Shown: positions 1 to 64,000 of the stretch, piece by piece
How the letters are laid out: the number at the start of each line of letters is the position of its first letter
Position numbering within the stretch: the first letter of the stretch is position 1
DNA from: Terriglobales bacterium
GTDB lineage: Bacteria; Acidobacteriota; Terriglobia; Terriglobales; Acidobacteriaceae
Assembly: GCA_025935035.1 (NCBI GenBank)
Contig: JAICWB010000001.1
Coordinates: 11,834-75,833 of the forward strand
DNA length: 64,000 bases
Reading direction: 5' to 3'
The notes under the pieces: model-generated
Told to the model about the DNA's origin: nothing
The model's input: the letters and a program-made list of their open reading frames with translations, nothing else
Databases searched by the model: none
Translations under genes and position numbers: made by a program

Positions 1-215
1 CCAAGGAATCGGTTCACTCAAAGCAGAGTCTGCGGTGGGCCGCGGCAGACTGGATCGCCGGATGCGGCTTGATCTATTGCTCACTGTTCAGCGTCGGGCA
101 TTTGATATTCGGCCGCCTGTTGCGGGCCGGTGGGTTGTTCGTCCTCGGCCTGTTGTGTGCCTGGTTCATCTATTGGGACCTGAATCGTCGTGGATGGGAG
201 TCGTTGAGCCAGTAG
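1..215 (+). CDS. 3' end of a membrane-protein gene entering from upstream of the window (partial)
   Basis: Frame 3 is open from the window edge to TAG at 213-215. It translates to hydrophobic helix-like sequence (..AAADWIAGCGLIYCSLFSVGHLIFGRLLRAGGLFVLGLLCAWFIYWDLNRRGWESLSQ*). It is absent from the ORF track because it has no start codon in the window. Confidence 0.45.
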   Translation, partial: KESVHSKQSLRWAAADWIAGCGLIYCSLFSVGHLIFGRLLRAGGLFVLGLLCAWFIYWDLNRRGWESLSQ

Positions 216-236
216 CGATTACAATCCTCTTCGACG

Positions 237-1187
237 ATGCTCACCTACTGGATACTGTTCACGATCTTCGTGGTGGCGATGCTGGCGCTGGATCTCGGCC
301 TGATGCACCGTGGCTCCAACGAGATGGGGTTCAAGCAGGCGCTTTGGGCGTGCTTGTTCTGGATCACGCTTGCAGCCGCTTTTGGCGCCCTTGTCTTCTT
401 CTCGATGGGGCAGCAGCGCGCGCTTGAGTTTGTGACAGGCTATGTGATCGAGACGTCCCTCAGCATTGACAACTTATTTGTGTTTCTTATCCTGTTCCGA
501 TTTTTTAAGGTCCCGCGCCAAGACCAATACACGGTCCTGCTCTGGGGCATCATCGGCGCATTGGTGATGCGATTCGTTTTCATTATTGTCGGTGTCGGGG
601 CTATCAGCCGCTTCCATTGGGTGATCTACGTATTCGGCGTTATTTTGATCTATAGCGGATTTAAGCTGGCGTTCGGCGGGGAAGTGGATGTTGAGCCGGA
701 CAAGAATCTCATTCTCAAGCTTTTTCGCAAGTTTGTGCCCAGCACGGAGCAATATGAGGGAAAGAAATTTCTCATCCGTCGTGCCGGTAAGACCATGGCT
801 ACGCCATTACTGGCGGTGTTGATCGTGGTGGAAACCACGGATTTGCTATTCGCGGTTGATTCCATCCCCGCCGTACTGGCCATCACGCGCGATGCGTTCA
901 TCGTTTTTACTTCCAACGTGTTCGCTGTTTTAGGGCTGCGAGCTATGTACTTCGCCCTTTCGGGAATGTTTAAACTCTTTCACTACTTGCACTATGGGCT
1001 GTCGGCGATCTTGGTCTTTGTGGGTGTGAAGATGCTGCTCTCCAATGACCGGCTTGAATTGTTTGGAGTGCCGCTCCATGGCGAGATACCTACACCGATC
1101 GTGCTAACGATCGTCGGCGGAATCCTGGCGCTGTCCGTCATCGCTTCGCTGGCCTTCCCAGAAAAGAAAAAGCCTGACGAAGCTTAG
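237..1187 (+). CDS. TerC/Alx-family integral membrane protein
   Basis: 316 aa and multi-pass hydrophobic. Characteristic TerC-family stretches are present (ETSLSIDNLFVFLILF ... VETTDLLFAVDSIPAVLAIT). ATG lies 21 nt after the upstream stop. Confidence 0.85.
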   Translation: MLTYWILFTIFVVAMLALDLGLMHRGSNEMGFKQALWACLFWITLAAAFGALVFFSMGQQRALEFVTGYVIETSLSIDNLFVFLILFRFFKVPRQDQYTVLLWGIIGALVMRFVFIIVGVGAISRFHWVIYVFGVILIYSGFKLAFGGEVDVEPDKNLILKLFRKFVPSTEQYEGKKFLIRRAGKTMATPLLAVLIVVETTDLLFAVDSIPAVLAITRDAFIVFTSNVFAVLGLRAMYFALSGMFKLFHYLHYGLSAILVFVGVKMLLSNDRLELFGVPLHGEIPTPIVLTIVGGILALSVIASLAFPEKKKPDEA

Positions 1188-1804
1188 CGGTGCGCTAACT
1201 CATCGGAGAGCAGATGGGCTTTGAGGGCGAGATTGTGCGCGCGCACGAGGTCGTTGTCTGAGATCGCTTCCTGCGATTGCGCCATGAAATTCCGGATCTG
1301 CTCCACAATGCTTTTCTCGCTGGCAGACAGCGTGCGATTGATCGAACGCAGGTTGTCCTCAGTGGACTGGTTCAGTTGTGCGGCCGTCTCCAGACGATGC
1401 ATCTCGTCGGAATGAGGCAGGCCCTCCGAGATCGCGGCCGTTGTAGGCACGTCATGCGGTGATGCCGTGATCTTTGGTGGTGGGGTGCTCGTTTCCGCAG
1501 CATTCACAGCCGAAGTGTTAGCTGCGGGCGGCGTGGCCGTAGATGGTTTCATGTCTGTTATCTTGCGGCCATTGCGCGGACGAGGCTTAGGTTTTGTGGT
1601 CGTTGCTACCGGTTCAGTCGGCTGTACGGGTTCAGAGTCCACCTCAGGTGGCGGTAACACGTCGGGAAGCGGCATCATGGCGCTATCCGGTATGACCGGG
1701 GGCGGGACCAGTGGAATGGGCCTGGGCTGCCTGCGACATCCGGCCAGAGCGATGACCCCGAAAAGCAGGACCGACGAAATGTGCTTGAACGTGCGCAGCA
1801 CCAT
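1184..1804 (-). CDS. Proline-rich lipoprotein, function unknown
   Basis: Lipoprotein-type signal peptide with lipobox (LLFGVIALAGC). A Pro/Thr-rich linker is followed by a helical C-terminal region. It lies 22 nt downstream of the histidine kinase gene on the same strand, so it is probably co-transcribed. Confidence 0.6.
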   Translation of the reverse strand: MVLRTFKHISSVLLFGVIALAGCRRQPRPIPLVPPPVIPDSAMMPLPDVLPPPEVDSEPVQPTEPVATTTKPKPRPRNGRKITDMKPSTATPPAANTSAVNAAETSTPPPKITASPHDVPTTAAISEGLPHSDEMHRLETAAQLNQSTEDNLRSINRTLSASEKSIVEQIRNFMAQSQEAISDNDLVRAHNLALKAHLLSDELAHR

Positions 1805-1826
1805 TACGGATTTCTTTCCTCTCTCA

Positions 1827-3740
1827 TCATAGACTTCCCAGAGTATTAACGTGGTTCTGCTCGGTGTTATTCGCGCTGACGGAGCGTGCCACCTCGGTGA
1901 TAGGGAACAGCAATCGGAACGTCGTGCCTTCTCCGGCCTTGCTTACGAAATCCATCGAACCATTATGCAATTGCATCACGCGGTAACTCATTGGCAGGCC
2001 GATACCGCTACCACCGGCCTTAGTGGTGAAATAGAGATTAAATATCTTTTCGCGGATATTATCGGGAATGCCGCTGCCCTCATCACTGATCTCCACACTG
2101 GCGTCGTCATGAACGCGCTTGGCGCTGACGGTCATAGTGCCACCTTTTTCTGCCATCGCCTGCATGCCGTTGATCATGATGTTCAGCACCGCTTGTTTGA
2201 CCATATCTACATCGATTTTCACCGGCAGAGGTTCCGTGGCGAATGATTCCACGATATGAACACCATGCTTTTCGGCGTCTGGCGTGGCGAGCACGATGAT
2301 GTCATCTAGAAGTTTGCGGACGTCCATCTCCACCAACCGTAACTCCATGGGCCGAGTGAAATCGACAAGCGTCTGCACTACGCGATCCAGTCTGCGTATC
2401 TCACTGCCAATGACGTCAATGTGACGTTTAGTATCGGCGTCAGGTTCTTTAAGCTTTTGTCGCAACACTTCGAGATGCACTACGATCGCGTTAATTGGAT
2501 TCTTCACTTCATGCGCCACACCGGAGGTCAATCGTCCCACTGCCGCCATACGGCGCGAGATCTCAAGTTCGTCTTCGATGCGGTGCACGGACTCTGCGTC
2601 CCGCAACGTCACTAGTGCGCCGATCGGCTGACCGTTCTCTTCAATAAAGTCCACGGAGAGCTGAACCCTTATGCTGGCATCAGTTCCGGAAGTGACCTCG
2701 AGTTGTTGCAAGGCTTTATGATTTGCGAATGAATCCGCAACCAGTGATTCGAGCTGCGGGTGTCCTACGAAGATCTCTTGTGGCGTCTTTCCCAATAATT
2801 CAAGCCGCTTGCGATGCAGGAACCGCTCGACCGAGGAGCTTACGAGCACTGCTTTTTCGTCTCGCGTAAAAAGCATCACCCCGTCTTGTAGGTTGGTCAT
2901 GACCTGGTCAAGATTTTCTTGCAGCGCAGAGAAGACTTGATTGACATCTTTCATCTGCTGGCCCAGGCGCTCGATCTTGGTGGTGACGACGCCGTATTCA
3001 TCGCCATGGATCGCTGCAGGGGGCGCAGCGGGCACGACCGAGCCCGCGCTCATCTCATCTAATTTGCGGCTGATTTTCTCTAGAGGGCGGAAAGCCAGCG
3101 TCGAGACTCCGGCGGAGAGAATGACTGAGAACAAGATAGCGAACGCCGCAAGCAATAGCGAGCTGTTGAGTCTTGGTTGGATCTCTTTTTTGAGAAATAC
3201 GCTGGAAACCCCGATGCGAACCGTCGCGAAGGGCTGGCCATCGCGCAAAAGTGGAAGTTGCAATTCATACACAGTCGGCGCGCCGTAAACCATGCGCAAC
3301 TGCTTTAGAAAGCGGCTGTCTCGGATACTGGCGAAGTCCTGTCGCTTCGCTAATTCCTTGCCGACCAACTGAGGGTCGCTGTGAACGATGGCGTGGTTGT
3401 TCATATCGACGATAGCCACGTCATAAACGGTAGGAGAGTATCCGATCACGGACTGCAGTAGGGAAGTAAGTCCGGGGTCAGTCTGGAGACTGCGCTGGAC
3501 GGCTTCCTGGAAGACCGCGGGATCCTTCAGGTCCCGTTTGTCAGTCGCCAGGTCGGTCTCGAGCGCCTCGCGTGCCGATTGAAACACTTCCGATGCTACG
3601 AACTGGCCATTCTGATACGTCTCATCAATCCTCTGGCGTAGAAGTTGGGAGATGTAAACGAACGAGGTTGTAAGAACGAGAAGCGAGGCCATGGCGGTAA
3701 TGGCCAACACAAGCTTCGTCTTGAGACGCAGTCTAGGCAT
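1827..3740 (-). CDS. Sensor histidine kinase (TM-sensor-HAMP/PAS-HisKA-HATPase)
   Basis: N-terminal TM helix and a second TM near residue 200. H-box SGVAHEVKNPINAI. ATPase motifs are present (NIMINGMQAM, DEGSGIP, GGSGIGL). It lies directly downstream of an NtrC-type regulator. Confidence 0.85.
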   Translation of the reverse strand: MPRLRLKTKLVLAITAMASLLVLTTSFVYISQLLRQRIDETYQNGQFVASEVFQSAREALETDLATDKRDLKDPAVFQEAVQRSLQTDPGLTSLLQSVIGYSPTVYDVAIVDMNNHAIVHSDPQLVGKELAKRQDFASIRDSRFLKQLRMVYGAPTVYELQLPLLRDGQPFATVRIGVSSVFLKKEIQPRLNSSLLLAAFAILFSVILSAGVSTLAFRPLEKISRKLDEMSAGSVVPAAPPAAIHGDEYGVVTTKIERLGQQMKDVNQVFSALQENLDQVMTNLQDGVMLFTRDEKAVLVSSSVERFLHRKRLELLGKTPQEIFVGHPQLESLVADSFANHKALQQLEVTSGTDASIRVQLSVDFIEENGQPIGALVTLRDAESVHRIEDELEISRRMAAVGRLTSGVAHEVKNPINAIVVHLEVLRQKLKEPDADTKRHIDVIGSEIRRLDRVVQTLVDFTRPMELRLVEMDVRKLLDDIIVLATPDAEKHGVHIVESFATEPLPVKIDVDMVKQAVLNIMINGMQAMAEKGGTMTVSAKRVHDDASVEISDEGSGIPDNIREKIFNLYFTTKAGGSGIGLPMSYRVMQLHNGSMDFVSKAGEGTTFRLLFPITEVARSVSANNTEQNHVNTLGSL

Positions 3741-3760
3741 CGTAGCGTGAGACAGAAAAC

Positions 3761-5158
3761 TTAGTGCATGACTGCGGATTCAGTCACGCCGCCACTGGAA
3801 TATTCTTTTAATTTATTGTGCAGCGTCTTAAGGCTGATCCCCAATATCTCCGCAGCGCGGGTCTTGTTGTTGTTGGTGGATTCCAGCGTCTTCATGATCA
3901 GCAACCGCTCGGCTTCTCCCACGGTGGTACCAACCCCCAGTCGAACGGAATTGCCGGTGTCTTGCGAAGTCTCAGCATGCAATTGGCCACTGCCAAAGTT
4001 AGGAGGCAGATGTTTTGGCTCAATAATGTTTCCGTGGCACACGATCACGGCGCGCTCCAACGTATTTCGCATCTCACGCACATTCCCCGGCCAAGAATAT
4101 TCTTTGAATTGCTCAAGCACGGCGTCGCTGAGACCCGAAACTTTGCGTCCATGCTTAGCGTTCATTCCGGCGAGCAGGGAATCGGCAAGCTGCGGGATAT
4201 CTTCCTTATGCTCGCGCAGCGGCGGCATGTGAATATTAAAAACATTCAAGCGGTAATAAAGATCATTGCGAAGCTGCCCGTCTTGAACCGCTTGTTCCGG
4301 GACCTTGTTAGTCGCGGCGAGGACGCGAACATCGATCGCAGTCTCGACTTTGCTGCCCAGCCGCCGAAGCTTGCGGTCTTCGAGCACGCGCAGAAGTTTG
4401 GCCTGGGTGTTGATGGGCATCTCCCCGATCTCGTCGAGCAAGAGGGTTCCTTCTTCGGCTAGCTCAAAACATCCGGACCGGCGTTCTAAGGCCCCAGTGA
4501 ACGCACCTTTCTCATGGCCAAAAATCTCGCTTTCGATCAATGTCTCCGGGATGGCGGAGCAATTAATGGCCACGAATGGCTTGTTCTTGCGCGGGCTCAG
4601 TTCGTGGATGGTGCGCGCCACCAGTTCTTTTCCCGTACCGCTCTCGCCGGTGATGAGCACAGAGGCAGAACTCGGCGCCACCATCTCAATGAGTGAAAAT
4701 ATCTCCTGAATCTTTTTGGAAGTGCCGACCAGAGTGCCCAACATGCCGGAGTCGCGCAATCGCTTGCGAGTGACTTCGAGTTCGCGTTCGGTACCCCGTT
4801 GTCGCGTTGCGTTGGCAAGGATGTTTTTAAGCCGCGTTGGGTCTACGGGCTTCGTAAGAAAATCATAAGCGCCGCTCTTCATCGCATCGACGGCGGTATC
4901 AATGCTGCCTTGTGCGGTGAGAAGAATGACCGCGATAGGCTCGGTCATGTCAGCCAGGCGTTCCAGCAGTTCCATACCATTCATGCGCGGCATCTTGTAA
5001 TCGGTAACGATAATGCCCGGTGCCCACGTCGCCACTTTTTCAAGAGCATCAAGGCCATCTTTTGCGGTGTCAGTACGATAACCCCACGCTTGCACCAGCT
5101 CAGCCAGACCGCTGCGTTCATTTTCTTCGTCTTCGACGATCAAGACTTTTTCTTGCAT
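3761..5158 (-). CDS. Sigma-54-dependent response regulator (NtrC family: REC-AAA+-Fis HTH)
   Basis: REC domain (VLIVEDE ... IIVTDYKMPRMNG). Walker A GESGTGKE, and ESEIFGHEKGAFTGA containing the GAFTGA sigma-54 contact motif. C-terminal HTH (RAAEILGISLKTLHNKLK). I place the start at the internal Met (MQEKVLIVEDE) rather than the track start at 5206. Confidence 0.9.
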   Translation of the reverse strand: MQEKVLIVEDEENERSGLAELVQAWGYRTDTAKDGLDALEKVATWAPGIIVTDYKMPRMNGMELLERLADMTEPIAVILLTAQGSIDTAVDAMKSGAYDFLTKPVDPTRLKNILANATRQRGTERELEVTRKRLRDSGMLGTLVGTSKKIQEIFSLIEMVAPSSASVLITGESGTGKELVARTIHELSPRKNKPFVAINCSAIPETLIESEIFGHEKGAFTGALERRSGCFELAEEGTLLLDEIGEMPINTQAKLLRVLEDRKLRRLGSKVETAIDVRVLAATNKVPEQAVQDGQLRNDLYYRLNVFNIHMPPLREHKEDIPQLADSLLAGMNAKHGRKVSGLSDAVLEQFKEYSWPGNVREMRNTLERAVIVCHGNIIEPKHLPPNFGSGQLHAETSQDTGNSVRLGVGTTVGEAERLLIMKTLESTNNNKTRAAEILGISLKTLHNKLKEYSSGGVTESAVMH

Positions 5159-5399
5159 GCGAATTGCTCCAGGGGATCTGCAATCTGTGTCCGCGAAATG
5201 CGACAACAGCTACTTGCATCAGATGCTCGATGTCACTAATTTGGCTACTTTTGCAGGGTAATTTTTACAACGTTACCCAAGTTACTAATTCTATTGACCC
5301 TTCGGGCATCCAGCAGCTCAGACTCGCATCCAACTTTGTTCGGAATCCCAAGTTTTTAGGCCCTACCTAACCCCTACAAATCTTTCGCAGGAGGAAGCA

Positions 5400-6353
5400 A
5401 TGAAATTGTTTATGACCGGCTTGATCTCGATCGGATTGCTAGCGACCGCGGTCGGCCAAGTCACTTCTCAAACATCAACCACGAGCACTTCACAGACTTC
5501 AGTCAATGCCTCGAAATCAGGCGCCAACGCGAATACCAATAATTCGGTTAACGCAAATCAAAATTTGGAGGCAGGCAAAAAGGCAAACGCGAATGCGTCG
5601 GCAGACTCTTCTCAAAATGCAAGCGCCAATACAAGTGACCTGCAGATCCCTCCCGGAACGAAAGTTCCAGCCGTGCTGGATAAGTCGATCGATTCCCGCA
5701 AGTGCAAGCAGGGAGACGAAGTAATTGCGAAGACCACATCCAATGTCGTTTCAAATGGCAAAATCATTATTCCTAAAAATTCGAAGTTGATCGGCCATGT
5801 GACCGAAGCTTCCGCGACTGCGAATGGTCAATCGGATTCCAAGCTGGGAATTATCTTTGACAAGGCCATGCTGCGAAATGGATCGACCGTGCCGATGCAA
5901 GCGCGCATTCAGGCACTCGCGGGTCCTGTTGTCTCGGCGGCCAGTTCTATGTCTGATGACTCAATGATGAGTACGCCTATGGGTGGCGCATCTTCCAGTG
6001 GACGAGGCAGCGCTGGATTAGGCGGCACCGTCGGTGGGGTCACAAACACGGCCGGGAATACGGTGGGCGCGGTTGGCAATACTGCAGGGAACGTTGCCGG
6101 CTCAGCCGGATCTACCATTGATTCAACAGCCGGTGCGACTGCAAATACAGTCGGCAAGACCGGCGGCGGAACTGCAACAGCAACCGGCGCTCTGAGTAGC
6201 AATTCGACCGGCGTGATTGGTCTGAAGAATCTGCAGCTCAGTTCAGACTCTTCCAACTCCACAAATGGCTCCGTGATCACTTCGGCAGGTAAAAACGTAA
6301 AATTGGATAGCGGTAGCAGAATGGTTTTGGACGTCACCGGCTCTGCGCAATAA
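5400..6353 (+). CDS. Secreted low-complexity protein with a possible VirB10/TrbI-like core
   Basis: AGGAGG RBS 5 nt upstream and a signal peptide (MKLFMTGLISIGLLATAVGQ). There are S/T/N/A-rich tracts. The central block is LQIPPGTKVPAVLDKSIDS...IIIPKNSKLIGHV. The C-terminus carries degenerate GNT(V/A)G repeats. Confidence 0.6.
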   Translation: MKLFMTGLISIGLLATAVGQVTSQTSTTSTSQTSVNASKSGANANTNNSVNANQNLEAGKKANANASADSSQNASANTSDLQIPPGTKVPAVLDKSIDSRKCKQGDEVIAKTTSNVVSNGKIIIPKNSKLIGHVTEASATANGQSDSKLGIIFDKAMLRNGSTVPMQARIQALAGPVVSAASSMSDDSMMSTPMGGASSSGRGSAGLGGTVGGVTNTAGNTVGAVGNTAGNVAGSAGSTIDSTAGATANTVGKTGGGTATATGALSSNSTGVIGLKNLQLSSDSSNSTNGSVITSAGKNVKLDSGSRMVLDVTGSAQ

Positions 6354-6375
6354 CCTCAATAGCGCCCATAAGCAA

Positions 6376-6415
6376 GGGACGAGGGGTATAAAGGCTTGCA
6401 CCTCGTCCCTATTTC
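6376..6415 (+). terminator. Candidate rho-independent terminator
   Basis: GGGACGAGG (6376-6384) pairs with CCTCGTCCC (6401-6409), followed by TATTT. The loop is long (16 nt), so this is only moderate. Confidence 0.45.
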
Positions 6416-6542
6416 GCTATCGCGCGTTGAATAAAAAGGACTTATTCTGCTACAATTTTCCCGGTTAAGGGGAGCGCCTTAGCCGTTTCATTCGTCCCTG
6501 CGCTTTGCCCTTCTTTTTAGTTTTTTCAGTTTTTCGAGGAGA

Positions 6543-8078
6543 ATGCGAATGTCACAACGCAAGTTGCATGCATTGATCAATGTGATCGTGGCCGCTTTGA
6601 TATTGGCCGCGACCTCTGCTTTCGCCCAAGATACGCCGCCCTCCAAAGTAGATCTGTATGGCGGCTACGTTTGGGCGGATACGGGAAGCCATGGTTTTGC
6701 TCCCGGTCTAAAGAACATGCCTGTTGGCTTTAATGCCGCAGGTACGTGGTGGACGGGGCGATATTTAGGCTTGACCGCCGATTCGCAATTCTCGTACGGC
6801 AAAAATAGCACGCGACTAGCCACACTCCAAGCCGGCCCTTCCGTACGCTGGCCCGGCGAGCATGCGACTATCTTCGGCCAAGCATTGGCGGGACTTTATG
6901 ACCTCAACGTCCCCACGCTCGGTTCAAGCGCAAACATGGGGATCACCGCGGGTGGTGGCTTAGATCTGCATGTTCTGCCGCGACTCGATCTGCGAGTGAT
7001 TCAGGCTGACATGCAGTGGGGACGTTTCAATGCGCATTTGCAGCGCACTGAATTTCTCGGTGGCCGCATAGGCGGGGGCGTGGTCTTAAAATTCGGAAGC
7101 ATCGGTCCGGTACTGGTTCCTGCTGCTTCATGCAGTGTTCAGCCAACCGAGGTATTCGAAGGTGAGCCGGTCACTGCCACCGCAACTGCTACAAATTTCA
7201 ATCCCAAGCGCACGTTGACTTACACATGGTCAGCCAATGGCGCGAAGGTCAGCGGGACCGGTTCGACCGGAAACGTTGACACCAAAGGTTTGCAGCCGGG
7301 TTCTTACACCGTGAAAGCCGATATCAGCGACGGTCACAAAGGAACCGCGACCTGCACTGCAAACTTCACCGTCAAGCAGCCGCGTCCGCCAGAGATTTCT
7401 TGCTCGGCGAATCCAAGCACGGTTCAACCGAACGGAACCTCTACCATCACCAGCAACGGCAGCAGTCCTGATGGTCGCAATCTGACCTACAGCTACACTG
7501 CCAGCGCAGGCAACATTTCCGGCAGCGGCAGCAGCGCTACCCTGAACACCTCTGGCGCGCAGCCGGGACCGATCAACGTCGGATGCACTGTGACGGATGA
7601 TCGCAACCTGTCCGCTTCTGGCAATACCACGGTTACGGTCGAAGCTCCTCCGCCGGCTCCCGCGCCACCGCCGGCTCCCGAGGCCAGCAAGTTGAACGAG
7701 ATCAGCTTCAAGAAGAACAGTCCGCGGGTCGATAATGCCGCCAAGGCTATTCTTGATGAAGTTGCTCTGCGCTTGCAGCGCGATGCTGACGCCAAAGCTG
7801 TGGTAGTCGGCAATGCCGACGCCAAGGAAAAGGGCGCCAAGAAGTTAGCCGCGCAACGTGCCGTGAATGCAAAGGCATACCTGGTAAAAGAGAAGGGCAT
7901 CGATGCAAGCCGTGTTGAAGCACGCACCGGGAATGGTGGAGCTTCTAATGCGGAGATCTGGCTCGTTCCCGCAGGTGCAACCTACAACGGCGAAGGAACT
8001 GAAGTCGTCAGCGATAAGGTGAAGGCCCAAACCACAGCTCATCACAGGGCTACCAAAAAGGCCTCGACGAAAAAGTAA
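6543..8078 (+). CDS. OmpA-family outer-membrane protein (beta-barrel + two Ig/PKD-like repeats + OmpA C-terminal domain)
   Basis: Signal peptide, then an N-terminal aromatic-rich beta-barrel-like region. Two ~85-aa internal repeats each start with a Cys (CSVQPTEV.., SCSANPSTV..). A PPPAPAPPPAP linker leads to a C-terminal OmpA-like block (NAAKAILDEVALRLQ..AVVVGNAD...AQRAVNAKAYLV..GIDASRVEART). The start may be the second ATG at 6549, which has better RBS spacing. Confidence 0.8.
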   Translation: MRMSQRKLHALINVIVAALILAATSAFAQDTPPSKVDLYGGYVWADTGSHGFAPGLKNMPVGFNAAGTWWTGRYLGLTADSQFSYGKNSTRLATLQAGPSVRWPGEHATIFGQALAGLYDLNVPTLGSSANMGITAGGGLDLHVLPRLDLRVIQADMQWGRFNAHLQRTEFLGGRIGGGVVLKFGSIGPVLVPAASCSVQPTEVFEGEPVTATATATNFNPKRTLTYTWSANGAKVSGTGSTGNVDTKGLQPGSYTVKADISDGHKGTATCTANFTVKQPRPPEISCSANPSTVQPNGTSTITSNGSSPDGRNLTYSYTASAGNISGSGSSATLNTSGAQPGPINVGCTVTDDRNLSASGNTTVTVEAPPPAPAPPPAPEASKLNEISFKKNSPRVDNAAKAILDEVALRLQRDADAKAVVVGNADAKEKGAKKLAAQRAVNAKAYLVKEKGIDASRVEARTGNGGASNAEIWLVPAGATYNGEGTEVVSDKVKAQTTAHHRATKKASTKK

Positions 8079-8099
8079 AAGGCAGAAAGTGAATGAACG

Positions 8100-8135
8100 G
8101 CCGGTTGGAAGCAATTCCAACCGGCTTTTTTCTTT
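8100..8135 (+). terminator. Rho-independent terminator
   Basis: Perfect 11-bp stem GCCGGTTGGAA / TTCCAACCGGC with a GCAA loop, followed by TTTTTTCTTT. Confidence 0.8.
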
Positions 8136-8333
8136 GCAGGAAACTGGAAAGACACTACGGCCTGCCCTTTTGTAACTTGAAACACTGGCGGCCAGTGGTG
8201 CACTCTGAAAGCATCTGGCCGCATCTTAAGAATGAGGTAGTCTGGATCCCTGTAGGGGTTTCATGGGATGGCAAAAGTGTCCGCCGCAAGTAAGGATATT
8301 TTCATGCTATCGATACCAGGCCAAAACTAAAAT

Positions 8334-10340
8334 ATGACTCGCAGTCTTAGGAATTCGTTTGCGTTGTTGCTGTCGCTTCTATTCGTAGCCGTGGCGTGGG
8401 GACAACAGTGGACGCCTCTTGGTCCGGACGGTGGCGACGTTCGAAGTCTTTCGCGCGATCCCTTCACGCAACACAGGATATTGCTCAGTACCAGCGCCGG
8501 CCAACTGTACGAATCACTTGATGACGGCTTTACATGGTCCCGTTTCGCCAAGTTGGGCGAAGGGAATGACTACGTTTTAGATCGGGTCGTCTTCGATCCC
8601 ACGAAGAAGGGCATTGTTTACGTCGCCGCTTGGAGCGTAGAGAACACGACTGGCGATATCTTCCGTAGCGAGGATGGCGGAAAGAGCTGGAAGACGCTTA
8701 AGGCGATGCATGGCAAATCGGTGCGTGGTTTCGCCATGGCACATTCAAATCCTGACATTCTCGTGGCAGGTGCTCTTGATGGCGTTTACCGGAGTGAAGA
8801 TGGCGGCGATCATTGGAAGCTGATCTCGCCGGAAAATCATCCCGATATCCGGAACCTGCAATCGGTCGCAATTGACCCGCGCGATCCCAATATCATTTAC
8901 GTCGGCACCTGGCACCTGCCCTGGAAGACGGCGGATGGCGGCAAGACGTGGACCAACATGAAGAATGGGATCATCGATGACTCCGACGTTTTTTCCATCA
9001 TCGTCGATCCGGTGATCCCTTCCACAATCTATGCCAGCGCATGTTCCGGGATCTACAAAAGTGATTCATCCGGAGGTTCGTTCCGCAAAGTCCAGGGAAT
9101 GCCGTTTTCGGCGCGTCGCACGCGCGTGTTGATGCAAGACCCGGTGCACCGCAACATTGTGTACGCAGGCACCACGGAAGGTTTGTGGAAGACGATCGAT
9201 TCTGGTGCGACGTGGCGCCGCATGACCGGGGCCAACATCATCGTGAATGATGTGCTGGTTGACCCTGCGGATCCCAATCGCGTCTTGCTTGCAACCGACC
9301 GCAGCGGCGTCTTGCTGAGCAAGAACGGCGCCGAAACGTTCACGGCTTCAAATCGAGGGTTCGCCCATCGTCAAGTGGCTACTGTATTGATGGATCGCAA
9401 TGACAGTTCCACATTCTATGCGGGCCTGATCAATGACAAAGAATTCGGTGGTGTGTTTGTTACCCATGATTCCGGCGCTACCTGGGATCAAATGAATGCC
9501 GGTCTCGATGGACGTGATGTATTTGTCCTGCGCCAGACGCCTGATGGCTCGCTCATCGCGGGCACGAATGGCGGCGTTCTGAGCTACCGCGAAGAGAAGG
9601 GCAAAGGCGAGCGTTGGGTGCCCATTAATTATGTCATCAACATCTACGAGACGACCCATGCGGGAAAGACGAAAAAAGTTAAGCCTGTCATCGAAAGAAA
9701 AACGGTCAAATCGAGTATCACGGCCCGCGTGAATGATCTCGAGCTGCTTCCCGGCAAGTGGTACGCAGCGACATCCGCCGGCATGTTCATGAGCAGCGAT
9801 GAAGGCCGCAGTTGGCACGGCGGACCGCTACAAGGAGAGAACGACTTCGTTGCCGTGAAGAGTAATGGGCAGATTACTCTGGCGGCTGCTCGCAGAGCGC
9901 TGTTCATCTCGCCGGATAACGGAAATTCCTGGACGTCTGCAACTGTTCCGCCGATCGTTGCTTCCATCACGGATGTTGCGTTCGATGATCACAATGATCT
10001 CTTTATAGCTTCACGCGAAGGCGCATATCGCAGTAACGATGGAGGCGCGACCTGGGACCATTTGAAATGGTTGCCAGTGGATCACCTTGCTACCATTGTC
10101 TTCGACGAAGAGAATCACCGTCTTATCACCACATCGAATACCTCGCCGGGCATGTATGAGAGCCCAGACTCAGGCCGCACGTGGAAGCATGTGCAGACGG
10201 GCTTCTTAATGCGAGCTGTGCGGTCCTCGCGCGGGCGAGTATTGGGAACCACTGCATTCGATGGCGTAGTCACACAGCCGGAGAATTCCGGGACTGCGCG
10301 GATGAACGCAGGTTTTTCGAGCGACCGTTCGCAGAAATAA
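8334..10340 (+). CDS. Secreted BNR/Asp-box repeat beta-propeller protein (sortilin/Ycf48-like glycosidase-like fold)
   Basis: Signal peptide. At least 9 Asp-box motifs (SxDxGxxW): SEDGGKSW, SEDGGDHW, TADGGKTW, TIDSGATW, THDSGATW, SSDEGRSW, SPDNGNSW, SNDGGATW, SPDSGRTW. Confidence 0.7.
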   Translation: MTRSLRNSFALLLSLLFVAVAWGQQWTPLGPDGGDVRSLSRDPFTQHRILLSTSAGQLYESLDDGFTWSRFAKLGEGNDYVLDRVVFDPTKKGIVYVAAWSVENTTGDIFRSEDGGKSWKTLKAMHGKSVRGFAMAHSNPDILVAGALDGVYRSEDGGDHWKLISPENHPDIRNLQSVAIDPRDPNIIYVGTWHLPWKTADGGKTWTNMKNGIIDDSDVFSIIVDPVIPSTIYASACSGIYKSDSSGGSFRKVQGMPFSARRTRVLMQDPVHRNIVYAGTTEGLWKTIDSGATWRRMTGANIIVNDVLVDPADPNRVLLATDRSGVLLSKNGAETFTASNRGFAHRQVATVLMDRNDSSTFYAGLINDKEFGGVFVTHDSGATWDQMNAGLDGRDVFVLRQTPDGSLIAGTNGGVLSYREEKGKGERWVPINYVINIYETTHAGKTKKVKPVIERKTVKSSITARVNDLELLPGKWYAATSAGMFMSSDEGRSWHGGPLQGENDFVAVKSNGQITLAAARRALFISPDNGNSWTSATVPPIVASITDVAFDDHNDLFIASREGAYRSNDGGATWDHLKWLPVDHLATIVFDEENHRLITTSNTSPGMYESPDSGRTWKHVQTGFLMRAVRSSRGRVLGTTAFDGVVTQPENSGTARMNAGFSSDRSQK

Positions 10341-10346
10341 AGTGAC

Positions 10347-12479
10347 TTAGTCCGTCGGCTTGGCAAAAGCTGCCGCGTCAACCGGCGGATTCAACTTTAC
10401 TGACTTCACATCTGTCGTTGCCGCGACTTCGCCATTATCTTTGGTGACTCGCTTGAAAGCGACCGCGATCCCATCAACTGGCCTATAATCCGAGTAATCC
10501 ACTTCTCGCTGCACCGGCCCTTGCGGAGTGGTGGTTTTGAACTCCGCGCGTAGCACCTGCCCCTTGTCATCAACCAACCAGCGGGTGTTAGTCCCTTCCG
10601 AGGAGATATCCAAAATGTTGGCCGTTGTGTCGCCGACTTTTTGGGTGCCATTGGCCCGGAAACTGAAGCCCGGATCGTCAGCGTGCTGCGCCACAAAAAG
10701 TGGATCACGCTTTGAATCTTTTAATGCAGCTTCTTTCATGGCTTCTGGAAGATCTTGTGAGCCTTGGCCAGGCGCCGCGATGAAGGCTACCTTAGGCGTG
10801 AAAACCATCGACATTTCGCCCTGAGGCGCATGCAGCGTCGTCTTAAACTGGTCGGGGAAGATCGCGACGGATTCGGTATCAAGAGTTATGTTGCCATTCG
10901 GAGTAGGGCGGACTTGAGACGAAGTGGAGGAAATAGACTTCACCGACTCCACTTTATCTTTGCCGCCCATGGCCTGCACCACTTTCGCGATCAGCGCTTT
11001 GCCTTCAGGATTAGAATTTTCGGGCTTTGCAGACGCCGAAGCGCCGCTCGGCTCCTCCGGAATCGATATGTCAATGGTGTGCACTTGCCCCAATGTGTTC
11101 AATGGCTGGTCAAAGTCTTGCGATTTGCCAACGACGAGGACGGCAAACTTCTTGTCCGCCACATATTTGTTGACCACTCGCGCCACATCGGCCGTCGTTA
11201 CCTTTTCTATCCCGGCTCGGAAGCGTTCGAGATAATCGGCCGGATATCCGTAGAACTCGTAAGCCATGCGCTCGGCAAGTATCTTGTCTTTAGAATCAAA
11301 ATCAAAGATGAAGGAGTTCAGGATGTTCTTCTTGGCCCGGCTGATCTCTTCTTCGGAGCCGGGTTCTTTGATCAAACGCGCGACTTCAGCTTCTAAGGAG
11401 TGAATGGCCTGCACTGTGCTACCGCTCTTGGTGCCCATTTCCAAACGGAAGAGGCCGGGGTGATCGAAAGATGATCCGATGCCGCCGCCGACTGAATACG
11501 CCAAGCCCTGCTTGGAACGAATGCTATTGAACAGCCGGGATGCGAAAGCGCCGCCGAACATTTCATTCATCACGCGGACCGCATAGTAATCAGGATTGTC
11601 GCGCCGAATGCCTTGCGCGATCAGCTCGATCGCACTCTGGTTCACATCTGACTTCTCGACAAAGTACGTGCCTGGAGTGGGTGCTTTGAAGTCCACATTT
11701 GTCTCTTGCATCGCCGGTCCTTTCGGCCAAGAGGCGAACGCTGACCGCAACTTTGCTTCTACCGCAGCCGAGTCAAAGTCACCCACGATTCCGAGAATAA
11801 TATTATTGGGTTGAACGCTGCGTTTATGCCAATCGATTAAGTCCTGCCTCGTGACCGCATCCACGGTCCAATACTCCGCTTCACGGGCGTAAGGATTATC
11901 AGCGCCATAACCGATCTTCAAAGCCTCCCGGCCCTCTATGTCGCTGATCTCGTCGTTGCGTCGCGAGATGGCAGTTTTGAGCTGTTTCTTTGCCAGGTCC
12001 ACCTTATCCTGCCGGAATTCAGGATTACGCAACAGGTCAACGAAGACTTCGAAGACCTGGTCAAAGTCCTGCTTTAGCGCGGACATGCTGATCTCGGTCG
12101 AGTCAACTCCTCCGCCCGTCTCAACCTTCGCTGCACGGATTTCGAGGAAATCATCAAGCTGGTCGCCGGTCTTTGTAGTGGTGCCGCCGGTGCGCCACGC
12201 GGAGCCGTAGATACTCATCATGCCAGTCTTCGCTGCCGGAATGTCGCGCCCACCGCCGCGAATGCGGGCTGTTCCGTTGATGAGCGGCAGTTCATGATCC
12301 TCTTGCAAAAAAATGATCATGCCGTTCGGCAATTCAATGCGCTTTGGCTCCTGCGGAGAGAACTTATGCAAGGCCGGTTTTGCTTTTTCAAGCGCTGATT
12401 CCTGGGGGTCTTGCGCGAAACACATCAGCGCGAACATTGAGATGAAGATCAGAATGGCTACTTTACGAAGAGTTGTCAT
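10347..12479 (-). CDS. M16-family peptidase, non-catalytic subunit type, with a ~240-aa C-terminal extension
   Basis: Signal peptide and M16 (pitrilysin) two-domain architecture, but no HxxEH zinc motif. Its start overlaps the stop of the upstream M16 gene by 1 nt (TAATG). Confidence 0.8.
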   Translation of the reverse strand: MTTLRKVAILIFISMFALMCFAQDPQESALEKAKPALHKFSPQEPKRIELPNGMIIFLQEDHELPLINGTARIRGGGRDIPAAKTGMMSIYGSAWRTGGTTTKTGDQLDDFLEIRAAKVETGGGVDSTEISMSALKQDFDQVFEVFVDLLRNPEFRQDKVDLAKKQLKTAISRRNDEISDIEGREALKIGYGADNPYAREAEYWTVDAVTRQDLIDWHKRSVQPNNIILGIVGDFDSAAVEAKLRSAFASWPKGPAMQETNVDFKAPTPGTYFVEKSDVNQSAIELIAQGIRRDNPDYYAVRVMNEMFGGAFASRLFNSIRSKQGLAYSVGGGIGSSFDHPGLFRLEMGTKSGSTVQAIHSLEAEVARLIKEPGSEEEISRAKKNILNSFIFDFDSKDKILAERMAYEFYGYPADYLERFRAGIEKVTTADVARVVNKYVADKKFAVLVVGKSQDFDQPLNTLGQVHTIDISIPEEPSGASASAKPENSNPEGKALIAKVVQAMGGKDKVESVKSISSTSSQVRPTPNGNITLDTESVAIFPDQFKTTLHAPQGEMSMVFTPKVAFIAAPGQGSQDLPEAMKEAALKDSKRDPLFVAQHADDPGFSFRANGTQKVGDTTANILDISSEGTNTRWLVDDKGQVLRAEFKTTTPQGPVQREVDYSDYRPVDGIAVAFKRVTKDNGEVAATTDVKSVKLNPPVDAAAFAKPTD

Positions 12480-13999
12480 TATTCCTCTCCCTTCGTCGCG
12501 CCTGATGTCGCCTTCACGTTTTCAATCTGCGCCACCGTGCGATTGTTGGGGGTGAAAGTTTTTGTGGCCACTCTTTTGATGTCAGCCTTGGTCACTTTCT
12601 CAAGCCTCTCTTCATTGCGGAACACTTCGCGCCAGTCGCCTTCCAGCCCCTGTGCGGTGCCTAGCTCCTGCGCCAATCCTTCGTTGTCGCCCAAACCTCG
12701 AATCAAGTCAGCCTTGCCGCGCGTCTTGATCATGCGCAACTCATCATCGCTGACGTCAGTAGTCTTAAGCTTCTCGATCTCCTCATGGATAGCGGTGGCG
12801 AGGGTTTCAGGTGTGTTGCCCTGGGTCGGCACCGCATAGAACAGATAGAGGTTTGGATACTTATTGCCCGGGAAGCCGCTTTGTCCACCGGCAAAGAGTG
12901 CAACTTTCTTGTCGCGTACAAGCGCCCGATACAGACGGCTCGTCCGACCATTCGCCATCAGGTCAGAGATGGCGTCATAAACCGCATCATCCGGGTCTCG
13001 GAAGTTCGGCCGATGGTAGCCTTCCACGTACCAGGGTTGTCCCTGCTCGCGCAGTGTGACGACTTTCTCGCCGATCTGTACCGGCTCGACCGTACGAACG
13101 TCGTCAGGAGTTTTTCCGCTAGGCAAGCGTCCAAAATATCTTTCCAGGATAGGCATAGCAGTGGGGGCCTTTATGTCGCCCACGAGTGTGATCACGATGT
13201 TCTGCGGAACATAATATTTTTTGTACATCGCTTCCGCGTCTGTACGATTCACATTGCTGATCTCAGACATGAATCCGATAGTGCTGCGATGGTACGGATG
13301 CGCAATGTACGCCGTACCCTGCAATTGCTCGATCAACCGTCCGATGGGGCTACTGTCAGTACGCATGCGGCGTTCTTCCACCACCACATCCCGTTCTTTG
13401 TAGAATTCCCGGAAAACCGGATGCAGAAAACGCTCTGATTCCAGATAGGCCCAAACCTCTAACGCATTGGAAGGCAGGGAATAGTGATATGCGGTCTCGT
13501 CATTGTCGGTGAATGCATTTAATCCGACGCCCCCGTTGCGTTCCACGATCTCTCCGAACTCATTCGGATGCACGTATTGCTGCGCTTTCGCGACCAGATC
13601 CTCAAAGGTCTTGTACAGCGAAGCGATCTTCTTGGGGTCTTTGCCGCTTTCTTTGCGACGCTCGTAATCCCATGCTTTATACGCGGCGTCTACCTGCCCC
13701 ATGACGACTTTTTCCGCCGCAAAATTCTTGGTGCCGATCTTGTCAGTACCTTTGAACGCCATGTGTTCGAACATGTGGGCCAAACCGGATTGGCCTTCCG
13801 GGTCCTGCGTCGAGCCGACCTTAACGTACGTGAAGAACGAGAAGACTGGCGCCTCGGGACGCTCCATGATGAGGATGGTCAGGCCGTTCGGCAGTTTCTT
13901 TACGGTGATGCGCTTCTCAAAAGAAGCAATATCCTGCGCGTAGAGGCTCAAAGAAAAACACAGGAGCAAAGCAAAGGCGAGATAGCGCGAAACGCGCAT
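12479..13999 (-). CDS. M16-family zinc metallopeptidase (catalytic subunit type)
   Basis: Inverted zinc motif HxxEH is present (LAHMFEHMAFKGT). A signal peptide follows the internal Met (MRVSRYLAFALLLCF), which I take as the start rather than the track start at 14056. Confidence 0.85.
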   Translation of the reverse strand: MRVSRYLAFALLLCFSLSLYAQDIASFEKRITVKKLPNGLTILIMERPEAPVFSFFTYVKVGSTQDPEGQSGLAHMFEHMAFKGTDKIGTKNFAAEKVVMGQVDAAYKAWDYERRKESGKDPKKIASLYKTFEDLVAKAQQYVHPNEFGEIVERNGGVGLNAFTDNDETAYHYSLPSNALEVWAYLESERFLHPVFREFYKERDVVVEERRMRTDSSPIGRLIEQLQGTAYIAHPYHRSTIGFMSEISNVNRTDAEAMYKKYYVPQNIVITLVGDIKAPTAMPILERYFGRLPSGKTPDDVRTVEPVQIGEKVVTLREQGQPWYVEGYHRPNFRDPDDAVYDAISDLMANGRTSRLYRALVRDKKVALFAGGQSGFPGNKYPNLYLFYAVPTQGNTPETLATAIHEEIEKLKTTDVSDDELRMIKTRGKADLIRGLGDNEGLAQELGTAQGLEGDWREVFRNEERLEKVTKADIKRVATKTFTPNNRTVAQIENVKATSGATKGEE

Positions 14000-14124
14000 G
14001 GTGGAACCTCCGGGGGAGTGGATGAGAACCAGGCAATGAAAAACGTACGCCAGCATTCAACGTGGTGTCAAACGAAGTGAGAATAATGACGTTAGACGTG
14101 GTCGAAGGCCGAACGCGAGCAGGA

Positions 14125-14832
14125 CTAAACGTCGAATACCCGGTAGATCTGTGGTGGATCAAGATGCTGGAGAACCGGGAAAGCCACGTTATATACAGGA
14201 ACTCCGCCGATGGTCTTACCTTCCGGGGAGCCGTGATGCGCGTGGCCATGCACAGCCAGCACAGCGCCAAAGCGGTCGATCACTTCGGCCAATCGTGAAC
14301 TGCCAAGATATGGAAAGATCTCGGGCGGCTCACCTTCTACGGTCTCGCGAATAGGCGAATAGTGCGTGACCACAACGCGCTTATCGGCGTGGATCTGCAT
14401 GAGAGCTTTTTCAAGCTTTACCGCTTCATCGATTCCAGCCTGGACGAATGCCTTCACTGGCGCTTCGCCGAATGCGGTCAGAACGCCACGTCCAAATCCA
14501 CCGAAAAAACCTTTGACGCCCGCGAATCCCACACCGTCACGTACGTAGCTGCTGCCATCCAGAACCTTGATGCCTTCAGCGATCATAAGTCGCGTGAGCT
14601 CTTCGGGCTGTCCGCTCTCGTGATCGTGGTTTCCCAGTACAGCAACAATGGGAATCCGCAGCCGAACCAAGGCGGTCAGGAATGAGCTCATCTCTTCCGG
14701 CTTGCCGAAGTTGGTCAAATCGCCGGCAATGATCAATAGGTCGGCTTCATCCTTGAGCCGAGACATAGGCTCGCGGATCGCGTCGTAACGCTGCGGCGTG
14801 AAGTGCAAGTCAGCAGTAGCGGCGATCCTCAC
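14125..14832 (-). CDS. Calcineurin-like metallophosphoesterase
   Basis: All canonical motifs are in order: DLH (ATADLHF), GD (IAGDLT), GNHD (LGNHDHE), H (VTHY), GHxH (VHGHAHHG). The GTG start abuts the stop of the upstream gene. Confidence 0.85.
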   Translation of the reverse strand: MRIAATADLHFTPQRYDAIREPMSRLKDEADLLIIAGDLTNFGKPEEMSSFLTALVRLRIPIVAVLGNHDHESGQPEELTRLMIAEGIKVLDGSSYVRDGVGFAGVKGFFGGFGRGVLTAFGEAPVKAFVQAGIDEAVKLEKALMQIHADKRVVVTHYSPIRETVEGEPPEIFPYLGSSRLAEVIDRFGAVLAVHGHAHHGSPEGKTIGGVPVYNVAFPVLQHLDPPQIYRVFDV

Positions 14833-15696
14833 TTACGCGGCCGAGCCTTCCTTTGACGATCTATGGTGTTCCATGTGCTCCCGACGATGCTGGTCACGAT
14901 ACTTTTCAATCTCGTTTTCCAGACCCCACTCACGGACATCAATAGCAAACATGTTTTCGTCTATCAGGCTCCCTCGGAATGGCGCATCGGTATCCGGATT
15001 CATCAATGCAGCTTCAAACTGCTCCAGCAACCGATGCCACACCCGACGCGGGACTTCATTGGTATGTCGCGGATAAACATAGCGATAAAAGATCAGCGAC
15101 CACAACAATATCTCCCAATGGTCACCTACTAGCTGGAATACGCGGTCCCAATCCAGTGAATCGCGAGTGGCATAGATCAAATGAGCGACGTCTGCGCCGT
15201 CAAAGCGCTCGCGACGCGTGACAAAGATCTTTGATGCGATGAGCTCCTCCGCCGCCAGCACGGGCACTTCCACGCCAAGCACTTCAGTCTTCAGAGATCG
15301 GTCGATCCAGCTCTGGTCCACTTGTATGATGGCGTTGCTCATGCCCGTGATGAGATCAATAAAGTAACCACCGCGCCAGGCCTTTCCTAGCCATATCGGG
15401 TCGGGAACTTCCGTTTCGTAGCCGTTCTGTTTGAAGCATTCCAGCGCCGGCAAAAGGTGCTCTGTGGGCAAAAAGAGATCGATGTCTTTGGTATTCCTCC
15501 AAATGCCGGTGTGCTCGTGCAACGCAAAAGCGCCTGACACGGCGTATGGCACACCACTCTTGTTCATGATGTCCAGCGACTCGCGAAACGCATGTTCCTG
15601 TTCCGGAGCGAACTCCGGAGGCAGGGAACTGCTCACCGGCACTTTGGCAGAATCTTCGCGGCGTCGCTTTTCTATACGTTTCTCAGGCATAGTCAT
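14833..15696 (-). CDS. Putative Pol-beta-fold nucleotidyltransferase family protein
   Basis: Minimal NTase signature hG[GSA]x(9-13)DhD: AVSGAFALHEHTGIWRNTKDIDLFLP. A helical C-terminal domain follows. The stop TAA (14833-35) is directly contiguous with the GTG start of the phosphoesterase gene. Confidence 0.55.
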   Translation of the reverse strand: MTMPEKRIEKRRREDSAKVPVSSSLPPEFAPEQEHAFRESLDIMNKSGVPYAVSGAFALHEHTGIWRNTKDIDLFLPTEHLLPALECFKQNGYETEVPDPIWLGKAWRGGYFIDLITGMSNAIIQVDQSWIDRSLKTEVLGVEVPVLAAEELIASKIFVTRRERFDGADVAHLIYATRDSLDWDRVFQLVGDHWEILLWSLIFYRYVYPRHTNEVPRRVWHRLLEQFEAALMNPDTDAPFRGSLIDENMFAIDVREWGLENEIEKYRDQHRREHMEHHRSSKEGSAA

Positions 15697-15708
15697 CCGC
15701 CTAGCTTT

Positions 15709-15733
15709 GATGTTGCTGGACCATGGGATGTTG
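15709..15733. promoter_or_regulatory. Direct repeat GATGTTG-N11-GATGTTG in a divergent promoter region
   Basis: GATGTTG occurs at 15709-15715 and again at 15727-15733. Both lie in the 84-bp gap between the divergently transcribed NTase and LigD-polymerase genes. This is a candidate transcription-factor site only. Confidence 0.25.
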
Positions 15734-15780
15734 TGGCGGGATGAAACTTCCTTAGCGCGGCGTTCAGCATCTGAGATTTT

Positions 15781-16806
15781 ATGGCTGCCAGGAAGACATC
15801 CACGGTCGAAGTCGAGGGACGCACCATCACCGTCTCAAATCTTGAAAAGGTGCTCTATCCGCAACCCGGATTCACCAAGGGACAGGTGATCGACTATTAC
15901 CTGCGCATCGCCCCGGTCCTATTGCCGCATTTGCACAACCGCCCGCTCACCATGAAGCGTTATCCGGAAGGCGTGAATGGGATGTTCTTCTACGAAAAGT
16001 CTTGTCCCAAATATCGCCCGGAATGGCTGCAGACCACTGCCGTATGGAGCGAAGGACGCGGCGAGAATATCGATTACTGCATGCTGCAAGACCGAGCTTC
16101 GCTTGTCTGGGCGGCGAACCTGGCGGACCTGGAATTACATACCTCCCTCTCACTCTCCAAAGACGTGATGCAGCCCACAGTGCTGGCATTCGATCTTGAC
16201 CCAGGGCCGCCCGCCGACATCGTGCAATGCTGCCAGGTGGGCCTATGGTTGCGGCAACTCTTCGGCTCATTCGGACTCGAGTGCTTTCCTAAGACATCCG
16301 GTTCGAAAGGATTGCAGGTATATGTGCCGCTCAACACTGCCGTGACTTACGACGTCACGAAACCATTCGCCCACGCTGTTGCGAGGATGCTAGAAGACGC
16401 GCATCCCGACTTGGTCGTCTCAGACATGAAGAAGGTGTTGCGCACTGACAAAGTGTTTGTCGATTGGAGCCAGAATGACGACCACAAGACTACGGTCACC
16501 GTTTACTCGCTCCGCGCAAAAGAGCAGCCCACAGTCTCAACACCCGTGGAGTGGGCAGAGGTAGAGAAGTGTTTCAAGAAAAAGGACGCCTCACTACTGG
16601 TTTTCTTGACGGACAAAGTGTTAGGAAGGGTAGAGAAGAGTGGCGACCTGTTCGAGCCCGTACTTAAACTGAAGCAACACCTGCCAAAACCAAAAGACAT
16701 GCCTCCAGAACTGGCGGAACACTATGAGAGGTTCGCTCCTTCCGCGAAACCCAAGAAGACGGGTGGTAAAACCCCAAGTGTGGTTCGCGCGCGCAAGGCG
16801 CGCTAA
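15781..16806 (+). CDS. Stand-alone LigD-type polymerase/primase domain protein (AEP superfamily, NHEJ)
   Basis: N-terminus typical of LigD PolDom (VEVEGRTITVSNLEKVLYPQPGFTKGQVIDYY..TMKRYPEG). AEP motifs are FDLDP, TSGSKGLQVYVPL and VFVDWSQN. The tail is basic. No ligase or phosphoesterase domain is fused. Confidence 0.8.
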   Translation: MAARKTSTVEVEGRTITVSNLEKVLYPQPGFTKGQVIDYYLRIAPVLLPHLHNRPLTMKRYPEGVNGMFFYEKSCPKYRPEWLQTTAVWSEGRGENIDYCMLQDRASLVWAANLADLELHTSLSLSKDVMQPTVLAFDLDPGPPADIVQCCQVGLWLRQLFGSFGLECFPKTSGSKGLQVYVPLNTAVTYDVTKPFAHAVARMLEDAHPDLVVSDMKKVLRTDKVFVDWSQNDDHKTTVTVYSLRAKEQPTVSTPVEWAEVEKCFKKKDASLLVFLTDKVLGRVEKSGDLFEPVLKLKQHLPKPKDMPPELAEHYERFAPSAKPKKTGGKTPSVVRARKAR

Positions 16807-16860
16807 GGCGACTCAAGTTGATGACTGTACTCAGGGTCCGATAACGCGCAAAATGATTGC

Positions 16861-17784
16861 GTGTCCAAAGGCCCGAATGCGCGTGCTGTCACCGGTTTTA
16901 TCGCATACTTAAAGGTCGAGAAAGGGCTTGCTCCGCTCACCATCGCAGCTTACACGCGTGACCTGACTGACTTCAGCGCCTATCTCGGCCAAAAGCGAAG
17001 TCTCACGGCAGTCAAGCGAGACGACGTGCGCGGCTTCCTGGAGCAGCTTACTGCCCATGGACTCGATGGTCGTTCCATAGCGCGGAAAATCTCAACGCTG
17101 CGCCACTTCTACAAACATCTGCTGCTTGACCGCCAGATCAAGCTTGATCCGACGCTCAACATCGATTCGCCGAAGCAGTGGAAAGTTTTGCCCAAAGCGC
17201 TTTCGGGCGAAGAGATTGAAAGAGTCTTGACGAAACAGTCGTCCGCGTCAAAGAGTCCACGTCTGGCGCGCGCCATCGAAGTACGTGACCGTGCCATCTT
17301 GGAAACCCTCTATGCCGGGGCTTTGCGTGTGTCAGAGATCACTTCAGCCCGGCACATTGATCTGCGGCTCGACGAAGGGTGCATGATCGTACGCGGCAAA
17401 GGCGATAAAGAGCGCATCGTACCGCTTGGTCGAGTGGCCCAGGAATGTCTAGCTTCCTACCTCAAGGATGCGCGGCCGGTTCTAACCAGTGGCAAGCAAT
17501 CGCCACATCTATTTCTCGCGCAGGGTGGACACGCGCTGACCAGAAATCGTGTCTGGCAGATCGTCTCGGCAGCCTCCAAACACGGCCGTCATGCCAGTCC
17601 GCATATGCTGCGTCACAGCTGCGCTACGCATATGGTCGAAAAAGGTGCGGACTTGCGCACGGTGCAGACGATTCTTGGTCACGCTGATATCTCCACCACG
17701 CAGGTTTACACGCACCTGGCGATGGATAAACTGAAGTCCATCTACGCCAAACATCATCCGCGCGCTGCTAAGGGGAAGCGATGA
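16861..17784 (+). CDS. xerD: Tyrosine recombinase XerD
   Basis: ~300 aa with an N-terminal SAM-like core-binding domain. Catalytic region: RVSE.., [39 protein letters not shown] (R..HxxR..H..Y). GTG start. Confidence 0.8.
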
Positions 17785-18683
17785 GCACCAAGCTGGATAA
17801 AGGCGTCAAGGAATTCCTTCGCTACTTGCGCAATGAGCGCAAGGCTTCCGAACATACCGTCACCGCCTACGCGAAGGATCTCGCCAAGTTCGCCGAGTTC
17901 ATCGGCCCGGAAGTCGCATGGTCAGAGATAGACCACTTGCTGATTCGCGGATTTCTCTCCGAACTCTTTCAACAGGGACTTAGCAAGCCCTCTGCCGCAC
18001 GCGCACTCGCGAGCCTGCGTTCCATCTTCAAATGGCTGGCACGCGAAGGGAGAGTAAAACAGAATCCGGCGAAATTAGTCTCGACGCCGAAGCTGCCTAA
18101 GCATCTTCCGCGCGTACCGACGATTGAACAGATGAATACTTTGCTCGATGGAGACTTCGCGGACATAGGGTCGTTTCCTGAGCGCGATCGAGCAATCTTT
18201 GAGCTGCTCTACGGTTGCGGCATTCGCAATTCAGAACTGGTCGGCATCGATCTTTCAGACGTGCACTGGTCAGCGGAATCAATTCTGGTCCGCGGCAAAG
18301 GAAAAAAAGAACGCATCGTGCCGTTGATGGGAATGGCGGCAGAGTCACTGAAGGCATATTTGCCGGTTCGTGACGCCTTCCTCCTGAAAAATCGTCGAAC
18401 CAGTATGGCCTTACTAATCAATGCGCGCGGTTCTCGACTGACCGATCGCAGTGTGCGCAGGTTGGTGAAGCAGGTCGCCGTTCAGCGTGGTCTGCCGTCA
18501 GACGTGCATCCGCACACGTTGCGGCATGCTTTCGGCACGCACATGCTGGAAGAGGGCGCAGACCTACGCTCGATCCAGGACCTATTGGGCCACGAACGGC
18601 TCTCCACCACGCAGCGTTATACGCAATTGAGCGCCAAGCAGGTGTTGAAGGTGTATGACGACACCCATCCCCGCGCGAAATGA
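17781..18683 (+). CDS. xerC: Tyrosine recombinase XerC
   Basis: 300 aa. Catalytic region [39 protein letters not shown]. The start overlaps the xerD stop by 4 nt (ATGA). Confidence 0.75.
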
Positions 18684-18695
18684 GTGTCGTCAAGA

Positions 18696-20312
18696 TTAGT
18701 TGCGGATCATGATGCGAAAGCCGCCGACCGCAGGTTTCATGTCGGGATCAAGGTTTTCCGCTGCTGAGATCAGAAGCATGGTCTGCAGCGGAGCAGCGTT
18801 AACGCGATCGATATGCGCGAGTGTTGCAGCCTGATCAGCCTTGATGCCGATTCCTGCGAGCCGCGTCAACGTGTCAATCCCTGGACGCGTATTGACGCCC
18901 GCGTCAGGATTCTTGTCGATGGACTTGCGATATAAGTCTTCTCCCATGGCGAACGCTTGGTCCATTGTGGTATTCAGGCCATCTTTATCTTTCATGGTCG
19001 ATTGAGCTTGCGCCAGGCCAGTGAGAATACGAAGTTTGTCTGCCGGTTCCGGGGTCGCGGCAATCGCGTCTTTCGCATTCTTCACCAGCTTCGCCGCTTG
19101 AGCCGGATCGGAGTTGTTGATCTCTCCGGCAATGGCCACACTGGTAGCAGTTCGTAGCACGGGATCGCTGATCTCGTCAGACGCCTTGAGCGCTCGCATA
19201 GGGTCCTTTTGAGCTAGCTCATCTACTTCCATGGCTTTCATCGGGTCCATGGGGTTCCCGCGTTGATTCAAGGGGCCATTTCCCATCACCATCCCGATTT
19301 GCACGCGGTTATTGCCATTGGGTGAATTCTGCTGAGCGATGACCGCATTACGCAATTGTTCGTTATCGTTCTCCAGCTTCTTGGCCCATTCGGGATCGAC
19401 TTCATTGATCAATGGCATGAGCTGGAACATCATTAGGTTTGACATGCCTTTCAAAGTCGCCGTATTCCCGTTGGTGGAAATGGTCGTGGTCAAGCCGTTG
19501 TCAGAGTCTTTCTTGGTTGCCAGGGCCTTGTCCACAAGTTGCGTGAGAATATCTTTCATAACCGGCTTTGAGATCATGGCCTGGTTCATCCGCAGGAACA
19601 TAGCGATCTGCTGGCCGGAATTGTCATTCTGCTGCAAGCGCGGAAAATAAACGAGCGCCTCATTCACCAAAGCTTGAGCCTTGTCAGGGTCTTTCTGATT
19701 CATCTGGCGAATGATAGGTCCCATCGCCATAAACGGATAATGTCCATCTTCGCCAAGTTGGCGTGCTGTGGCTTGCAAAGCCGGCAAACCAGCTTCTCCT
19801 TTCTTCTGGAAGTACCTCTGGAACAGGCCCGATGCTGCCGGTCCGCGAAGGTCAGGCACCGGATTGCCATCTTGATTTGTAAGCGGCGGTGACATCCGGA
19901 GCAGAAGTTGCAAGGCATGGTCAGGGTCGGTCTCGGCGGTAGCCAACAGAGCCGTCATTTCATATTGGCCGCGGAAGTTATCGTTGGTCAGTCCTTGAGT
20001 GATCTGAAAGACTTCGTCCGCCCAAGCTTTGGATTGGTCCGGCATCACCCGCGCTGAAGAAGACGAAAGGCGTGCCAGGATCGCAGCACGGTCTGACTCT
20101 GAGAGGTCTTTGGTATTGGAATAAGCGCGTTGCAGCAGCTCTTTGGCTTTGCGCTCGTTCTCTTCCTTCAGTTTTTTCGCTTCCGGAGTCTCCGGCGCCT
20201 TCTCTTTAACTTCCAAATTTCTCTGCGGCTGCCCTTGCATAACCATCTGCCCTTGGCACACCGCCGATCCTGCAAGCACTCCGCACAACGCTAGACTAAC
20301 CCCAACCCTCAT
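18696..20312 (-). CDS. Secreted alpha-helical repeat protein, function unknown
   Basis: Signal peptide (MRVGVSLALCGVLAGSAVCQG). A long ORF with coding-like composition and no motif I recognise. Confidence 0.6.
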   Translation of the reverse strand: MRVGVSLALCGVLAGSAVCQGQMVMQGQPQRNLEVKEKAPETPEAKKLKEENERKAKELLQRAYSNTKDLSESDRAAILARLSSSSARVMPDQSKAWADEVFQITQGLTNDNFRGQYEMTALLATAETDPDHALQLLLRMSPPLTNQDGNPVPDLRGPAASGLFQRYFQKKGEAGLPALQATARQLGEDGHYPFMAMGPIIRQMNQKDPDKAQALVNEALVYFPRLQQNDNSGQQIAMFLRMNQAMISKPVMKDILTQLVDKALATKKDSDNGLTTTISTNGNTATLKGMSNLMMFQLMPLINEVDPEWAKKLENDNEQLRNAVIAQQNSPNGNNRVQIGMVMGNGPLNQRGNPMDPMKAMEVDELAQKDPMRALKASDEISDPVLRTATSVAIAGEINNSDPAQAAKLVKNAKDAIAATPEPADKLRILTGLAQAQSTMKDKDGLNTTMDQAFAMGEDLYRKSIDKNPDAGVNTRPGIDTLTRLAGIGIKADQAATLAHIDRVNAAPLQTMLLISAAENLDPDMKPAVGGFRIMIRN

Positions 20313-20532
20313 CGCTGCTGTTCTCCTGTTTGTTGAAGGAATCCTAGCGGGATAACGTCCTCTCGGGGAGATTTTCCGGTGGCGGGTAGAAAGATTTTTG
20401 TCTGGTCACTCGGCCGCCGCCTGGTTGCGCGATACATTGCGACCGCCACTGTCCCACTGCATCCAATATGTTAGGCTTTTTAAGGGGTTAGCTGTGTTGC
20501 CGTGCCCCTCCCTAGAATAAAGGACCCATCTA

Positions 20533-23500
20533 TTGATAGGCGACGTTTTATCCAAGGTTTTTGGCACCAGCAATGACCGTGAGATCAAGCGGATACGTCC
20601 GCTGGTTGATCGCATCAACGGTCTCGAGAGCCAGATGCAGCAGCTCTCTGATGAGCAACTACGCGCCAAGACCGACGAATTCAAACGCCGGATCCAGGCT
20701 TCTTTAGAGCGGGACTTGGGGGCCGAAAGGGTAGCCCGTACCACCGCCAGCAAGCTCAAGAAGACACGTCCCGAGGGTGACGAAGCTCCCGAGGACGAAG
20801 CCTCCGCGGATGAGTTCGGACCCTCGTTCGTAGCCAAATATAAGCAGGCTCTGCAGGACGCACTCGATGATGTCCTGCCCGAAGCTTTCGCGGTGGTTCG
20901 CGAGGCTGGCCGCCGCGTGCTGAACATGCGCCACTTTGACGTGCAGATGATAGGCGGCATCGTACTGCATCGCGGCAACATCTCTGAAATGAAGACGGGT
21001 GAGGGCAAAACGCTCGTCGCCACATTGCCGGTATACCTTAACGCGCTCGCTGGAATGGGCGTTCACGTAGTCACTGTCAACGACTACCTGGCCAAACGCG
21101 ACTCGGAGTGGATGGGCAAACTCTACAACTTCCTAGGTCTAACCGTCGGCGTGATCGTTCATGACCTTGACGACAACCAACGCCGCGAAGCTTATGCCTC
21201 TGACATCACCTATGGCACTAACAATGAATACGGCTTCGACTATCTTCGCGACAATATGAAGTTCGACATGGCCGAGCGCGTCCAGCGCGGCCATCACTTC
21301 GCCATCGTGGACGAAGTCGATTCAATTTTGATTGACGAATCGCGCACACCCCTCATTATCAGCGGCGCCAGCGAAGAGTCCACTGACAAGTACGCGCGCG
21401 TGGACAAGATCATCCCCAAACTGGAAAAGGGTGAAGAGATAGGCTTCGGCGAAGATCTGAGCTATACCGGCGACTTCGTAGTGGACGAGAAGCACCGGAA
21501 CACCGTAATCACGGACCAAGGCTGGGAGAAGGTCGAACAGCTTCTTGGCATTGAAAACATCGCCGACCCGGAAAACTGGGACCTTAAGCATCACGTTGAG
21601 ACTGCGGTAAAGGCTCACGCGCTTTACCGGCGTGACGTCGAATATGTAGTCAAAGATGGCGAAGTCATCATTGTTGACGAATTCACCGGACGCCTCATGC
21701 CCGGTCGTCGCTGGTCAGATGGCTTGCACCAAGCCGTGGAAGCCAAAGAGGGCGTGAAGATCGAGCGCGAGAACCAGACGCTCGCTACGGTCACCTTCCA
21801 GAATTACTTCCGCATGTACAACAAACTGGCAGGTATGACCGGCACGGCAGACACGGAAGCCGCCGAGTTCGACAAGATCTACAAGTTGAACGTCATGGTC
21901 ATCCCGCCGAATAAGCCTTTGCTACGCATCGAGAACCCGGATGTGATCTATCGCACCGAACGCGAAAAGTATCACGCAGTCGCGGACGAGATCCAGAAGA
22001 TGAGCGAAGAACAACGGCCGGTGCTTGTCGGAACTACTTCCGTAGAAAAATCGGAGCGCTTGTCCGAGCTGTTGAAAAAGAAAGGCGTAAAGCACGTTGT
22101 GTTGAACGCCAAGTATCACGAGCGCGAAGCCGAGATCGTGGCCCAGGCGGGGCGTCGCGGCATGATCACCATTGCCACCAACATGGCGGGGCGCGGCACA
22201 GACATTCTGCTGGGCGGCAACCCTGACTTTCTGGCTAAACAAGAGTTAGTGAAGAAGGGAACCGCGCAAGCGGTACATGCCGCTGCCGGCGAACTCGAGC
22301 TCAAAGCTAGCAATGAGTCGATGACCCGCTTTTACTATTCAGGGACCGAATTCGAAGTGCCCACCGTTGCATGGGAAGAGGCTTTCAATCGGCATCGTGC
22401 TAACACCGACAGTGAACATGATGAAGTTATCCGCGTGGGCGGGCTCCATATTCTCGGCACAGAACGCCACTCCGCGCGCCGCATAGACAACCAGCTGCGC
22501 GGACGCGCCGGCCGCCAGGGCGACCCTGGCTCTTCGCGCTTTTATCTTTCGCTGGAAGATGACCTCATGCGCATCTTCGTACAGAAGGAGTGGATTTCCA
22601 AGCTGCTGCAACGCCTCGGCATGGAAGAAGGAGTCGCCATCGAAGGCGGCATGATGACCAAGCGCATAGAAGCTGCGCAGCGCGCCATCGAGTCGCAGGA
22701 CTTCGAGGCCCGTAAACACCTTCTCGAATATGACGATGTAATGAACAAGCAGCGCCTCGCCGTCTATGGCTTGCGCGACCAGTTGCTCGAAGGCATCGAC
22801 CAAAAAGATTTGATCGTGGAAGACTACGTTTCCAGCATGCTCGGCGATCTGCTGAACCAGTACCTGCCGGAGAAGGTCCATCCCGAGCAGTGGGACTTGA
22901 ATGCATTCCGCACGCAGGTATTGACGCGGTTCGGCGTTGATCTCACGGCTGAGAACGTGAAGCTTGAAGAGATGGAGCGCAGCGAAGTCGGCGATAAAGT
23001 GTTCGACAAGTTGCGCGAACGCTACAACGCTAAAGAGAACCTTATCGGCCCAGACGCCATGCGTTATCACGAGCGCATGATCATGCTCAGCGTGCTAGAT
23101 GGGCAGTGGAAAGACCATCTGCTCAACATGGACCATTTGAAAGAGGGAATCGGCCTGCGTGGCTACGCGCAGAAAGATCCTCTGGTCGAGTACAAGCGCG
23201 AGTCGTTTGAGATGTTTGAGGCCATGATGCAGCGGTTCCAGGAAGAAACGGTACGCTACTTGTACCTCATGCAGGTCGTGGGACCACAGACCACTTCTGA
23301 ACCTGCGCCCGAACAAGCGCCAGCCGAACCGGCCCGTCGGCGGCCTCGCGCCACTTCGATCGACGACATGGAAGCTGAATTCCAGCGCCGAAAACGCCGT
23401 GAGCTAGAACAAGCGCGCATGGCCGGCGGTGGCTCAGTTGAAGCGACACAGGTGCAGCAAGTCGTTCGCTCCAGCGAAAAAGTGCGGCCTAACGAGCCCT

Positions 23501-23550
23501 GCCCCTGCGGCTCAGGTAAGAAGTACAAGAAGTGCCACGGTAGCGATTAG
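20533..23550 (+). CDS. secA: Preprotein translocase ATPase SecA
   Basis: N-terminus [19 protein letters not shown]. Walker [16 protein letters not shown]-like [10 protein letters not shown], and the C-terminal zinc finger [17 protein letters not shown] start. Confidence 0.95.
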
Positions 23551-23565
23551 GTAGAACTCGAACCG

Positions 23566-23601
23566 AAAAGGCAGAGTTCCTACGACTCTGCCTTTTGTTT
23601 T
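23566..23601. terminator. Bidirectional rho-independent terminator
   Basis: AAAAGGCAGAGT / ACTCTGCCTTTT stem with a 7-nt loop and T-runs on both strands. It sits between the convergent secA and the 23605-23976 gene. Confidence 0.65.
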
Positions 23602-23604
23602 TGG

Positions 23605-23976
23605 TCAGCCGTTGCGACGATGTCGGCGATGGCGCTGCCGATAATCTTTCTTGATGTCCCGTTTGTCTTTGTTGATGTCAGCTTCCGTCTTGCGCGTTGT
23701 CGAGCGATCTTGCTTCAATTGCGCGCGATCAGCAGACAACTGAGACGCACTAGCGCCGGCGGCTTTGTCGGCCTTGTACTTTTGGGCGTCAGTTCGGTCT
23801 TGTTGTTTCTCCTGTTTCAGAGTTTGGTTGTCTTGCTTGATGTCTTGACGGTCATTCTGGATATCCTGCTGCAGAGGCCCGGGGGCCGGCGGAGTGGTGG
23901 GCGTGGTGGTTTGCGCCACAGCCGCGCCCACCAGCAATGTGAAGCTCGCGACCGCCATTACAAAGATGCGTTTCAT
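23605..23976 (-). CDS. Small secreted, highly charged Q/D/K-rich protein
   Basis: Signal peptide from the internal Met (MKRIFVMAVASFTLLVGAAVAQ). Repeated KQD / DIKKD-like units and a polybasic tail (RQRHRRHRRNG). Confidence 0.55.
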   Translation of the reverse strand: MKRIFVMAVASFTLLVGAAVAQTTTPTTPPAPGPLQQDIQNDRQDIKQDNQTLKQEKQQDRTDAQKYKADKAAGASASQLSADRAQLKQDRSTTRKTEADINKDKRDIKKDYRQRHRRHRRNG

Positions 23977-24079
23977 CGTGCGTATTCCTCCCGCCCTGAT
24001 TGGGCTTGGTGAAAGAAACACTGTAGGGTTTTGAAAGTTGTCCGCGACTAAGTCACAATAACCGGGTTGCCGCAGCAGG

Positions 24080-24661
24080 TTAGCTGGAATGATCTTTCGC
24101 TCGAATGGCGGCCCAAGTCATTTCGGTCGCGGTCCGCCCTGTCTCACCCTTCCATTCCAGGAAAAGTTCCGAGTAAGACTTAGTGATGTAATCCTCTTCT
24201 GCGATTCCCATCTTCTTTGCAATGGCATCGATCCACTCTGCCGGACCCTCGATCTCACCGTAGTTGCCGATAGGCGTCTCATCCACAACCACGTCGCCTT
24301 TGCCTTTGGTCCATTCGGTACGGAATTTCTCGTAGCGAAACCGTGGATGCAGTCCTATAGACAGCAGGACATCGTTCAATTTGTCGCCATGCGTGACTTC
24401 TGTCTCAGTCTCTTTGCGTGACTTGTGCTTTCCCGGTTCGCCTGCGCTTTTGTGGGTAAGCGTCCATACCCGTCCATACTTGCGCAGGCGCAACACTTCG
24501 CCACGCTGGCGCAGGTCGCCGTTGGGGAAATCGTAGAGCGTGTTCATCTCGTGCGTGCGCTTCGTCTTCACGCGGAGCCCCGCGGCACGCAGTGCTGCGC
24601 TAAGCGCCTTCAAGTCAGTGACGCGGAACTTGATCTCGACTTCGTGTCCGTCAGTCGCCAT
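24080..24661 (-). CDS. CYTH-domain protein (CyaB-type class IV adenylate cyclase / triphosphatase family)
   Basis: N-terminal ExExK signature (HEVEIKFRV) followed by alternating charged beta-strand pattern typical of the CYTH tunnel fold. About 190 aa. Confidence 0.75.
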   Translation of the reverse strand: MATDGHEVEIKFRVTDLKALSAALRAAGLRVKTKRTHEMNTLYDFPNGDLRQRGEVLRLRKYGRVWTLTHKSAGEPGKHKSRKETETEVTHGDKLNDVLLSIGLHPRFRYEKFRTEWTKGKGDVVVDETPIGNYGEIEGPAEWIDAIAKKMGIAEEDYITKSYSELFLEWKGETGRTATEMTWAAIRAKDHSS

Positions 24662-24684
24662 TCACAAAAGAATAGCAGGGAAGT

Positions 24685-25197
24685 TCATGCGCCTGCAGTG
24701 ATTCTTCTGTACTCGTCGTCGGCTGAAGGACCCATTAATACCCACAATGTATAGATTCCCAACGCCATTCCGAACGGAACATTCAGCATCGCCAGGAACG
24801 ACCATATGAGCGCCAGAGGCCGTGCCCACGATTGCCGATTCAGCAGGCCGAAACCCGAAAGCGCGCCTCCGACAGCTTTGACCAAAAGGAGCACAAACAG
24901 GAAGTGAAAGAGAGAATGCAAAAAAATAGGTAGACCGGGAAAATCCGGCGTAGGGTGCACCACTCCAGTTCCAGGAGCGAAAATAGTTTTTCCCAATACG
25001 AGCAGGACTGCCGCTCCAATGAGTCCTAACGCGGAGTATGCCACCCACAGAACGCCAAGGATATGAAGGTGCCGTGATAGTCGGCTGACGGGAAGAGCTA
25101 GTCCCGAAGGGGCCATCTCCTTGCCGCATGCGCCGCAGAATCGCTGACCCGCACCCAACGGTGCTCCACATTTATCGCAGAACATAGGGGCCTCCAA
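24685..25197 (-). CDS. Zinc-ribbon membrane protein
   Basis: N-terminal CxxC..CxxC zinc ribbon (FCDKCGAPLGAGQRFCGACG) followed by about 4 TM helices. Confidence 0.6.
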   Translation of the reverse strand: MEAPMFCDKCGAPLGAGQRFCGACGKEMAPSGLALPVSRLSRHLHILGVLWVAYSALGLIGAAVLLVLGKTIFAPGTGVVHPTPDFPGLPIFLHSLFHFLFVLLLVKAVGGALSGFGLLNRQSWARPLALIWSFLAMLNVPFGMALGIYTLWVLMGPSADDEYRRITAGA

Positions 25198-25255
25198 AAA
25201 GAGCTCCTAAGCATGATACGAAGGAATGTATAGGAAAGATTCGTCGAAACTGCGT

Positions 25256-26245
25256 CTATTTTTCGCGCTCGACCACAAATTCCGGCACCCACAGCAGTGC
25301 GCGTTTGATCTCGGAATCTTGGAATGTGCAGATCGCCTTTCGCGCAGCCTCAGAATACTCCGCCGCGCGCGAATGGGCGGCGTCGATAGAGCCATAGCGC
25401 TGCAGTAATTCAAGGATTTGGGAATGAGTGACACTCTGGAATGCTCGTTCCTGCAACACCATCTCGATCAACCCGCGTTCTTCGGGCGTGCATCGCTCCA
25501 GGGCGTGGATGACCGCCATGGTCACCTTACCTTCGCGCAGGTCACTAGCGACCGGCTTGCCCAAAATCTCCTCTGAAGCCGTAAGGTCGAGAACGTCATC
25601 CACGATCTGGAAAGCCATACCAAGATTGCGCCCATATTCCTCCAGCCGACGCTCTTCTTCTTCGCTAGCCCCCCCAAGGATCGCTCCTAAACGCATCGAT
25701 GTTGCGAACAAGCAGGCGGTCTTGCGGAAGATCAAGTCGAAGTGTTCCTGCTGAGTAATGCATTTGCCGAGCTTTTCCATCTGCAGCAGTTCGCCCTCGA
25801 CCATCTGTTGTGTGAGATCGATAAGGACATCCAGCACTTTAAGCTTGCGTTCCTGCAGCGCGATCTTAAACGCTTGCATGTATAGCCAGTCTCCGGCAAG
25901 CACGCAGCGGGAGTTTCCCCAACTTGTGTTAGCGGAAGGGCGTCCGCGGCGGATCTCCGCCTCGTCAATGATGTCGTCATGCACGAGCGTCGCGGTATGC
26001 ACGATCTCTACCACTACTCCCAGGCGCACCGCGCCCGGTCCGTTGTATCCCAAGAGTTTGGCTGAAAGCAGAAGAAGCGCGGGACGAATCCGCTTTCCGC
26101 CGCCCGCCCGCAGGTACGCGCCTATATCGGTGATGGCAGGGACTGAAGAGACGGTGTCCCGCTCGAACTCAGCCTCAATGGCGGCCAGATCGTCGCGCAG
26201 CAGGTCGAAGACTTCTTTCACCGTCAGTTGGGCAGCCGAACTCAA
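25256..26245 (-). CDS. Long-chain trans-polyprenyl diphosphate synthase (IspB-like)
   Basis: First and second aspartate-rich motifs are LVHDDIIDE and FQIVDDVLD. Length is 329 aa. Confidence 0.85.
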   Translation of the reverse strand: MSSAAQLTVKEVFDLLRDDLAAIEAEFERDTVSSVPAITDIGAYLRAGGGKRIRPALLLLSAKLLGYNGPGAVRLGVVVEIVHTATLVHDDIIDEAEIRRGRPSANTSWGNSRCVLAGDWLYMQAFKIALQERKLKVLDVLIDLTQQMVEGELLQMEKLGKCITQQEHFDLIFRKTACLFATSMRLGAILGGASEEEERRLEEYGRNLGMAFQIVDDVLDLTASEEILGKPVASDLREGKVTMAVIHALERCTPEERGLIEMVLQERAFQSVTHSQILELLQRYGSIDAAHSRAAEYSEAARKAICTFQDSEIKRALLWVPEFVVEREK

Positions 26246-26253
26246 ATCTATCC

Positions 26254-26757
26254 TTAATTCGTGCGGAAGTTTGTGAATTGCAGGTCGATGCCAAGGTCTT
26301 GCTGGCGCAGCAGGGCAATGGCTTGTTGTAGTGTATCGCGGTCTTTGCCGCTGATGCGCACTACATCACCCTGAATAGACGCCTGCACCTTCATTTTGGA
26401 GTCTTTAATGAGCTGCACGATCTTTTTCGCCTTGTCCCCCGCAATGCCTTGCTGCAGAGTGGCCTTCTGCCGCACCGTGCCCCCGGCGGCGGGTTCAATA
26501 GCGCCGTAACTAAACGCCTTCAGGGAAACTCCGCGCTTCACCAGCTTGCCTTGGAAAACGTCGGTGACGGCTTTCAGCTTGAAATCATCGGCGGAAGCCA
26601 GTACTACAACAGTTTCTTTTTCTTCCAGCGAGATGTTTGACTTGGAATCTTTCAAGTCGTAACGCGTGTGGATCTCTTTCAGTGCTTGCTGAATGGCGTT
26701 ATTCAGCTCTTGCAAATCCACTTTGCTCACTACGTCAAAAGAATTGTCTGCTGCCAT
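26254..26757 (-). CDS. yajQ: YajQ-family nucleotide/c-di-GMP-binding protein (UPF0234)
   Basis: Collinear with E. coli YajQ as I recall it ([12 protein letters not shown]..., [33 protein letters not shown]..., FTNFR). I use the internal ATG at 26757; the track ORF extends 58 codons further upstream. Confidence 0.8.
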
Positions 26758-26767
26758 GTGTTCTTTC

Positions 26768-27577
26768 CTATTGTTTGATTTTCTCGTGCAGCCCAAAGAA
26801 GCGATAGAAGTTTTGCGAAGTAGCGTGGGCAATCTCCGCCGCTGTAACGCCGCGGACTTCAGCGATCTTCTCTGCCACATTAACCACAAACGCTGGTTCA
26901 TTGCGCTTTCCTCGGTTCGGCACTGGCGCAAGGAACGGAGAATCTGTCTCGATGAACATCCGGTCCAGCGTCACTTCCTTAGCGGCGTCCCGGATGTTTT
27001 GTGCTTTAGGAAAGGTCACGTTCCCGGAAAATGAGATCATGAACCCGATCTCCAGCGCCGCGCGCATATGCGCCAGAGTTCCCGTAAAGCAATGCAAGAT
27101 GCCGCCCAGCTTTGTCGGCGCCCAATGTTCACGGAGCATGGCAATCGTATCGTCCCACGCGTTTTCGGTATTCTCTGACGGACGGCAATGAATAATGACG
27201 GGTAGCGAGTTCTGCGCCGCCAGCTTCATCTGTCGCAGGAAGACGTCTTTCTGCACATCGCGCGGCGAATGGTCATAGTAGTAATCGAGACCTATCTCTC
27301 CCCACGCGATCACATGTTCACTTTTTGCCAAACCATCCAGCTCGACAAAATCCGCATCTGTCGCCAGCTTTGCCTCGTGCGGATGAATGCCAATGCTTGC
27401 GTAAATGCCATGATTCTGTGTGGCAAGATGGATCGCACAATCCAGTGAACCCGGTCCCGTGCCACTCCCGATGGCCAGAATGCTTTCTACGCCGGCATCT
27501 TTCGCGCGCTGCAGCATCGCCGCTCGATCGGCGTTGAACTGCTCCATCTCCAGATGTGCATGCGAATCGACGTACAT
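26768..27577 (-). CDS. TatD-family metal-dependent hydrolase
   Basis: [10 protein letters not shown]-terminal motif with conserved His/Asp/Glu positions (IGIHPHE, IIHCR, HCFTG, ETDSPF). It lies immediately downstream of metG. Confidence 0.85.
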
Positions 27578-27588
27578 TCTGTGCCCCG

Positions 27589-29643
27589 CTACTTAAGCCG
27601 TGCGCCTACCGGCACGTCTTCCAGGAATCCAGCCAACACCGGTGATCCTTGCTCTCCGATAGAGGCCGCAACGATCATGCCATTCGACTCCAGCCCACGC
27701 AGCTTGCGCGGTGCAAGGTTCGCAACAATTACTACCTTGCGGCCGATGAGCGAGTCCGGCTCATATGCAAGAGCGATGCCCGCAACAACCTGGCGCACTT
27801 CCGTTCCGATATCCACTTCCAAACGTAAAAGTTTGTCTGCGCCCTTCACCTTCTCTGCTACTTTGACTTGGCCCACTCGCAGCTCAATCTTCGCAAAGTC
27901 ATCGATGGAAATTGGTGCGGGTTTCGCTGTTGGCGACAAGCTGGGTGCATTTGCATTCGGCGCGGGACCACCCGCTGCCTGCGTCGCCGGCTGTCCAGCG
28001 ACTGCGCCTGTTCCGGCAGGTTCCTGCGTCGAGTCCGGCTTTGCGCCGCCCGCTCTCTCTTGTTCCATCTGTTGCATCCTTTCAACTGCATTCTTTTCTG
28101 ACCGGGGAAAAACCGGTTCGATGGTGCCCAAGTTCGCGCCCAGCGTAAGGTCTCCCCATTTCAGTGCCTGCGGATTCACCTGTTCGATCTTCGCCAATCC
28201 CAATTGCGCCCAGATCTTCCGTGTAGATTCCGGGATCACAGGGTGGACGAGTGCCGTGACCACGCGCAACGCTTCCGCGGCCGTGTACAAAATTGTTGCC
28301 AGTCGCGAGCGCCCTTGTTCGTCGGTCTTGTCGGCAACTACCCAGGGTTCCTGCTCAACAATATATTTATTTACCGCGCCCACCAAAGACCACGCCGCTT
28401 CCAACGCACGTGAGAACTGGTACTCGCCAAACAGTTGGTTGTAGTTCTTGATCACGCTGTCAGCCAGCGTCGCGATGTTCTTGTCCGCCGCAGTTCGCTC
28501 AGCCGCGGAAGGGTAGGGAATCTTTCCCTGAAAATAGCGCTGGATCATTGTCAGCGTCCGGCTGCTGAGATTCCCTAAGCCATTGGCCAGGTCAGAATCG
28601 TACCGCTGCACGAGTGCGTCGAATGAGAAGCTGCCGTCCTGTCCGAAGACGATCTCACGTAGCAGAAAGTACCGCAGCGCGTCATTACCCATCACATCAA
28701 TGATGGTCTCTGCGCGCACGATGTTCCCGCGTGTCTTTGACATCTTGCTCTCTTCGAACAATAACCAGCCGTGCGCGACGATCGCCTTTGGCAGTTCGAT
28801 GCCCGCAGCCATCAAAAATGCCGGCCAGTACACGCAATGAAAGCGCACGATCTCTTTGCCGATCATGTGAACGTCCGCTGGCCAATACTTCGCGAACATA
28901 TCGTGGTCGCGTTTGTCCGGCGAGCCAAAACCGACTGCCGTGCAGTAATTCGAAAGCGCATCCATCCAGACGTAGATCACGTGCGCTGGATCATCGGGTA
29001 CCGGAATGCCCCATTTGAAACTTGCGCGGCTAATGGATAAGTCGCGCAGACCGCCCTTTACGAACGAGATCACCTCATTGCGCCGTGTCTCTGGACGAAT
29101 CAACTCCGGCTGGTCCGCGTAAAGCTTCAGCAGCTTGTCTTGGAATGCTGAGAGCTTAAAAAAATAATTCTCTTCGCTGACCGTCTCCGTCGGATTCCCG
29201 CAGATAGGGCACGGCGTGCCCGGGCCGCCTTCAGTCACATACAATTCGTCCGAAACGCAGTACTGACCCGTGTATTTCGCCTTGTAGATGTACCCGTTAT
29301 CGCGGATACGCCTGAACATCTCCTGCACGCCGCGCTTGTGGTGTTCATCCGTCGTGCGGATGAATCCGTCGTACTTGATTCCCATCTTGTCCCAAAGCGC
29401 GCGGAACTCGGCGGAAACCTCATCCACGAATTGCTTCGGACTCTTTCCCGCAGCGTTGGCGGAACGCTCGATCTTTTGTCCGTGCTCGTCTGTGCCGGTC
29501 AGGAAATAAGTATCGAAGCCCGCCATGCGCTGTTGCCGCGCGATCGCGTCACACGCAATGGTGGTGTAGGCATGGCCAATGTGTGGCCTGGCGTTCACGT
29601 AATAGATGGGTGTGGTGATGTAGAACTTCTGGCGTGAAGTCAT
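27589..29643 (-). CDS. metG: Methionyl-tRNA synthetase with C-terminal tRNA-binding domain
   Basis: HIGH motif (RPHIGHAYT), KMSKS motif (KMSKTRGN), and a zinc knuckle (CPICG). The C-terminus is a Trbp111-like OB domain (IDDFAKIELRVGQV...). Confidence 0.95.
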   Translation of the reverse strand: MTSRQKFYITTPIYYVNARPHIGHAYTTIACDAIARQQRMAGFDTYFLTGTDEHGQKIERSANAAGKSPKQFVDEVSAEFRALWDKMGIKYDGFIRTTDEHHKRGVQEMFRRIRDNGYIYKAKYTGQYCVSDELYVTEGGPGTPCPICGNPTETVSEENYFFKLSAFQDKLLKLYADQPELIRPETRRNEVISFVKGGLRDLSISRASFKWGIPVPDDPAHVIYVWMDALSNYCTAVGFGSPDKRDHDMFAKYWPADVHMIGKEIVRFHCVYWPAFLMAAGIELPKAIVAHGWLLFEESKMSKTRGNIVRAETIIDVMGNDALRYFLLREIVFGQDGSFSFDALVQRYDSDLANGLGNLSSRTLTMIQRYFQGKIPYPSAAERTAADKNIATLADSVIKNYNQLFGEYQFSRALEAAWSLVGAVNKYIVEQEPWVVADKTDEQGRSRLATILYTAAEALRVVTALVHPVIPESTRKIWAQLGLAKIEQVNPQALKWGDLTLGANLGTIEPVFPRSEKNAVERMQQMEQERAGGAKPDSTQEPAGTGAVAGQPATQAAGGPAPNANAPSLSPTAKPAPISIDDFAKIELRVGQVKVAEKVKGADKLLRLEVDIGTEVRQVVAGIALAYEPDSLIGRKVVIVANLAPRKLRGLESNGMIVAASIGEQGSPVLAGFLEDVPVGARLK

Positions 29644-29798
29644 TTTGGGGCGGCGCCGACACTTAATCTTATGGAAGCGGACTCGATTGCGTCAAACGTG
29701 AGTGTTTCTGTCGCTTTGTTATAATCGCCTGTTAATCAGTGACTTACAACCGCAGCGTGCGCGTCGATTGTTGTTATTCTTGCCCTTGAAAGTGGTCC

Positions 29799-31802
29799 TT
29801 GTCAGTGTATAGAGAGCTTCAGTCTCAACTCGTCCAGCATGTCCGTGCCTTCCTGCAAAAGCAATACCAGGTTGAACTTAAAAACATTCCCGTGGAGCAA
29901 CCGCCTTCGGTCGAGTTAGGTGAATACGCGCTCACCTTTTGCTTTGAACTCGCGAAAAAACTGCGTAAAGCGCCCCGCAAGATCGCCGAGGAGATTGTGG
30001 CGAATATCGGCCCGATCCCCGGAATTGAGAGATTAGAAGTTGCGGGTGGCGGATATATCAACGCACGCGTGGATCGTGCTCAACTAGCGAAAAAGATTGT
30101 CAGTGGGTCCACCGAATCGGCGCCGACCGGCGAAAAGATTCTCGTTGAACACACCAGCATCAATCCCAACAAAGCCGCGCACATCGGACACCTTCGTAAT
30201 GCGATCCTCGGCGACACCTTCGTCCGTCTCCTTCGCGCGGACGGACGCCACGTAGACGTGCAGAATTACATTGATAACACCGGCGTCCAAGTCGCTGACG
30301 TCGTTGTCGGTTTGATGTATCTCGAGAAAAAATCAAAGGGCGAGATCGAGCGCCTCATCACTGACCCGGCGCCCCGCGGCAATCAGCCGATCGATTACTA
30401 CTGCTGGGACCTCTACGCGAAAGTCTCCGGCTGGTATGAGCTGAGTCCTGAAAACAAGCAAACGCGCCTCAAGATGCTGCATGAGATTGAAGCGGGGAAT
30501 AATGAGGCCGCTGAGATTGCCGACATCCTCTCCACCGCGATTCTCCGTCGCCACCTCGAGACCATGCAGCGTCTCGGTATCTACTACGACTTTCTTCCCC
30601 GCGAGAGCGAGATACTCTCGCTTCATTTCTGGGATTTAGCCTTCGCGCAGCTCAAAGAAAAGGGCGTTCTTTACCTTGAGATGGAAGGGAAGAACAAGGG
30701 CTGCTGGGTAATGAAGCGTGCCGGCACAAAGGCCGCGGACTCCGAAGCAGCGGAACAATCAGGCCCGGACGAAGATGCCAAGATCATCGTTCGCTCGAAC
30801 GGTACGGTCACTTATGTCGGCAAAGACATCGCTTACCACCTCTGGAAATTTGGCTTGCTTGGTCGCGACTTCGGTTACAGGCGCTTCTTCCATTACGCGC
30901 CGAACCCGGATTATCCCAAGGGCCACGAGGTTTGGATCTCAGCAAAGTCCGGCGAAGCGGATCATCCACACTTCGGCGGCGTCTCTGCTATCTATAACGT
31001 GATCGACGCCCGCCAGGCCGATCCGCAGAACAACGTCATCGAAGCACTGCGCCTGCTCGGCTACGCCGAACAAGCCGCGCACTACACGCACCTCTCATAC
31101 GAGATGGTCGCGCTTACGCCGCGCTGCGCCGCGGAACTCGGCTACGATCTGCTCGAAGAAGATAAGGCGCGCGCGTTTATCGAAGTTTCAGGACGCAAAG
31201 GCTTCGGCGTAAAGGCCGATGATCTGCTCGATGCCCTGATTGCTTCCGCAAAGCGAGAAGTCGATCTGCGACGCACTGAAATCGCCGACGAAGAACGCCA
31301 CACCATCGCGCAACATGTTGCCATTGGCGCATTGCGCTATTTCATGTTGAAGTTCACAAAGAACTCCGTGATCGCATTTGACTTCAAGGAAGCGTTGAGT
31401 TTCGAAGGCGAAACCGGCCCTTATTGCCAATACTCCGTCGTGCGGGCGGGTAACATCTTCCGCAAGGCCGGCGCCGATCCTGACGCAATCCTACGCGAGA
31501 ACATCGACCTGGAAAACATCGTCACTGGTTCTGAGAATGACGACATCTGGAGTCTGTGGCTGACGGCTGCCAAATTAGGGCTCATCATCGACCAATCCAT
31601 CGCCACATCAGAGCCCGCCTATCTGGCCAAATATGCCTTTCAGCTGGCGCAGGGCTTTAACAACTTCTACCATCGCCACCACATTCTGACCGAAGCCGAT
31701 GAGAGCAGAAAAAAGGCGCTGCTCGCCACCGCCGCCATCGCCCGCAGGGAACTAATACGTGCTTTAGGTGTGATGGGGATCACAGCGCCTTCAGTTATGT
31801 AG
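29799..31802 (+). CDS. argS: Arginyl-tRNA synthetase
   Basis: Class I HIGH motif (NKAAHIGHLRN), ArgRS N-terminal additional domain, and a C-terminal DALR anticodon-binding region. The start is TTG at 29799 or GTG at 29805. Confidence 0.9.
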   Translation: MSVYRELQSQLVQHVRAFLQKQYQVELKNIPVEQPPSVELGEYALTFCFELAKKLRKAPRKIAEEIVANIGPIPGIERLEVAGGGYINARVDRAQLAKKIVSGSTESAPTGEKILVEHTSINPNKAAHIGHLRNAILGDTFVRLLRADGRHVDVQNYIDNTGVQVADVVVGLMYLEKKSKGEIERLITDPAPRGNQPIDYYCWDLYAKVSGWYELSPENKQTRLKMLHEIEAGNNEAAEIADILSTAILRRHLETMQRLGIYYDFLPRESEILSLHFWDLAFAQLKEKGVLYLEMEGKNKGCWVMKRAGTKAADSEAAEQSGPDEDAKIIVRSNGTVTYVGKDIAYHLWKFGLLGRDFGYRRFFHYAPNPDYPKGHEVWISAKSGEADHPHFGGVSAIYNVIDARQADPQNNVIEALRLLGYAEQAAHYTHLSYEMVALTPRCAAELGYDLLEEDKARAFIEVSGRKGFGVKADDLLDALIASAKREVDLRRTEIADEERHTIAQHVAIGALRYFMLKFTKNSVIAFDFKEALSFEGETGPYCQYSVVRAGNIFRKAGADPDAILRENIDLENIVTGSENDDIWSLWLTAAKLGLIIDQSIATSEPAYLAKYAFQLAQGFNNFYHRHHILTEADESRKKALLATAAIARRELIRALGVMGITAPSVM

Positions 31803-31807
31803 AGTCG

Positions 31808-33316
31808 TTAGTTAAAGCTTTCCACAAACTCAATGATCGTTCGGACGGCGATTCCCGAAGGCCCTTTCGCGATCCAGGGTTTGTTCTCTTCCATCCACGC
31901 CACGCCGGCAATATCCAGATGGATCCACGACTTGTCCGCAACAAACTCTTCCAGGAATTTCGCTGCGGTGATAGCTCCGCCATATCGCCCGCCGGAGTTC
32001 ATGATGTCCGCGATATTTGACTTGATCATGTCGCGGTATTCTTCATCCAGCGGAAGCCGCCAGAAGCGCTCCCCGGCGCGTTTCTGCGCAGATTGGAACC
32101 GCGTGACCATCTCGTCGTCATTGCTGAAGAGGCCGGCGTGCACCATTCCGAGCGCCACGACGCATGCTCCCGTCAAAGTTGCCGCATCGATCAAATGCGT
32201 GCAGCCAAGTTGCCGCGCGTAGCAGAGACCATCTGCCAGTACCAGGCGCCCTTCAGCGTCGGTATTGATGATCTCGATGGCCGTCCCGTTCATGGCGAAT
32301 TGCACATCGCCCGGTTTCTGTGCGGTGCCAGAAGGCATATTCTCCGCCGCGCACACGATACCGATCACTTTCACTTTCGGCTTGAGTGCCGCGATAGCGC
32401 GCATTGCACCGATCATGGTCGCGCCGCCGGCCATGTCATACTTCATTTTTTCCATGCCGTCGGCCGGCTTGATGGAAATGCCGCCGGTATCGAACGTTAT
32501 GCCTTTGCCTACCAGTCCGATGACCGGCGAACTTGGCGCGCCCTTCGGCTCGTAGGTCATCACGATCAAGGCGGGCGGCTCGGCCGAACCCTGTGACACG
32601 CTCCAGAAGGAACCCATCTTCAGTTCGTGAAGTTTTTCCGCGCCGTAGACTTCGCATTTCAATCCAGCTTCATCACACATCTTCTTCGCGCGCTGTCCCA
32701 TGACAGTAGGTGTCATCTTGTTGCTGGGTTCATTGACCAAGTCGCGAGTGAAGTTTTGCGCTTCGCCAAACGCCTTTCCGGTTTCCAGCGCAGTCTCCAA
32801 CGTCTTCTTATCCGCAGAAGAAGAAGCCACGATCTCAACCTCATTCAGCTTCTGGTCGCGGCGATCGCTGGCATAGTAGTTCGGGTCAAAGTCGCCGACG
32901 TACGCACCTTCGACTATCGCCCGAACGGCGGCATCTGCCGAAACAGAAGTGCCGTCCGGAATAGCGATTGCTACCGATTTCAGGTTCTTGCCTTTCACGA
33001 AACGCGCAGCGGTTCCGGCGATCTTGCGCAGGTCATCGGCCGAGAACTTGGCTGCCTTCCCGCCGCCGATGATCAACAACCGCTTCGCCTTCATTCCCTG
33101 CGGCGCATGGATCAACGTTGTCTCTAATGCCTTCGCAGTAATGTCGCCGCTTGCAATAACGCCCTCCGCGGAACTTACAACGCTCTTATCGGCGCATGCC
33201 AGCCTTGCCTGCGGCTTGGCCTCTTTACCTTTATCGGTATTGTGATCGAGCACAACAACCGCAACACATTCGGCCGATACTTCCGCCACCGATGAATAGT
33301 TCAGTTTGGTTTTCAT
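31808..33316 (-). CDS. pepA: Leucyl aminopeptidase (M17)
   Basis: M17 signature NTDAEGRLVLAD plus GKGITFDTGG. I place the start at the internal Met (MKTKLNY). Confidence 0.9.
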   Translation of the reverse strand: MKTKLNYSSVAEVSAECVAVVVLDHNTDKGKEAKPQARLACADKSVVSSAEGVIASGDITAKALETTLIHAPQGMKAKRLLIIGGGKAAKFSADDLRKIAGTAARFVKGKNLKSVAIAIPDGTSVSADAAVRAIVEGAYVGDFDPNYYASDRRDQKLNEVEIVASSSADKKTLETALETGKAFGEAQNFTRDLVNEPSNKMTPTVMGQRAKKMCDEAGLKCEVYGAEKLHELKMGSFWSVSQGSAEPPALIVMTYEPKGAPSSPVIGLVGKGITFDTGGISIKPADGMEKMKYDMAGGATMIGAMRAIAALKPKVKVIGIVCAAENMPSGTAQKPGDVQFAMNGTAIEIINTDAEGRLVLADGLCYARQLGCTHLIDAATLTGACVVALGMVHAGLFSNDDEMVTRFQSAQKRAGERFWRLPLDEEYRDMIKSNIADIMNSGGRYGGAITAAKFLEEFVADKSWIHLDIAGVAWMEENKPWIAKGPSGIAVRTIIEFVESFN

Positions 33317-33368
33317 TCTTTCCCCGAATCGTATGTTTTTGATCAAGACAGGATGGTTCTAAGTTGTT

Positions 33369-35594
33369 CTACTTCTTTGCAGCAACTTCCACTTCTTCAA
33401 ACAACTCTGGCAATCTCTCCGCATCTTTTTCCGAACCGCCAAAACGGGCGCGCTCGTAATGAGTCGTAAAAATCTCCACGGACCGCCGTAAAGTAGGAGT
33501 TTTGATAGTTCGTGCAAACTCCTGTGGAGTCTGTTGCGGAACTTTTGCCATGCCGCGTCGTTTCAAACTGCGCGTCATGCGCTCATACCAAATAGTAGCA
33601 GCAGCCTGCGGCGCTTGGCTCGGCCGGCGCGCCAAAAATCCTTCTTTCACCATGCGAACCAGTCGGCGCAGACGTAGCAACAAGATCAAAATCACGGCTA
33701 CAAACAAAGCTCGCCAGCCAACAGCGCGTGGATTCTGCGATACGGTAAGATTCAGCCCACGCACTTGGCCCAATGCGATCTGGTATTTCTGCCGGAACCA
33801 CTGCTGCACAGCTTCAAAGTATTGCCGCCCTTGTGAGATTGATCTTTGTCCCAAAGTCTCCTGATGAGAAAAGTCGTAGTTAATGATCCAGTCATTCCAG
33901 AAGTCGCGCATCGCATCCGCATAAAGCGCTAGACGCGACCACGCGCTCTCGCCGGCCGCAGGCACTGCCGGCGTCGGATCGAAGGTCGCCCAACCATAAC
34001 CAGGGATATAGGCTTCCACCCAGGAATGCGCATCGCGCGCCCGGATAATGTACCTTCCGCTGACGTCGTTGTATTCGCCATTGCGGAATCCGTTCACGAT
34101 GCGCGATGGAATACCCTGCGTGCGCAGCATGATGGCCATGGCGGAGGCAAAATACTCGCAGTGCCCCTTTTTGCGCTCGAATAAAAAATATGCAAGAGGA
34201 TCGCCGCCGTTCGGAGGTGCCTGCATCTCCAACGTGTAGCCATAGGAAGACTGCAATTTGCTTTCGATCGCTTGTGCCTTCTCGTAGAAAGTATTTGTTC
34301 CGGCGCTATATTTCGCTGCCAATTCAGCCACTCGGGGATCGAGTGTGCCGGGCAATTGCATGTATTGGTCAGCGATACGAGGTGGGACATAAGTAGCCGT
34401 TTCAGCCTTCTGTTCTGCGCTTAATGATTCCAGCCGTGAATCGCCGTGATAGATGCGTACGAGTCGTGTTGGATCGATGAGCGATATCGAGCCGGTGCCA
34501 TCGACCTGAAACTCGCGCGGCGCTCCAGCGTCGATCGCATAAGCCACAGGAAGAATGAATATTACGTTCATTCCGAGTGGCTGCACGGCCACGCGGTAAT
34601 GCACTGCTTCACCTGGTAGGGAGTCAGCCTGAGCAGCGCCGGGAAGCAGCTCGCGGATGTGTTGCTTCCGTAGGTCAAGTTCATTATCTGCTGAGGTACG
34701 CTCCGCCCAGCCACTCGTTGTGTTGCGCCAGTGCCGGCCATCAAAGTGGTTAAGGCTCACGCCTCGCCATTTCAGGTCCGCCGGCAATGAGGTTTGCTGT
34801 GAGAACTCTACATGCATCACTACTGTGTCCAGCTGTTGTATTCGGCCGATCTCTCCCAGCGTAACGTCGTTGCTGAATCCCGCAGCAAACGTGTTCTGCG
34901 TGGCAAAGCGATTCAAGTAGCTGCTGGTGTATCGGGGCAGCACAAAGAAGATTCCCGCCGCTCCTGCAAGGATGCTGACTACCAGCACCGCGCTGGTGAA
35001 CGAGACTGACTTTCCCAGTCCTAAGATAGGCGTCGCCGTGCCACCCAGCAGGTGCGATACGGGCTGCTCTGCTGACCGTCGCAGCGAGCGCCGCATCTCC
35101 ATGGTGATCGATGTGGTCACGGTCAATAAGAGAAAAAGCGCGAACGCTGCCAGGAAGAAGCTGTCAACAGTGAGTACGGCGCTCGCCAAGATCATCATGA
35201 ACGCAATGAGCGCGAGATAGGCGTGGTCTCGCTCGGTCTGCACTGAGAACAGCTTCACCACCATGATGAAAAGCACCAGGTGAACAAGAGGTCCGATGAA
35301 GCTCCCCGACAGAAAGAACAGGTCAAAGAAATAGAAAAGTATGTATGCGATGGTCAGCCGGGAAGTAGTTTTTACTGACACGGCCAGCGTTCGGCCCGTA
35401 GCGAAAAGAAAAGTTCGGACACCCAGGGCAGTCAACACGAAGATGACTGAGAAAGCATCTAGTTTCCCCGTCCCCGCCAGAGATACGAAACCTGTCACCA
35501 CCATCGCAAATAGCGACAATTCGAAGTAGCGTTGGATCCTCCAACGAACCTGGGCATCACTAGCAATAACGGGAATGTGGCCGCCTGCAGCCAT
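33369..35594 (-). CDS. Transglutaminase-like membrane protein (DUF3488 - transglutaminase core - DUF4129-type architecture)
   Basis: About 6 N-terminal TM helices. Cys-His-Asp core: KKGHCEYFASAM, DAHSWVEAY, ATFDPT. A late TM helix and a C-terminal helical domain follow. Confidence 0.8.
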   Translation of the reverse strand: MAAGGHIPVIASDAQVRWRIQRYFELSLFAMVVTGFVSLAGTGKLDAFSVIFVLTALGVRTFLFATGRTLAVSVKTTSRLTIAYILFYFFDLFFLSGSFIGPLVHLVLFIMVVKLFSVQTERDHAYLALIAFMMILASAVLTVDSFFLAAFALFLLLTVTTSITMEMRRSLRRSAEQPVSHLLGGTATPILGLGKSVSFTSAVLVVSILAGAAGIFFVLPRYTSSYLNRFATQNTFAAGFSNDVTLGEIGRIQQLDTVVMHVEFSQQTSLPADLKWRGVSLNHFDGRHWRNTTSGWAERTSADNELDLRKQHIRELLPGAAQADSLPGEAVHYRVAVQPLGMNVIFILPVAYAIDAGAPREFQVDGTGSISLIDPTRLVRIYHGDSRLESLSAEQKAETATYVPPRIADQYMQLPGTLDPRVAELAAKYSAGTNTFYEKAQAIESKLQSSYGYTLEMQAPPNGGDPLAYFLFERKKGHCEYFASAMAIMLRTQGIPSRIVNGFRNGEYNDVSGRYIIRARDAHSWVEAYIPGYGWATFDPTPAVPAAGESAWSRLALYADAMRDFWNDWIINYDFSHQETLGQRSISQGRQYFEAVQQWFRQKYQIALGQVRGLNLTVSQNPRAVGWRALFVAVILILLLRLRRLVRMVKEGFLARRPSQAPQAAATIWYERMTRSLKRRGMAKVPQQTPQEFARTIKTPTLRRSVEIFTTHYERARFGGSEKDAERLPELFEEVEVAAKK

Positions 35595-35669
35595 GCAAGA
35601 GATTGTAGACGAATGGATGCGCCGACTCGCCGCACAAGCGCAAACACGGTGTTATCATCGATTGGGTCA

Positions 35670-35768
35670 GGTACTGGGTCCTACGCGACGCAATCCCGCC
35701 AACCCCGCCAGGTCCGGAAGGAAGCAACGGTAACGGGCTAGTGCGTGTGCAGTGGGGTCCCCGGTATC
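35670..35768 (+). ncRNA. ffs: Signal recognition particle RNA (4.5S, small bacterial type)
   Basis: The conserved domain IV core CCAGGUCCGGAAGGAAGCAAC, with its GGAA tetraloop, lies at about 35708-35728. The ends pair (5' GGUACUGGG with 3' CCCGGUAUC). A T-run follows at 35772-35776. The region is a 255-bp stretch free of ORFs. End positions are accurate to a few nt only. Confidence 0.8.
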
Positions 35769-35849
35769 TGGCTTTTTCCTTTTGCGCTCGTCGAGCGCAC
35801 TCCCCGCTATCTAGACAACCTTCGTTTTTGTGGTTCAGAATAATCAGTC

Positions 35850-36872
35850 TTGACTAAGGAGTGTTCATTGAAACCTTTGATCGGTGCAAAGATCACCGCC
35901 CTCGGCACTTACGTTCCACCTAAGCTCCTCACCAATGAGGACCTGGAAAAAATGGTGGACACCACCAGCCAATGGATCACCGAACGCACCGGCATCAAAC
36001 AGCGCCACATCGTGGACAAGGGGGTATCAACATCCGACCTTGCCGTCGAAGCCTGCAAGCAAATTCTTGAAAAGCGGGGAATCGCGCCCACGGAGATTGA
36101 GGCGATAGTCGTCGGCACTGTTACGCCAGACATGCTGTTTCCCTCCACCGCTTGCTTGGTCCAAGACCGCCTGGGATGCAAAGGGGCATGGGGCTTCGAC
36201 GTATCCGCCGCCTGTTCAGCTTTTCTCTATGCGCTGCAAACTGCTGCGCAGTTCGTTCAAACGGGAGCACATAAGAAAGTCCTGGCGATCGGCGCGGATG
36301 TCATGTCTTCCATCATCAATTACGAAGACCGCGCCACGTGCATCATCTTTGGCGATGGGGCGGGGGCGGTGTTGCTGGAAGCCGCAGAGCCCAATGATCC
36401 CAACATTCTGCTGGATTTCACGCACGAAGTGGATGGTTCCGGCGGATGCTCGCTCTACATGCCGGCCGGCGGCAGCAAGCGCCCCGCTACGCATGAGACT
36501 GTCGATAAGAAAATGCATTATGTTCACCAAGATGGTCAGGCAGTGTTCAAGTATGCGGTCCGTAAAATGGCGGAAGCATCAGAAACTCTGCTCAAGCGCA
36601 ACGGCCTTACTGGAAAAGACATAAATCTCTTTGTTCCGCATCAAGCCAATCGCCGCATCATCATGTCAGCGGCAGAACGACTGGGCATGCCGGAAGAACG
36701 CATCATTATTAATATCGGCGAGTACGGAAACACAACGGCGGGAACGATCCCTCTGGCTTTGGGGACCGCGCGTGAACAGGGGCGCCTCAAGAAAGGCGAC
36801 TTGGTACTCATGGCGTCGGTCGGTGCCGGCTTCACCGTCGGCGCTACGCTGTTAAAGTGGGGCGCGGACTAG
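35850..36872 (+). CDS. fabH: 3-oxoacyl-ACP synthase III
   Basis: Active-site Cys context ([12 protein letters not shown]), HQAN and GNTTAGTIP motifs. The more likely start is TTG at 35868, 6 nt after AAGGAG (35856-61), rather than the track start at 35850. Confidence 0.9.
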
Positions 36873-37619
36873 CAGCCTGAAGAGGCCAAATGCGACTGCT
36901 GCCGAACAGGCGGTGCCCAGCAGGTTTACCGCGTCGTTGTTCAACCAGCCACAATTTTCCAGGGTGGCGCCAAATAGGCTGTCTGCCAACATGCCCACCA
37001 CTCCGCTAACAATAGGTACCCAGAGGTGGAATCCGCGAAGCTGCAATGCACAAGCTGAAATCGTCACCAATAGTGCAGCCGTGACCCCAGCCGCTGTGCC
37101 GACCAGAGTGATTCCCCCGTTTGCCCCAGACAAAGTCTTTCGCATGGTGCTGATCAAGCGAGGCTCTCCACCGAAAGCTTCGCCTATCTCGCTGGAGACA
37201 GTATCAGCCGCGAGTTCACTGAGGACAGCAAGCGCTACGGTGTAAGTACCGGCCCCGGGATACAACAGCACGACCATCGAGACGACCAGGTTAGCGGTTA
37301 CTTGAGACGCGCTTCGACCGCCAGCCTCTCTTCGGGACGAGACCTTAGTGGCCGCAAGCGTAAGAACGAAAACAATCAGAAGAACGGCGAAAAGACGCCA
37401 ACCGCCCAAACGATAAAAGACGAACGCTGCGCCTGTTCCAGCGATCGCCCCGCTAATATCCACTCCCCGTAACAACCATGCAGCCACGGCGAATGAGGCA
37501 GACACCAGCAGTGCTGCCGGAATGCTAGCGATAGGCCACGGCGATAGCGCAGCTAAACCGGCTAGACCAAGGGCGGCAAAGACTGCAATGGCATCAATCA
37601 GCCTGCCTCTTGGTCTCAT
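36852..37619 (-). CDS. DUF92/TMEM19-family integral membrane protein
   Basis: Polytopic membrane protein. The block [44 protein letters not shown] resembles the DUF92 signature (A.DT.ASE.G....P.LIT......G..GG.S..GT.A). The start is uncertain; I use the internal Met MRPRGRL. Confidence 0.6.
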
Positions 37620-37663
37620 CCCCGGCAAACAGCCCCTTTCCCATCTGCATCCTACCAAATGCT

Positions 37664-38515
37664 ATGGCCTCTCTTTGGAGCGGATACCTTACCTTCGGAC
37701 TCATCTCTATGCCGGTGCGTCTTTTTGCCGGGGCGCGCAGTGAAAATGTTTCATTCCACATGCTGCATCGTCACGACCTCGTGCGCGTAAAGCAGCAACT
37801 CACCTGCCCAGCCGAAGACAAAGTGATCGACCGTAGTGAGGTCGTGAAAGGTTATGAGTTCCGCAAAGGCGAGTACGTGGTCATCGAGCCGGAAGAGATC
37901 AAGAAGATCGAACCTAAGACCGCCAAGGCGATGGAGATCCTCGAGTTCGTCCCGGCAAGCCAGATCGATCCCGTTTACTTTGAATCGTCTTACTTCCTCA
38001 TGCCGGAAGAAGCCGGACGCAAGCCCTACGCTCTACTCGAAAAGGCGCTGGAAGAGACCGGTTTCTACGGCATCGCTAAACTCACGATGCATAATCGCGA
38101 ATACACCGTGATCCTGCGCCCATCCGATGGCGGCATCATGCTTCACACCATGTACTATGCCGATGAAGTCCGCGAGGTCGAAGGTTTTGGTGATCTTAAG
38201 GTTCAAGTCAAACCGGCCGAATTGAAAGTGGCCACCCAGCTTGTGAACGCTCTTTCCGGTGATTGGAAGCCCGAACAGTACTCTGACTCCTTCCAGGAAA
38301 ATCTTAAGAGAATGATCGCAGCCAAACTAGAAGGGGAAGAAGTCACCGCCGTCGAAAAGCCGAAGAAGCCGGCGCCTGTCGTTGACCTCATGGAAGCCTT
38401 GAAGGCTAGCCTTGCCCAATCCGGCAAGGCAGGAAAGAAGCCGGCTACGTCAGAGAAAAAGACCGCGGCGCACGCAGAAAAGCACGGCAAGAAACATTCC
38501 CGCAAAGCTGCTTGA
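37664..38515 (+). CDS. ku: Ku protein (bacterial NHEJ DNA-end-binding)
   Basis: N-terminus WSGYLTFGLISMPVRLFAGAR is typical of bacterial Ku. About 283 aa with a lysine-rich C-terminal tail. I place the start at the internal ATG at 37664. Confidence 0.9.
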   Translation: MASLWSGYLTFGLISMPVRLFAGARSENVSFHMLHRHDLVRVKQQLTCPAEDKVIDRSEVVKGYEFRKGEYVVIEPEEIKKIEPKTAKAMEILEFVPASQIDPVYFESSYFLMPEEAGRKPYALLEKALEETGFYGIAKLTMHNREYTVILRPSDGGIMLHTMYYADEVREVEGFGDLKVQVKPAELKVATQLVNALSGDWKPEQYSDSFQENLKRMIAAKLEGEEVTAVEKPKKPAPVVDLMEALKASLAQSGKAGKKPATSEKKTAAHAEKHGKKHSRKAA

Positions 38516-38562
38516 GTCCAACCAGATTCCGCCGCGCAAACTAGCGCGTATCGCCCGTTCTA

Positions 38563-38590
38563 TTTACAATTAAGTGTTTGCACTCATAAT
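38563..38590 (+). promoter_or_regulatory. Candidate sigma-70-type promoter
   Basis: TTTACA (38563-68), a 16-nt spacer, then CATAAT (38585-90). It lies 19 nt upstream of the ATG at 38609, so the leader would be very short. Pattern match only. Confidence 0.3.
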
Positions 38591-38608
38591 TTTGCGGTAG
38601 GAGCGGGA

Positions 38609-39886
38609 ATGCGCTTTAAGTCCAGGGCTGCGTTAGCGGCCATTGTTTGTTTTGTGGTTTTCAACATTGGCTGCGGTGACACATTCAGACCCATCGCCAT
38701 TCCTATCATCCAGCCAGGTGGACAGCCACAATCACCGCGCCAGGCCGTGTTCCTCTCTACCGGCGGAGCCGCTGTAGGTTCACCGGAAGGCCAAACTCTC
38801 CACGTCAATGTCTCTGGTGACACTAACGTCGGGCAGGTGACAGTCGGCAGAGACCCCGTCCAAGTCGCCGTACTGACTACCAGCGGGTTCACCGTCGTAG
38901 TGAACCGCGCTGAGGAAAGCATCAGCATTTACCCGACTATCTCTCCCAGCACCGCCCAGCCTCCGATATTTGTCTCGCTGCCCACGGGTTCGATACCGGT
39001 CTTTGCTTACTCAAACGTCGCGGGGGCGGTTTATGTGGCCGAGTCGGGCTCGAGGATTGATTCTGCCTCTTGCACCACGACACCATGTGCGCACGTCGCC
39101 GTCGTCACTACAAGCGGCAATCCAACGGCTGTCACAGCCGAGATCCCGGTTGGCAACACTCCGGTCAGTCTTGTGGGTACGCCGGATGGCACGAGGCTTT
39201 ATTCCGCAAATAAGGGCGATAACACGCTCAGCGTCATCGACACGGGTACAAACGCGATCCTGGTTGGAAGTACCCCGGTCCCTGTGGGTGGCTCGCCTGT
39301 CTATCTCACGGTCAACACTAAGGGAACGCGTATTTTCTCCGTCAACAACACCGGCAACAACGTATCTGTGATTGACCCGTCAACGAACACGGTTGTGGCC
39401 AGCCCCGCTGTGGGCTCAGCCCCGAATTACGCCTACTTCGACGCGGCCAACAACAAGTTGTGGGTTACGAACCCCGGCAGTAATTCGGTCAGCGTGATCA
39501 ATGCTGATCCAAACTCTCCCACTGCCAACTCCGTGGTCAATATTCCATTGCCAGCCGGTTGCACACCTAATCCAGTGGGCACCAACAATATTCCGATTAC
39601 TCCCACCATCACGGTCCTAGCCGACGGCTCGCGCGCTTATGTTGCCGGTACAGGATGTAACTCGGTGATTGTCATCAATGCGTTAAGCAATACCATCGCC
39701 AAGACGATCCCGGTCGGCGCCGCGCCGGTAGCCATAATCTCCTCGCCCGATTCCACCAAGGTTTACACCGCTAACAATGCTTCGGGAAACATCAGCGTGA
39801 TTCAGACCTCGAACGATAGCGTGATTACCACGTTGCAGGTTCCGACAGGCCAATCCCCGATCTACGCCTCAATATCGCCTTTCTAA
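38609..39886 (+). CDS. YVTN-family beta-propeller repeat lipoprotein
   Basis: Lipobox (VVFNIGCG). Multiple ~40-aa repeats of the form N.VSVID..TN.V...I.VG..P (e.g. NTLSVIDTGTNAIL, NNVSVIDPSTNTVV, NSVSVINAD, NSVIVINALSNTI, GNISVIQTSNDSVI). Confidence 0.75.
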   Translation: MRFKSRAALAAIVCFVVFNIGCGDTFRPIAIPIIQPGGQPQSPRQAVFLSTGGAAVGSPEGQTLHVNVSGDTNVGQVTVGRDPVQVAVLTTSGFTVVVNRAEESISIYPTISPSTAQPPIFVSLPTGSIPVFAYSNVAGAVYVAESGSRIDSASCTTTPCAHVAVVTTSGNPTAVTAEIPVGNTPVSLVGTPDGTRLYSANKGDNTLSVIDTGTNAILVGSTPVPVGGSPVYLTVNTKGTRIFSVNNTGNNVSVIDPSTNTVVASPAVGSAPNYAYFDAANNKLWVTNPGSNSVSVINADPNSPTANSVVNIPLPAGCTPNPVGTNNIPITPTITVLADGSRAYVAGTGCNSVIVINALSNTIAKTIPVGAAPVAIISSPDSTKVYTANNASGNISVIQTSNDSVITTLQVPTGQSPIYASISPF

Positions 39887-39892
39887 AACAAA

Positions 39893-39918
39893 ACGGGCAG
39901 GGAATTATCCCCGCCCGT
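39893..39918. terminator. Terminator hairpin between convergent genes (best fit for the minus-strand Che1 operon)
   Basis: ACGGGCAGGG / CCCCGCCCGT stem with one mismatch. On the minus strand it is followed by TTTTGTTTTAG. On the plus strand the tail is less T-rich. Confidence 0.55.
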
Positions 39919-39937
39919 CTTACTGTTTCAATCCTGG

Positions 39938-40438
39938 TTATCTCCCGACCACTGCCTCGCGTTCCGTCTTCCTGCGTCGGTTGTAATGCATGGCGATATT
40001 CAGATAAACGCTGCCACTGGGTGTGTCCAGGCACATCACCAGCGCCTCGGTCTCTTCGTTTCCGGTGATGCCTTGCGCATCGGTATGCAGTTGCGGCGGC
40101 TCGATCTTGAAACGGAATCCCTGGTCGTTCAATGTAGTCACGGCATTGCCTATGATCAGATTCGCGAGCTCGAACATGGTCTCTTTCACGACCTGGTCGG
40201 ATTCGCTGACCGGTTCGCCGGCTAGCGCAGTGGCGATGGCAGCCGCTGTCTTTCCGTCAATGTCCAGGATGACGCGGCCTTCAATGTCACCATGGATTGA
40301 AATGAGGACAGCCGTACCTTTGCGGCGGTACGCCTCCTCTTCCATGTTCACGTCGCCAATGCTCGTTTGACATTGCAGCGTTTCCGCCAATACCGCGTCG
40401 GCGGCATTGATGAAGGGTTGGATCAATTCCATCTTCAT
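39938..40438 (-). CDS. cheX: CheX/CheC-family CheY-P phosphatase
   Basis: About 166 aa with a single CheC-like active-site motif E-x2-N-x(~21)-P (FELANLIIGNAVTTLNDQGFRFKIEPP). It is the last gene of the che operon and overlaps cheY by 1 nt. Confidence 0.65.
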   Translation of the reverse strand: MKMELIQPFINAADAVLAETLQCQTSIGDVNMEEEAYRRKGTAVLISIHGDIEGRVILDIDGKTAAAIATALAGEPVSESDQVVKETMFELANLIIGNAVTTLNDQGFRFKIEPPQLHTDAQGITGNEETEALVMCLDTPSGSVYLNIAMHYNRRRKTEREAVVGR

Positions 40439-40875
40439 TACTGTGCGTCTCCCGCGGCTGCGCCCTGCATGGACACGGCCTCTTCGCCCATCACGTACTT
40501 GATGACCTCGTACAGGACTTCCGGTTTGACCGGCTTCTGCACGAAATGTTTCGCGCCCTTCTGCAACGCAGCCACGATGTTCTCCTGGTAGCCGACAGAA
40601 GAGACCATGATCACGCGCGCCTCGGGATGGTTGCGGATGATCTTCTCCGCCGCCTCAATGCCTTCCATCTGCGGCATCGTGATGTCCATGAGCACTACGT
40701 CCGGCTTGGCGCGGTCGTATTCAGTGATTGCCGTGCAGCCATCACCGGCTTCGCCCGCGAGCTCGCCGCCGAATTGCTCCAACATCTTGATGATGTTCTT
40801 GCGTGCGAACACGGAATCATCCACCACCAGGTAGCGGATCGCTTTGCGGTCTTTTCGCACTAACGTGTCGAACAT
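40438..40875 (-). CDS. cheY: Chemotaxis response regulator CheY
   Basis: Single REC domain with intact DD (VVDDS), phospho-Asp (VLMDITMP), S/T (MVSS) and K (QKP). Confidence 0.85.
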   Translation of the reverse strand: MFDTLVRKDRKAIRYLVVDDSVFARKNIIKMLEQFGGELAGEAGDGCTAITEYDRAKPDVVLMDITMPQMEGIEAAEKIIRNHPEARVIMVSSVGYQENIVAALQKGAKHFVQKPVKPEVLYEVIKYVMGEEAVSMQGAAAGDAQ

Positions 40876-40926
40876 AATGACTTCTCCTTATTCCCCGTGC
40901 ATCCGTCCTAAACACTGAAACTGTTC

Positions 40927-41994
40927 TTAAACACTTGCCATTGACTTCGTGTTGCACTGAACCATGATCGCGTTCGGCAGCATATCCAACGACACAACCC
41001 TTTGCGCATAACCTCGCTCGATCGCTGCCTTGGGCATTCCGAACACCACGCAAGAAGCTTCATCCTGTGCGATCGTGACGGCTCCGTTGTCTCTCATCGC
41101 ACCCAGACCCTCGGCACCGTCTTCACCCATGCCTGTCATGATCACGCCGACTGCTCGAGGCCCAAATTCTTGCGCCACGGAATGGAAAAGTATGTCCACC
41201 GATGGCCGGTGCCCGTTCACGCGATCTTCATCGCTTAACAGGACCACGTCACCCAACGGCATCTTGCGCACGCGCATATGCTTGTTGCCCGGGCAGATCA
41301 GCGCGCGACCGGCTTGAAGAATGTCACCCGATTGCGCCTCTTTCACGTGTATCGCGCAAGACTCGTTGAGGCGTCGGGCAAACATCTCCGTGAAGCCTTC
41401 TGGCATGTGTTGCACCACCAATATCGTTCCCGGAAACTCCGCCGGCAATTTGCTGAGCAAGTCTTGCAACGCATTCGGGCCACCAGTCGATATTCCGATG
41501 GCAACCATGCGCGAGGGAGGTGCCGTAGGCGGCTGCGTTGCCTTCTGGATCTTGGGCAGCGAGAATGTAGGCGCAGTGTTGATGCGCGGTTGCGACTTGG
41601 CCGCTGCTTTGATCTTCGCGATCAACTCCGCGGCTATGTCCACCATGTGTGCCGAACTGCCGTCGCGTGGCTTCGCGACAAAATCGAATGCTCCCAGCGC
41701 CAAGGCCTTGAATGTTGATGATGCGCCTTCCTGGCTATGCGAGCTGACGATGATCGCCGGCAAATGGTGTTTGCGCGTGATATGACGCAGTGTCTCCATG
41801 CCATCCATGCGCGGCATCTCGAGGTCCACGGTCACCACATGCGGGCGCAGCTCTTCGATCTTCTTCAGTCCGAACTCGCCATCCATGGCTGTGCCCACAA
41901 CTTCGATCGACGGGTCTTGGGCCAGCATCTGCGAAATAAGCTTGCGCATCAGCGCTGAATCGTCGATCACTAAGACTCTCACCGGACTGCTCAT
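40927..41994 (-). CDS. cheB: Protein-glutamate methylesterase CheB
   Basis: REC domain plus a methylesterase domain with the Ser-His-Asp context (GISTGGP, VQHMPEGFT, TGMGEDGA). Confidence 0.9.
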   Translation of the reverse strand: MSSPVRVLVIDDSALMRKLISQMLAQDPSIEVVGTAMDGEFGLKKIEELRPHVVTVDLEMPRMDGMETLRHITRKHHLPAIIVSSHSQEGASSTFKALALGAFDFVAKPRDGSSAHMVDIAAELIAKIKAAAKSQPRINTAPTFSLPKIQKATQPPTAPPSRMVAIGISTGGPNALQDLLSKLPAEFPGTILVVQHMPEGFTEMFARRLNESCAIHVKEAQSGDILQAGRALICPGNKHMRVRKMPLGDVVLLSDEDRVNGHRPSVDILFHSVAQEFGPRAVGVIMTGMGEDGAEGLGAMRDNGAVTIAQDEASCVVFGMPKAAIERGYAQRVVSLDMLPNAIMVQCNTKSMASV

Positions 41995-44084
41995 GCCATG
42001 GCTCCTGCGCTTTTGATATCTTGCGTTCTTGCCCGGCCCAACTTTGAGACCACAGCTTGCACGTCTAAGATCAGGACCACAGTCCCATCGCCCAAGATGG
42101 AAGCGCCACTGACTAGTTCGGTCGATACCAAGTGATGGTCGAGCGCTTTGATGACCAGTTCTTCTTCGCCTACGAGTTTGTCCACCAGCAATCCGAACTT
42201 CCGGTCGCCTATCGCGACAACTATCACAAATATCTTCGATGTCTTTTCCGCTTGCGCTGCCAACCGATTCAACCTCACCAAAGTCAACACTTCATTACGC
42301 AGGCGCAGAACTTCGTGCTGGTCCACTTTGTGTATCTCTGCCTCGGTGGCGCGAATGATCTCAACCACCGAAGTGAGTGGCACCGCATACAGCTTCTGGG
42401 CCGAGCGGAACATCAATGCCTTGATGATGGCCAGCGTGAGGGGCACCTTCAAGTAGAAGGTTGAACCCTGTCCGACCTCGGTCTCGATCGCGATCGAGCC
42501 TTTCAGGCGGTCTAGCACCGTCTTGACCACATCCATGCCCACGCCGCGCCCGGCAACCGACGTTATCTCCTCCGCAGTGCTCAATCCTGAATGAAAGATC
42601 AGATTGAGTGCTTCGCCTTCCGTCAGGTTCTTGGCTTCGCCCGCCTGGATAATCCCACGTTCGACTGCTTTCTTTACGACCTTTTCGCGATCAATACCGC
42701 GTCCATCGTCGGATACTTCGATCACCACGTTGTTGCCCTGGTGATAGGCGTTCAGTTTGATAGTGCCGAAGCGCTCTTTGCCGGCCGCAACCCGTTCGTC
42801 GGGACTCTCAATGCCGTGGCTGATCGCATTGCGCACCAAGTGCGCCATGGGCTCGGCCAGCGTGTCGAGAATGCTCTTGTCGAGGTCCGTAGTTTGTCCT
42901 GCGAGTTCTAGCCTGACCTCGCGCCCGCAGGCTTTCGCCACATCGCGCACAATGCGTCCAAAGCGCCGGAAAAGTTGTTCCACCGGCACCATTCGGACTT
43001 TCATCACCGATTTTTGCAGGTCCGCCAGCACTCGTGCCTGAAAACCGAGTACATCCGCGAACTTCGCATGCAGCGGATCCCGTCCGAATTTCTTGTCAAA
43101 CTCGCTGATGCTTTGCGTCAGCATTGATTTTCCGATGATCAGCTCGCCGACAAGGTTCAGCACGGCGTCGATCTTTTCCGCGTCCACACGCAGTGTACTT
43201 TCCGGTGCCGCGCTGATCGATGCCGCACCGATTTCGGGTTCGCTCTCGCTAGCTACTTCCTCAACAGGAAGGGAAGCGTTGGCTTTGGTTGTGACCACCT
43301 CTTCTACAACTGGTGCCGCAACCTGCGCGGCGTCGGCAGCCCCGAAGCGCTCCACGAAGACATCGCAGATGACCATAGGAATGCGGCATTTCTTTGCAAT
43401 ATGTGTTTCGTCGAAGCTGCTCGCGATTGCCGCGAACAGGTTATCCACCTTTTCCATGCTCGCCGCATCTTCCGGCAACATGAGCAGCACAGTGCCCAAG
43501 TCCTGGAAGGTGTTTTTCACCATCTGCCATGCTATCGCGCGCGTGTTGCAGTTCGGATCGACGGCCAGAGAGACCTGTAAAACCTTCAAGCCCCGCCGTC
43601 CTGCATCTTGCAGCAGGATCTTTTCGTATTCTGACCACTCAAACGTTTCTATCGCCTTCTTCGCCGGCGTTAGAACGACCAATTCCGGAGCTTCAGTCTT
43701 GCTCACCAGCGCCCGGATCTCGTCTAACAGTCCCGCTCCACTCGACGGTTCCGCGTTCTTCCGATAAGCCCGCAGCATGTCTTGAAAAATATCGGCAGCG
43801 CTCAAAACGACTTCTGCTACACGCTTGCCGCGTGCCTTTGCCAATTCGGGCGTCAACGCATCTTCAAGTTCATGAGCAAGATCGCTGAGAGCGGTATAAC
43901 CGCATGCGGCAGAATCTCCCTTGAGGGTGTGCACAGTCCGGCGCACGGACCGCACCACCTCCGCGTCTTGCGGACGCCGTTCCAACTCCAAGCCTTGTTC
44001 ATTAAGCGCCTGGAGTAGCTCCGTAGCGCTTTCAAAGAACAAGTCTTTGAGTTCAGATACCCGATCTTCGGAGAAGAAGCTCAA
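41991..44084 (-). CDS. cheA: Chemotaxis histidine kinase CheA
   Basis: Hpt H-box HTLKGDSAA. N box HLVRNAISHGIE, G1 DDGRGID, G2 GRGVGMDVV. C-terminal CheW-like domain. It has 4-nt overlaps with cheR and cheB. Confidence 0.92.
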   Translation of the reverse strand: MSFFSEDRVSELKDLFFESATELLQALNEQGLELERRPQDAEVVRSVRRTVHTLKGDSAACGYTALSDLAHELEDALTPELAKARGKRVAEVVLSAADIFQDMLRAYRKNAEPSSGAGLLDEIRALVSKTEAPELVVLTPAKKAIETFEWSEYEKILLQDAGRRGLKVLQVSLAVDPNCNTRAIAWQMVKNTFQDLGTVLLMLPEDAASMEKVDNLFAAIASSFDETHIAKKCRIPMVICDVFVERFGAADAAQVAAPVVEEVVTTKANASLPVEEVASESEPEIGAASISAAPESTLRVDAEKIDAVLNLVGELIIGKSMLTQSISEFDKKFGRDPLHAKFADVLGFQARVLADLQKSVMKVRMVPVEQLFRRFGRIVRDVAKACGREVRLELAGQTTDLDKSILDTLAEPMAHLVRNAISHGIESPDERVAAGKERFGTIKLNAYHQGNNVVIEVSDDGRGIDREKVVKKAVERGIIQAGEAKNLTEGEALNLIFHSGLSTAEEITSVAGRGVGMDVVKTVLDRLKGSIAIETEVGQGSTFYLKVPLTLAIIKALMFRSAQKLYAVPLTSVVEIIRATEAEIHKVDQHEVLRLRNEVLTLVRLNRLAAQAEKTSKIFVIVVAIGDRKFGLLVDKLVGEEELVIKALDHHLVSTELVSGASILGDGTVVLILDVQAVVSKLGRARTQDIKSAGAMA

Positions 44085-44986
44085 CCCGCTACCTCAATAC
44101 GCTGATACGCCGTGCCGTTGTTGTCATGGATCATGCGGAACTTGTCGCTCAATCCGAATAACGACTCCGCATGCCCGATGAACAAATATCCATCCGGATT
44201 CAAACAACGATAAAACTTACTGATCAGCCGCTTCTGTTCTGCCTCATCAAAATAGATCATCACATTGCGGCACCAGATCACGTCATTACGCTGCGGCAAG
44301 AATTCAGTTTTCAGATTGTGAAAGTCGAATTGGACGAGTTCTTTCACTGACTTCTTGATCGCATATTTGTCGCCCACTTTGTCGAAGTAGCGCAGCCGAT
44401 ACGCGTAGTCCACCGGCTCCATATGATGGTCGGGATAAATGCCTTCCTGTGCTGCACGCAGCACTGAATAATTAATGTCTGAGGCGAGTATCTCCACCTT
44501 CCACGGCGGGGGAATGAGCGGCTTCGGCGATGGCATGTCGAAGGGAAGCGGATTTCGCAGGTAGTAGTAAGCCAGCGCGTCACAGACGATCATCGCCAGC
44601 GTATACGGTTCCTGGCCGGTCGAGCATCCCGCACTCCATATTCGCAGGCTGTAATCCCGACGCGCTTGCTTGCGGTTCAGGATATCTTCCAGCGTCTTCT
44701 TGTGGAACAGATCGATCTGCGGCTTGTTGCGAAAGAAACTCGTCTCATTGACGGTGAGGTTTTCCACCAAGGCGGCTAATTCGGCACGGCCTTCACGGCT
44801 GGTCAATAATTGATAGTAGCTGTAAAAAGAATTCAGGCCGGTTACCTTCAAACGGCGCTGCAACCGGTCTTGCAGAAAATGAACGCGGCGCTCGTCAAAG
44901 AACATGCCGCACTCCTGATAGACCAGGGTCTGCAGCAATTTCAATTCGGGTTCGGTAATGACCAGGTTCAAGCTGGGTGAAGCCAT
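44081..44986 (-). CDS. cheR: Chemotaxis methyltransferase CheR
   Basis: CheR N-terminal helical domain and SAM-binding motif IWSAGCSTGQEPYTLA. Confidence 0.9.
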   Translation of the reverse strand: MASPSLNLVITEPELKLLQTLVYQECGMFFDERRVHFLQDRLQRRLKVTGLNSFYSYYQLLTSREGRAELAALVENLTVNETSFFRNKPQIDLFHKKTLEDILNRKQARRDYSLRIWSAGCSTGQEPYTLAMIVCDALAYYYLRNPLPFDMPSPKPLIPPPWKVEILASDINYSVLRAAQEGIYPDHHMEPVDYAYRLRYFDKVGDKYAIKKSVKELVQFDFHNLKTEFLPQRNDVIWCRNVMIYFDEAEQKRLISKFYRCLNPDGYLFIGHAESLFGLSDKFRMIHDNNGTAYQRIEVAG

Positions 44987-45030
44987 AGTGTGTGCGTTCC
45001 CAATTCCAAAAAAAGTCGGTTCGTTTGCCG

Positions 45031-45495
45031 TTAAGCCATCGCGCCCAATTCACCCAGGCGCTTCAGTTCACCCTTTTGCAGAACTTTGGTGAGTTCCACC
45101 AGGATGATCAGCCGGTCTTTCAACTTGCCTACACCGGTCACATAATTCAGTTCGCCGTCTTCAAAAACATTCGGCGGATTGTCCACCTGGTCCGCAGCCA
45201 TGCGAAGCACCTCAGATGCCGAGTCCACGATGAGGCCCACCATCTTGCTCTCGACCTCGACCACAAGGATGCGGTTCTTTTTGCTCTGCGTGATCTCTTT
45301 TTCGCCGAAACGTTTTCGCAGGTCCACGATAGAGACGATCTTGCCACGCAGGTTGATGACGCCTTCCACGAACGCCGGCGCTTCCGGCACAGCCGTGATC
45401 TCAGGCACGCGCACTATCTCATGCACCAGCGAGATAGGCACTCCGAAAGTCTCACGTCCGATGCGGAAGCCGACTAGATGTAAGTCCTTCGCCAT
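45031..45495 (-). CDS. cheW: Coupling protein CheW
   Basis: 154 aa with a single CheW domain (ETFGVPISLVHEIVRVPEITAVP..FVEGVINLRGKIVSIVDLR). Confidence 0.9.
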   Translation of the reverse strand: MAKDLHLVGFRIGRETFGVPISLVHEIVRVPEITAVPEAPAFVEGVINLRGKIVSIVDLRKRFGEKEITQSKKNRILVVEVESKMVGLIVDSASEVLRMAADQVDNPPNVFEDGELNYVTGVGKLKDRLIILVELTKVLQKGELKRLGELGAMA

Positions 45496-45501
45496 TTCGT
45501 C

Positions 45502-47463
45502 CTAGTTTCTCGACGCAGCCGCGGCGTGATGCTTCGCGCCGTTGCCGTTCATGTTTGAATCCAACGCAAAGCGGTCCATGGAATCAAGCAATGTGCGCGC
45601 CATTTTCGACATCTGTTCTGAAGACGCTGCCAACTCGGTCGAGCCGGAAGTAGAGCGTTGCGTCAGCTCGCGCATCTTCTCCATCGCGCGAACAACTGCT
45701 TGCGCGCCCGAAGCCTGCTCTTCCACGGCGGAGTTGATCTCATGGGTGATCTCATTGAGACGCCCGGTGGCTTTTGCTATCTGCGTAGAGCCATTCGATT
45801 GTTCGTTGGTCGCCGCGCCGATCTCCTGCGCAAACTTGTAAACCTCAGTCACAACGTTGGATATCTTCTTCAGCGCTGCTCCGAGGTCGGTGCCAAGCGT
45901 CAGGCCTTCTTCCACGATGCCCGTGCTCTTATCCATGTTCTCAACAGCCTTGCGCGCTTCCTTCTGGATGCTGCCGATGAGTTCAGATATCTCACGCGTT
46001 GACTGCGCGGACTTCTCGGCCAGTTTGCGCACTTCGTCTGCGACCACTGCGAAGCCCAATCCATGCTCGCCGGCACGCGCAGCTTCAATGGCTGCATTCA
46101 AAGCCAGTAGGTTGGTCTGTTCGGCCAAGTCATCGATCACTTCCACGATCTTGCCGATATCATCCGTCTTCTGGCCCAAGTCACTGATGATCTGCGCGGA
46201 CGCGTCGATCGAATTGTTAATGCGCGTCAACCCATTCGTGGCTTTCTCCATGGTCACGATGCCGCTCTGCACTTCTTCACGCGATTTCTGCGAGATATCG
46301 AGCAACACGCGCGCTGTGTCCGCCACGCGCTGGATCGAAGCCACCATCTGGTCGATAGACGCCGAGGTCTCGCTAACGCTCGATGCCTGCGTCTGCGTGT
46401 TCTTCACCATGTTCTGCACGTTGATGCTCATCTCGTGCATAGTGCTGGTCACTTCGTCGATCGCCGTGGCGGCTTGCACGTTGATGCGCGCAGATTCGTC
46501 GGAAGCGGAAGCAACCTGGTTCGAGCCGCTGGCAACTTGCGAAGCTCCGTCGCGCACATTCTTCACCATCGTGCGCAAGCCGTGTGTCATCTCAGTGAAT
46601 GCGCTCGCCAACGTATCGCGAGTTGACCGTGCTTTCACATCCACGGTAAGGTCGCCACCCGCAATGGCTTCGGAAACTGCTGCCATCTCTCGCAGGTAAC
46701 TCACCATGTTGTTGAACGTCTTCGCCAGCTCGCCTATCTCATCCTCGCTGGAGATATTTACCGTCTGGTTCAAGTCGCCAGAATCTCCGATCTCGCGTGC
46801 TACGCTGATCAGATTCCCCAGCGGCTCAGTGATCTGTTTTGAGATCTTGAACGAGATGAATAATCCGCCCATGATCGTGGCCAGCATTCCGAGGATCGAA
46901 ACGGCCAATACTGAATTGCCGGCAGACTGACTTGTCGCCGCTTGCGAATCTGCAAGCTTTTTGATCTTCGTTTGTGCTTCAACGAGCGGAGCGCGTGAAC
47001 GCGTCAACCATTCATCCGGGCGCAGCCCCATATAGAAGATGCTGAGCTGGTCCATGGTCACATTGCCCGACTCCATCTGCTTCCGTTTCTCGGCCAGCGG
47101 ATCTACGAAATCGTTGTGCCACTTGCGTTCCGTGTCGAGAATATTCTGAAAACTCTTACGCAGATCTTCGTCAGGCGAATTGATGATCAGGTTCTGGACT
47201 TTCGTCTCAAGGTCTGATTGCCCTTTGCGGACATCGTCCAAGCCGCCGGGCACGCCTGTTAGCAGGTAGTAGCCCATGTTCTGATGGTTCTGCATCATCA
47301 GGAATCCCACTTCAGCAGTAGAACGCTGCATATCGAACAGTGTTTGCATCTTGTGCTGCGCCGCCGCGTCATATGCCAGCACGGACCAGGTGAAGATCGA
47401 CACGATCGTCACCAGTCCCAGCACCAGGCCGAATCCCCAATAAAGCTTTTTGCCGATTGTCAT
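45502..47463 (-). CDS. Methyl-accepting chemotaxis protein (4-helix-bundle-type periplasmic sensor, HAMP, MA domain)
   Basis: TM1, a ~170-aa periplasmic helical domain, TM2, then HAMP. Invariant signalling hairpin [39 protein letters not shown]. Confidence 0.92.
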
Positions 47464-47651
47464 TGCTAACTGCCTCCAAAGCCTCTAATGCCGCTCAATC
47501 TCATTGCGAGTGGGTCATTATCCCCGCCACTGCGCATAGTTCACTCGGCCTTTTTCCCGGTATCCAGTTGCATTTGTTGATACCCAGGACCTGGTTCCAT
47601 TTGGGGTTTCCCCAGTGAACGCACGATTGCTGAATGTTCAGTGAAGACATA

Positions 47652-47667
47652 TGCACGGTAGTTGCCA
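47652..47667 (-). promoter_or_regulatory. Candidate sigma-54 promoter for the Che1 operon
   Basis: The minus-strand sequence TGGCAACTACCGTGCA has the correct GG-N10-GC spacing (consensus TGGCAC-N5-TTGCW). It lies about 190 nt upstream of the MCP start at 47463. Confidence 0.35.
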
Positions 47668-47912
47668 AGTGCGCCGATGCTCGGCCTGTATTAGTAAACG
47701 TCCATTAGTCAGCTACTTACGCAATATCATTGAATCCTGCTGTGTAGGATAAGGCCGATTTTGAAGGCGGCATCTTGAGATTGTGTCTCACTATGAAACA
47801 GTGCCGGAATGTTACCTTCGTACCCTGTTCCGATCATCAATATCCTTGACTCATATTGAGATTCCGAACTATTGTCATCCCCTCTACCCGTGTTTCTTCA
47901 ACGACTTAAGGA

Positions 47913-50234
47913 GTGGGATTGAAAACGCCGGAACAAGAATCCAGCGCAGCGCTGTCTCGCGCGCAGGCTATTACCGAAATGGCGTTGGAGCTGGGCGTCT
48001 CACTCACCATCCCTGACCTATTGCAAGTCGTCTCACGCAGTTGTCTGAAGATGTTTCGACCGGCGGCGGTGCTCATCGCGCTGTCTCACAATCGTTCCCC
48101 GGAAGCGGTTCTGCTTGCCACCGGGCAGCAAGTTATCTCCGAACGCAAGTCTCTCGCCCGTTTTGATCAGGTGCTCGCGGATTTTCGCATCAAATCCACC
48201 GGCTCGATGGACTCCGTTGCCGCTAGTGACGTGTTAGGCCCTGATCTTATGCAGGGGCTTCAATGGTCAAAGTGCGCGATCGCCCGCATTGATGACAGCA
48301 ACGGACAACCGTTGGCCATGGTTTGCCTGGCGGACCCTGTCGAGGTTGACCAGGCGCTGTCGGCGGCGTTTTTGCGCCTCGTTTCTACGGCATTGGAGAA
48401 TTGCCGTCTTTTCTCGCAGATCACCCAGGCCAGCAAGCAGTGGGCTGAGATATTCGATTCGCTATCTGATTTCGTGGTTCTTCACGATGAGCAACACCGC
48501 GTGATGCGCGTGAATCGCGCGCTAGCTGATTTTATTGGCTCTCGGCCTCCGGAACTCATTGGCATTCATATGCGCGATTTACTGTCCAAAGGGAAAAATT
48601 CCGGCCTCCAGCCGTGCCCTTTCTGTTCGCAGAGCGCCCAAGGTGACGAATTTCGCCACCCTGCGTTGGACCGCTTTTATCTTTTGTCCACCTCGCGCGT
48701 GCGCGGCGCATTGAACGAAAGCTCGCAGACGATACACGTTCTCCGCGACATCACCGATCGTCGCGAAGCCGAGCGCCGCTATCAGCAATTATTTGACAAC
48801 GTACAGGAAGGTGTCTTTTTCTCCACTCCGGCAGGTCGTTTCCTCGAGGTCAATGACGCTCTTGTCACCATGCTTGGATATCGCAGCAAAAAGGAGTTGC
48901 TGGCCATTGATATTCCCACGCAGCTTTACTTGTCTGTCGATGACCGGATTCGCACTCAACACGCCATGGCGCCCACCGGGGAGCTGAAACAGAAAGAGAC
49001 TCACTTCCGCCGTAAGGACGGCTCGCTCATGCCGGCACTGGTCAACTCTTTCGCGGTTCGAAACACCGCCGGTGAAGTGGTGCAATATCGCGGCATGATC
49101 TTTGACATGAGCGAGATCAAGCGCTTCCAGACGCAATTGCAGCGCGAGCGCGATTTCAATCTGCAGATTCTTAACAATACGCAGAACATGATCCTCGTCG
49201 CCGACACTGCCGGCCTCGTCAGCTATGCGAATAGGCGTTGTTTCGTTCCGCAGGCTTACGGCAATACCGAGCTTGTCGGTCACAAGATCTCGAGCCTCGT
49301 CGAGCCTGCGGACCGTGAGTCATGGGATTGCGCCTTTGACATGGCGCTACAGGGCCAGCCGGTCGACAATCTGGAAGCGCAAATGATTCTCGGCGATGGC
49401 GCTGTTGGTCTCTTCTCCGTGAACCTGAGTCCCATGCGCGACCAAGCGGACCTGGTCACAAGCGTAGTCATCGTCATGACGGACATCACCGAGGCCGCCT
49501 TAATACAAGCGAAACTGATGAATACCGAAAAGCTCGCCGCAGTCGGCCAGTTGGTCTCGGGCGTAGCCCATGAAGTGAACAATCCCCTCACTGCCATCAT
49601 GGGCTTCGCTGACCTGATGCTTGAGAATCCAGAATTGCCGCAATTCGCGCACCAGGATCTGCAAGTCATCATGAAGGAAGCTGAGCGAACGAAGGAAATA
49701 GTTCAAAATCTTCTGAGCTTTGCCCGGCAGACTCCGCCACACCGTACCAACGTAGATGTGAACGCCGTTCTTCGCCGCACGCTCGCTTTGCGGGCATATG
49801 ACCTATCGAGTCATGGCGTCGAGATCGTCGAAGATTTCGCCAACGACCTGCCGCAAACTGTTGGCGATGAGCAGCAACTGGTTCAAGTGTTCCTGAACAT
49901 CCTCAACAACGCCTATGACGCGGTCATCGAGACAAGCAGCAAAGGCCGTATCCAGATCTCCACGTCACTCGCCGGCGCGAATGTTGTCGTCGAGTTCAAA
50001 GATAACGGGCCTGGGGTAAGTAATATCGAAAAGATATTTGATCCTTTCTTCACCACGAAACCTGTAGGCAAGGGAACTGGGCTTGGACTCAGCATCTGCT
50101 ACGGCGTGATCCGTCAGCACGGAGGCGAAGTGCATTGTCAAAACAATGCGAATGAAGCGGGCGCAACATTCATCATCAAACTGCCGATTCAGCCGAAGGC
50201 CGCCGCAGCCACTGTCGCGAGGGCCACGGCATGA
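47913..50234 (+). CDS. Cytoplasmic multi-sensor histidine kinase (GAF-like + PAS repeats + HisKA + HATPase)
   Basis: No TM segments. The N-terminal region is GAF-like and there are at least 2 PAS blocks (..RYQQLFDNVQEGVFF.., ..NLQILNNTQNMILVAD..). H-box SGVAHEVNNPLTAI. ATPase motifs NILNNAYDA, DNGPGV, GKGTGLGLS. The likely start is TTG at 47919, 5 nt after AAGGAG, rather than GTG at 47913. Confidence 0.85.
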   Translation: MGLKTPEQESSAALSRAQAITEMALELGVSLTIPDLLQVVSRSCLKMFRPAAVLIALSHNRSPEAVLLATGQQVISERKSLARFDQVLADFRIKSTGSMDSVAASDVLGPDLMQGLQWSKCAIARIDDSNGQPLAMVCLADPVEVDQALSAAFLRLVSTALENCRLFSQITQASKQWAEIFDSLSDFVVLHDEQHRVMRVNRALADFIGSRPPELIGIHMRDLLSKGKNSGLQPCPFCSQSAQGDEFRHPALDRFYLLSTSRVRGALNESSQTIHVLRDITDRREAERRYQQLFDNVQEGVFFSTPAGRFLEVNDALVTMLGYRSKKELLAIDIPTQLYLSVDDRIRTQHAMAPTGELKQKETHFRRKDGSLMPALVNSFAVRNTAGEVVQYRGMIFDMSEIKRFQTQLQRERDFNLQILNNTQNMILVADTAGLVSYANRRCFVPQAYGNTELVGHKISSLVEPADRESWDCAFDMALQGQPVDNLEAQMILGDGAVGLFSVNLSPMRDQADLVTSVVIVMTDITEAALIQAKLMNTEKLAAVGQLVSGVAHEVNNPLTAIMGFADLMLENPELPQFAHQDLQVIMKEAERTKEIVQNLLSFARQTPPHRTNVDVNAVLRRTLALRAYDLSSHGVEIVEDFANDLPQTVGDEQQLVQVFLNILNNAYDAVIETSSKGRIQISTSLAGANVVVEFKDNGPGVSNIEKIFDPFFTTKPVGKGTGLGLSICYGVIRQHGGEVHCQNNANEAGATFIIKLPIQPKAAAATVARATA

Positions 50235-50620
50235 GCGCCGGTCCCGCACTGCAGCAATATCCGCTGCTTGTCATTGAGGATGAAGCCTCTGTGCAAGCCT
50301 TCTTGCGGGCTGCGCTATCTCGCAACGGGTTTCAATTCGAGATCGTCGGTTCCGGCGCCGAGGGCCTCGAGCGGCTCAAGACAGGCCAGTACTGCGGGGT
50401 GCTTTCAGACATGCGCACTCCCGGCGGCGTCGATGGTGCTGATGTTCACTCCTGGCTGCGCGCAAACCAGCCCAGCCTCATTCCGCGCATGCTCTTCATC
50501 ACCGGTGACATTGTGAATGAGGAGACCCGACGTGTGCTTCAGACTACCGGTGTGCCCTGTATCGAAAAACCATTTCGCGTGAACGAATTGATCAACGCGA
50601 TCAGAAAAGTGTTGGGATAG
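50231..50620 (+). CDS. Single-domain response regulator (receiver only)
   Basis: REC with intact acidic pocket (VIEDE) and phospho-Asp (VLSDMRTPGGVDG), T (ITGD) and K (EKPF). The start overlaps the kinase stop (ATGA). Confidence 0.8.
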   Translation: MSAGPALQQYPLLVIEDEASVQAFLRAALSRNGFQFEIVGSGAEGLERLKTGQYCGVLSDMRTPGGVDGADVHSWLRANQPSLIPRMLFITGDIVNEETRRVLQTTGVPCIEKPFRVNELINAIRKVLG

Positions 50621-50623
50621 ACC

Positions 50624-52012
50624 ATGGATGACATCAAAAGCCGTTTCCTCATCGTCGACGACGACAAAAACATCCGCCGCCTCTGCATGACGGTCGGCTC
50701 ATCACTAGGCCTCATCGTTACTGAGGCTGAGAGCACCGAGTCCGCGCTTAACCAGATCGAACTTCATTCGCCCGACATCATCCTGGCCGATCTCATGATG
50801 CCGCAGATGACAGGACTTGAATTCCTCGAGCAAGTGAAAAAGCTGTTGCCGCACACCGAAGTCGCCATCATGACCGGCCACGGCAGCATAGAAACGGCCG
50901 TGCGCGCTATGCGCATGGGCGCTTACGACTTCATCACCAAGCCGTTCCGCATCGAGGAATTGAAACTGCTTCTCACGCGCATGGAAGAGAAAGTAAAACT
51001 GGTCGCCGAGAACCAATTCCTACGTGAACGAGTCACCACCGACACGAATTTAAACGGCGTCACCGGCTCCTCTCCCAAGATCCAGGATGTGTTGCGCATG
51101 GTCGCGCGCCTCAAAGACACGCGCACTCCGGTGCTGATCACCGGCGAGAGCGGCACAGGCAAAGAACTCGTAGCGCGCGCCATCCACTATCGCGGCACGC
51201 TAGCCAAGCGTCCATTCGTTGCCGTGGACTGTGGCTCGCTCGTCCCCACGTTGATCGAAAGTGAGCTGTTCGGGTATGAGAAAGGCGCGTTCACTGGCGC
51301 GCTGCGTGGAAAAGAAGGTCTCTTTCAAGCCGCCAACGGCGGCACCATTTTCTTAGACGAGATCGGCGAGCTTCCGCTGGAGATGCAGGCCAAGCTCTTG
51401 CGCGTCCTGCAGGAAAAAGAAGTGCGCCCCGTCGGCAGCAACGAGCGAGTGAAGATTGACGTCCGCGTCATAGCCGCCACTAATCGCGATCTGGAGCAAG
51501 CCTACAAAGACGGAACCTTCCGCAAGGATCTCTTCTTCCGCCTCAACGTAGTTTCCATTCACACGCCGCCACTTCGTGAACGCAAGTCGGATATTCCATC
51601 CCTCGTGCAATGGTTCCTTGAGAAGAGTGCGCCTCAACGTGTAGTCCACGTTTCCACCCAAGCCATGAAGCTGATGCTCGACTACGACTGGCCAGGCAAC
51701 GTCCGTGAACTCGAAAATTGCGTCGAACGCGCGGTGGCGCTCGGTGCAGACAGCGTTCTAGACGTCGCCGATCTCACTCCCGCCATCCGTGCGGGACAGC
51801 CCGGCGTTCCCCAGATCGCGCTCGCCACAGCGAATACAACTTCGTCTGACCTCGAAGAACTCGAGCGGGAAACCATCCAACGCGTCTTCGATCAAGTCGG
51901 TGGGGACAAGACCGCTGCCGGAAAAATTCTGGGTATCAGCCGTGCCACGCTTTACCGCAAGTTGAAGCGTTACAACATCACCCAAGCCAAAGCCATGACA
52001 GCAACTGCCTAA
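50624..52012 (+). CDS. Sigma-54-dependent response regulator (NtrC family)
   Basis: REC (IVDDD.. ILADLMMPQMTG), Walker A GESGTGKE, GAFTGA (YEKGAFTGA), and a C-terminal Fis-type HTH (AAGKILGISRATLYRKLK). It starts 3 nt after the receiver gene. Confidence 0.9.
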   Translation: MDDIKSRFLIVDDDKNIRRLCMTVGSSLGLIVTEAESTESALNQIELHSPDIILADLMMPQMTGLEFLEQVKKLLPHTEVAIMTGHGSIETAVRAMRMGAYDFITKPFRIEELKLLLTRMEEKVKLVAENQFLRERVTTDTNLNGVTGSSPKIQDVLRMVARLKDTRTPVLITGESGTGKELVARAIHYRGTLAKRPFVAVDCGSLVPTLIESELFGYEKGAFTGALRGKEGLFQAANGGTIFLDEIGELPLEMQAKLLRVLQEKEVRPVGSNERVKIDVRVIAATNRDLEQAYKDGTFRKDLFFRLNVVSIHTPPLRERKSDIPSLVQWFLEKSAPQRVVHVSTQAMKLMLDYDWPGNVRELENCVERAVALGADSVLDVADLTPAIRAGQPGVPQIALATANTTSSDLEELERETIQRVFDQVGGDKTAAGKILGISRATLYRKLKRYNITQAKAMTATA

Positions 52013-52107
52013 GCCGCAAGGCTGAGACAGCCGTCTCATAGTGAGAAACGAGACGCTGCTCAAGCAATCACGGCCAGTAAAATCAGCAACTTACCGCTCA
52101 AAATATT

Positions 52108-52123
52108 TGGCTTATCGCTTGCA
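52108..52123 (+). promoter_or_regulatory. Sigma-54 (-24/-12) promoter
   Basis: TGGCTTATCGCTTGCA has GG (52109-10) and GC (52121-22) separated by exactly 10 nt. It matches 9 of the 11 specified positions of TGGCAC-N5-TTGCW. It lies 96 nt after the activator gene stop and 46 or 67 nt before the in-frame ATGs at 52170 and 52191. Confidence 0.6.
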
Positions 52124-52190
52124 TATCAACCTTCGGGGACATCTGCGCGCGTTCATCCGCCGAGATGTCATGCTGAAAAGAAAAGAGACT

Positions 52191-53657
52191 ATGAGCACAG
52201 CGACCGTCAATCTGACTGAAGTAGCTGCAATGTGGCGCAATGCGCGCCGCCTTTACCCGATCTATTCCGCGCTGAACCAGCAATCTGGTTACGGACTGCA
52301 GCCCTGCCGCGATCTCGAAAGCCCCATCGACCGGTCCGATCCGGAAGTCGTTGAACGCGTCAAAGATTGGCTGAAACAGGTCGACACCCGCATTGAAGTG
52401 CATCAGATCCGGCAGCTTTTACAGACCACTCACATTGCCACTGAAGATGGTTTGCGCGCTTTGTTGACTCGCGAATTGCGCAAGGAGCCAAAGGACAACA
52501 CCGTCCGCGACAAAGTCGACTACATGCTCGTGCAGTATTACGCCTTTTGCTCTCCGGACGACGCGCACGCCTCCACCATCGACTTCACCCATGTCTCTCA
52601 AGTTCTGCGGCCCGTCTTGGGCGAAGTCTCACGCGTGGTGCCGGAGTTCTGCAGCGAACTCGACAACATTCTGACCCAGCTCGACCATTGCGCCTCTCTC
52701 GGTGACTTACTCAACAAGAAGATCATTGACAAAGCCCGCGCCATGAAAGACCAGGCGGGCGCCGAATATTTCAAAGCATCGGTCCTTGTCGCTTACGCGC
52801 GATTCAATTTTCTTATGCGTCGTGGATTCTTCCGCCTCATGCACGCCGACCTGCATGCCATCCGCTTCGCACTTCATGCGATGGAAGGCCGCGGACAGCA
52901 CTCATGCGATTGCACCGCCGTCGGCCTTTCAGCCGACCAGAACTTCGCTGAACTGCGCGAGATCTGTCACGACTGGAAAAAGCCATTTCGCGCCGCCTAT
53001 TCGCTCGGCAATACCTTTGAGCAGTTGGTAAAGATTCGCGCGGCGGTTGAAACAGCAATGGCGAAGCCATTGCCGTCGCCAAAACCCATTGCTCCAATTG
53101 CACCGGTGGCAGCCGCAGCCGCGCCAGCCCCTCAAGTGGCAAAACCGGCGCCAGTCACTACTCCCGCGCCCGCCAAACCCGCAGCCCAGCCTTCCGCTCC
53201 ATTTGCTGTAGCGCCGCAGACGGTCAAAACCGCCGCTCCAGTCGCAAACGTGGGAAGCAATTCCGCGGTGGACGAATGCATCTCGCAGATTCATATCGCC
53301 GTCTCCACGATTCCGGTCAAGAACGCGGCGATGTGTTCTTTCGCTCTAAAAGGAACGAAGCTCATATTGGCCTCATGGGAAGTAGTTGCGTTCCAGAAGC
53401 CGAATAGCCCCGCAGCCATTCCGGTACAGCAAGCAGTCGCTTCGCGCGTGCTTCTGATTCAAGCAGTGGAAGCGCGCAAGCGCGGCGAAGCGGTCGATGT
53501 TCGCGCAGCTATCGCGCAAGCCCATAGCCAGGCCGCGCATCTCCAGGCTGAGATCGCCACTGCTAAAGATCGCAAAGACATTGATACCGCGGTCAACTTA
53601 TCGGCAACCGCCAAACGACTGCTCGCCTTGGTCGAGCAGGCAGAAAAGGGCAAATAG
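52191..53657 (+). CDS. Hypothetical protein, no recognisable domain (N-domain, Ala/Pro-rich linker, C-domain)
   Basis: Long ORF with coding-like composition. I chose ATG 52191 (or 52170) because the sigma-54 promoter lies inside the 5' extension of the track ORF. The A/P-rich linker is encoded at about 53070-53230. The C-terminus is helical. Confidence 0.65.
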   Translation: MSTATVNLTEVAAMWRNARRLYPIYSALNQQSGYGLQPCRDLESPIDRSDPEVVERVKDWLKQVDTRIEVHQIRQLLQTTHIATEDGLRALLTRELRKEPKDNTVRDKVDYMLVQYYAFCSPDDAHASTIDFTHVSQVLRPVLGEVSRVVPEFCSELDNILTQLDHCASLGDLLNKKIIDKARAMKDQAGAEYFKASVLVAYARFNFLMRRGFFRLMHADLHAIRFALHAMEGRGQHSCDCTAVGLSADQNFAELREICHDWKKPFRAAYSLGNTFEQLVKIRAAVETAMAKPLPSPKPIAPIAPVAAAAAPAPQVAKPAPVTTPAPAKPAAQPSAPFAVAPQTVKTAAPVANVGSNSAVDECISQIHIAVSTIPVKNAAMCSFALKGTKLILASWEVVAFQKPNSPAAIPVQQAVASRVLLIQAVEARKRGEAVDVRAAIAQAHSQAAHLQAEIATAKDRKDIDTAVNLSATAKRLLALVEQAEKGK

Positions 53658-53661
53658 ACTC

Positions 53662-54435
53662 ATGTTCTCTGACGACAGGTTCATGCAAGACCGCGTAGTG
53701 CTGGTGCTAGCGCAGTCGCCTGCCTTTGCTCAAGCTTTAGTCGCTCGTTGGCAGAACATTTCATCCGCGCCGGCATTCACCGTCATCACCTCAGCGGATG
53801 CCACTTCTCACAACGGCAGCCAGTACAAAGCCTGCCATATGGTCATCGTCGAAGCAGCCGCTATCCACTCGCATCGAAATCTATTGCAACGCCTCGACGC
53901 GGTCGGCACGCCGGTCATCTGCGCATTGCCCATCGCGGCTTCTCGTAACGCTCGTTCGAACTCGCACGGCCCGGAACCGATCGTTTTCTCGCCGACGGCC
54001 GACCAACTCCGCGCAGATTTTCCGCGCATGATCACGCTCAACCTCATCGACCGCGAGTCCGGCCTCGACACGTTAGTCACTCTCGCGATCGAAGTCCTGA
54101 AACGTATCGACGCTGTGCTTCGCGCCAAGAAGGCAGAATCCGACGCCGGCTCGCAATCCGCTCAACTCGCGCTGGGTAAATACGTTGCCGAATCGATGCA
54201 CGGTTTCAACAATGCGCTTACCGCCGTGCTCGGCAATGCCGAACTATTAATGTTGGAAACCTCAAGCCTTACGCCTCAGATGCAGGAAGAGATTGAGGCC
54301 ATTCATTCCAACGCCATTCGCCTGCACGAGATGATGCAACGCTTCTCGTCATTGGAAGCCGAGATCGAGGCCGGACGCAAACATGGTAAGAGTGCCGCTG
54401 CGGGAGGCACTCAGGCTTACCTTTCAGGTACCTAA
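53662..54435 (+). CDS. HisKA (DHp)-only protein with a degenerate receiver-like N-domain; candidate histidine phosphotransferase
   Basis: 257 aa from ATG 53662, which is 4 nt after the upstream stop. C-terminal H-box LGKYVAESMHGFNNALTAVLGNAELLMLE, with the His codon at 54199-54201. A second DHp helix follows, then only about 20 more residues, so no HATPase domain. The N-terminal ~150 aa have an alternating beta/alpha pattern (VVLVLAQSP.., HMVIVEAAA.., TPVICALP). Confidence 0.65.
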   Translation: MFSDDRFMQDRVVLVLAQSPAFAQALVARWQNISSAPAFTVITSADATSHNGSQYKACHMVIVEAAAIHSHRNLLQRLDAVGTPVICALPIAASRNARSNSHGPEPIVFSPTADQLRADFPRMITLNLIDRESGLDTLVTLAIEVLKRIDAVLRAKKAESDAGSQSAQLALGKYVAESMHGFNNALTAVLGNAELLMLETSSLTPQMQEEIEAIHSNAIRLHEMMQRFSSLEAEIEAGRKHGKSAAAGGTQAYLSGT

Positions 54436-54457
54436 GCTGTTCTCAGCAGAAGATTTA

Positions 54458-54486
54458 CAACTGCCAAGTGCTAGGCTTGGCAGTTG
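54458..54486 (+). other. Perfect 11-bp inverted repeat / hairpin
   Basis: CAACTGCCAAG (54458-68) and CTTGGCAGTTG (54476-86) with a 7-nt loop and no following T-run. It lies between the DHp-only gene and the PilH-like gene. Confidence 0.5.
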
Positions 54487-54506
54487 CGGAAAGTAGCAAT
54501 GGGTTC

Positions 54507-54866
54507 ATGAAAAAGATTCTTATCTGTGACGATTCGATAGCTGAGGTCAAACTCATGCAGTCCGTGCTTGAGAAAGCCGGATACTGCCCGGTCGTGACCC
54601 ACGATTCCACGCGCATCGAGCAGATGATCGACGTACAGCGGCCCAACCTCATCCTCTTGGATGTCGTCATGCCGCAACGCAATGGATTTCAAGTCTGCCG
54701 TGACCTTAAAGGACATGCAGAATACAGCCGCATCCCGGTCGTGGTGGTCAGTTCCAAAGACCAGGAGAGCGACAAGTTTTGGGCAAAGCAACAAGGCGCG
54801 GACGGCTACGTGGTAAAGCCCTTTACGCCAGAACAATTGTTGGGCGCGATAAAAGTTTTGGTTTGA
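54507..54866 (+). CDS. PilH-like single-domain CheY-family response regulator
   Basis: 120 aa from the internal ATG (MKKILICDDS). Intact REC residues (DD, LLDVVMP, VVSS, VKPF). The block SSKDQESDKFWAKQQGADGYVVKPF resembles the PilH/PixH-type signature as I recall it (TKDQETDKVWGKRQGARDYLTKP). Confidence 0.8.
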   Translation: MKKILICDDSIAEVKLMQSVLEKAGYCPVVTHDSTRIEQMIDVQRPNLILLDVVMPQRNGFQVCRDLKGHAEYSRIPVVVVSSKDQESDKFWAKQQGADGYVVKPFTPEQLLGAIKVLV

Positions 54867-54910
54867 AAAAGACGATCAGTGAGGCCACGCAATTGGGCAA
54901 GGTTAGTCGG

Positions 54911-54978
54911 GGCACGGCTTAGTAAGGGCACGGCTTCAGCCGTGCCGTAACGGGCCAATAAATGGGGGCTTTAGCCCC
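54911..54978. repeat. REP-like intergenic palindromic element (direct repeat plus two hairpins)
   Basis: GGCACGGCTT occurs twice (54911-20 and 54927-36). The second copy forms the hairpin GGCACGGC-ttca-GCCGTGCC (54927-46). A second hairpin is GGGGCT-tt-AGCCCC (54965-78). Confidence 0.4.
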
Positions 54979-54993
54979 AGCGAAGAAACGCAA

Positions 54994-55536
54994 ATGGATT
55001 ACACAGCAGAGCAGGCAAAATTAACGGCGAAACTGGCGGAAGCCGCACAATCCGCCACAGGAGCGGCCGAACTCGGCGTTCCCGCTGAAGATCGTGCCGC
55101 GGAGATCCAGTACTGCATCTTCCGCGCCGGGCGCGAACGCTTCTGCCTGCCTGTTCTTGACGTGGAAGAGGTAGTCGAATGGCCCAGCGTCACTGACCTC
55201 CCGCTCTCGCCCAGCTTCCTGATGGGGATCTTCAATCTGCGCGGCAGCATTGTCCCCGTGATCGACATCGCGTTCACTGAAGGACGCCGCGCCGATCTTC
55301 CGCCTAAGCATTGCGTTGTGGCCATCAGAAAAGGTGCGGAAGCTGGCGAGTTCCTTCGGCTCGGGATCGCCGCAGACGAGGTCATCGGTACCTATAACAC
55401 TAGTGAACCTTTGCTGGTGGATGAAGCTCCGGCAGACGTACCGCATTGTTGCGGCATGCTGCGTCACGATGACCGCTTGGCATTGGCTTTGAGTTTGAAA
55501 CGGTTGACGGAATCTTTTCCCGTGCCGGTGATTTAG
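54994..55536 (+). CDS. cheW: CheW-family coupling protein (PilI-like position)
   Basis: CheW domain ([53 protein letters not shown]) preceded by a ~35-aa Ala-rich extension. Confidence 0.85.
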
Positions 55537-55565
55537 ATTTTTCGGTTTTGTCTTGGAGGCTGTAT

Positions 55566-56996
55566 ATGAAGGGTCGGTTGAGTTCGACCATTTGGATGTT
55601 AGTCACGTTCAACGCGATAGCGCTTTTCGGCGTGATCGTGTTGGCGTATATCGCGGGCGAGAAATCGCGTTTGCCGATCGCCAATGCTCTGCAGAGTGAC
55701 GGTGCCACGTTCTTTTTGTCGGCCGTCGTCGCGGGCCTCGCCATGGCTTTCATTGTTCTCTTTGTCCTTGGCAACCGCGTGATCAAGCCAGTGAAGGAAC
55801 TCACTGACTTCTCTGAGAAGCTCGCGGCCGGTGACTACAAGGCCAAGGCAGACGTCGATTCGCAAGACGACTTCGCCCTCATCGCGGAGAACTTCAACTC
55901 CAGCAGTGAGCGCGTCTCTCGTGCCGTCACCAACCAGGAAGCGCAGGAGTCGCTGCAGAAGAGCGTCACTGAGTTCTTGACCATCGTCAGCCAGATCGCC
56001 CGCGGCGATTTGACGTTGCGCGGCAATGTGACCAATGACGCGCTCGGCAACGTAGTCGATTCCGTCAACTACATGCTTGATAACTTCACGCGCGTGCTCG
56101 AACGTGTTCGCAAGAGCGCCATTGACGTCGCCTCCAACGCCAATGAGATCTTGCTCTCGTCTGAAGACATGTCCGCCGGCGCTTCGCAACAGGACCAGGA
56201 GATCACCAATACCTCGTCCGCCGTAGAAGAGCTCACCGTCTCCATGAAGCAAGTCTCGAACAACGCGGAAGCTTCGGCGGAAGCCGCACGCCGCGCACTC
56301 GATGCCGCAGAATCCGGCAACCGCGCCGTGCGTGACACCCTCGAAGGTATGCAACGCATTCGCGCCTCCGTGCAAGCCACCGCAAAGAAGATCAAGTCAC
56401 TCGGCGATCGTTCGCTGGAGATCAGCGAGATCATCAATGTTATTAATGACATCACTGAACAGACCAACCTGCTCGCGCTCAACGCCGCCATCGAAGCAGC
56501 GCGCGCCGGTGAAGCGGGCCGCGGTTTCGCCGTCGTTGCCGACGAAGTCCGCAAGCTGGCAGAACACTCCCGCACCGCTACCAAAGACATTGCTGCACTG
56601 ATCAAAGCCATCCAGGCCGAAACGAACGAAGCCGTTGTCGTGATGGAAGAGGGGACTAAGGAAGTGGAAGTCGGCGCCAAACTGGCAGACCAGGCCGGTA
56701 AAGCGTTGGAAGCTATCTCCAGCGTCGTCCGTCAATCCGCCGAACTTGTACAGGAGATATCACTCGCCTCGAAACAACAGGTGCGCGGTACTGAAGGCGT
56801 AGCTAATGCTATGCAGATCATCTCCAACATCACGCGGCAGACTTCACAGGGGACTCGTCAGACGGCCCGCACCGTGGAACACATGGTGAAGTTATCTGAG
56901 CAGTTGAATGAAGCGCTGTCGCAATTCCGCATCGCTTCATCCGGTCCGACAGAGATCCGTTCGGCCGCCGAAGTAGCTGCCGCGGGTCGCAGATAG
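55566..56996 (+). CDS. Methyl-accepting chemotaxis protein with minimal periplasmic loop (PilJ-like position)
   Basis: Two TM helices are separated by only about 20 residues ([19 protein letters not shown]), followed by HAMP. Invariant hairpin [39 protein letters not shown]. The start ATG at 55566 lies 6 nt after GGAGG; the track start is TTG at 55548. Confidence 0.9.
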
Positions 56997-57004
56997 TTCG
57001 TAAC

Positions 57005-57027
57005 CGATGCCGATGATGTCGGCATCG
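57005..57027 (+). other. Intergenic hairpin
   Basis: CGATGCCGA (57005-13) and TCGGCATCG (57019-27) with a 5-nt loop and no T-run. It lies between the MCP and cheR genes. Confidence 0.45.
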
Positions 57028-57061
57028 CAGTCAATATTCGCCACTTGATGCTAGGTGCTAA

Positions 57062-57943
57062 GTGCTAAAGGCTACAAATTCCGACGCCACGCTGAGTGAT
57101 CACGAGCTCTCAGAGATGCGCTCGCTTTTAGAGCAGCGCTCCGGGATCCTCTTTGACACTTCGCGTGAACGCTTCTTTTCAGCACGCGTGCGGGAGCACA
57201 TGCGCGAGAAGAAGCTCGCCCACGGCGCCGAATTGCTGCGTCTCGTGCGGGGCTCGAATGTCGAATATGACCGGCTGTTAGAGCGCCTCCTGACGCAGGA
57301 GACTTCGTTCAACCGCTATCCCGCCATTTTCTCTGCGCTGGAAAAGCGCGTGCTCCCGGAAATGCACACCAAGAAATTCTGGGAAGACCCGCGCTCGCTT
57401 CGCATCTGGAGTGCCGGCTGCGCCTCTGGTGAAGAGCCTTACACCATCGCCATCAGCGTGGCGGACGCGTTCGAACAAGCCGAGACATGGAACGTACAGA
57501 TACTCGCCACCGACATAAGTCGCCAGGCGCTCGACGTAGCCGAGAAGGGCGTGTACCCCCGCCGGGAATTAGAAACATTAAAGCCCCACCAATTCAACAA
57601 CTACTTCACCCAGCAGGGCGAACACACCTTTAAGGTGAAACCGAAGATTCGCAACATGGTCACCTTCGCGCCATTGAACTTGGCGCAGGCCGTGTACATG
57701 GGCAAGTTTGACTGCATCTTCTGCATGAACGTGATGATCTATTTCACTGAGGAGCGTCGCGCAGCGTTGATCCAGCGTTTCTTCGATTACCTCGAGCCCG
57801 GCGGATACCTATTTCTCGGCCACGCGGAATCGGTCGCCAAAGCCGGGGTCGGCTTCGAACCCATCGTCGTCGGCGATTCGTTGATCTACCAGAAACCAAT
57901 GACCGCGGCCAAACGTGCCGCCGTAACACAGGAGCGTCTGTGA
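57062..57943 (+). CDS. cheR: Chemotaxis methyltransferase CheR (PilK-like position)
   Basis: N-terminal helical domain (LSDHELSEMRSLLEQRSGILFD) and SAM motif IWSAGCASGEEPYTIA. GTG start. Confidence 0.85.
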   Translation: MLKATNSDATLSDHELSEMRSLLEQRSGILFDTSRERFFSARVREHMREKKLAHGAELLRLVRGSNVEYDRLLERLLTQETSFNRYPAIFSALEKRVLPEMHTKKFWEDPRSLRIWSAGCASGEEPYTIAISVADAFEQAETWNVQILATDISRQALDVAEKGVYPRRELETLKPHQFNNYFTQQGEHTFKVKPKIRNMVTFAPLNLAQAVYMGKFDCIFCMNVMIYFTEERRAALIQRFFDYLEPGGYLFLGHAESVAKAGVGFEPIVVGDSLIYQKPMTAAKRAAVTQERL

Positions 57944-60900
57944 GCGCGCCCGGACAAGAATTCGTCGAAGTATTTCTGACCGAAGCGTCAGAGCACCTGC
58001 AGTTCCTGCGGGAATACTCAGGCATTCTCCTGGATCCGTATCCCGTCCCAGAAGATGTGGAGCGTCTCTACATAGCCGCACACACGCTCTCGGGAACCTC
58101 TGCCTCGTATCAGTTCCCACTGTTCTCTGAAGTCGCAAGTAAACTGGCACACATCTTCCAGTACGCCATGAACGCCACCGTCGGCGCCGATGCAGCCGGC
58201 CCTCTGGTCGAGTTCATCTCGGAAGCAATCGCTGTCCTCGAGTCGGACCTGATCATGGTCAGCACCAACGCCATCGAGTCAGAAGAGGACATCAACAACT
58301 TCAAGGCGAAGTATCCCTTCGCATTCCAGGCACCGGCGCCGCCGCCGTTGGTTGAAGAGCCGCATTACGTGCATGAAGCCGAGGGCGACGTGCTCGAAGC
58401 TCACGCAACTCCACAAGCTGCGCCCGTCGCTGCTCCTGCGCCTGAGATTCACATCGCGCCGCTCGACCCCGACCCGGAAATCCCCGCCGAGATCCTCGAA
58501 TTCTTCGTACCCGAGGCCGAAGAGCATCTCCAGATCATCCAAGACTGCTTGCTCTCGCTTGAAACCCACGCCAACGCGGAAGACATCAATCGTCTCTTCC
58601 GCGCCATGCATACGGTGAAGGGAAGCGCGGCGCAAGTCGGATTGCAGCGCATAGCCCGCGTCGCACATCGCGCCGAAGATCTTGTCGGACGCTTGCGCGA
58701 CGGCCTGCTTCATCCCAGCGCCGAGATCGTAGACATCTGCCTCGAATCGGTCGATTGCCTCAAGCGCTTCCTCTACAACCAGTGGAGCGACGAAATCACG
58801 CTGCAATCGTCAGTCAAATCTCTGCTCACGCGGATCGCGCGCCTCGCTCCGGAAGAAGCTGATGGCGAAGCCGCACCGGCAGAACAGGTTGAAGTTGCCT
58901 CGCAAACCATCCACGAACGGGCCGTCGCGCAAGCCGCAGCACCCATCGCCGAGGTCCTTCATGAAGAAGTCCAGGCTGCACCCGCACCAGAGCATGCCGC
59001 CGAAACTGAACACAAAGAAGAAGATGAACTAGTAGCCGGACTCACCTCCGCCAAGCGTGACATCACCGCTGTAGCGCAATCGAAATCTGTCCGCATTGGC
59101 CTAGAACGCCTAGACCGCATGATGAACGCCGTCGGCGAGTTAGTCATCAACCGCACGCGTATGCTTGGCCGTGTTGCCGAACTTGAGCGCCTGGCGGACG
59201 TGCTCAACTTCTCCAAAGGTCGCATGGCGGACAAGGTCACCGAGTTCCAGGAGAAGTACGAATTCAGCCGCCTCACCTCGCAGCCGCAGATGCCGCAGTA
59301 CCCGGCGCAATATCTCGGGGGCGGTGAATATCCATTCCGCGGCGGCTACTCCAGCTACTCCGGCGGATACGATCCCTCACTCGCCGAATTCAGCGAACTT
59401 GAGATGGACCGGTATGACGATTTCAGCATCCTCTCGCGTTCATTGACTGAGATCTCGGCCGACATCACCGAAGTCCTCACGCAGCTAGACGGCTTCGTCC
59501 GCCGCGTTGATTCTGACATCGACGAGTTCACCAAACTCGCGCACCGCCTGCAAGACGAGATCACCCAGGCACGCATGGTGCCCATCGGCAATTTGTACGC
59601 CCGCCTGTCCCGTACCGTCCGCGACGCCGCTAAAGCCGCCAACAAGCGAGTAGAACTAGCGCTATCGGGCGCTGACACCGAACTCGACAACAACATCATC
59701 CAACAGATCTCCGATCCGCTGATTCACCTCGTCCGCAACGCCGTGGCACACGGCCTCGAACGCACAGATGAGCGGTACCACGCAGGCAAAGGCGACCACG
59801 GCAATGTCGCTGTCCGCGCCTACCATCGCGGCAACCACATATATATAGAGGTAGAAGACGACGGTCGCGGTATCGACTACGCGAAAGTCCGCGCCACCGC
59901 CGTTGAAGCCGGCCTCGTAAGCTTCGAAGACGCGGCAGCACTCGGCGAGCGCGATCTGCTCGAGTTCTTGTTCCATCCCGGCTTCTCCACCGCACCTCGC
60001 AAGACCGAACTCGCCGGACGCGGTGTAGGCCTTGACGTAGTCCGCGCCAACTTAAAATCGCTCAACGGCGAGATCGACATCGAAACCTCGAAGGGCCACG
60101 GCACGCGCTTTACTCTGAAGGTGCCGCTCACCCTAATCATCTCGCAAGCGCTCTTCGTGCGGTGCGGCAAACAGACCTTCGCACTCCCGCTCGCCTTCAT
60201 CGAAGAGATTCGCCGCTTAAACGCCAACGACATCGAAGAAGTCGGCGGCAAGCTGCTTACAAAAGTCCGCGATGTAGTCACCGAAGTCGTTCGTCTCGAC
60301 GATCATCTCGGCCTCGCAAAGGTCGAGCCCGTCAACGGCTACTACCGTATGGTCATCGCCAATGTCGGTCAGCGCCAGGTCGGCATCATCGTCGAAGAAG
60401 TCCTGCGCAAAGACGAAATAGTCATCAAGAGCCTCGGCGAATACCTGCGCAACGTGAAGATGTTCCCCGGTTCCACCATCGCGCCAGACGGCAGCCTCAT
60501 CCTGCTCATCGACATCAATCGCCTCATCGCCGGCGAACAAGTCGAACGTCGTCCGCTGGCCATGGCCAACATCGCGAAGGCCGCGCGCCTCTTCGCCCCG
60601 GGCGCAGCCGCAGTCGCCGCCGGACACATCCCCGAAGCCGCCATCGACGAAGTCGGCCCGGAAAAAGTCGTGGTCCTCGCAGACGACTCCATCTCCGTCC
60701 GCAAATTTGTAGGACGCATGCTGGAAAAAGCCGGCTATCGCGTGAAACTCGCCTCAGACGGCCTGGAAGCCTTAGAGATCGCCACCGCCATGAAAGTCGA
60801 TCTAGTGGTCACAGATCTCGAGATGCCGCGCACCAACGGATACGAACTCATCGCGCACCTGAAACAAAACACGCAAACACGCAATCTGCCGGTCATGGTC

Positions 60901-61068
60901 GTCACATCACGCGCAGGCGCAAAACACAAAGACCGTGCATTGAAAGAAGGCGCATCGGCATTCATGACCAAGCCGGTGCAGGACGAACAATTTGTAGCCG
61001 CCGTGGCCGCATTGATCGGCCCGGCAATGGGAGCGTCGCTGGCACATCACGCCACGACCACACACTAG
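57940..61068 (+). CDS. cheA: Hybrid CheA-type histidine kinase with two Hpt domains and a C-terminal receiver (ChpA-like)
   Basis: Hpt1 reads AAHTLSGTSAS (His codon 58081-83). Hpt2 reads AMHTVKGSAAQ (His codon 58609-11). N box HLVRNAVAHGLE, G1 DDGRGID, G2 GRGVGLDVV, then a CheW-like domain. The C-terminal REC has intact DD and phospho-Asp (VLADDS ... LVVTDLEMPRTNG). It overlaps cheR by 4 nt. Confidence 0.9.
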   Translation: MSAPGQEFVEVFLTEASEHLQFLREYSGILLDPYPVPEDVERLYIAAHTLSGTSASYQFPLFSEVASKLAHIFQYAMNATVGADAAGPLVEFISEAIAVLESDLIMVSTNAIESEEDINNFKAKYPFAFQAPAPPPLVEEPHYVHEAEGDVLEAHATPQAAPVAAPAPEIHIAPLDPDPEIPAEILEFFVPEAEEHLQIIQDCLLSLETHANAEDINRLFRAMHTVKGSAAQVGLQRIARVAHRAEDLVGRLRDGLLHPSAEIVDICLESVDCLKRFLYNQWSDEITLQSSVKSLLTRIARLAPEEADGEAAPAEQVEVASQTIHERAVAQAAAPIAEVLHEEVQAAPAPEHAAETEHKEEDELVAGLTSAKRDITAVAQSKSVRIGLERLDRMMNAVGELVINRTRMLGRVAELERLADVLNFSKGRMADKVTEFQEKYEFSRLTSQPQMPQYPAQYLGGGEYPFRGGYSSYSGGYDPSLAEFSELEMDRYDDFSILSRSLTEISADITEVLTQLDGFVRRVDSDIDEFTKLAHRLQDEITQARMVPIGNLYARLSRTVRDAAKAANKRVELALSGADTELDNNIIQQISDPLIHLVRNAVAHGLERTDERYHAGKGDHGNVAVRAYHRGNHIYIEVEDDGRGIDYAKVRATAVEAGLVSFEDAAALGERDLLEFLFHPGFSTAPRKTELAGRGVGLDVVRANLKSLNGEIDIETSKGHGTRFTLKVPLTLIISQALFVRCGKQTFALPLAFIEEIRRLNANDIEEVGGKLLTKVRDVVTEVVRLDDHLGLAKVEPVNGYYRMVIANVGQRQVGIIVEEVLRKDEIVIKSLGEYLRNVKMFPGSTIAPDGSLILLIDINRLIAGEQVERRPLAMANIAKAARLFAPGAAAVAAGHIPEAAIDEVGPEKVVVLADDSISVRKFVGRMLEKAGYRVKLASDGLEALEIATAMKVDLVVTDLEMPRTNGYELIAHLKQNTQTRNLPVMVVTSRAGAKHKDRALKEGASAFMTKPVQDEQFVAAVAALIGPAMGASLAHHATTTH

Positions 61069-61080
61069 GACTTCGGAACG

Positions 61081-62274
61081 ATGGAAGCAGGGAAGAGAAT
61101 TCGGGTTTTAGTCGCAGACGACTCGGCGTTCATGCGCAAGGTTTTAGTAAGCATCTTAAGCGCAGATCCGCAATTTGAAGTCGCCGGCGAAGCGCGCGAT
61201 GGCCGCGATGCCGTCGCCCAGTCCGAAGCCCTGTCTCCAGACGTCATCACCATGGACATCAACATGCCTCACATGGACGGCCTCCAGGCCACCGAAGTGA
61301 TCATGTCCACCAAACCCAAACCCATCGTGATCGTCAGCTCGGAATCGCGCGATGGCGCAGACATCACTCTGAAAGCCCTCGAGCTCGGTGCGATCGACTT
61401 CGTCGCCAAGCCATCCAGCGGTGTTGATCTCGACATGAACACCATTCGCGAAGAGTTGGTTCGCAAGTTGCGCATGGCCTCGAAGGTCCGAGTTGTCCGC
61501 ACAGCGTCACGTTCGAAGCTCGCGCAAGAGATCGCCACCTCCGCCCCTCGCACCGAGCCCGCGCTCCCTTCTGGATACGCCATCAATGCGGCCAACAATG
61601 GTTCAGGCATTCAAGCGCCCGCCCTCAGAAAGATCTCCAGCGTCTTCAATGATGCCACTTCGCTGAAACGTGGCGACGGCAAATTCCCCATCGTGGTCAT
61701 CGCTGCTTCCACCGGCGGTCCAGCTACATTGATGAAGCTGATTCCAAGTTTCCCCAAAGAATTTCCCGGCGCTGTTCTACTCGTGCAGCACATGCCCGCT
61801 AGCTTCACATCGCAGTTCGCGCAACAGCTGGCAGACATCGCCGCTATAAAAGTAAAAGAGGCGTCACCCGGTGAGATCATCTCGCCCGGCAACCTTTATC
61901 TATGCCCCGGTTCGTCGCACATGAAGGTCACCGCCACCGGACGCCTCACGCTCGACGAAGGTGCGCGCATCAACGGCTATCGTCCCTGCGCCGACGTCAC
62001 CCTCACCACCGCCGCCGAATTCATAGGCAGCCTCGGCATCGGCGTGATCCTTACCGGCATGGGTAATGACGGGTGCCAGGGCGCGCAAGCCATGAAAGCT
62101 GCCGGCGCACACGTCATCGCGCAGGACGAAGCCACCTCCATCATCTTCGGCATGAACGCTGAAGCCATCAAGACCGGCGCAGTGGATCAGATCTTGCCGC
62201 TCGACTCTATCTATCAATCGATCGAGAAGCGCATGCTCTACGTCTGCGGCGCAGCGCGGGTAGGTGCATCATGA
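61081..62274 (+). CDS. cheB: Protein-glutamate methylesterase CheB (ChpB-like position)
   Basis: REC (VLVADDS.. VITMDINMPHMDG), a ~70-aa linker, then the methylesterase domain (AASTGGP, VQHMPASFT, TGMGNDGC). Confidence 0.9.
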   Translation: MEAGKRIRVLVADDSAFMRKVLVSILSADPQFEVAGEARDGRDAVAQSEALSPDVITMDINMPHMDGLQATEVIMSTKPKPIVIVSSESRDGADITLKALELGAIDFVAKPSSGVDLDMNTIREELVRKLRMASKVRVVRTASRSKLAQEIATSAPRTEPALPSGYAINAANNGSGIQAPALRKISSVFNDATSLKRGDGKFPIVVIAASTGGPATLMKLIPSFPKEFPGAVLLVQHMPASFTSQFAQQLADIAAIKVKEASPGEIISPGNLYLCPGSSHMKVTATGRLTLDEGARINGYRPCADVTLTTAAEFIGSLGIGVILTGMGNDGCQGAQAMKAAGAHVIAQDEATSIIFGMNAEAIKTGAVDQILPLDSIYQSIEKRMLYVCGAARVGAS

Positions 62275-62777
62275 ACCTCCGCCAACGCACAGTCGCAAAG
62301 AAACAGCATTCGGAAGACGTCATCCTCTTTGATGTCGGCGAGATGCGTTTCGCCATCGCCGCTCGCGATGTGGACGAGATCCGCAATATGGAGAGCATGA
62401 CCGCACGCCACTTCGGCACGGACCCGTGCATCGCGAAAGTGAAGTCAACGATCTCGCGCACCAAAGGTTCCGCCGAGCAAACGTTTTACGTGGTGAACTC
62501 CGCGCTACACTATCGCCTAGCTCAAGCCGCGCCGACTCGGTTACTCATCCTGCGCGATCATCCCGTCGCTCTCCTCGCAGACTCCATCGATCGCATGATG
62601 CAAGTCAGCACTGTTCTCGCGGTCCCGCAAGCTTTTCAAGGCGCAGAACGCAAATGGTATCGCGGCCTCGCGGTCATGAACGGCAAAGTAATACCCATGG
62701 TCGATCCCGCGTCGTTCCTCGGTCGCGAAGAACTCGACCTTCTTGCCGGCACAAGAGTTCAGGCGGTGACGGCATGA
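62271..62777 (+). CDS. Divergent CheW-like protein (ChpC-like position)
   Basis: CheW-like topology (VILFDVGEMRFAIAARDVDEIRNM ... LLILRDHPVALLADSIDRMMQV ... GLAVMNGKVIPMVDPASF). It overlaps cheB by 4 nt. Confidence 0.7.
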   Translation: MNLRQRTVAKKQHSEDVILFDVGEMRFAIAARDVDEIRNMESMTARHFGTDPCIAKVKSTISRTKGSAEQTFYVVNSALHYRLAQAAPTRLLILRDHPVALLADSIDRMMQVSTVLAVPQAFQGAERKWYRGLAVMNGKVIPMVDPASFLGREELDLLAGTRVQAVTA

Positions 62778-63193
62778 GTACTGACAGCCGCTTTGTCCTG
62801 TTCCCGCTAGGCAACAAACGCTTCGCTTTGCCTGCCGCTCAAGTCACCGAACTCGCGCAGCCAGACGTCTTGCAAAAATTCCCGCACACCACCAAGCTGT
62901 TAGCCGGTGTGCTCCTTCGCCGCGGGCGCATCATTCCCGTCCTCGACGTAGCTGAAGTCCTAATTGGCCCGGACGCCCCCGCTCGCAAGTTCTATCTCAT
63001 CGCTACCAGAAAGTTCGATCACATGGAAGAATGGACCGCCGTGCCCGTGACCGGCGAATGCGAATTGAAAAAGTGGGACATGATTCCGCCCATGCCCTCA
63101 CTGCCCAAACATGTCATTGGCATCCTTTCGCTGCCAGAAGAGACCATTGAAGTGATTGATCTCAATCAACTAGCAATGACGGCGGTCGCTTAA
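62774..63193 (+). CDS. Second divergent CheW-like protein
   Basis: 139 aa from ATG 62774, with an ATGA overlap on the previous stop. Sequence: FVLFPLGNKRFALPAAQVTELAQ ... LAGVLLRRGRIIPVLDVAEVL ... VIGILSLPEETIEVIDLNQL. Confidence 0.7.
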   Translation: MSTDSRFVLFPLGNKRFALPAAQVTELAQPDVLQKFPHTTKLLAGVLLRRGRIIPVLDVAEVLIGPDAPARKFYLIATRKFDHMEEWTAVPVTGECELKKWDMIPPMPSLPKHVIGILSLPEETIEVIDLNQLAMTAVA

Positions 63194-63984
63194 TGTCGAA
63201 TATCTCCGCCAATCCGCGCCTGTTGTTGATTGATAGCAACGTCTTCTTCGCCAAGCGCCTCACTGACGCGCTCACAGCCATCGGCTTCGACGTCTCCCAC
63301 AACACGCAATCCGCCTTCGCACTCACATCGCTCGAATGGGACACGCCCGTAGCCATCATCTGCTCCACGCAACTTCGCGAGATGGGAGCGTTTGAGCTTC
63401 CCAAGATTCTTAACGCTGATGCCAAGACCGCGCATATCCCCGTCATAGCCATGGGCGACGGCGGCGACCAGGCGCTGATGGAAGCTTTCCGCGCCGGTTG
63501 CGACGACTATATCGATCGCCGTCTCGGCCCCGAACACATCGCCACCCATGTGCGCACTTTTCTAAAGAGTCACACCGAAGGCTTCCAGCCCACGCAGATG
63601 CTCACCAACTCTGAGACTGCGTTGAGCGGCAATCTCTCACACCTCGATCTGCCCGGCGTCGTGCAGATGCTATGTCACTCCCGCCAGTCCGGCGCGCTCC
63701 ACATCAACGCGCGCGAGATCGACGGCGTGATCTTCTTTGAAGCCGGTGACATCACCCATGCCGAAGCCGGCGAGCAGATCGGTGACGACGCGTTCACCAC
63801 CATCGTGAAGCGCTGCAATGGCATAGGAAATGGCATCTACAAATTCATTCCCGGGGCAGAAACCCCCACGCGCACTGTCTTGCGATCAGCAACCGATCTC
63901 ATGCTCGATGCGTTGCGTCAGCTCGATGAAGAGAATGACGGCGGTGGGGAAGAAGAAGGATTCGCAACAGGAGGGGCATCGTGA
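63193..63984 (+). CDS. Degenerate receiver + DUF4388/PATAN-like domain protein
   Basis: The N-terminal REC fold lacks the phospho-acceptor Asp: VAIICSTQLREMG where DxxMP is expected (C57-S58, codons 63361-66). The conserved T is G and the conserved K is R. The C-terminal block LSGNLSHLDLPGVVQMLCHSRQSGALHINAREIDGVIFFEAGDITHAEAGEQIGDDAF fits the DUF4388 pattern as I recall it. The start overlaps the previous stop (TAATG). Confidence 0.7.
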   Translation: MSNISANPRLLLIDSNVFFAKRLTDALTAIGFDVSHNTQSAFALTSLEWDTPVAIICSTQLREMGAFELPKILNADAKTAHIPVIAMGDGGDQALMEAFRAGCDDYIDRRLGPEHIATHVRTFLKSHTEGFQPTQMLTNSETALSGNLSHLDLPGVVQMLCHSRQSGALHINAREIDGVIFFEAGDITHAEAGEQIGDDAFTTIVKRCNGIGNGIYKFIPGAETPTRTVLRSATDLMLDALRQLDEENDGGGEEEGFATGGAS

Positions 63985-64000
63985 GCTCCACGCCTACGAT
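63981..64000 (+). CDS. Possible start of a further co-oriented gene (runs off the window)
   Basis: GTG at 63981 overlaps the TGA stop (GTGA) and is preceded by AGGAGG (63969-74) at 6-nt spacing. Only 6 codons are visible. Confidence 0.25.

Follow-up and report, generated by a model that had tools for sequence, protein, structure and literature searches.

The chemosensory gene order of Pseudomonas is pilH-I-J-K-chpA-B-C. The Pil-Chp system of P. aeruginosa (Tfp class; pilG-H-I-J-K-chpA-B-C) combines a hybrid multi-Hpt CheA that ends in a receiver with an MCP that has a periplasmic PilJ domain. Most multi-Hpt CheAs (93%) belong to the ACF or Tfp class and mostly carry a C-terminal receiver, and extended dimerisation regions have been reported for the Tfp class (PMC10782961). 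In cyanobacterial Tax/Pix systems, clusters with a hybrid CheA encode PatA-type regulators (PixG and PixE in Synechocystis) that join a PATAN domain (DUF4388/PF14332) to a receiver. The Synechocystis PATAN domain binds PilB1 and PilC and is the output domain; PATAN proteins stay at the membrane even when PilB/PilC are absent, which implies further partners (bioRxiv 10.1101/2021.06.11.447907). In Myxococcus xanthus, the histidine kinase CrdS and the NtrC-family activator CrdA are regulated with the Che3 system, which lacks CheY; CrdA is the output and CheA3 serves as a phosphatase for CrdA~P (PMC3147164). Myxococcus also has FrzS (a pseudo-receiver with a coiled coil) and RomR (a receiver, a Pro-rich linker and a C-terminal domain with an invariant Trp); RomR homologues have been reported in Acidobacteria (PMC3441718, PMC4546325).

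Here we describe a cluster at the end of a 64-kb stretch of DNA (the window) that is genuine and conserved in soil Acidobacteria of the class Terriglobia.

Gene order and conservation

All genes from 47913 to the edge of the window are on the + strand (Table 1), and stop/start overlaps were confirmed at 50231, 57940, 62271, 62774, 63193 and 63981. An initial annotation of this DNA had the gene map right. Directly upstream, and transcribed divergently, is a complete second che cluster (39938-47463, - strand) that it did not mention.

A search with the 488-aa protein U as query recovered 80 loci in species-level Terriglobia genomes that carry the cluster, with the same order of two-component and che genes wherever the contig is long enough, even where U identity falls to 30-35%. 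The order is PAS kinase, receiver, NtrC-type activator, U and the DHp-only protein D, then receiver, CheW, MCP, CheR, CheA and CheB, and finally two CheW-like proteins, a receiver-PATAN protein (Z) and a receiver with a coiled coil (Q). Had homologues of U, D and Z been scattered without linkage to che genes, the proposal of a single system would have been refuted; they keep the same neighbours in the same order. The three do not form the fixed set of additions first suggested: 29 of 71 loci lack D, and variants that have D only lack U. The CheW-like pair X and Y is jointly absent in about 10 of 40 loci. Because each is missing from some variants, we regard U, D and the CheW-like pair as accessories. 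The kinase, receiver and activator module always adjoins the che genes in related loci.

Table 1. Features of the cluster, with coordinates in the window.
Feature	Coordinates	Strand	Assignment and evidence
A	47913-50234	+	Cytoplasmic sensor histidine kinase; three PAS, HisKA, HATPase (Pfam); H-box HEVNN
B	50231-50620	+	Single-domain receiver; Pfam REC, canonical active-site residues
C	50624-52012	+	NtrC-type sigma-54 enhancer-binding protein (EBP); Pfam REC, Sigma54_activat (AAA+) 236 bits, HTH_8
UAS	52023-52054	.	TGAGAC-N4-GTCTCA inverted repeat (52023-52038) plus TGAGAA and GAGAC half-sites
IHF-like site	52081-52093	+	AATCAGCAACTTA; between UAS and promoter
P_U	52107-52122	+	TTGGCTTATCGCTTGC; predicted sigma-54 -24/-12 promoter, from motif and conservation
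U	52191-53657	+	Uncharacterised 488-aa cytoplasmic protein; no family (Pfam)
D	53662-54435	+	Pseudo-receiver plus DHp hairpin, no ATPase domain; Pfam HisKA only, 27 bits
P_H counterpart	54472-54487	+	TAGGCTTGGCAGTTGC; degenerate, no UAS upstream
H	54468/54507-54866	+	CheY-like single-domain receiver; Pfam REC
CheW	54994-55536	+	Pfam; median identity 74%
MCP	55548-56996	+	Pfam HAMP and MCPsignal; sequence and hydropathy
CheR	57062-57943	+	Methyltransferase; Pfam
CheA	57940-61068	+	Hybrid; Pfam two Hpt, H-kinase_dim, HATPase, CheW, REC
CheB	61081-62274	+	REC and methylesterase; Pfam
X	62271-62777	+	Divergent CheW-like protein; Pfam CheW 38 bits; median identity 44%
Y	62774-63193	+	CheW-like protein; Pfam CheW 62 bits
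Z	63193-63984	+	Pseudo-receiver plus C-terminal PATAN/DUF4388; Pfam weak REC and DUF4388
Q	63981-64000	+	Start only (VSSTPT...), continues past window edge; compared with orthologues

Two-component module and sigma-54 promoters

Kinase A is conserved at the same position in related loci. No transmembrane segment was found in it, and its N-terminal 185 aa match no family; the GAF domain first assigned to it is not detectable. B shares its first 4 nt with the end of A, and its equivalents of E12/D13/D57/T87/K109 are kept in 59-60 of 61 orthologues. Activator C has a median identity of 72% across 22 complete loci.

The inverted repeat of the UAS downstream of C is one of only two such repeats in the 64 kb. 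P_U has the correct GG-N10-GC spacing and two mismatches to TGGCAC-N5-TTGCW; as a motif alone it does no better than chance (38 matches in the window, 37 expected). The pattern TTGG-N8-[TG]TGC occurs in 57 of 65 intergenic regions between C and U, compared with 74 of 1580 control windows (4.7%). An IHF-like sequence, WATCA[AG]N4TTR, sits at a constant distance (-30 from TTGG) in 44 of 57 loci, compared with 14 of 1500 control windows. Two or more GAGAC/GTCTC pentamers precede P_U in 56 of 57 loci, versus 44 of 750 controls. Thus, P_U is a predicted promoter validated by conservation, not by motif alone, and the proposed sigma-54 gate is supported by a phylogenetic footprint of UAS, IHF-like site and -24/-12 element.

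A second promoter, P_H (TTGGCTGCGCAATTGC, with an upstream TGAGAC/GTCTCA UAS), is present before the che genes in 48 of 69 relatives. At least two of the pentamers precede it in 49 of 49 loci, and the mean upstream of P_U and P_H is 2.9-3.0 per 160 nt versus 0.33 in controls. Most relatives therefore have at least two sigma-54 transcription units, not the single unit initially proposed. P_H with its UAS is missing from the window and its own clade of closest relatives (L001-L007, L011). Given that only a degenerate counterpart without a UAS occupies this place, we assume that the che genes of the window are most likely transcribed by read-through from P_U. In a blind DNA-pattern scan of metagenomes, the same UAS/promoter grammar lay directly 3' of NtrC-family EBP genes in 33 of 121 matches, 25 of which are paralogues in unrelated contexts.

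These data bear on whether a two-component system, two hypothetical genes and a che operon, unrelated to one another, simply came to lie side by side. The multiple promoters of most relatives and the individual dispensability of U, D, X and Y would fit such a chance arrangement. It is nevertheless highly improbable, being already contradicted by the conserved neighbourhood and cis elements: the order persists across divergent loci, P_U and P_H have the same UAS half-sites in common, and variants without U keep the layout of activator, UAS/promoter, D and che genes.

Chemosensory core

From receiver H onward, the order (REC, CheW, MCP, CheR, CheA, CheB, CheW-like) is that of the P. aeruginosa Pil-Chp genes, as the initial annotation had noted. 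Also common to both is the hybrid multi-Hpt CheA with a C-terminal receiver, although CheA of the cluster has only two Hpt domains. It has an extended dimerisation region, with about 150 aa between H-kinase_dim (381-438) and HATPase (592-731). The MCP has two transmembrane segments, an outer loop of about 17 aa and probably two HAMP domains. Its signalling hairpin, estimated from tip E322 and arm length at about 40 heptads, resembles that of Pil-Chp, but no PilJ-type periplasmic domain was found by Pfam, sequence or hydropathy.

H probably starts at ATG 54507 (MKKILICDD); gene calls in two related loci (L081 and L083) give its orthologue a length of 119 aa. It is a canonical receiver, with D12/D13/D57/S87/K109 kept in 83-88 of 88 sequences. 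By position it corresponds to PilH, as first labelled, but its sequence shows no specific affinity to PilH, nor any special similarity to PilG. Unlike P. aeruginosa, the cluster lacks a PilG-type second single-domain receiver upstream, and it adds the sigma-54/EBP promoter, U, D, Z and Q. Neither the window nor the flanks that were checked contain pilus genes. The likeness to Pil-Chp lies in gene order and CheA domains; the MCP without a PilJ-type domain and the lack of linked pilus genes lend no support to Pil-Chp membership.

Output proteins

Z has 2912 homologues. Compared with cyanobacterial PatA-type regulators its domain order is reversed, with the receiver N-terminal and PATAN C-terminal. 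None of 45 orthologues has D at the position of the phospho-acceptor, D57, which holds S (33), A (6) or H (2) instead, so phosphorylation cannot be the direct switch; Z, lacking the usual acceptor, would have to be controlled by protein contacts. In this respect it resembles FrzS, to which it has a weak PDB sequence match (E 0.001); its best PDB match is a stretch of PleD from residue 154, after the N-terminal receiver of PleD. The reversed order and absent aspartate are unusual, but the pairing of PATAN with a receiver is itself standard in cyanobacterial Tfp systems. Unlike Tax/Pix, the cluster has no photoreceptor MCP.

Orthologues of Q (243-268 aa; Pfam REC only) begin with a canonical receiver, which a Pro/Ala linker joins to a coiled coil at the C-terminus. 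The likeness to RomR is in outline only (receiver, Pro/Ala linker, short helical C-terminus), and unlike RomR the C-terminus of Q lacks Trp. The CheA of the Myxococcus Frz system also has a different domain set. The operon ends after Q; beyond it, on the opposite strand, is uvrB, which follows Q directly in L081 and after three more genes in L083.

From the PATAN domain, and by analogy, our best guess is that the output is type IV pili. We doubt that this is instead an ACF-type system acting on exopolysaccharide or biofilm, the cell envelope or development, with the PATAN domain of Z and the coiled coil of Q contacting another partner. The missing pil genes and PilJ domain, the generic sequence of H, the existence of other PATAN partners and the occurrence of multi-Hpt hybrid CheAs in the ACF class would all be consistent with it. 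Weighing against it are the pilH-I-J-K-chpA-B-C order, the extended CheA dimerisation region of a kind reported for the Tfp class, and the fact that PATAN has so far been tied experimentally to pilus motors.

Proteins U and D

U is predicted to have an all-alpha N domain (about 1-295) that a Pro/Ala linker connects to a C domain (about 357-487), and it has no match in Pfam, NCBIfam or PDB. Its AlphaFold model is confident (pLDDT 85); the best Foldseek hit against PDB has E 0.76, with TM below 0.2. Thus U, in which no domain had been recognised, is uncharacterised in both sequence and fold. Searches gave at least 352 homologues and, at 50% identity, 815 representatives; the family is confined to Terriglobia-type contigs. 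Since neither homology nor a fold match is detectable, any role is a guess; most likely U is a fast-evolving accessory, an adaptor or scaffold for a sensor-less array.

The description of D as a DHp-only protein holds in that there is no ATPase domain, but its model (pLDDT 78) has an N-terminal REC-like fold, without an acceptor, before the helical hairpin. The best Foldseek match is the REC-DHp protein LvrB (8vc9; E 1e-4), although TM-scores are low (0.26-0.35). All 252 homologues are 162-258 aa long, and none of the best 120 has a listed HATPase_c. Like Spo0B, ChpT and LvrB, D has a helical-hairpin DHp and a conserved His without a working ATPase. Spo0B and ChpT retain a degenerate CA domain; in D a CA-like domain is missing altogether. 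His180 and Asn184 are invariant. D thus keeps the His and H+4 Asn needed for phosphatase activity but no longer has the H+1 acid or the ATPase (residue roles in PMC3510030).

The DHp of D is of the same subtype as that of A (35% identity), so D could contact partners of A. This is one ground for a logic like that of Che3 and CrdS-CrdA, in which C would be mainly a chemosensory output and not a gate, and CheA, perhaps via D, would set C phosphorylation and thereby act on genes elsewhere. The Myxococcus precedent and the constant adjacency of the kinase-receiver-activator module to the che genes also favour this arrangement. We consider it unlikely: UAS/sigma-54 promoters directly precede U and the che genes, pointing to an activator that controls expression of its own pathway, and canonical CheY-like receivers (H and Q) are present, unlike in Che3. 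The two models of C, as output and as gate, are compatible as a feedback loop.

Proposed mechanism and implications

We favour, with modest confidence, a Terriglobia-specific chemosensory pathway of Tfp/ACF type in which a dedicated two-component system governs expression of the pathway via sigma-54. Gene linkage suggests that A would phosphorylate C, with B as a phosphate sink or modulator. C~P may bind the conserved TGAGAC-N4-6-GTCTCA repeats, which precede the -24 element by about 70-110 bp, and IHF-type bending would help C to open P_U. Because conserved UAS/sigma-54 promoters directly precede U and the che genes, we infer that C controls at least the cluster. In the window, P_U would most likely transcribe U, D and all of the che operon; P_H would drive the che genes separately in most relatives. 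U would then be a co-induced cytoplasmic accessory. D, judged from its motifs, may be a phosphatase or phosphotransfer node that, when induced by C, feeds back on a receiver of the system.

The predicted array would consist of an MCP that lacks a periplasmic sensor, CheW, the two-Hpt CheA and, optionally, X and Y, with adaptation by CheR and CheB. Phosphate from CheA would pass to H, its own receiver domain, CheB and Q. Output through Z and Q is suggested by analogy, with the PATAN domain of Z possibly docking on a PilB/PilC-type motor as in cyanobacteria.

The cluster had been thought to combine features found in no described chemosensory system, its transcriptional gate among them. PATAN-plus-receiver outputs are already known, as are a kinase and an NtrC activator tied in function to a che system; only the domain order of Z and its missing aspartate are unusual in this regard. 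In these bacteria a Pil-Chp-like chemosensory pathway is placed under a predicted sigma-54 transcription switch, in a cluster that carries an uncharacterised protein family without a recognisable fold.

Gene content and gene order

Pfam searches of consecutive open reading frames (ORFs) across 47913-64000, where all genes are on the plus strand, bear out the gene list of the initial annotation, which had described a sigma-54-gated, Pil-Chp-like chemosensory island with add-on proteins. The stop/start overlaps quoted in it are real. The leading kinase (A) had been called a GAF/PAS protein; PAS domains were identified in it and a GAF domain could not be detected. At the window edge, six codons match the last gene, Q, which encodes a receiver with a coiled coil.

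Features of the chemosensory cluster and of other regions of the window
Feature	Position	Strand	Basis or remark
Unrelated sensor kinase (sCache_3_2, PAS, HisKA, HATPase)	1827-3740	-	far end of window
Several clustered TGAGAC hexamers	3619-4134		near the unrelated sensor kinase
Divergent che cluster	39938-47463	-	immediately upstream of A
CheY of divergent cluster	40438-40875	-	
Inter-cluster region	47653-47790		
Sigma-54-like element TTGGCAACTACCGTGC	47668-47653	-	~190 nt upstream of divergent MCP
TGAGA-N-TCTCA repeat	47776-47790		
A, cytoplasmic kinase with three PAS domains	47913-50234	+	Pfam
B, lone receiver	50231-50620	+	Pfam
C, NtrC-type sigma-54 activator	50624-52012	+	Pfam
Upstream activating sequence (UAS) of P_U	52023-52054		
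IHF-like site	52081-52093		
P_U, sigma-54 promoter ahead of U, TTGGCTTATCGCTTGC	52107-52122		GG-N10-GC spacing correct
U, ~488 aa, without family	52191-53657	+	Pfam
Asp465 and Asn469 of U	53583-53597	+	motif NIDAAVNL
D, DHp protein	53662-54435	+	HisKA only by Pfam
Degenerate P_H element TAGGCTTGGCAGTTGC	54472-54487		
H, CheY-like receiver	54507-54866	+	Pfam
H-CheW gap, 127 nt	54867-54993		GC-rich hairpins
Hairpin GGCACGGC-TTCA-GCCGTGCC	54927-54946		
Hairpin GGGGC-TTTA-GCCCC	54965-54978		
CheW, MCP, CheR, CheA (two Hpt and C-terminal receiver), CheB, CheW-like X and Y	between H and Z	+	Pfam
Z, weak receiver fused to DUF4388/PATAN	63193-63984	+	Pfam
Q, last gene, cut by window edge	63981 onward	+	matches Q orthologs

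A search with U of one genome per species recovered 80 loci, nearly all from Terriglobia MAGs (Ca. Angelobacter, Korobacter and unclassified Terriglobales). L014, L023 and L061, on which the cluster or U is found, are assigned to bins of Actinomycetota, Limnocylindrales and Saccharimonadales; these are most likely misbinned Terriglobia contigs. Neighboring genes were identified using phmmer, with the window proteins compared to all ORFs of the loci. Every contig of sufficient length has the order A, B, C, U, (D), H, CheW, MCP, CheR, CheA, CheB, (X, Y), Z. On two long contigs (L081 and L083) Q follows Z and the operon stops after Q; next comes uvrB on the other strand, immediately after Q in L081 and behind three more genes in L083. 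The initial annotation would have been refuted by add-on genes scattered with no linkage to che genes. Because gene order is kept across loci found via U, that refutation fails, and the linkage is strong. Chance juxtaposition of unrelated units is ruled out by this conservation.

Of 71 loci, 42 encode D. We conclude that it is truly absent from the other 29 because, with one exception, only 114-413 bp separate U from H there. Variants that lack U were found in a DNA-pattern scan of metagenomes (L107, L164, L171, L190, L117 and L161). Their order is activator, promoter, D, H, CheW, with D directly behind the UAS and sigma-54 promoter (~41 nt downstream in most). There are thus three natural configurations: U with D, U only and D only. 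About 10 of the 40 loci that reach Z lack X and Y. Median identities to the window proteins, calculated for 22 complete loci, are 77% for the MCP, 74% for CheW, 73% for H, 72% for C, 70% for CheA and 64% for Z, and fall to 44% for X, 37% for U and 35% for D. Judged by this pattern of presence and identity, the invariant system is A-B-C, the promoter, H through CheB, Z and Q, and U, D, X and Y are fast-evolving accessories, each apparently dispensable singly.

Predicted sigma-54 promoters and upstream activating sequences

Taken alone, the P_U element is no better than chance in the window. The case for a sigma-54 gate is made by the conservation of cis elements across loci, not by the window element alone. 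TTGG-N8-[TG]TGC occurs in 57 of 65 intergenic regions between C and U, compared to 74 of 1580 control windows. Upstream of P_U, at 70-110 nt from the -24 element, GAGAC/GTCTC pentamers form TGAGAC-N4-6-GTCTCA inverted repeats. Their mean number per 160 nt is 2.9 (0.33 in controls), and at least two are present in 56/57 loci (44/750 controls). An IHF-like WATCA[AG]N4TTR is found at a fixed position in 44 of the 57 loci and in 14 of 1500 controls. In the window, TGAGA-N-TCTCA repeats occur only twice in 64 kb, and one of the two is within the UAS. The -24/-12 element, inverted-repeat UAS, IHF-like site and adjacent gene for an enhancer-binding protein (EBP) are therefore all present, and the conserved DNA architecture supports the prediction that C controls P_U.

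As an independent check, metagenome contigs were scanned with the bare DNA grammar, giving 121 matches. In 33 of these an NtrC-family gene ends no more than 400 nt upstream on the same strand, an adjacency that a site for an EBP should show. Twenty-five of the 33 are paralogs in unrelated contexts, which suggests a wider activator subfamily sharing the predicted TGAGAC-N-GTCTCA recognition site. L086, L133, L151, L156, L176 and L191, with others among L084-L203, have TGAGAC-N-GTCTCA, a spacer and TTGGC-N7-TTGC behind paralogous NtrC-family genes. Genes behind these paralog sites, judged by eye from translations, include a recurrent 163-aa fasciclin-like protein, a small-heat-shock-like protein and a dihydrolipoamide-dehydrogenase-like protein. 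No additional regulon members, pilus genes for instance, emerged from the metagenome scan. Scans for sigma-70 promoters and terminators did not rise above chance, and there is no Rfam match in 47400-64000.

A second sigma-54 promoter (P_H, TTGGCTGCGCAATTGC) is located directly upstream of H in 48 of 69 relatives, with TGAGAC/GTCTCA repeats 110-140 nt further upstream (at least two in 49/49 loci). In loci with D, this UAS lies within the 3' end of the D reading frame, and it is kept in loci without D. Given that it lies inside D and is retained as non-coding DNA after D loss, it is both coding and regulatory. In loci L009-L080 (e.g., L035 and L059) it falls within the last ~20 codons of D (consensus ...EK.SQDET..SH). 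As P_U and P_H share the same repeats, U (with or without D) and the che genes would form two co-regulated sigma-54 units in most genomes.

The P_H UAS is missing from the window and its closest relatives (L001-L007 and L011), which retain only a degenerate element (TAGGCTTGGCAGTTGC at 54472-54487 in the window). The simplest assumption is that the che genes there are transcribed by read-through from P_U; scanning found no convincing terminator between the cluster genes. The hairpins in the gap between H and CheW (folding z = -2.2) have no T-run and no Rfam match, and may be a processing or stoichiometry element.

The divergent che cluster

Left out of the initial annotation was a complete che cluster that diverges from the island and encodes an MCP, CheW, CheR, CheA, CheB, CheY and CheX. 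Its MCP has a periplasmic domain of ~145 aa and roughly 44 heptads, and its CheA is classical, with one Hpt and no receiver. MCP-CheW-CheR-CheA of this cluster adjoin the island, upstream and divergent, in most related loci. For CheB, CheY and CheX, identification is limited to the window. The inter-cluster region contains the window's only other TGAGA-N-TCTCA repeat and a minus-strand sigma-54-like element. We considered and rejected sigma-54 control of this cluster: the repeat occurs in only 3 of 43 loci and a loose -24/-12-like motif in only 7 of 43, so co-regulation is not supported in general. Other large window ORFs that were checked are mostly housekeeping genes (SecA, ArgRS, MetRS, M16 peptidases, Ku and FabH), with no pilus or flagellar genes among them.

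The chemosensory core

The core of the island resembles Pil-Chp (Tfp-class) systems in gene order and CheA architecture. The order REC-CheW-MCP-CheR-CheA-CheB-CheW is present and is kept in related loci. CheA has two Hpt stretches, H-kinase_dim, HATPase, CheW and REC domains but no P2 domain, as in multi-Hpt CheAs with a C-terminal receiver. The ~150 residues between its dimerization motif and its ATPase are like the extended dimerization regions reported for Tfp-class CheAs (PMC10782961). NCBIfam returned generic CheA matches only. H and B are canonical receivers. The PilH-like label previously given to H holds for position and not for similarity, as PDB and NCBIfam rankings are generic, with no specific affinity to PilH or PilG.

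Two features of Pil-Chp systems are lacking. Pfam detects only HAMP and MCPsignal in the MCP, with no PilJ-type periplasmic sensor domain, and the two membrane segments are joined by ~17 aa, too short a loop for any periplasmic sensor. The signaling hairpin is estimated at ~40 heptads. No pilus genes were identified among the window ORFs submitted to Pfam or downstream in L081 and L083. The missing pil linkage and the MCP without a PilJ domain would both fit an ACF-type system with a non-pilus output, which we nevertheless consider improbable.

Accessory proteins D and U

D had been described as DHp-only. The HisKA assignment is correct, although the protein is not confined to it: the model of D has a five-stranded receiver-like domain at the N-terminus and a long helical hairpin, and the best structural match is the REC-DHp hybrid LvrB. 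An H-box is present and the catalytic ATP-binding (CA) domain is absent, so D is not a HisKA histidine kinase. The protein ends 77 aa after His180, and all 120 homologs listed are 162-258 aa long with no HATPase_c domain listed. His180 and Asn184 (H+4) are invariant and H+1 is usually Gly. In HisKA proteins, an acid at H+1 is required for kinase activity and Thr/Asn at H+4 for phosphatase activity (PMC3510030). The hairpin shares 35% identity with the DHp of kinase A, in which the H-box is HEVNN. D is best read, from these residues, as a dedicated phosphatase or phosphotransfer protein.

U has at least 352 homologs, all unnamed or hypothetical and all Acidobacteriota where named. A profile search of 1.84 billion representatives recovered 815 clusters (50% identity), with E below 1e-30 for 310. 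The protein is predicted to be cytoplasmic. In its AlphaFold model (pLDDT 85), an all-alpha N domain is connected by a disordered Pro/Ala linker, variable in length, to a C domain consisting of a hairpin and three long helices. Foldseek found no match to this fold in the PDB (best E 0.76, TM below 0.2), the U profile had 0 PDB matches at E<=10, and the separate domains yielded only noise against Pfam at E<=5. FimL-like and Hpt-like identities were ruled out (hhalign probability against the CheA Hpt region, 0.3%). The invariant Asp465 and near-invariant Asn469 are one helical turn apart on a long helix, reminiscent of the D-x3-Q catalytic pair of CheZ; the likeness is confined to the motif, and U matches CheZ in neither fold nor sequence.

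Tentatively, and with low confidence, we suggest that U, with D where present, could be a new kind of chemosensory accessory module specific to Terriglobia. U would be a co-induced cytoplasmic protein of undescribed fold that provides input for the sensor-less MCP or influences the phosphorylation of receivers. The part of D, as a kinase-less DHp phosphatase, would be to complete a feedback loop linking the sigma-54 two-component system to the che pathway.

Output and proposed mechanism

Z comprises a receiver (residues 11-120) and DUF4388 (145-247). The latter matches PF14332 with 65-67 bits (cut-off 25) over profile positions 1-121 of 122, and is thus a PATAN domain. The acceptor position is Ser, Ala or His, never Asp, in 45 orthologs. 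The PDB sequence that matches best is part of PleD, from residue 154 onward, behind the N-terminal receiver of that protein. Outputs that combine PATAN and a receiver are known from cyanobacteria, where PatA-type regulators bind PilB1/PilC (bioRxiv 10.1101/2021.06.11.447907). Z differs in its reversed domain order and dead receiver: its PATAN domain is C-terminal rather than N-terminal and its receiver is not phosphorylatable, so it is not a PatA-type regulator. In orthologs of Q, a Pro/Ala linker joins a canonical receiver to a C-terminal coiled coil.

The DNA architecture and domain content were observed, whereas all phosphotransfer steps, as well as what Z targets and what U does, are inferred. 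In the best-supported model, A and C would switch on P_U, and P_H where present, through sigma-54. The induced pathway would lead from the sensor-less MCP to the hybrid CheA and on to H, Q and CheB. Output would be via the PATAN domain of Z and via Q; by analogy, the target is most likely a type IV pilus motor. D may provide induced feedback on a receiver, and U may act as a co-induced adaptor.

In Myxococcus, a kinase and an NtrC activator also work with a che system, although there the activator is the output and here it is apparently the gate (PMC3147164). Che3/CrdSA-like wiring, in which C would be the output of the che system (PMC3147164), is compatible with the feedback model. However, the Che3/CrdSA arrangement has no CheY and the island encodes the canonical CheY-like H and Q, and we regard such wiring as unlikely.

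Significance

We found no paper describing this cluster. New here are one uncharacterized protein family (U) and a defined cis-regulatory code; the gain is a variant of chemosensory wiring and not a new principle. The behavior of Terriglobia, which rank among the most abundant bacteria in soil, is almost unstudied. An anonymous stretch becomes a defined and testable regulon, with a predicted C binding site (TGAGAC-N4-6-GTCTCA), one or two sigma-54 promoters and a complete pathway whose output is likely pilus-directed. Family U, with hundreds of clusters, a confident model and no fold match, and occurring only at the head of this pathway, is flagged for structural and functional study. The natural variants (U with D, U only, D only, with or without X and Y) constitute a ready-made comparative experiment on the roles of the accessories.

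What the first reader, a model, noticed from the sequence alone, without database searches (positions are those of the whole stretch)
52108..52123. Near-consensus sigma-54 promoter placed directly after the sigma-54 activator gene
TGGCTTATCGCTTGCA has the obligatory GG-N10-GC geometry and a TTGCA -12 element. It sits in the 178-bp gap after the NtrC-type gene (stop 52012) and upstream of the in-frame ATGs at 52170 and 52191.

Two things follow. First, the unknown gene, the DHp-only gene and possibly the whole second che cluster would be expressed only when the adjacent kinase/activator pair is on. Second, the track ORF start at 52041 is wrong, because the promoter lies inside that extension. 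Sigma-54 control of a chemosensory cluster through a dedicated, physically linked activator is unusual.
Basis: partly seen in the sequence, partly recalled or inferred. Interest (0 to 1): 0.6.

Follow-up and report, generated by a model that had tools for sequence, protein, structure and literature searches.

The report
Conserved sigma-54 promoter with enhancer sites
The flagged 16-base motif is very probably a real sigma-54 promoter: soil acidobacteria (Terriglobales) keep it together with upstream activator-binding repeats and a DNA-bending-protein site, so it is a well-built but ordinary example of a known kind of switch.

Summary
The motif TGGCTTATCGCTTGCA is at 52108-52123 (+), with correct GG-N10-GC spacing. 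Alone it is only moderate evidence: 9 of 12 consensus positions, rank 81 in the genome, and a chance of about 0.002 for this gap.

Comparison settles it. A TTGG-N9-TGC motif lies upstream of the orthologous operon in 79 of 80 Terriglobales species. Only the -24 and -12 bases are conserved. Upstream lie repeated TGAGAC/GTCTCA half-sites (window 52023-52054), 34-fold enriched and spaced in about 11-nt steps from the promoter. An IHF-like site (52081-52093) sits between them. The genome encodes sigma-54, IHF-like proteins and an intact NtrC-type activator next door.

The gene starts at ATG 52191, not 52041 or 52170.

The same half-sites precede a second, divergent sigma-54 promoter (47652-47668, minus strand) that faces the first che cluster. 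The activator operon is therefore flanked by both of its targets.

The conserved target of this promoter is a short operon: a small gene (lost here), the unknown gene and the DHp gene. The second che cluster follows only in two of the genera sampled, so its co-transcription is unproven.

Sigma-54 control of che operons has precedents.

The parts
52107..52123 (+). Sigma-54 (-24/-12) promoter TTGGCTTATCGCTTGCA. GG is at 52109-10 (-25/-24) and GC at 52121-22 (-13/-12). The predicted transcription start is near 52134.
   Evidence: Searches give the sequence, spacing and PWM score. Searches show an orthologous motif in 79/80 species, with information content concentrated on TTTGG and TGCA. One search shows the motif absent in G011, which lacks the target operon.
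52023..52054 (.). Upstream activator sequence, read as the enhancer for the adjacent bEBP. Half-sites are TGAGAC 52023-28, GTCTCA 52033-38, TGAGAa 52042-47 and GAGAC 52050-54, about -111 to -80 from the predicted start.
   Evidence: One search shows it conserved in all 18 family loci. In one search half-sites reach 10.8/kb in the 200 nt upstream against 0.32/kb elsewhere, and 73/79 loci have at least 2 exact half-sites. Searches show the pattern in G000 only in the two gaps flanking the bEBP operon.
52081..52093 (+). IHF-like site AATCAGCAACTTA (WATCAR-N4-TTR), 26 nt before the promoter motif.
   Evidence: One search finds WATCA-N5-TTR in 40/79 loci at fixed distances of 26-27 or 36-38 nt, against a background of 0.002 per 75 nt. 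Searches find two IHF-like genes in G000.
50624..52012 (+). NtrC-type bacterial enhancer-binding protein (REC, AAA+ sigma-54 interaction domain with GAFTGA, HTH_8). Inferred to be the cognate activator.
   Evidence: Searches give the domains and the GAFTGA motif. In one search it falls below all NCBIfam equivalog cut-offs. One search shows orthologues co-occurring with the target operon.
47913..50620 (+). Cytoplasmic PAS histidine kinase (47913-50234) and single-domain receiver (50231-50620), co-operonic with the bEBP.
   Evidence: One search gives the Pfam domains. One search shows the gene order conserved in 9 of the 10 long relatives' loci; the tenth locus (G015) starts only at the receiver gene.
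52191..53657 (+). First gene after the promoter: a 488-aa protein of unknown family. Its start is corrected to ATG 52191.
   Evidence: Searches show orthologue alignments beginning at MSTA.VNL, with frame-breaking indels upstream. Searches find no Pfam or NCBIfam match. Searches give a confident all-alpha model with no PDB match.
53662..54435 (+). Second gene: receiver-like N-terminal domain plus a HisKA (DHp) domain with no ATPase domain.
   Evidence: One search gives the HisKA match. One search shows it following the unknown gene in all the relatives fetched there.
54507..63984 (+). Second che cluster (CheY-like REC, CheW, MCP, CheR, hybrid CheA-REC, CheB, CheW-like genes, REC-DUF4388). It may be co-transcribed. 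It is a lineage-specific appendix.
   Evidence: Searches give the domains. In one search it is present after the DHp gene only in G000, G001, G002 and G016. One search finds no che2-type CheA in 5 other genera. Searches find no further plus-strand sigma-54 or sigma-70 candidate and no T-tailed terminator in the gaps.
47652..47668 (-). Second sigma-54 promoter, TTGGCAACTACCGTGCA on the minus strand, 188 nt before the MCP start of che cluster 1 (genes 47463 down to 39938).
   Evidence: Searches find an equivalent CTGGCA-N6-TTGCA motif facing the MCP in 11/11 relatives. Searches show that che cluster 1 comprises MCP, CheW, CheR, CheA, CheB, CheY and CheX.
47771..47807 (.). Enhancer for the divergent promoter: TGAGAttgtGTCTCActaTGAAAC on the plus strand. 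It carries the same half-sites as 52023-54.
   Evidence: In one search this is the best UAS-PWM hit in the whole genome (21.1 bits). One search shows GTCTCA-N3-TGAGA plus a further TGAGAC in all relatives.
47846..47875 (+). Sigma-70-like promoter (TTGACT-18-TATTGT) for the kinase/receiver/bEBP operon. Its -35 region overlaps a conserved TCTCA-N3-TGAGT-type palindrome, so autoregulation is possible.
   Evidence: One search gives the match. One search shows TCTCAAnnTGAGTCAAG conserved in the relatives.

Best explanation
TTGGCTTATCGCTTGCA (52107-52123) is a functional sigma-54 promoter with the classic three-part architecture.

Inferred mechanism: the cytoplasmic PAS kinase (47913-50234) phosphorylates the adjacent NtrC-type activator (50624-52012). 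The lone receiver (50231-50620) probably competes for the phosphate. The activator oligomerises on the TGAGAC/GTCTCA half-site array at 52023-52054. An IHF-like protein bends the DNA at 52081-52093. The activator's GAFTGA loops then contact the sigma-54 holoenzyme bound at -24/-12, and ATP hydrolysis opens the promoter. Transcription should start near 52134.

The transcript encodes the unknown protein (from ATG 52191) and the DHp-only protein. In this genus it may run on into the second che cluster.

The same activator most likely also drives a second, divergent sigma-54 promoter at 47652-47668 (minus strand) for che cluster 1. It may also repress its own sigma-70-type promoter at 47846.

Shown here: the sequence elements, their conservation and spacing, and the presence of the protein parts. 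Inferred: which activator binds, the transcription start, and how far the transcript extends.
For: - Geometry and score: GG-N10-GC spacing is correct, the PWM score is 13.9/20.1 bits, and chance in this gap is about 0.002.
- Conservation: a TTGG-N9-TGC motif precedes the orthologous operon in 18/18 family loci and 79/80 species loci. High information content is confined to TTTGG and TGCA.
- The motif tracks the target genes. It stays with them when the activator gene lies 7.7 kb away (G015). It persists in G022, which lost only the unknown gene. It is absent in G011, which lost the whole operon but kept the activator.
- Enhancer: half-sites are 34-fold enriched in the 200 nt upstream, and 73/79 loci have at least 2 exact copies. 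Enhancer-to-promoter distances cluster at 74, 86, 97, 108 and 121 nt, which fits helical phasing.
- IHF-like site: it sits at fixed distances in 40/79 loci, and IHF-like genes are present.
- Protein parts: rpoN is present with an intact RpoN box. The activator has REC, AAA+ with GAFTGA, and HTH_8.
- Specificity: in this genome the enhancer pattern occurs only in the two gaps flanking the activator operon.
- Co-occurrence: the unknown gene never occurs without the activator orthologue in the 40 relatives searched.
- Non-coding status: indels that are not multiples of 3 between G000 and G004, and orthologue alignments that start at 52191.
Against:
- The -24 element deviates from consensus (TGGCTTA against TGGCACG).
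- 80 sites in the genome score higher, many of them inside genes. Genome-wide, sites of this score are only about 2-fold enriched upstream of genes with my crude gene model.
- The link between activator and enhancer rests on adjacency and co-occurrence. The genome has at least 13 other bEBPs.
- The IHF-like proteins fall below the NCBIfam equivalog cut-offs.
- The relatives are phylogenetically related, so the counts overstate independence.
Confidence: 0.88

Rival explanations
1. The promoter is real but is activated by a different enhancer-binding protein, one of at least 13 in the genome, and not by the adjacent NtrC-type gene. Adjacency would then be historical.
For: The genome has at least 13 full-length bEBP genes. 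In G015 the orthologous activator lies 7.7 kb from the promoter. No binding experiment exists.
Against: The same half-sites occur on both sides of the activator operon and overlap its own sigma-70-like promoter. They occur nowhere else credible in the genome. The gene order is conserved across the family. The target gene never occurs without the activator orthologue. The HTH_8 region is highly conserved, like the half-site.
Confidence: 0.08
2. The inverted repeat at 52023-52054 is mainly an RNA hairpin that terminates or attenuates the activator operon. The downstream genes would then be expressed by read-through, or from an unrecognised sigma-70 promoter. The GG-N10-GC motif would be a conserved site for something other than sigma-54.
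For: The 52005-52075 RNA folds at -25.9 kcal/mol, z = -3.0. The region lies directly after a stop codon.
Against: No U-tract follows the hairpin. Across species it is the half-site sequence that is conserved, not merely the pairing. The same half-sites occur in the divergent gap at 47771-47807, where no gene ends. The -24/-12 bases, the exact 10-nt spacing and the phased enhancer distance are what sigma-54 promoters require.
Confidence: 0.03
3. The motif is a chance match with no function.
For: 80 sites in the genome score higher, many of them inside coding regions. The core pattern is expected about twice per 64 kb.
Against: Chance in this gap on this strand is about 0.002. The motif is conserved in 79/80 species at protein identities down to about 40%, while the flanking bases are not conserved.
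Confidence: 0.01

Closest known systems
NtrB/NtrC with glnAp2, and IHF-assisted sigma-54 promoters such as nifH and glnHp2 (enterobacteria, Klebsiella). Comparison from established knowledge, not tested here.
   Same: A two-component kinase phosphorylates a REC-AAA+-HTH_8 activator. Multiple activator sites lie about 80-140 bp upstream of a -24/-12 promoter. An IHF bend lies between them. The activator is encoded next to its target, and its own operon carries activator sites.
   Different: The half-site is TGAGAC, not TGCACC-N5-GGTGCA. The targets are a che operon and an operon of unknown proteins, not nitrogen assimilation genes. The promoter lies immediately downstream of the activator gene. 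The activator is below all NCBIfam equivalog cut-offs.
Sigma-54-dependent chemosensory operons: Rhodobacter sphaeroides (Martin et al. 2006 J Bacteriol 188:7932, cited in PMC7277832 and PMC2577667) and predicted sites before Geobacter che clusters (PMC2577667)
   Same: A che gene cluster is placed under a -24/-12 promoter in a bacterium with several che clusters.
   Different: In R. sphaeroides the control runs through the flagellar FleQ/FleT hierarchy and a dedicated RpoN paralogue (PMC7277832). Here a dedicated kinase/receiver/activator operon sits between its two target promoters, with its own defined enhancer motif.
Myxococcus xanthus CrdS/CrdA with the Che3 cluster (PMC3147164), and NmpRSTU (PMC6211767)
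   Same: An NtrB-like kinase and an NtrC-like activator are encoded beside a che cluster. NmpRSTU likewise combines a kinase, a phosphate-sink receiver and an NtrC-like regulator, and NmpR binds upstream of its own operon.
   Different: In Che3 the activator is the output of the che pathway, which has no CheY. Here che cluster 1 has its own CheY and CheX, and the sequence evidence points to the activator controlling transcription of the che genes. Phosphotransfer between CheA and this activator was not tested.
PilS/PilR with the pilA promoter (Pseudomonas, Myxococcus, Geobacter). Comparison from established knowledge.
   Same: A two-component bEBP activates a sigma-54 promoter of a neighbouring motility-related gene through tandem short repeats. 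The PilR sites contain (C/G)TGTC, which resembles GTCTC.
   Different: No pilin gene lies here. The half-site differs by one base and is arranged as inverted plus direct repeats. Orthology to PilR is not supported.

Membership tests
Sigma-54 (RpoN) dependent -24/-12 promoter | GG and GC dinucleotides separated by exactly 10 nt | tested here: met
   GG is at 52109-10 and GC at 52121-22. The same spacing occurs in 79/80 orthologous loci.
Sigma-54 (RpoN) dependent -24/-12 promoter | Match to the extended consensus TGGCACG-N4-TTGCW | tested here: met
   9 of 12 positions match: TGGC and TTGCA match, ACG does not. The score is 13.9 of 20.1 bits with my own approximate PWM, rank 81 in the genome. 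This is a moderate match, not near-perfect.
Sigma-54 (RpoN) dependent -24/-12 promoter | The genome encodes sigma-54 | tested here: met
   Sigma54_DBD scores 204.7 bits on contig C45. The RpoN box RRTVAKYR is present.
Sigma-54 (RpoN) dependent -24/-12 promoter | An enhancer-binding AAA+ activator with GAFTGA is available, with binding sites about 70-150 bp upstream | tested here: met
   The adjacent gene has Sigma54_activat at 235.9 bits, GAFTGA and HTH_8. The half-site array lies 53-84 nt before the motif and is conserved, enriched and phased. Binding itself was not tested.
Sigma-54 (RpoN) dependent -24/-12 promoter | Lies in non-coding DNA upstream of, and in the same orientation as, a gene | tested here: met
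   It lies 68 nt before the conserved ATG 52191. The 52041 extension is broken by frame-shifting indels in G004.
Sigma-54 (RpoN) dependent -24/-12 promoter | Transcription starts about 12 nt after the GC and depends on rpoN and the activator | not testable with these tools
IHF-assisted sigma-54 promoter | A WATCAA-N4-TTR site between enhancer and promoter, and IHF encoded in the genome | tested here: inconclusive
   AATCAGCAACTTA (12 of 13 positions) is at 52081-93, and similar sites sit at fixed distances in 40/79 loci. Two IHF-like proteins are present but below the equivalog cut-offs, for example 108.9 against 115 bits.
NtrC-family response-regulator bEBP | REC domain, sigma-54 interaction AAA+ domain and a C-terminal Fis-type HTH | tested here: met
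   Pfam gives Response_reg 100.3, Sigma54_activat 235.9, AAA_lid_14 83 and HTH_8 45 bits. It is not an equivalog of AtoC, NtrC, ZraR or the others.
Che3/CrdA-type system (bEBP as the output of a che pathway) | The che cluster lacks CheY, and CheA acts on the NtrC-like regulator | tested here: not met
   Che cluster 1 encodes CheY and CheX, and cluster 2 has a CheY-like REC. Phosphotransfer was not testable.

The most novel reading that the evidence does not exclude
The two sigma-54 promoters and their shared TGAGAC enhancer define a module found widely in Terriglobales. In it, a cytoplasmic PAS kinase/activator switches on a complete che pathway together with a conserved operon of three uncharacterised proteins. 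These are a small beta-rich protein (lost in this genome), an all-alpha protein with no match among solved PDB structures, and a receiver-like/DHp protein without an ATPase domain. That trio would be a new accessory phosphorelay that couples or feeds back between the two-component system and the chemosensory arrays. In most relatives it would be further gated by an undescribed structured leader RNA.
Probability: 0.2. Interest if true: 0.6.

Novelty: new member of a known kind. Interest (0 to 1): 0.38.

Why it matters
Acidobacteriota are abundant in soil, and their gene regulation is almost unstudied. This finding gives a concrete, testable regulon for one activator:

- a defined promoter
- an enhancer half-site (TGAGAC)
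- an IHF-like site
- two target operons

Relatives of the first target gene are encoded in hundreds of Terriglobales species genomes (567 tblastn-confirmed stretches), and the promoter motif was checked and found in 79 of the 80 best loci.

It corrects a gene start. It shows that at least one complete chemosensory pathway in this lineage is expressed conditionally and not constitutively. It also flags a conserved operon of unknown proteins as the activator's core target. The mechanism itself is textbook, so the value lies in annotation and regulon mapping, not in a new principle.

Tried and rejected
- Generic PWM enrichment: my crude gene model gave only about 2-fold enrichment of similar-scoring sites upstream of genes. 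This was too weak to decide alone, so I turned to comparative analysis.
- Third enhancer hit: C96:1541 scored 15.7 bits, but it lies inside a gene with no sigma-54 site nearby, so I rejected it as chance.
- TonB_C-like gene: in relatives it follows the che1-facing promoter. The paralogue at C346 has neither enhancer nor promoter upstream.
- Separate promoter for che cluster 2: I looked in the 54435-54507 and 54866-54994 gaps. No sigma-54 or sigma-70 candidate was found and nothing is conserved there. There are only hairpins without T-tails.
- che2 in other genera: I wanted to ask whether it carries its own enhancer, but no che2-type CheA was found in the five genomes checked.
- Unknown protein: no match in Pfam, NCBIfam, or Foldseek against the PDB.
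- Conserved leader RNA in relatives: no Rfam match.
- Literature: Martin et al. 2006 (PMC1636300) is not held, so it is cited through secondary sources. Searches for sigma-54 with chemotaxis in Acidobacteria found nothing specific.

Full report
**Observation**

The window reads TGGCTTATCGCTTGCA at 52108-52123 on the plus strand. GG (52109-10) and GC (52121-22) are 10 nt apart, and the -12 element is TTGCA.

- The motif lies in the gap between the stop of an NtrC-type gene (TAA 52010-12) and the next gene.
- Against TGGCACG-N4-TTGCW it matches 9 of 12 positions.
- The core pattern TGGC-N7-TTGCW occurs 4 times in the window against 2.0 expected.
- With my own approximation of the published consensus as a PWM, it scores 13.9 of 20.1 bits. 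It ranks 81st in the 2.98-Mb, 354-contig genome, and many higher hits lie inside genes.
- Sites of this score are only about 2-fold denser upstream of genes than inside them, using my crude gene model.
- Chance for such a score on the sense strand of this particular 178-nt gap is about 0.002.

**Context**

Pfam gives this gene order on the plus strand:

- PAS histidine kinase (47913-50234)
- lone receiver (50231-50620)
- REC-AAA+-HTH_8 activator (50624-52012)
- a protein with no family
- a HisKA-only protein (53662-54435)
- a CheY-like receiver
- CheW, MCP, CheR, hybrid CheA-REC and CheB, followed by two CheW-like genes and a REC-DUF4388 gene

The activator carries GAFTGA and intact Walker motifs.

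Divergently, on the minus strand, lies a complete che cluster 1: MCP, CheW, CheR, CheA, CheB, CheY and CheX.

The genome encodes sigma-54 with an RpoN box and at least 13 bEBPs. It also encodes two IHF-like proteins and one HU-like protein.

The organism is a Terriglobales acidobacterium, known here from metagenome-assembled genomes.

**Comparative test of the promoter**

Orthologues of the unknown gene occur in 17 of 24 genomes of the same family. Wherever the fetched upstream flank was long enough to show it (15 of the 17 relatives' loci), an orthologue of the same activator lies upstream.

In all 18 loci, a TTGG(C/T)-N7-(T/G)TGCA motif lies upstream. A wider scan of species genomes gave 567 tblastn-confirmed stretches encoding a relative. 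In the 80 best loci, 79 have the motif at a consistent position. An information profile over 77 distinct sequences is high only at TTTGG and TGCA. That is the signature of a -24/-12 element, not of general sequence similarity.

In most relatives the motif lies about 450-580 nt before the unknown gene. This is because a conserved gene of about 115-130 aa with no Pfam match intervenes. That small gene is missing in this genome, G004 and G001, where the motif sits 84-96 nt before the unknown gene.

The motif follows the target genes, not the activator gene:

- In G015 the activator is 7.7 kb away, yet enhancer and promoter stay with the operon.
- In G022 only the unknown gene is lost and the promoter remains.
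- In G011 the whole operon is absent and so is the promoter, while the activator persists.

**Enhancer and IHF-like site**

All loci carry TGAGAC-N3-5-GTCTCA-N3-TGAGAC about 60-110 nt upstream of the motif. In the window the half-sites are TGAGAC 52023-28, GTCTCA 52033-38, TGAGAa 52042-47 and GAGAC 52050-54.

- Exact half-sites reach 10.8 per kb in the 200 nt upstream of the motif, against 0.32 per kb in the rest of the loci.
- 73 of 79 loci have at least two exact half-sites.
- The distance from GTYTCA-N3-TGAGA to the motif falls into classes at 74-75, 85-88, 97-99, 105-111 and 121 nt, in steps of about 11 nt. This is what face-of-the-helix constraints predict. The window's distance is 74.
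- Between enhancer and promoter, WATCA-N5-TTR occurs in 40 of 79 loci at 26-27 or 36-38 nt from the motif, against a background of 0.002 per 75 nt. The window has AATCAGCAACTTA at 52081-93.
- A three-way DNA alignment with the two closest relatives that also lack the small gene (G004 and G001) shows islands of identity exactly at these three elements and at the ATG.

In this genome the enhancer pattern is confined to the two gaps flanking the activator operon. A third PWM hit is intragenic with no promoter nearby and is taken as chance.

**Second promoter**

The other enhancer copy lies at 47771-47807. About 110 nt from it, on the minus strand, is TTGGCAACTACCGTGCA (47652-47668), 188 nt before the MCP start of che cluster 1.

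Eleven of eleven relatives have a closer-to-consensus CTGGCA-N6-TTGCA there, preceded by GTCTCA-N3-TGAGA and a further TGAGAC. In most relatives a secreted TonB_C-like small gene is the first gene of that operon. It is missing here.

A sigma-70-like promoter, TTGACT-18-TATTGT at 47846, precedes the kinase gene. Its -35 region overlaps a conserved TCTCA-N3-TGAGT palindrome, which suggests autoregulation.

**Gene start**

The longest ORF begins at GTG 52041, inside the enhancer. The public gene call is 495 aa, which corresponds to ATG 52170.

Orthologue alignments begin at MSTA.VNL, which is ATG 52191. In G004, indels of 1 and 2 nt break the upstream frame, and the counterpart of ATG 52170 is out of frame. 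The start is therefore 52191, and the predicted 5' leader is about 57 nt.

**Extent of the transcript**

The conserved unit is the small gene, the unknown gene and the DHp gene. In G010 the next genes are on the opposite strand.

Among the genomes sampled, che cluster 2 follows only in genera g1 and g13. No che2-type CheA was found in five other genera.

In the window the gaps of 72 and 128 nt hold hairpins without T-tails. They hold no recognisable promoter and nothing conserved. Co-transcription is plausible but not shown.

There is also no terminator between the activator gene and the promoter. The enhancer palindrome folds as RNA (-25.9 kcal/mol) but lacks a U-tract. Read-through may therefore give basal expression.

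**Co-occurrence**

Activator orthologues (at least 67% identity) occur in 19 of the 40 relatives. All 17 relatives with the unknown gene are among them. The remaining 21 genomes have only paralogues of 56% identity or less.

**What is known**

The architecture is the textbook NtrC-type one (established knowledge). Precedents for the particular features are as follows.

- Sigma-54 control of che operons is published for R. sphaeroides and predicted for Geobacter.
- An NtrC-like regulator beside a che cluster is known from M. xanthus CrdS/CrdA-Che3.
- A kinase/sink-receiver/NtrC-like set is known from NmpRSTU.
- No paper on this system in Acidobacteria was found.

This is a new member of a known kind.

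**Limits**

No binding data exist. The PWM is my own approximation. The relatives are not statistically independent.

Noticed in passing
L055-L111 (for example L067:3042-3120); not present in the window: In about 50 of 75 relatives that keep the small gene, the leader just after the sigma-54 promoter holds a conserved element of about 60 nt, GATGCGGTCCGGGTGCC..CTAACCGG..GGGGACCCAGGCCGCGTC, with an invariant CTAACCGG loop. RNAalifold on 23 diverse copies gives 16 pairs, 10 of them with compensatory changes. There is no Rfam match. It is a candidate for an undescribed cis-regulatory RNA.
   Followed up: partly
window 52191-53060 (residues 1-290 of the unknown protein): The conserved N-terminal domain gives a confident all-alpha AlphaFold model (pLDDT 87, pTM 0.83) from an 18-sequence alignment. 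Foldseek finds no PDB match (best E 0.6, TM at most 0.21), and Pfam and NCBIfam find no family. Relatives are confined to Terriglobales-type metagenome sequences and are all annotated as hypothetical.
   Followed up: partly
L005:1051-1444, L019 and others; missing between window 52123 and 52191: A gene of about 115-130 aa (..LAKFFP.A.PVRIPV...TVIEFGT..EVLF....PLEF.D...L.N.DG.LD.EA.VVA.QY..G..A.AARF...V.NWI.K) is the first gene behind the promoter in most relatives. It has been lost in G000, G004 and G001. It has no Pfam match and no copy elsewhere in this 85%-complete genome.
   Followed up: partly
window 47846-47875: The sigma-70-like promoter of the kinase/receiver/activator operon has its -35 hexamer embedded in a conserved TCTCA-N3-TGAGTCAAG palindrome that resembles the enhancer half-sites. 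This suggests negative autoregulation by the activator.
   Followed up: partly
window 47464-47652, compared with L022-L031: Most relatives have a secreted TonB_C-domain gene of 110-125 aa between the che1-facing sigma-54 promoter and the MCP gene. It is absent in the window and in G017, which leaves a 178-nt leader. A 56%-identical paralogue at contig C346 has no such promoter.
   Followed up: yes
window 54900-54985: The gap before the second-cluster CheW holds two G+C-rich hairpins without T-tails (GGCACGGCttcaGCCGTGCC and GGGGCtttaGCCCC) and a direct repeat of GGCACGGCTT. They are not conserved in G001, G002 or G016. Their function is unknown; they may be an attenuator or a repeat element.
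   Followed up: no
G000 contig C67:3271-3287 (-), next to the bEBP gene at C67:3891-4394 (-): A second strong sigma-54-like site lies directly downstream of, and on the same strand as, another bEBP gene (ATGGCAAAGAGATTGCT, 15.9 bits). The 'promoter right after its activator gene' layout therefore recurs in this genome.
   Followed up: no

What the first reader, a model, noticed from the sequence alone, without database searches (positions are those of the whole stretch)
53662..54435. Histidine-kinase DHp domain with no ATPase domain, fused to a receiver-like N-domain lacking the acidic pocket
The C-terminal ~75 residues carry a canonical H-box (ESMHGFNNALTAVLGNAELL, His180) and a second helix. 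The protein then ends about 20 residues later, so it cannot autophosphorylate. The N-terminal half alternates short hydrophobic strands and helices like a flavodoxin/REC fold. However, it has E/A where the phospho-Asp would be (HMVIVEAAA).

This architecture recalls Spo0B/ChpT-type histidine phosphotransferases. Here it sits between a kinase/receiver/activator set and a chemosensory pathway whose CheA already has two Hpt domains. It could therefore bridge the two circuits or act as a dedicated phosphatase or sink.
Basis: partly seen in the sequence, partly recalled or inferred. Interest (0 to 1): 0.6.

Follow-up and report, generated by a model that had tools for sequence, protein, structure and literature searches.

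The report
Kinase-less histidine-kinase core, sigma-54 induced
This soil acidobacterial gene encodes the phosphate-handling helical core of a histidine kinase, with a dead receiver-like cap and no ATP-binding domain; the neighbouring kinase/activator system switches it on, so it most likely feeds back on that system by removing or moving phosphate.

Summary
Window 53662-54435 (+) encodes a 257-aa protein whose only Pfam hit is HisKA. It has no ATPase domain, and the next gene starts 71 nt after the stop. AlphaFold gives a receiver-like (beta-alpha)5 cap running into a DHp helical hairpin. The cap lacks the receiver active-site residues.

It is not a truncation. At least 136 clusters at 50% identity exist, all 272 aa or shorter, found only in one Terriglobales family. 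dN/dS is 0.06.

The family keeps His180 and Asn at H+4, the HisKA phosphatase residue. It has Gly/Ser at H+1, where CrdS E372G is kinase-dead but phosphatase-competent.

The gene always travels with the upstream PAS kinase, lone receiver and NtrC-type activator. It lies behind a conserved sigma-54 promoter with an activator palindrome and an IHF-like site. The Pil-Chp-like cluster follows in only 7 of 18 loci.

Best reading: a sigma-54-induced, kinase-less DHp acting on the adjacent system's receivers, most likely as a feedback phosphatase. A Spo0B/PhyT-like relay role is the main rival.

This scan already met the same family on other DNA (e1-3844883) and read it similarly. It is a new variant of a known kind, and the biochemistry is untested.

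The parts
53662..54435 (+). Gene for the 257-aa kinase-less HisKA protein (the finding)
   Evidence: Open frame and translation. 252 homologues of 201-265 aa. dN/dS 0.057 against the 91%-identical orthologue.
53695..54045 (+). Pseudo-receiver, a (beta-alpha)5 domain, aa 12-128
   Evidence: AlphaFold secondary structure. Foldseek hits to receiver domains. No Response_reg hit in 107 members. hhalign against REC1 gives 0.5% probability. Acceptor Asp, T/S and K positions are not conserved.
54052..54255 (+). Continuous helix aa 131-198: alpha5 of the cap, coiled-coil stalk and DHp helix 1
   Evidence: AlphaFold, pLDDT 82-94 over this stretch.
54178..54348 (+). HisKA (DHp) Pfam match, aa 173-229
   Evidence: PF00512 at 27.6 bits, cut-off 26.9. 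hhalign to the adjacent kinase's DHp gives 88.5% probability.
54199..54213 (+). His180-Gly-Phe-Asn-Asn184: conserved His, non-acidic H+1, Asn at H+4
   Evidence: Column counts: H 106/107; H+1 G70/S25/N6/A2/D2/K1; N184 107/107. Functional meaning from Willett & Kirby 2012, PMC3510030.
54385..54432 (+). Disordered C-terminal tail ending in QAYLSGT
   Evidence: pLDDT below 50. The tail motif QAY[LVA]SG[ST] recurs at the very C-terminus in one clade only.
52107..52123 (+). Sigma-54 -24/-12 promoter (TTGGCTTATCGCTTGCA) in front of the unknown gene and this gene
   Evidence: Pattern TTGG-N8-KTGCW gives 3 hits in 64 kb. It is present on the gene strand in the activator-to-operon spacer of 13 of 14 loci. 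rpoN is present in the genome.
52023..52038 (.). Palindrome TGAGACAGCCGTCTCA, putative activator binding site, with degenerate extra half-sites at about 52041-52055
   Evidence: Conserved about 85-110 bp upstream of the -24 element in 13 loci. This palindrome type occurs only twice in the 64-kb window.
52081..52093 (+). IHF-like site AATCAGCAACTTA between the palindrome and the promoter
   Evidence: Matches WATCAANNNNTTR with one mismatch. An equivalent element lies at the same place in the other loci. The consensus is from established knowledge.
52191..53657 (+). Co-transcribed conserved protein of unknown fold (488 aa from the Met at 52191; searched and folded as a 495-aa query from the upstream in-frame ATG at 52170); its stop lies 4 nt before this gene's ATG
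   Evidence: 290 homologues, no Pfam domain. AlphaFold pLDDT 87.6, with no PDB fold match at E<=0.001. Precedes the finding in 15 of 18 loci, the window's included; absent next to it in L019 and L028, and not detected in L025 only because the aligned consensus starts differ.
47913..50234 (+). Cytoplasmic PAS histidine kinase with intact HisKA and HATPase_c
   Evidence: Pfam. Best non-self match to the family's DHp profile in the genome, 30.6 bits against 25.8 for the next.
50231..50620 (+). Single-domain receiver REC1 with intact Asp60, Thr91 and Lys113
   Evidence: Pfam. Conserved FITGD and a Cys at the aromatic switch position. Orthologue present in all TARGET-bearing genomes tested and absent from 5 of 5 without it.
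50624..52012 (+). NtrC-type sigma-54 activator (REC, AAA+ with GAFTGA, HTH_8)
   Evidence: Pfam and the sequence.
47652..47668 (-). Second sigma-54 promoter facing the divergent Che1 operon
   Evidence: Pattern hit.
47776..47790 (.). Palindrome TGAGATTGTGTCTCA, about 110 bp upstream of the minus-strand sigma-54 promoter
   Evidence: One of the window's only two palindromes of this type.
54458..54486 (+). 12-bp-stem hairpin without a U tract, between this gene and the next receiver gene
   Evidence: RNA fold of 54430-54510 gives -27.2 kcal/mol, z -2.2. The spacer is only 25 and 50 nt in L024 and L023, so the hairpin is not conserved.
54507..54866 (+). First gene of the Pil-Chp-like cluster (CheY/PilH-like receiver)
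   Evidence: Pfam Response_reg at 84.9 bits.

Best explanation
The gene encodes a homodimeric histidine-kinase core without the kinase. It has a DHp four-helix bundle and a degenerate receiver-like cap, and no ATP-binding domain. It cannot autophosphorylate.

It belongs to the adjacent signalling unit of PAS kinase, lone receiver REC1 and NtrC-type activator. It is transcribed, together with an upstream protein of unknown fold, from a sigma-54 promoter. That promoter carries the activator's putative binding palindrome and an IHF-like site, so the protein is made when the activator is phosphorylated.

Its invariant DHp surface then docks the system's receivers (REC1, the activator's receiver, or both). 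Asn184 (H+4), helped by His180, positions a water molecule that hydrolyses the aspartyl-phosphate. The result would be negative feedback on the activator that also drives the neighbouring chemosensory operons.

Shown here: the domain anatomy, the absence of a CA domain, family-wide conservation, gene linkage and co-occurrence, and conserved promoter architecture. Inferred: dimerisation, which receiver is bound, phosphatase chemistry and the sign of the feedback.
For: (1) The protein has HisKA only and no CA domain, and this holds across the family. No member of the top 150 of 1.84 billion representatives exceeds 272 aa.

(2) The residue signature fits a phosphatase. H+1 is Gly, Ser, Asn or Ala in 103 of 107 and never Glu; H+4 is Asn in 107 of 107; His is present in 106 of 107. 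In CrdS, HK853 and two other HisKA kinases the H+1 acid is needed only for kinase activity. CrdS E372G is kinase-dead and phosphatase-competent. The H+4 Thr/Asn is needed only for phosphatase activity (PMC3510030).

(3) A CA-less HK853 has phosphatase activity in vitro, and the His helps position the water (PMC7005713).

(4) In this genome the adjacent kinase has the DHp closest to the family profile, among about 30 HATPase_c proteins.

(5) Kinase, REC1 and activator lie on the same contig upstream in all 18 loci examined, the window's included. REC1 orthologues are absent from 5 of 5 same-family genomes that lack the gene.

(6) The sigma-54 -24/-12 element, TGAGAC-N4-5-GTCTCA palindrome and IHF-like site are conserved upstream of the operon in 13 loci. 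rpoN is present.

(7) Sigma-54 promoters are silent without their activator (established knowledge). A gene expressed mainly from one fits a feedback accessory better than an obligatory upstream relay step.

(8) Purifying selection acts on both halves, with dN/dS of 0.071 and 0.038.
Against: No biochemistry exists for any member. The near-invariant His180 is what a phosphotransferase needs; a pure phosphatase would not strictly require it. REC1 has features of relay intermediates: FITGD resembles the FATGUY motif, and there is no aromatic switch residue (PMC9981736).

The adjacent kinase itself has H-E-x-x-N and could act as its own phosphatase, so the need for a second one is unexplained. Phosphatase activity of CA-less HK853 is weaker without the nucleotide-bound CA domain. 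No terminator was predicted between the activator gene and the promoter. Read-through could therefore supply basal expression, which weakens argument (7).

The DHp tree does not resolve a sister relationship to the adjacent kinase. The roles of the pseudo-receiver and of the co-transcribed unknown protein are unexplained.
Confidence: 0.42

Rival explanations
1. The protein is a Spo0B/ChpT/PhyT-like histidine phosphotransferase. The kinase phosphorylates REC1, REC1~P passes the phosphoryl group to His180, and His180~P phosphorylates the NtrC-type activator (His-Asp-His-Asp). Sigma-54 control would then give positive feedback. The protein could also be bifunctional, as PhyT is.
For: His180 is present in 106 of 107 members. 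The locus has the four parts of a relay: a non-hybrid kinase, a lone receiver, a DHp protein and an output regulator. REC1 has conserved FITGD and lacks the aromatic switch residue, as do the receiver-only intermediates MrrA, SdrG and Sma0114 (PMC9981736). PhyT sets a precedent for an HK-like non-kinase that moves phosphate from a lone receiver to the output regulator (PMC5898713). Strict co-occurrence of REC1 with the gene. Monomeric Hpt domains need no acidic H+1 residue (own knowledge).
Against: An obligatory relay step placed behind a promoter that needs the relay's own output has a start-up problem, unless read-through occurs. The family-wide loss of the H+1 acid and the H+5 Pro differs from Spo0B and ChpT. 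ChpT keeps the proline kink; that both keep an acidic H+1 is from memory and was not checked here. There is no pseudo-CA domain, which helps receiver binding in ChpT. There are no Pfam matches to the SPOB_a, HPTransfase or Hpt families.
Confidence: 0.3
2. The protein is a pseudokinase inhibitor or modulator. It binds the adjacent kinase, by DHp heterodimerisation or lateral contact, or it sequesters a receiver. Signalling changes without any phosphoryl chemistry, as in RetS-GacS, RocA-CovS or FixT-FixL feedback.
For: In this genome its DHp is closest to that of the adjacent kinase. It is induced by the system's own activator, which is the logic of FixT-type feedback inhibitors (own knowledge). 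RocA is cited as a CA-deficient accessory of CovS (PMC7028121, listed but not read in detail).
Against: A pure binder has no need of an invariant His180, Asn183 and Asn184. The tree puts the family on a very long branch, 3.4 changes per site, away from the adjacent kinase clade. The long coiled-coil stalk and cap suggest a stable homodimer.
Confidence: 0.1
3. The protein connects to the chemosensory pathways. It exchanges phosphate with receivers of the Pil-Chp-like cluster (the next gene's CheY/PilH-like receiver, or the ChpA receiver) or of Che1. It would link them to the NtrC-type activator, in the spirit of Myxococcus Che3-CrdS-CrdA.
For: In 12 of 18 loci the gene is followed directly by chemosensory genes: the full cluster in 7, a lone CheR in 4 and an MCP in 1. 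A Che1-type operon lies divergently upstream in the window and, judged by its CheA, next to the module in five relatives searched genome-wide; an upstream MCP is also seen in several other loci. In the window both operons carry the same palindrome and a sigma-54 promoter. Che3 is known to regulate the CrdS-CrdA kinase and NtrC-like pair (PMC3147164, abstract).
Against: Six loci have no chemosensory gene after it. Five relatives have no ChpA orthologue anywhere yet keep the gene. The constant partners are REC1 and the activator. Che1 already encodes CheX.
Confidence: 0.1
4. The gene is an artefact or a decaying remnant: a histidine kinase truncated by a frameshift or an assembly error.
For: Only that HisKA domains normally come with HATPase_c.
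Against: 136 clusters at E<=1e-30, all 272 aa or shorter. 252 homologues of the same length. dN/dS 0.057. Only 71 nt separate the stop from the next gene. There is no HATPase_c signal in any frame nearby.
Confidence: 0.01

Closest known systems
Isolated DHp domains and the phosphatase mode of HisKA kinases (CrdS E372G, CA-less HK853, EnvZ domain A)
   Same: A HisKA four-helix-bundle core with the His and the H+4 Thr/Asn. A non-acidic H+1 gives kinase-dead, phosphatase-competent proteins (PMC3510030). A CA-less HK853 dephosphorylates its regulator in vitro (PMC7005713). The EnvZ domain A result is from memory and was not checked.
   Different: Those are engineered fragments or point mutants of complete kinases. 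This is a natural, conserved, free-standing protein with its own N-terminal pseudo-receiver and its own sigma-54 promoter.
Spo0B (Bacillus) and ChpT (Caulobacter/Brucella) dimeric histidine phosphotransferases
   Same: A DHp-type helical-hairpin dimer with a conserved His and no kinase activity. The locus context is a kinase, a lone receiver and an output regulator.
   Different: Spo0B and ChpT carry a C-terminal degenerate CA-like domain; this protein has none, and has an N-terminal pseudo-receiver instead. There is no family-level Pfam SPOB_a match (1 of 107 members, at E=0.08) and no HPTransfase match. It lacks the H+5 proline kink that ChpT keeps.
PhyT (formerly PhyP) of Sphingomonas melonis
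   Same: An HK-like protein without kinase activity that takes phosphate from a lone FATGUY-type receiver and also restrains the output regulator. It was first taken for a phosphatase (PMC5898713).
   Different: PhyT is membrane-bound, belongs to another DHp class and acts on PhyR in the general stress response. This protein is soluble, of HisKA type, capped by a pseudo-receiver, and wired to a sigma-54 activator.
LvrB of Leptospira (PDB 8vc9), a REC-DHp-CA hybrid response regulator
   Same: It is the best structural match (Foldseek E 2e-4). An N-terminal receiver fold has a last helix that runs straight into DHp helix 1.
   Different: LvrB has a phosphorylatable receiver and a CA domain. Here the receiver is dead and the CA domain is absent. 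TM-scores are low (0.36/0.27).
KaiA of cyanobacteria
   Same: An N-terminal pseudo-receiver joined to a C-terminal helical dimerisation domain. The KaiA N-domain appears among the fold hits (1m2e, rank 36).
   Different: The KaiA C-domain is not a HisKA and has no phospho-His. The resemblance is architectural only.
Myxococcus xanthus CrdS-CrdA with the Che3 cluster
   Same: A HisKA kinase and an NtrC-like sigma-54 activator functionally tied to a chemosensory cluster (PMC3147164, abstract).
   Different: No kinase-less DHp protein is described there. In that system CheA3 itself modulates CrdA.

Membership tests
HisKA (Pfam PF00512) phospho-acceptor/dimerisation domain | Score over the Pfam gathering threshold | tested here: met
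   27.6 bits against 26.9 at aa 173-229. 107 of 107 family members match at E<=0.1.
HisKA (Pfam PF00512) phospho-acceptor/dimerisation domain | Conserved phospho-acceptor His in helix 1 of a helical hairpin | tested here: met
   His180 is present in 106 of 107 members. The hairpin of helices 131-198 and 205-246 is seen in the AlphaFold model.
Functional histidine kinase | HATPase_c (CA) domain with N, G1 and G2 boxes | tested here: not met
   No HATPase_c hit in the protein, in 107 relatives or in the nearby DNA. No relative is longer than 272 aa.
Functional histidine kinase | Acidic residue at H+1, required for autophosphorylation | tested here: not met
   Gly here. Across the family G70/S25/N6/A2/D2/K1 of 107, never Glu. 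The requirement is from PMC3510030.
HisKA phosphatase-competent DHp | Thr/Asn at H+4 | tested here: met
   Asn184 in 107 of 107. Its role is from PMC3510030. Activity itself was not tested.
Spo0B family | SPOB_a helical domain plus a C-terminal alpha/beta (SPOB_ab) domain | tested here: not met
   SPOB_a matches only 1 of 107 members, at E=0.08. No C-terminal domain exists.
ChpT family (HPTransfase) | HPTransfase profile match and a degenerate CA-like domain | tested here: not met
   No such hit at E<=1 for the protein or E<=0.1 for the relatives.
Hpt domain (PF01627) | Monomeric four-helix Hpt profile match | tested here: not met
   No hit.
Response regulator receiver (PF00072) | Profile match | tested here: not met
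   0 of 107 members match. hhalign against REC1 gives 0.5% probability.
Response regulator receiver (PF00072) | (beta-alpha)5 fold | tested here: met
   AlphaFold topology. Foldseek hits to DctD, RssB, VanR, AdeR and other receivers at E 1e-3 to 1e-2. This rests on a prediction only.
Response regulator receiver (PF00072) | Acidic pair after beta1, acceptor Asp after beta3, T/S after beta4, Lys after beta5 | tested here: not met
   After beta1, D in 82 of 107 (Gln here). After beta3, G60/E20/D8. No conserved T/S or Lys.
Sigma-54-dependent, activator-driven promoter | GG-N10-GC -24/-12 element, upstream activator palindrome and an IHF-type site, conserved in position | tested here: met
   13 of 14 loci carry TTGG-N8-KTGCW on the gene strand. 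All 13 have TGAGAC-N4-5-GTCTCA and a WATCAANNNNTTR-like element upstream. rpoN is present.
Sigma-54-dependent, activator-driven promoter | Transcription start and dependence on rpoN and the activator | not testable with these tools

The most novel reading that the evidence does not exclude
The small conserved protein (lost in this genus), the unknown-fold protein with a conserved C-D-C...C-H cluster and the kinase-less DHp form a sigma-54-induced accessory unit. In it the unknown protein would sense a metal or redox cue and act through the pseudo-receiver cap to gate a free-standing DHp phosphatase/phosphotransferase. That would be a ligand-gated 'kinase-less kinase', coupling an NtrC-type circuit to chemosensory arrays. 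It could also explain why lone CheR or MCP genes stay attached to it after the rest of the che cluster is gone.
Probability: 0.12. Interest if true: 0.7.

Novelty: new variant of a known kind. Interest (0 to 1): 0.45.

Why it matters
Non-kinase DHp proteins are few and each was found case by case (Spo0B, ChpT, PhyT). This is a natural family that looks like the engineered kinase-off/phosphatase-on HisKA mutants. It is stripped of its ATPase, capped by a dead receiver, and placed under the control of the pathway it probably acts on.

If it is a phosphatase, it shows that bacteria evolve stand-alone DHp phosphatases as feedback devices for sigma-54 activators. If it is a relay, it is a minimal Spo0B analogue with no pseudo-CA domain.

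Either way it bears on annotation. The JGI source labels members 'signal transduction histidine kinase', which is misleading. It also matters for how poorly studied soil Acidobacteriota control chemosensory and pilus-type gene clusters. The value is moderate: the family is confined to one Terriglobales family, and the function is inferred only.

Tried and rejected
1. **Frameshift or truncation.** Rejected on family length, dN/dS and the absence of any HATPase_c signal.
2. **Sequence homology of the cap to real receivers.** None was found by Pfam on 107 members or by hhalign against REC1.
3. **PDB sequence search.** The protein and its profile gave only designed proteins and GroEL noise, and no solved kinase.
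4. **Origin by duplication of the adjacent kinase's DHp.** The tree puts the family on a 3.4-change branch inside an unresolved group that also holds four other kinases. The result is inconclusive.
5. **Identity of the co-transcribed unknown protein.** No Pfam or NCBIfam hit, and no PDB fold match despite a confident model.
6. **The small upstream protein of relatives as a PilZ domain.** Pfam gives no support, and it is absent from this genome by tblastn.
7. **The DHp or the unknown protein as a CheR methylation substrate.** By eye the conserved EQ/EE pairs do not sit in the MCP methylation consensus. The idea was dropped.
8. **The C-terminal QAYLSGT tail as a universal docking peptide.** It is present in one clade only.
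9. **A first sigma-54 pattern with the wrong spacing** found nothing and was corrected.
11. **Split kinase phosphorylated in trans by a CA-only protein.** No conserved CA-only neighbour exists, and the missing H+1 acid argues against it.
Full report
**Observation.** The frame 53662-54435 (+) gives a 257-aa protein. The ATG at 53662 lies 4 nt after the stop of the upstream gene, and homologues begin at the same Met.

Pfam finds only HisKA (PF00512), at aa 173-229 with 27.6 bits against a cut-off of 26.9. At E<=1 there is no HATPase_c, Response_reg or Hpt hit. NCBIfam gives nothing significant.

The stop is followed 71 nt later by a receiver gene at 54507. A genome-wide HATPase_c scan shows no signal between the adjacent kinase and the downstream CheA. 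The described architecture is therefore real.

**Not a truncation, but a family.**
- A word-indexed search found 252 relatives, essentially all 201-265 aa.
- An exhaustive profile search of 1.84 billion representatives found 136 clusters at E<=1e-30 and 276 at E<=1e-10. Every one of the best 150 is 272 aa or shorter.
- All 107 aligned members hit HisKA. None hits HATPase_c or Response_reg.
- Against the 91%-identical orthologue, dN/dS is 0.057. It is 0.071 in the N-terminal half and 0.038 in the C-terminal half.
- In a 301-genome sample of the phylum, strong matches occur only in the window's own GTDB family: 6 of 22 genomes, against none in the other families sampled. Among close relatives roughly 19 of 24 have a strong match.
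- Source names point to Terriglobales (Acidobacteriota).

**Anatomy.** AlphaFold with the 107-sequence alignment gives pLDDT 80.3.
- A (beta-alpha)5 domain spans aa 12-128, and its fifth helix continues as one 68-residue helix (131-198).
- A short hairpin follows, then a second helix (205-246) and a disordered tail.
- The best Foldseek match is LvrB (8vc9), a REC-DHp-CA hybrid regulator.
- Receivers with helical linkers follow (DctD, RssB), then many plain receivers and the KaiA and CpaE pseudo-receivers. E-values are modest and TM-scores low.
- By sequence the cap is not recognisably a receiver.
- The receiver active-site positions are not conserved. The acceptor position after beta3 is G 60, E 20 and D 8 of 107, and there is no conserved T/S or Lys.

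**The H-box.**
- His180 is present in 106 of 107 members. Asn183, Asn184, Thr187, Gly191, Asn192, Ala193, Glu194 and Leu195 are invariant or nearly so.
- Two canonical positions are systematically changed. H+1 is Gly, Ser, Asn or Ala rather than Glu/Asp, and H+5 is Ala rather than Pro.
- Willett and Kirby showed that the H+1 acid is required only for kinase activity, in CrdS, HK853 and two further HisKA kinases. CrdS E372A/D/G/Q are kinase-dead but fully phosphatase-competent.
- They also showed that the H+4 Thr/Asn is required only for phosphatase activity (PMC3510030).
- A CA-less HK853 retains phosphatase activity, and the His helps to place the attacking water (PMC7005713).
- The family therefore carries a natural kinase-off/phosphatase-on signature, on top of lacking the ATPase.

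**Which system it belongs to.**
- I ran tblastn of the window's proteins against loci from relatives, and read called genes on three metagenome contigs. The order PAS kinase, lone receiver (REC1), NtrC-type activator, unknown protein, this gene is conserved.
- The kinase/REC1/activator unit lies upstream on the same contig in all 18 loci, the window's included. It is directly upstream in 15 and separated by a 6-8 kb insertion in three (L022, L028, L029).
- REC1 orthologues (130-190 bits) are present in every genome that has the gene. They are absent at E<=1e-12 from five nearly complete same-family genomes that lack it.
- Within this genome, which has about 30 HATPase_c proteins, the adjacent kinase has the DHp closest to the family's profile: 30.6 bits against 25.8 and 18.7. 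hhalign gives 88.5% probability.
- A DHp tree puts the family on a very long branch inside an unresolved group that includes the adjacent kinases. Common origin is therefore not shown.

**How it is expressed.**
I tested it.
- The pattern TTGG-N8-KTGCW has three hits in the 64-kb window, no more than chance.
- The same element sits on the gene strand between the activator gene and the operon in 13 of 14 loci.
- In all 13, a palindrome TGAGAC-N4-5-GTCTCA with a further half-site lies about 85-110 bp upstream. An element matching the IHF consensus WATCAANNNNTTR lies in between.
- In the window this palindrome type occurs only twice. One copy is at 52023. The other is at 47776, about 110 bp upstream of a second, minus-strand sigma-54 element (47652-47668) that faces the divergent Che1 operon.
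- rpoN is present, and the activator has GAFTGA.
- The gene is thus very probably a regulon member of the adjacent activator, together with the chemosensory operons.

**Relation to the chemosensory clusters.**
- Che1 (MCP, CheW, CheR, CheA, CheB, CheY, CheX) lies divergently upstream.
- A Che1-type CheA lies next to the module in five relatives searched genome-wide. Those genomes have no ChpA orthologue at all.
- The Pil-Chp-like cluster follows the gene in 7 of 18 loci. These include the six that form one well-supported clade of the protein's tree (L027 was not in the tree).
- A lone CheR follows in four loci, an MCP in one, and nothing chemosensory in six.
- The 'bridge to ChpA' idea is therefore not general. 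The recurrent che neighbours may be remnants, or they may signal a real link.

**Mechanism.** The best-supported reading is a sigma-54-induced, kinase-less DHp dimer. It would dock REC1 and/or the activator's receiver and dephosphorylate it, giving negative feedback.

The main rival is a Spo0B/PhyT-type relay running from kinase to REC1 to His180 to activator.
- In favour of the relay: the near-invariant His, and REC1's relay-intermediate features, namely conserved FITGD and Cys instead of an aromatic switch residue (PMC9981736). PhyT provides a precedent (PMC5898713).
- Against an obligatory relay: the start-up problem of a sigma-54-only gene. Possible read-through from the upstream operon weakens this argument, since no terminator was predicted.
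- A bifunctional protein would reconcile the two readings.
- Binding-only inhibition and a che-directed role are less likely.

**Membership and novelty.**
- It is a HisKA-domain protein, not a histidine kinase, and not a member of the Spo0B, ChpT or Hpt families.
- It works most like the phosphatase mode of HisKA kinases, or like PhyT.
- The architecture (pseudo-receiver plus bare DHp) and the feedback wiring appear undescribed in the literature searched.
- This scan had already met the same family in another genome (e1-3844883, seen after my own analysis) and reached a similar reading.
- I rate it a new variant of a known kind, of moderate interest.

**Limits.**
- Structures are monomer predictions, and no multimer modelling was available.
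- Dimerisation, partner choice and chemistry are all inferred.
- Relatives are phylogenetically non-independent.
- The genome is 85% complete.

Noticed in passing
window 52191-53657 (+): The co-transcribed protein has a confident AlphaFold model (pLDDT 87.6). It shows a 300-aa all-helical domain, a disordered Pro/Ala linker and a 130-aa C-terminal domain. There is no PDB fold match and no Pfam domain. Nearly invariant H229, D247, C248, C266 and W269 (numbering of the 495-aa query that starts at 52170), in the motif ...CDC...ICHxWKKPF, suggest a metal or redox site.
   Followed up: partly
L013:6388-6738, L023:6134-6598, L024:6230-6613, L025:5853-6206; also L026, L027, L029: Many relatives have an extra conserved gene of about 100-120 aa between the sigma-54 promoter and the unknown-fold gene (consensus ...FFP..RIPV...VIEFGTPREV.F...DR.RL.N.DGSLDAEA.VVA...AARF...NWI.K). 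It has no Pfam hit. It is absent from this window and not found in this genome by tblastn.
   Followed up: partly
window 47652-47668 (-) and 47776-47790: A second sigma-54 -24/-12 element faces the Che1 operon and carries the same TGAGAY-N-GTCTCA palindrome about 110 bp upstream. One activator probably drives both chemosensory operons.
   Followed up: partly
window 50231-50620 (+): The lone receiver REC1 has strictly conserved FITGD after beta4, which resembles the FATGUY motif. It has Cys where the aromatic switch residue normally sits. These are features reported for receiver-only phosphorelay intermediates.
   Followed up: partly
window 54385-54432 (+): The disordered C-terminal tail ends in QAY[LVA]SG[ST] in the clade that also carries the Pil-Chp-like cluster. 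The other clade ends in small-residue tails such as RVAGAG. Its function is unknown.
   Followed up: partly
L016:8852-9715, L019 about 11011-11835 (-), L022 about 8841-9905, L029 about 15353-16549; L028:12463-13890: In four relatives a lone CheR methyltransferase follows the kinase-less gene directly, and in one relative a lone MCP does, with no CheA nearby. In L016 the next gene is uvrB on the other strand. These may be remnants of a lost che cluster or a real functional link.
   Followed up: partly
window 54458-54486 (+): A 12-bp-stem hairpin without a U tract lies between this gene and the next receiver gene (-27.2 kcal/mol for 54430-54510, z -2.2). It is not conserved: the spacer is only 25-50 nt in L023 and L024.
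   Followed up: yes
window 54304-54306 and 54325-54327 (His215, His222): Two histidines seven residues apart lie on DHp helix 2. His222 is 107 of 107 in the alignment, but Asn in L014. His215 is 100 of 107, but Arg in the che-less clade. His222 and Glu223 lie at about the height of His180 in the hairpin. This is unexplained.
   Followed up: no
L022, L028, L029 (genomes G015, G187, G218): A 6-8 kb insertion separates the activator gene from the kinase-less gene's operon in two genera. In G187 the unknown-fold gene is missing next to it. G022 (L019) also lacks the unknown-fold gene.
   Followed up: no
G000:C9:2499-3842 (+), outside the window: A 448-aa open frame has a DHp-like H-box in which Arg replaces the His (NVARDLTNPLTALFGY). 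It may be another pseudo-kinase in this genome.
   Followed up: no
window 39938-47463 (-): Che1 is a complete operon: MCP, CheW, CheR, CheA, CheB, CheY and a CheX phosphatase. This pathway therefore already has its own CheY phosphatase.
   Followed up: yes
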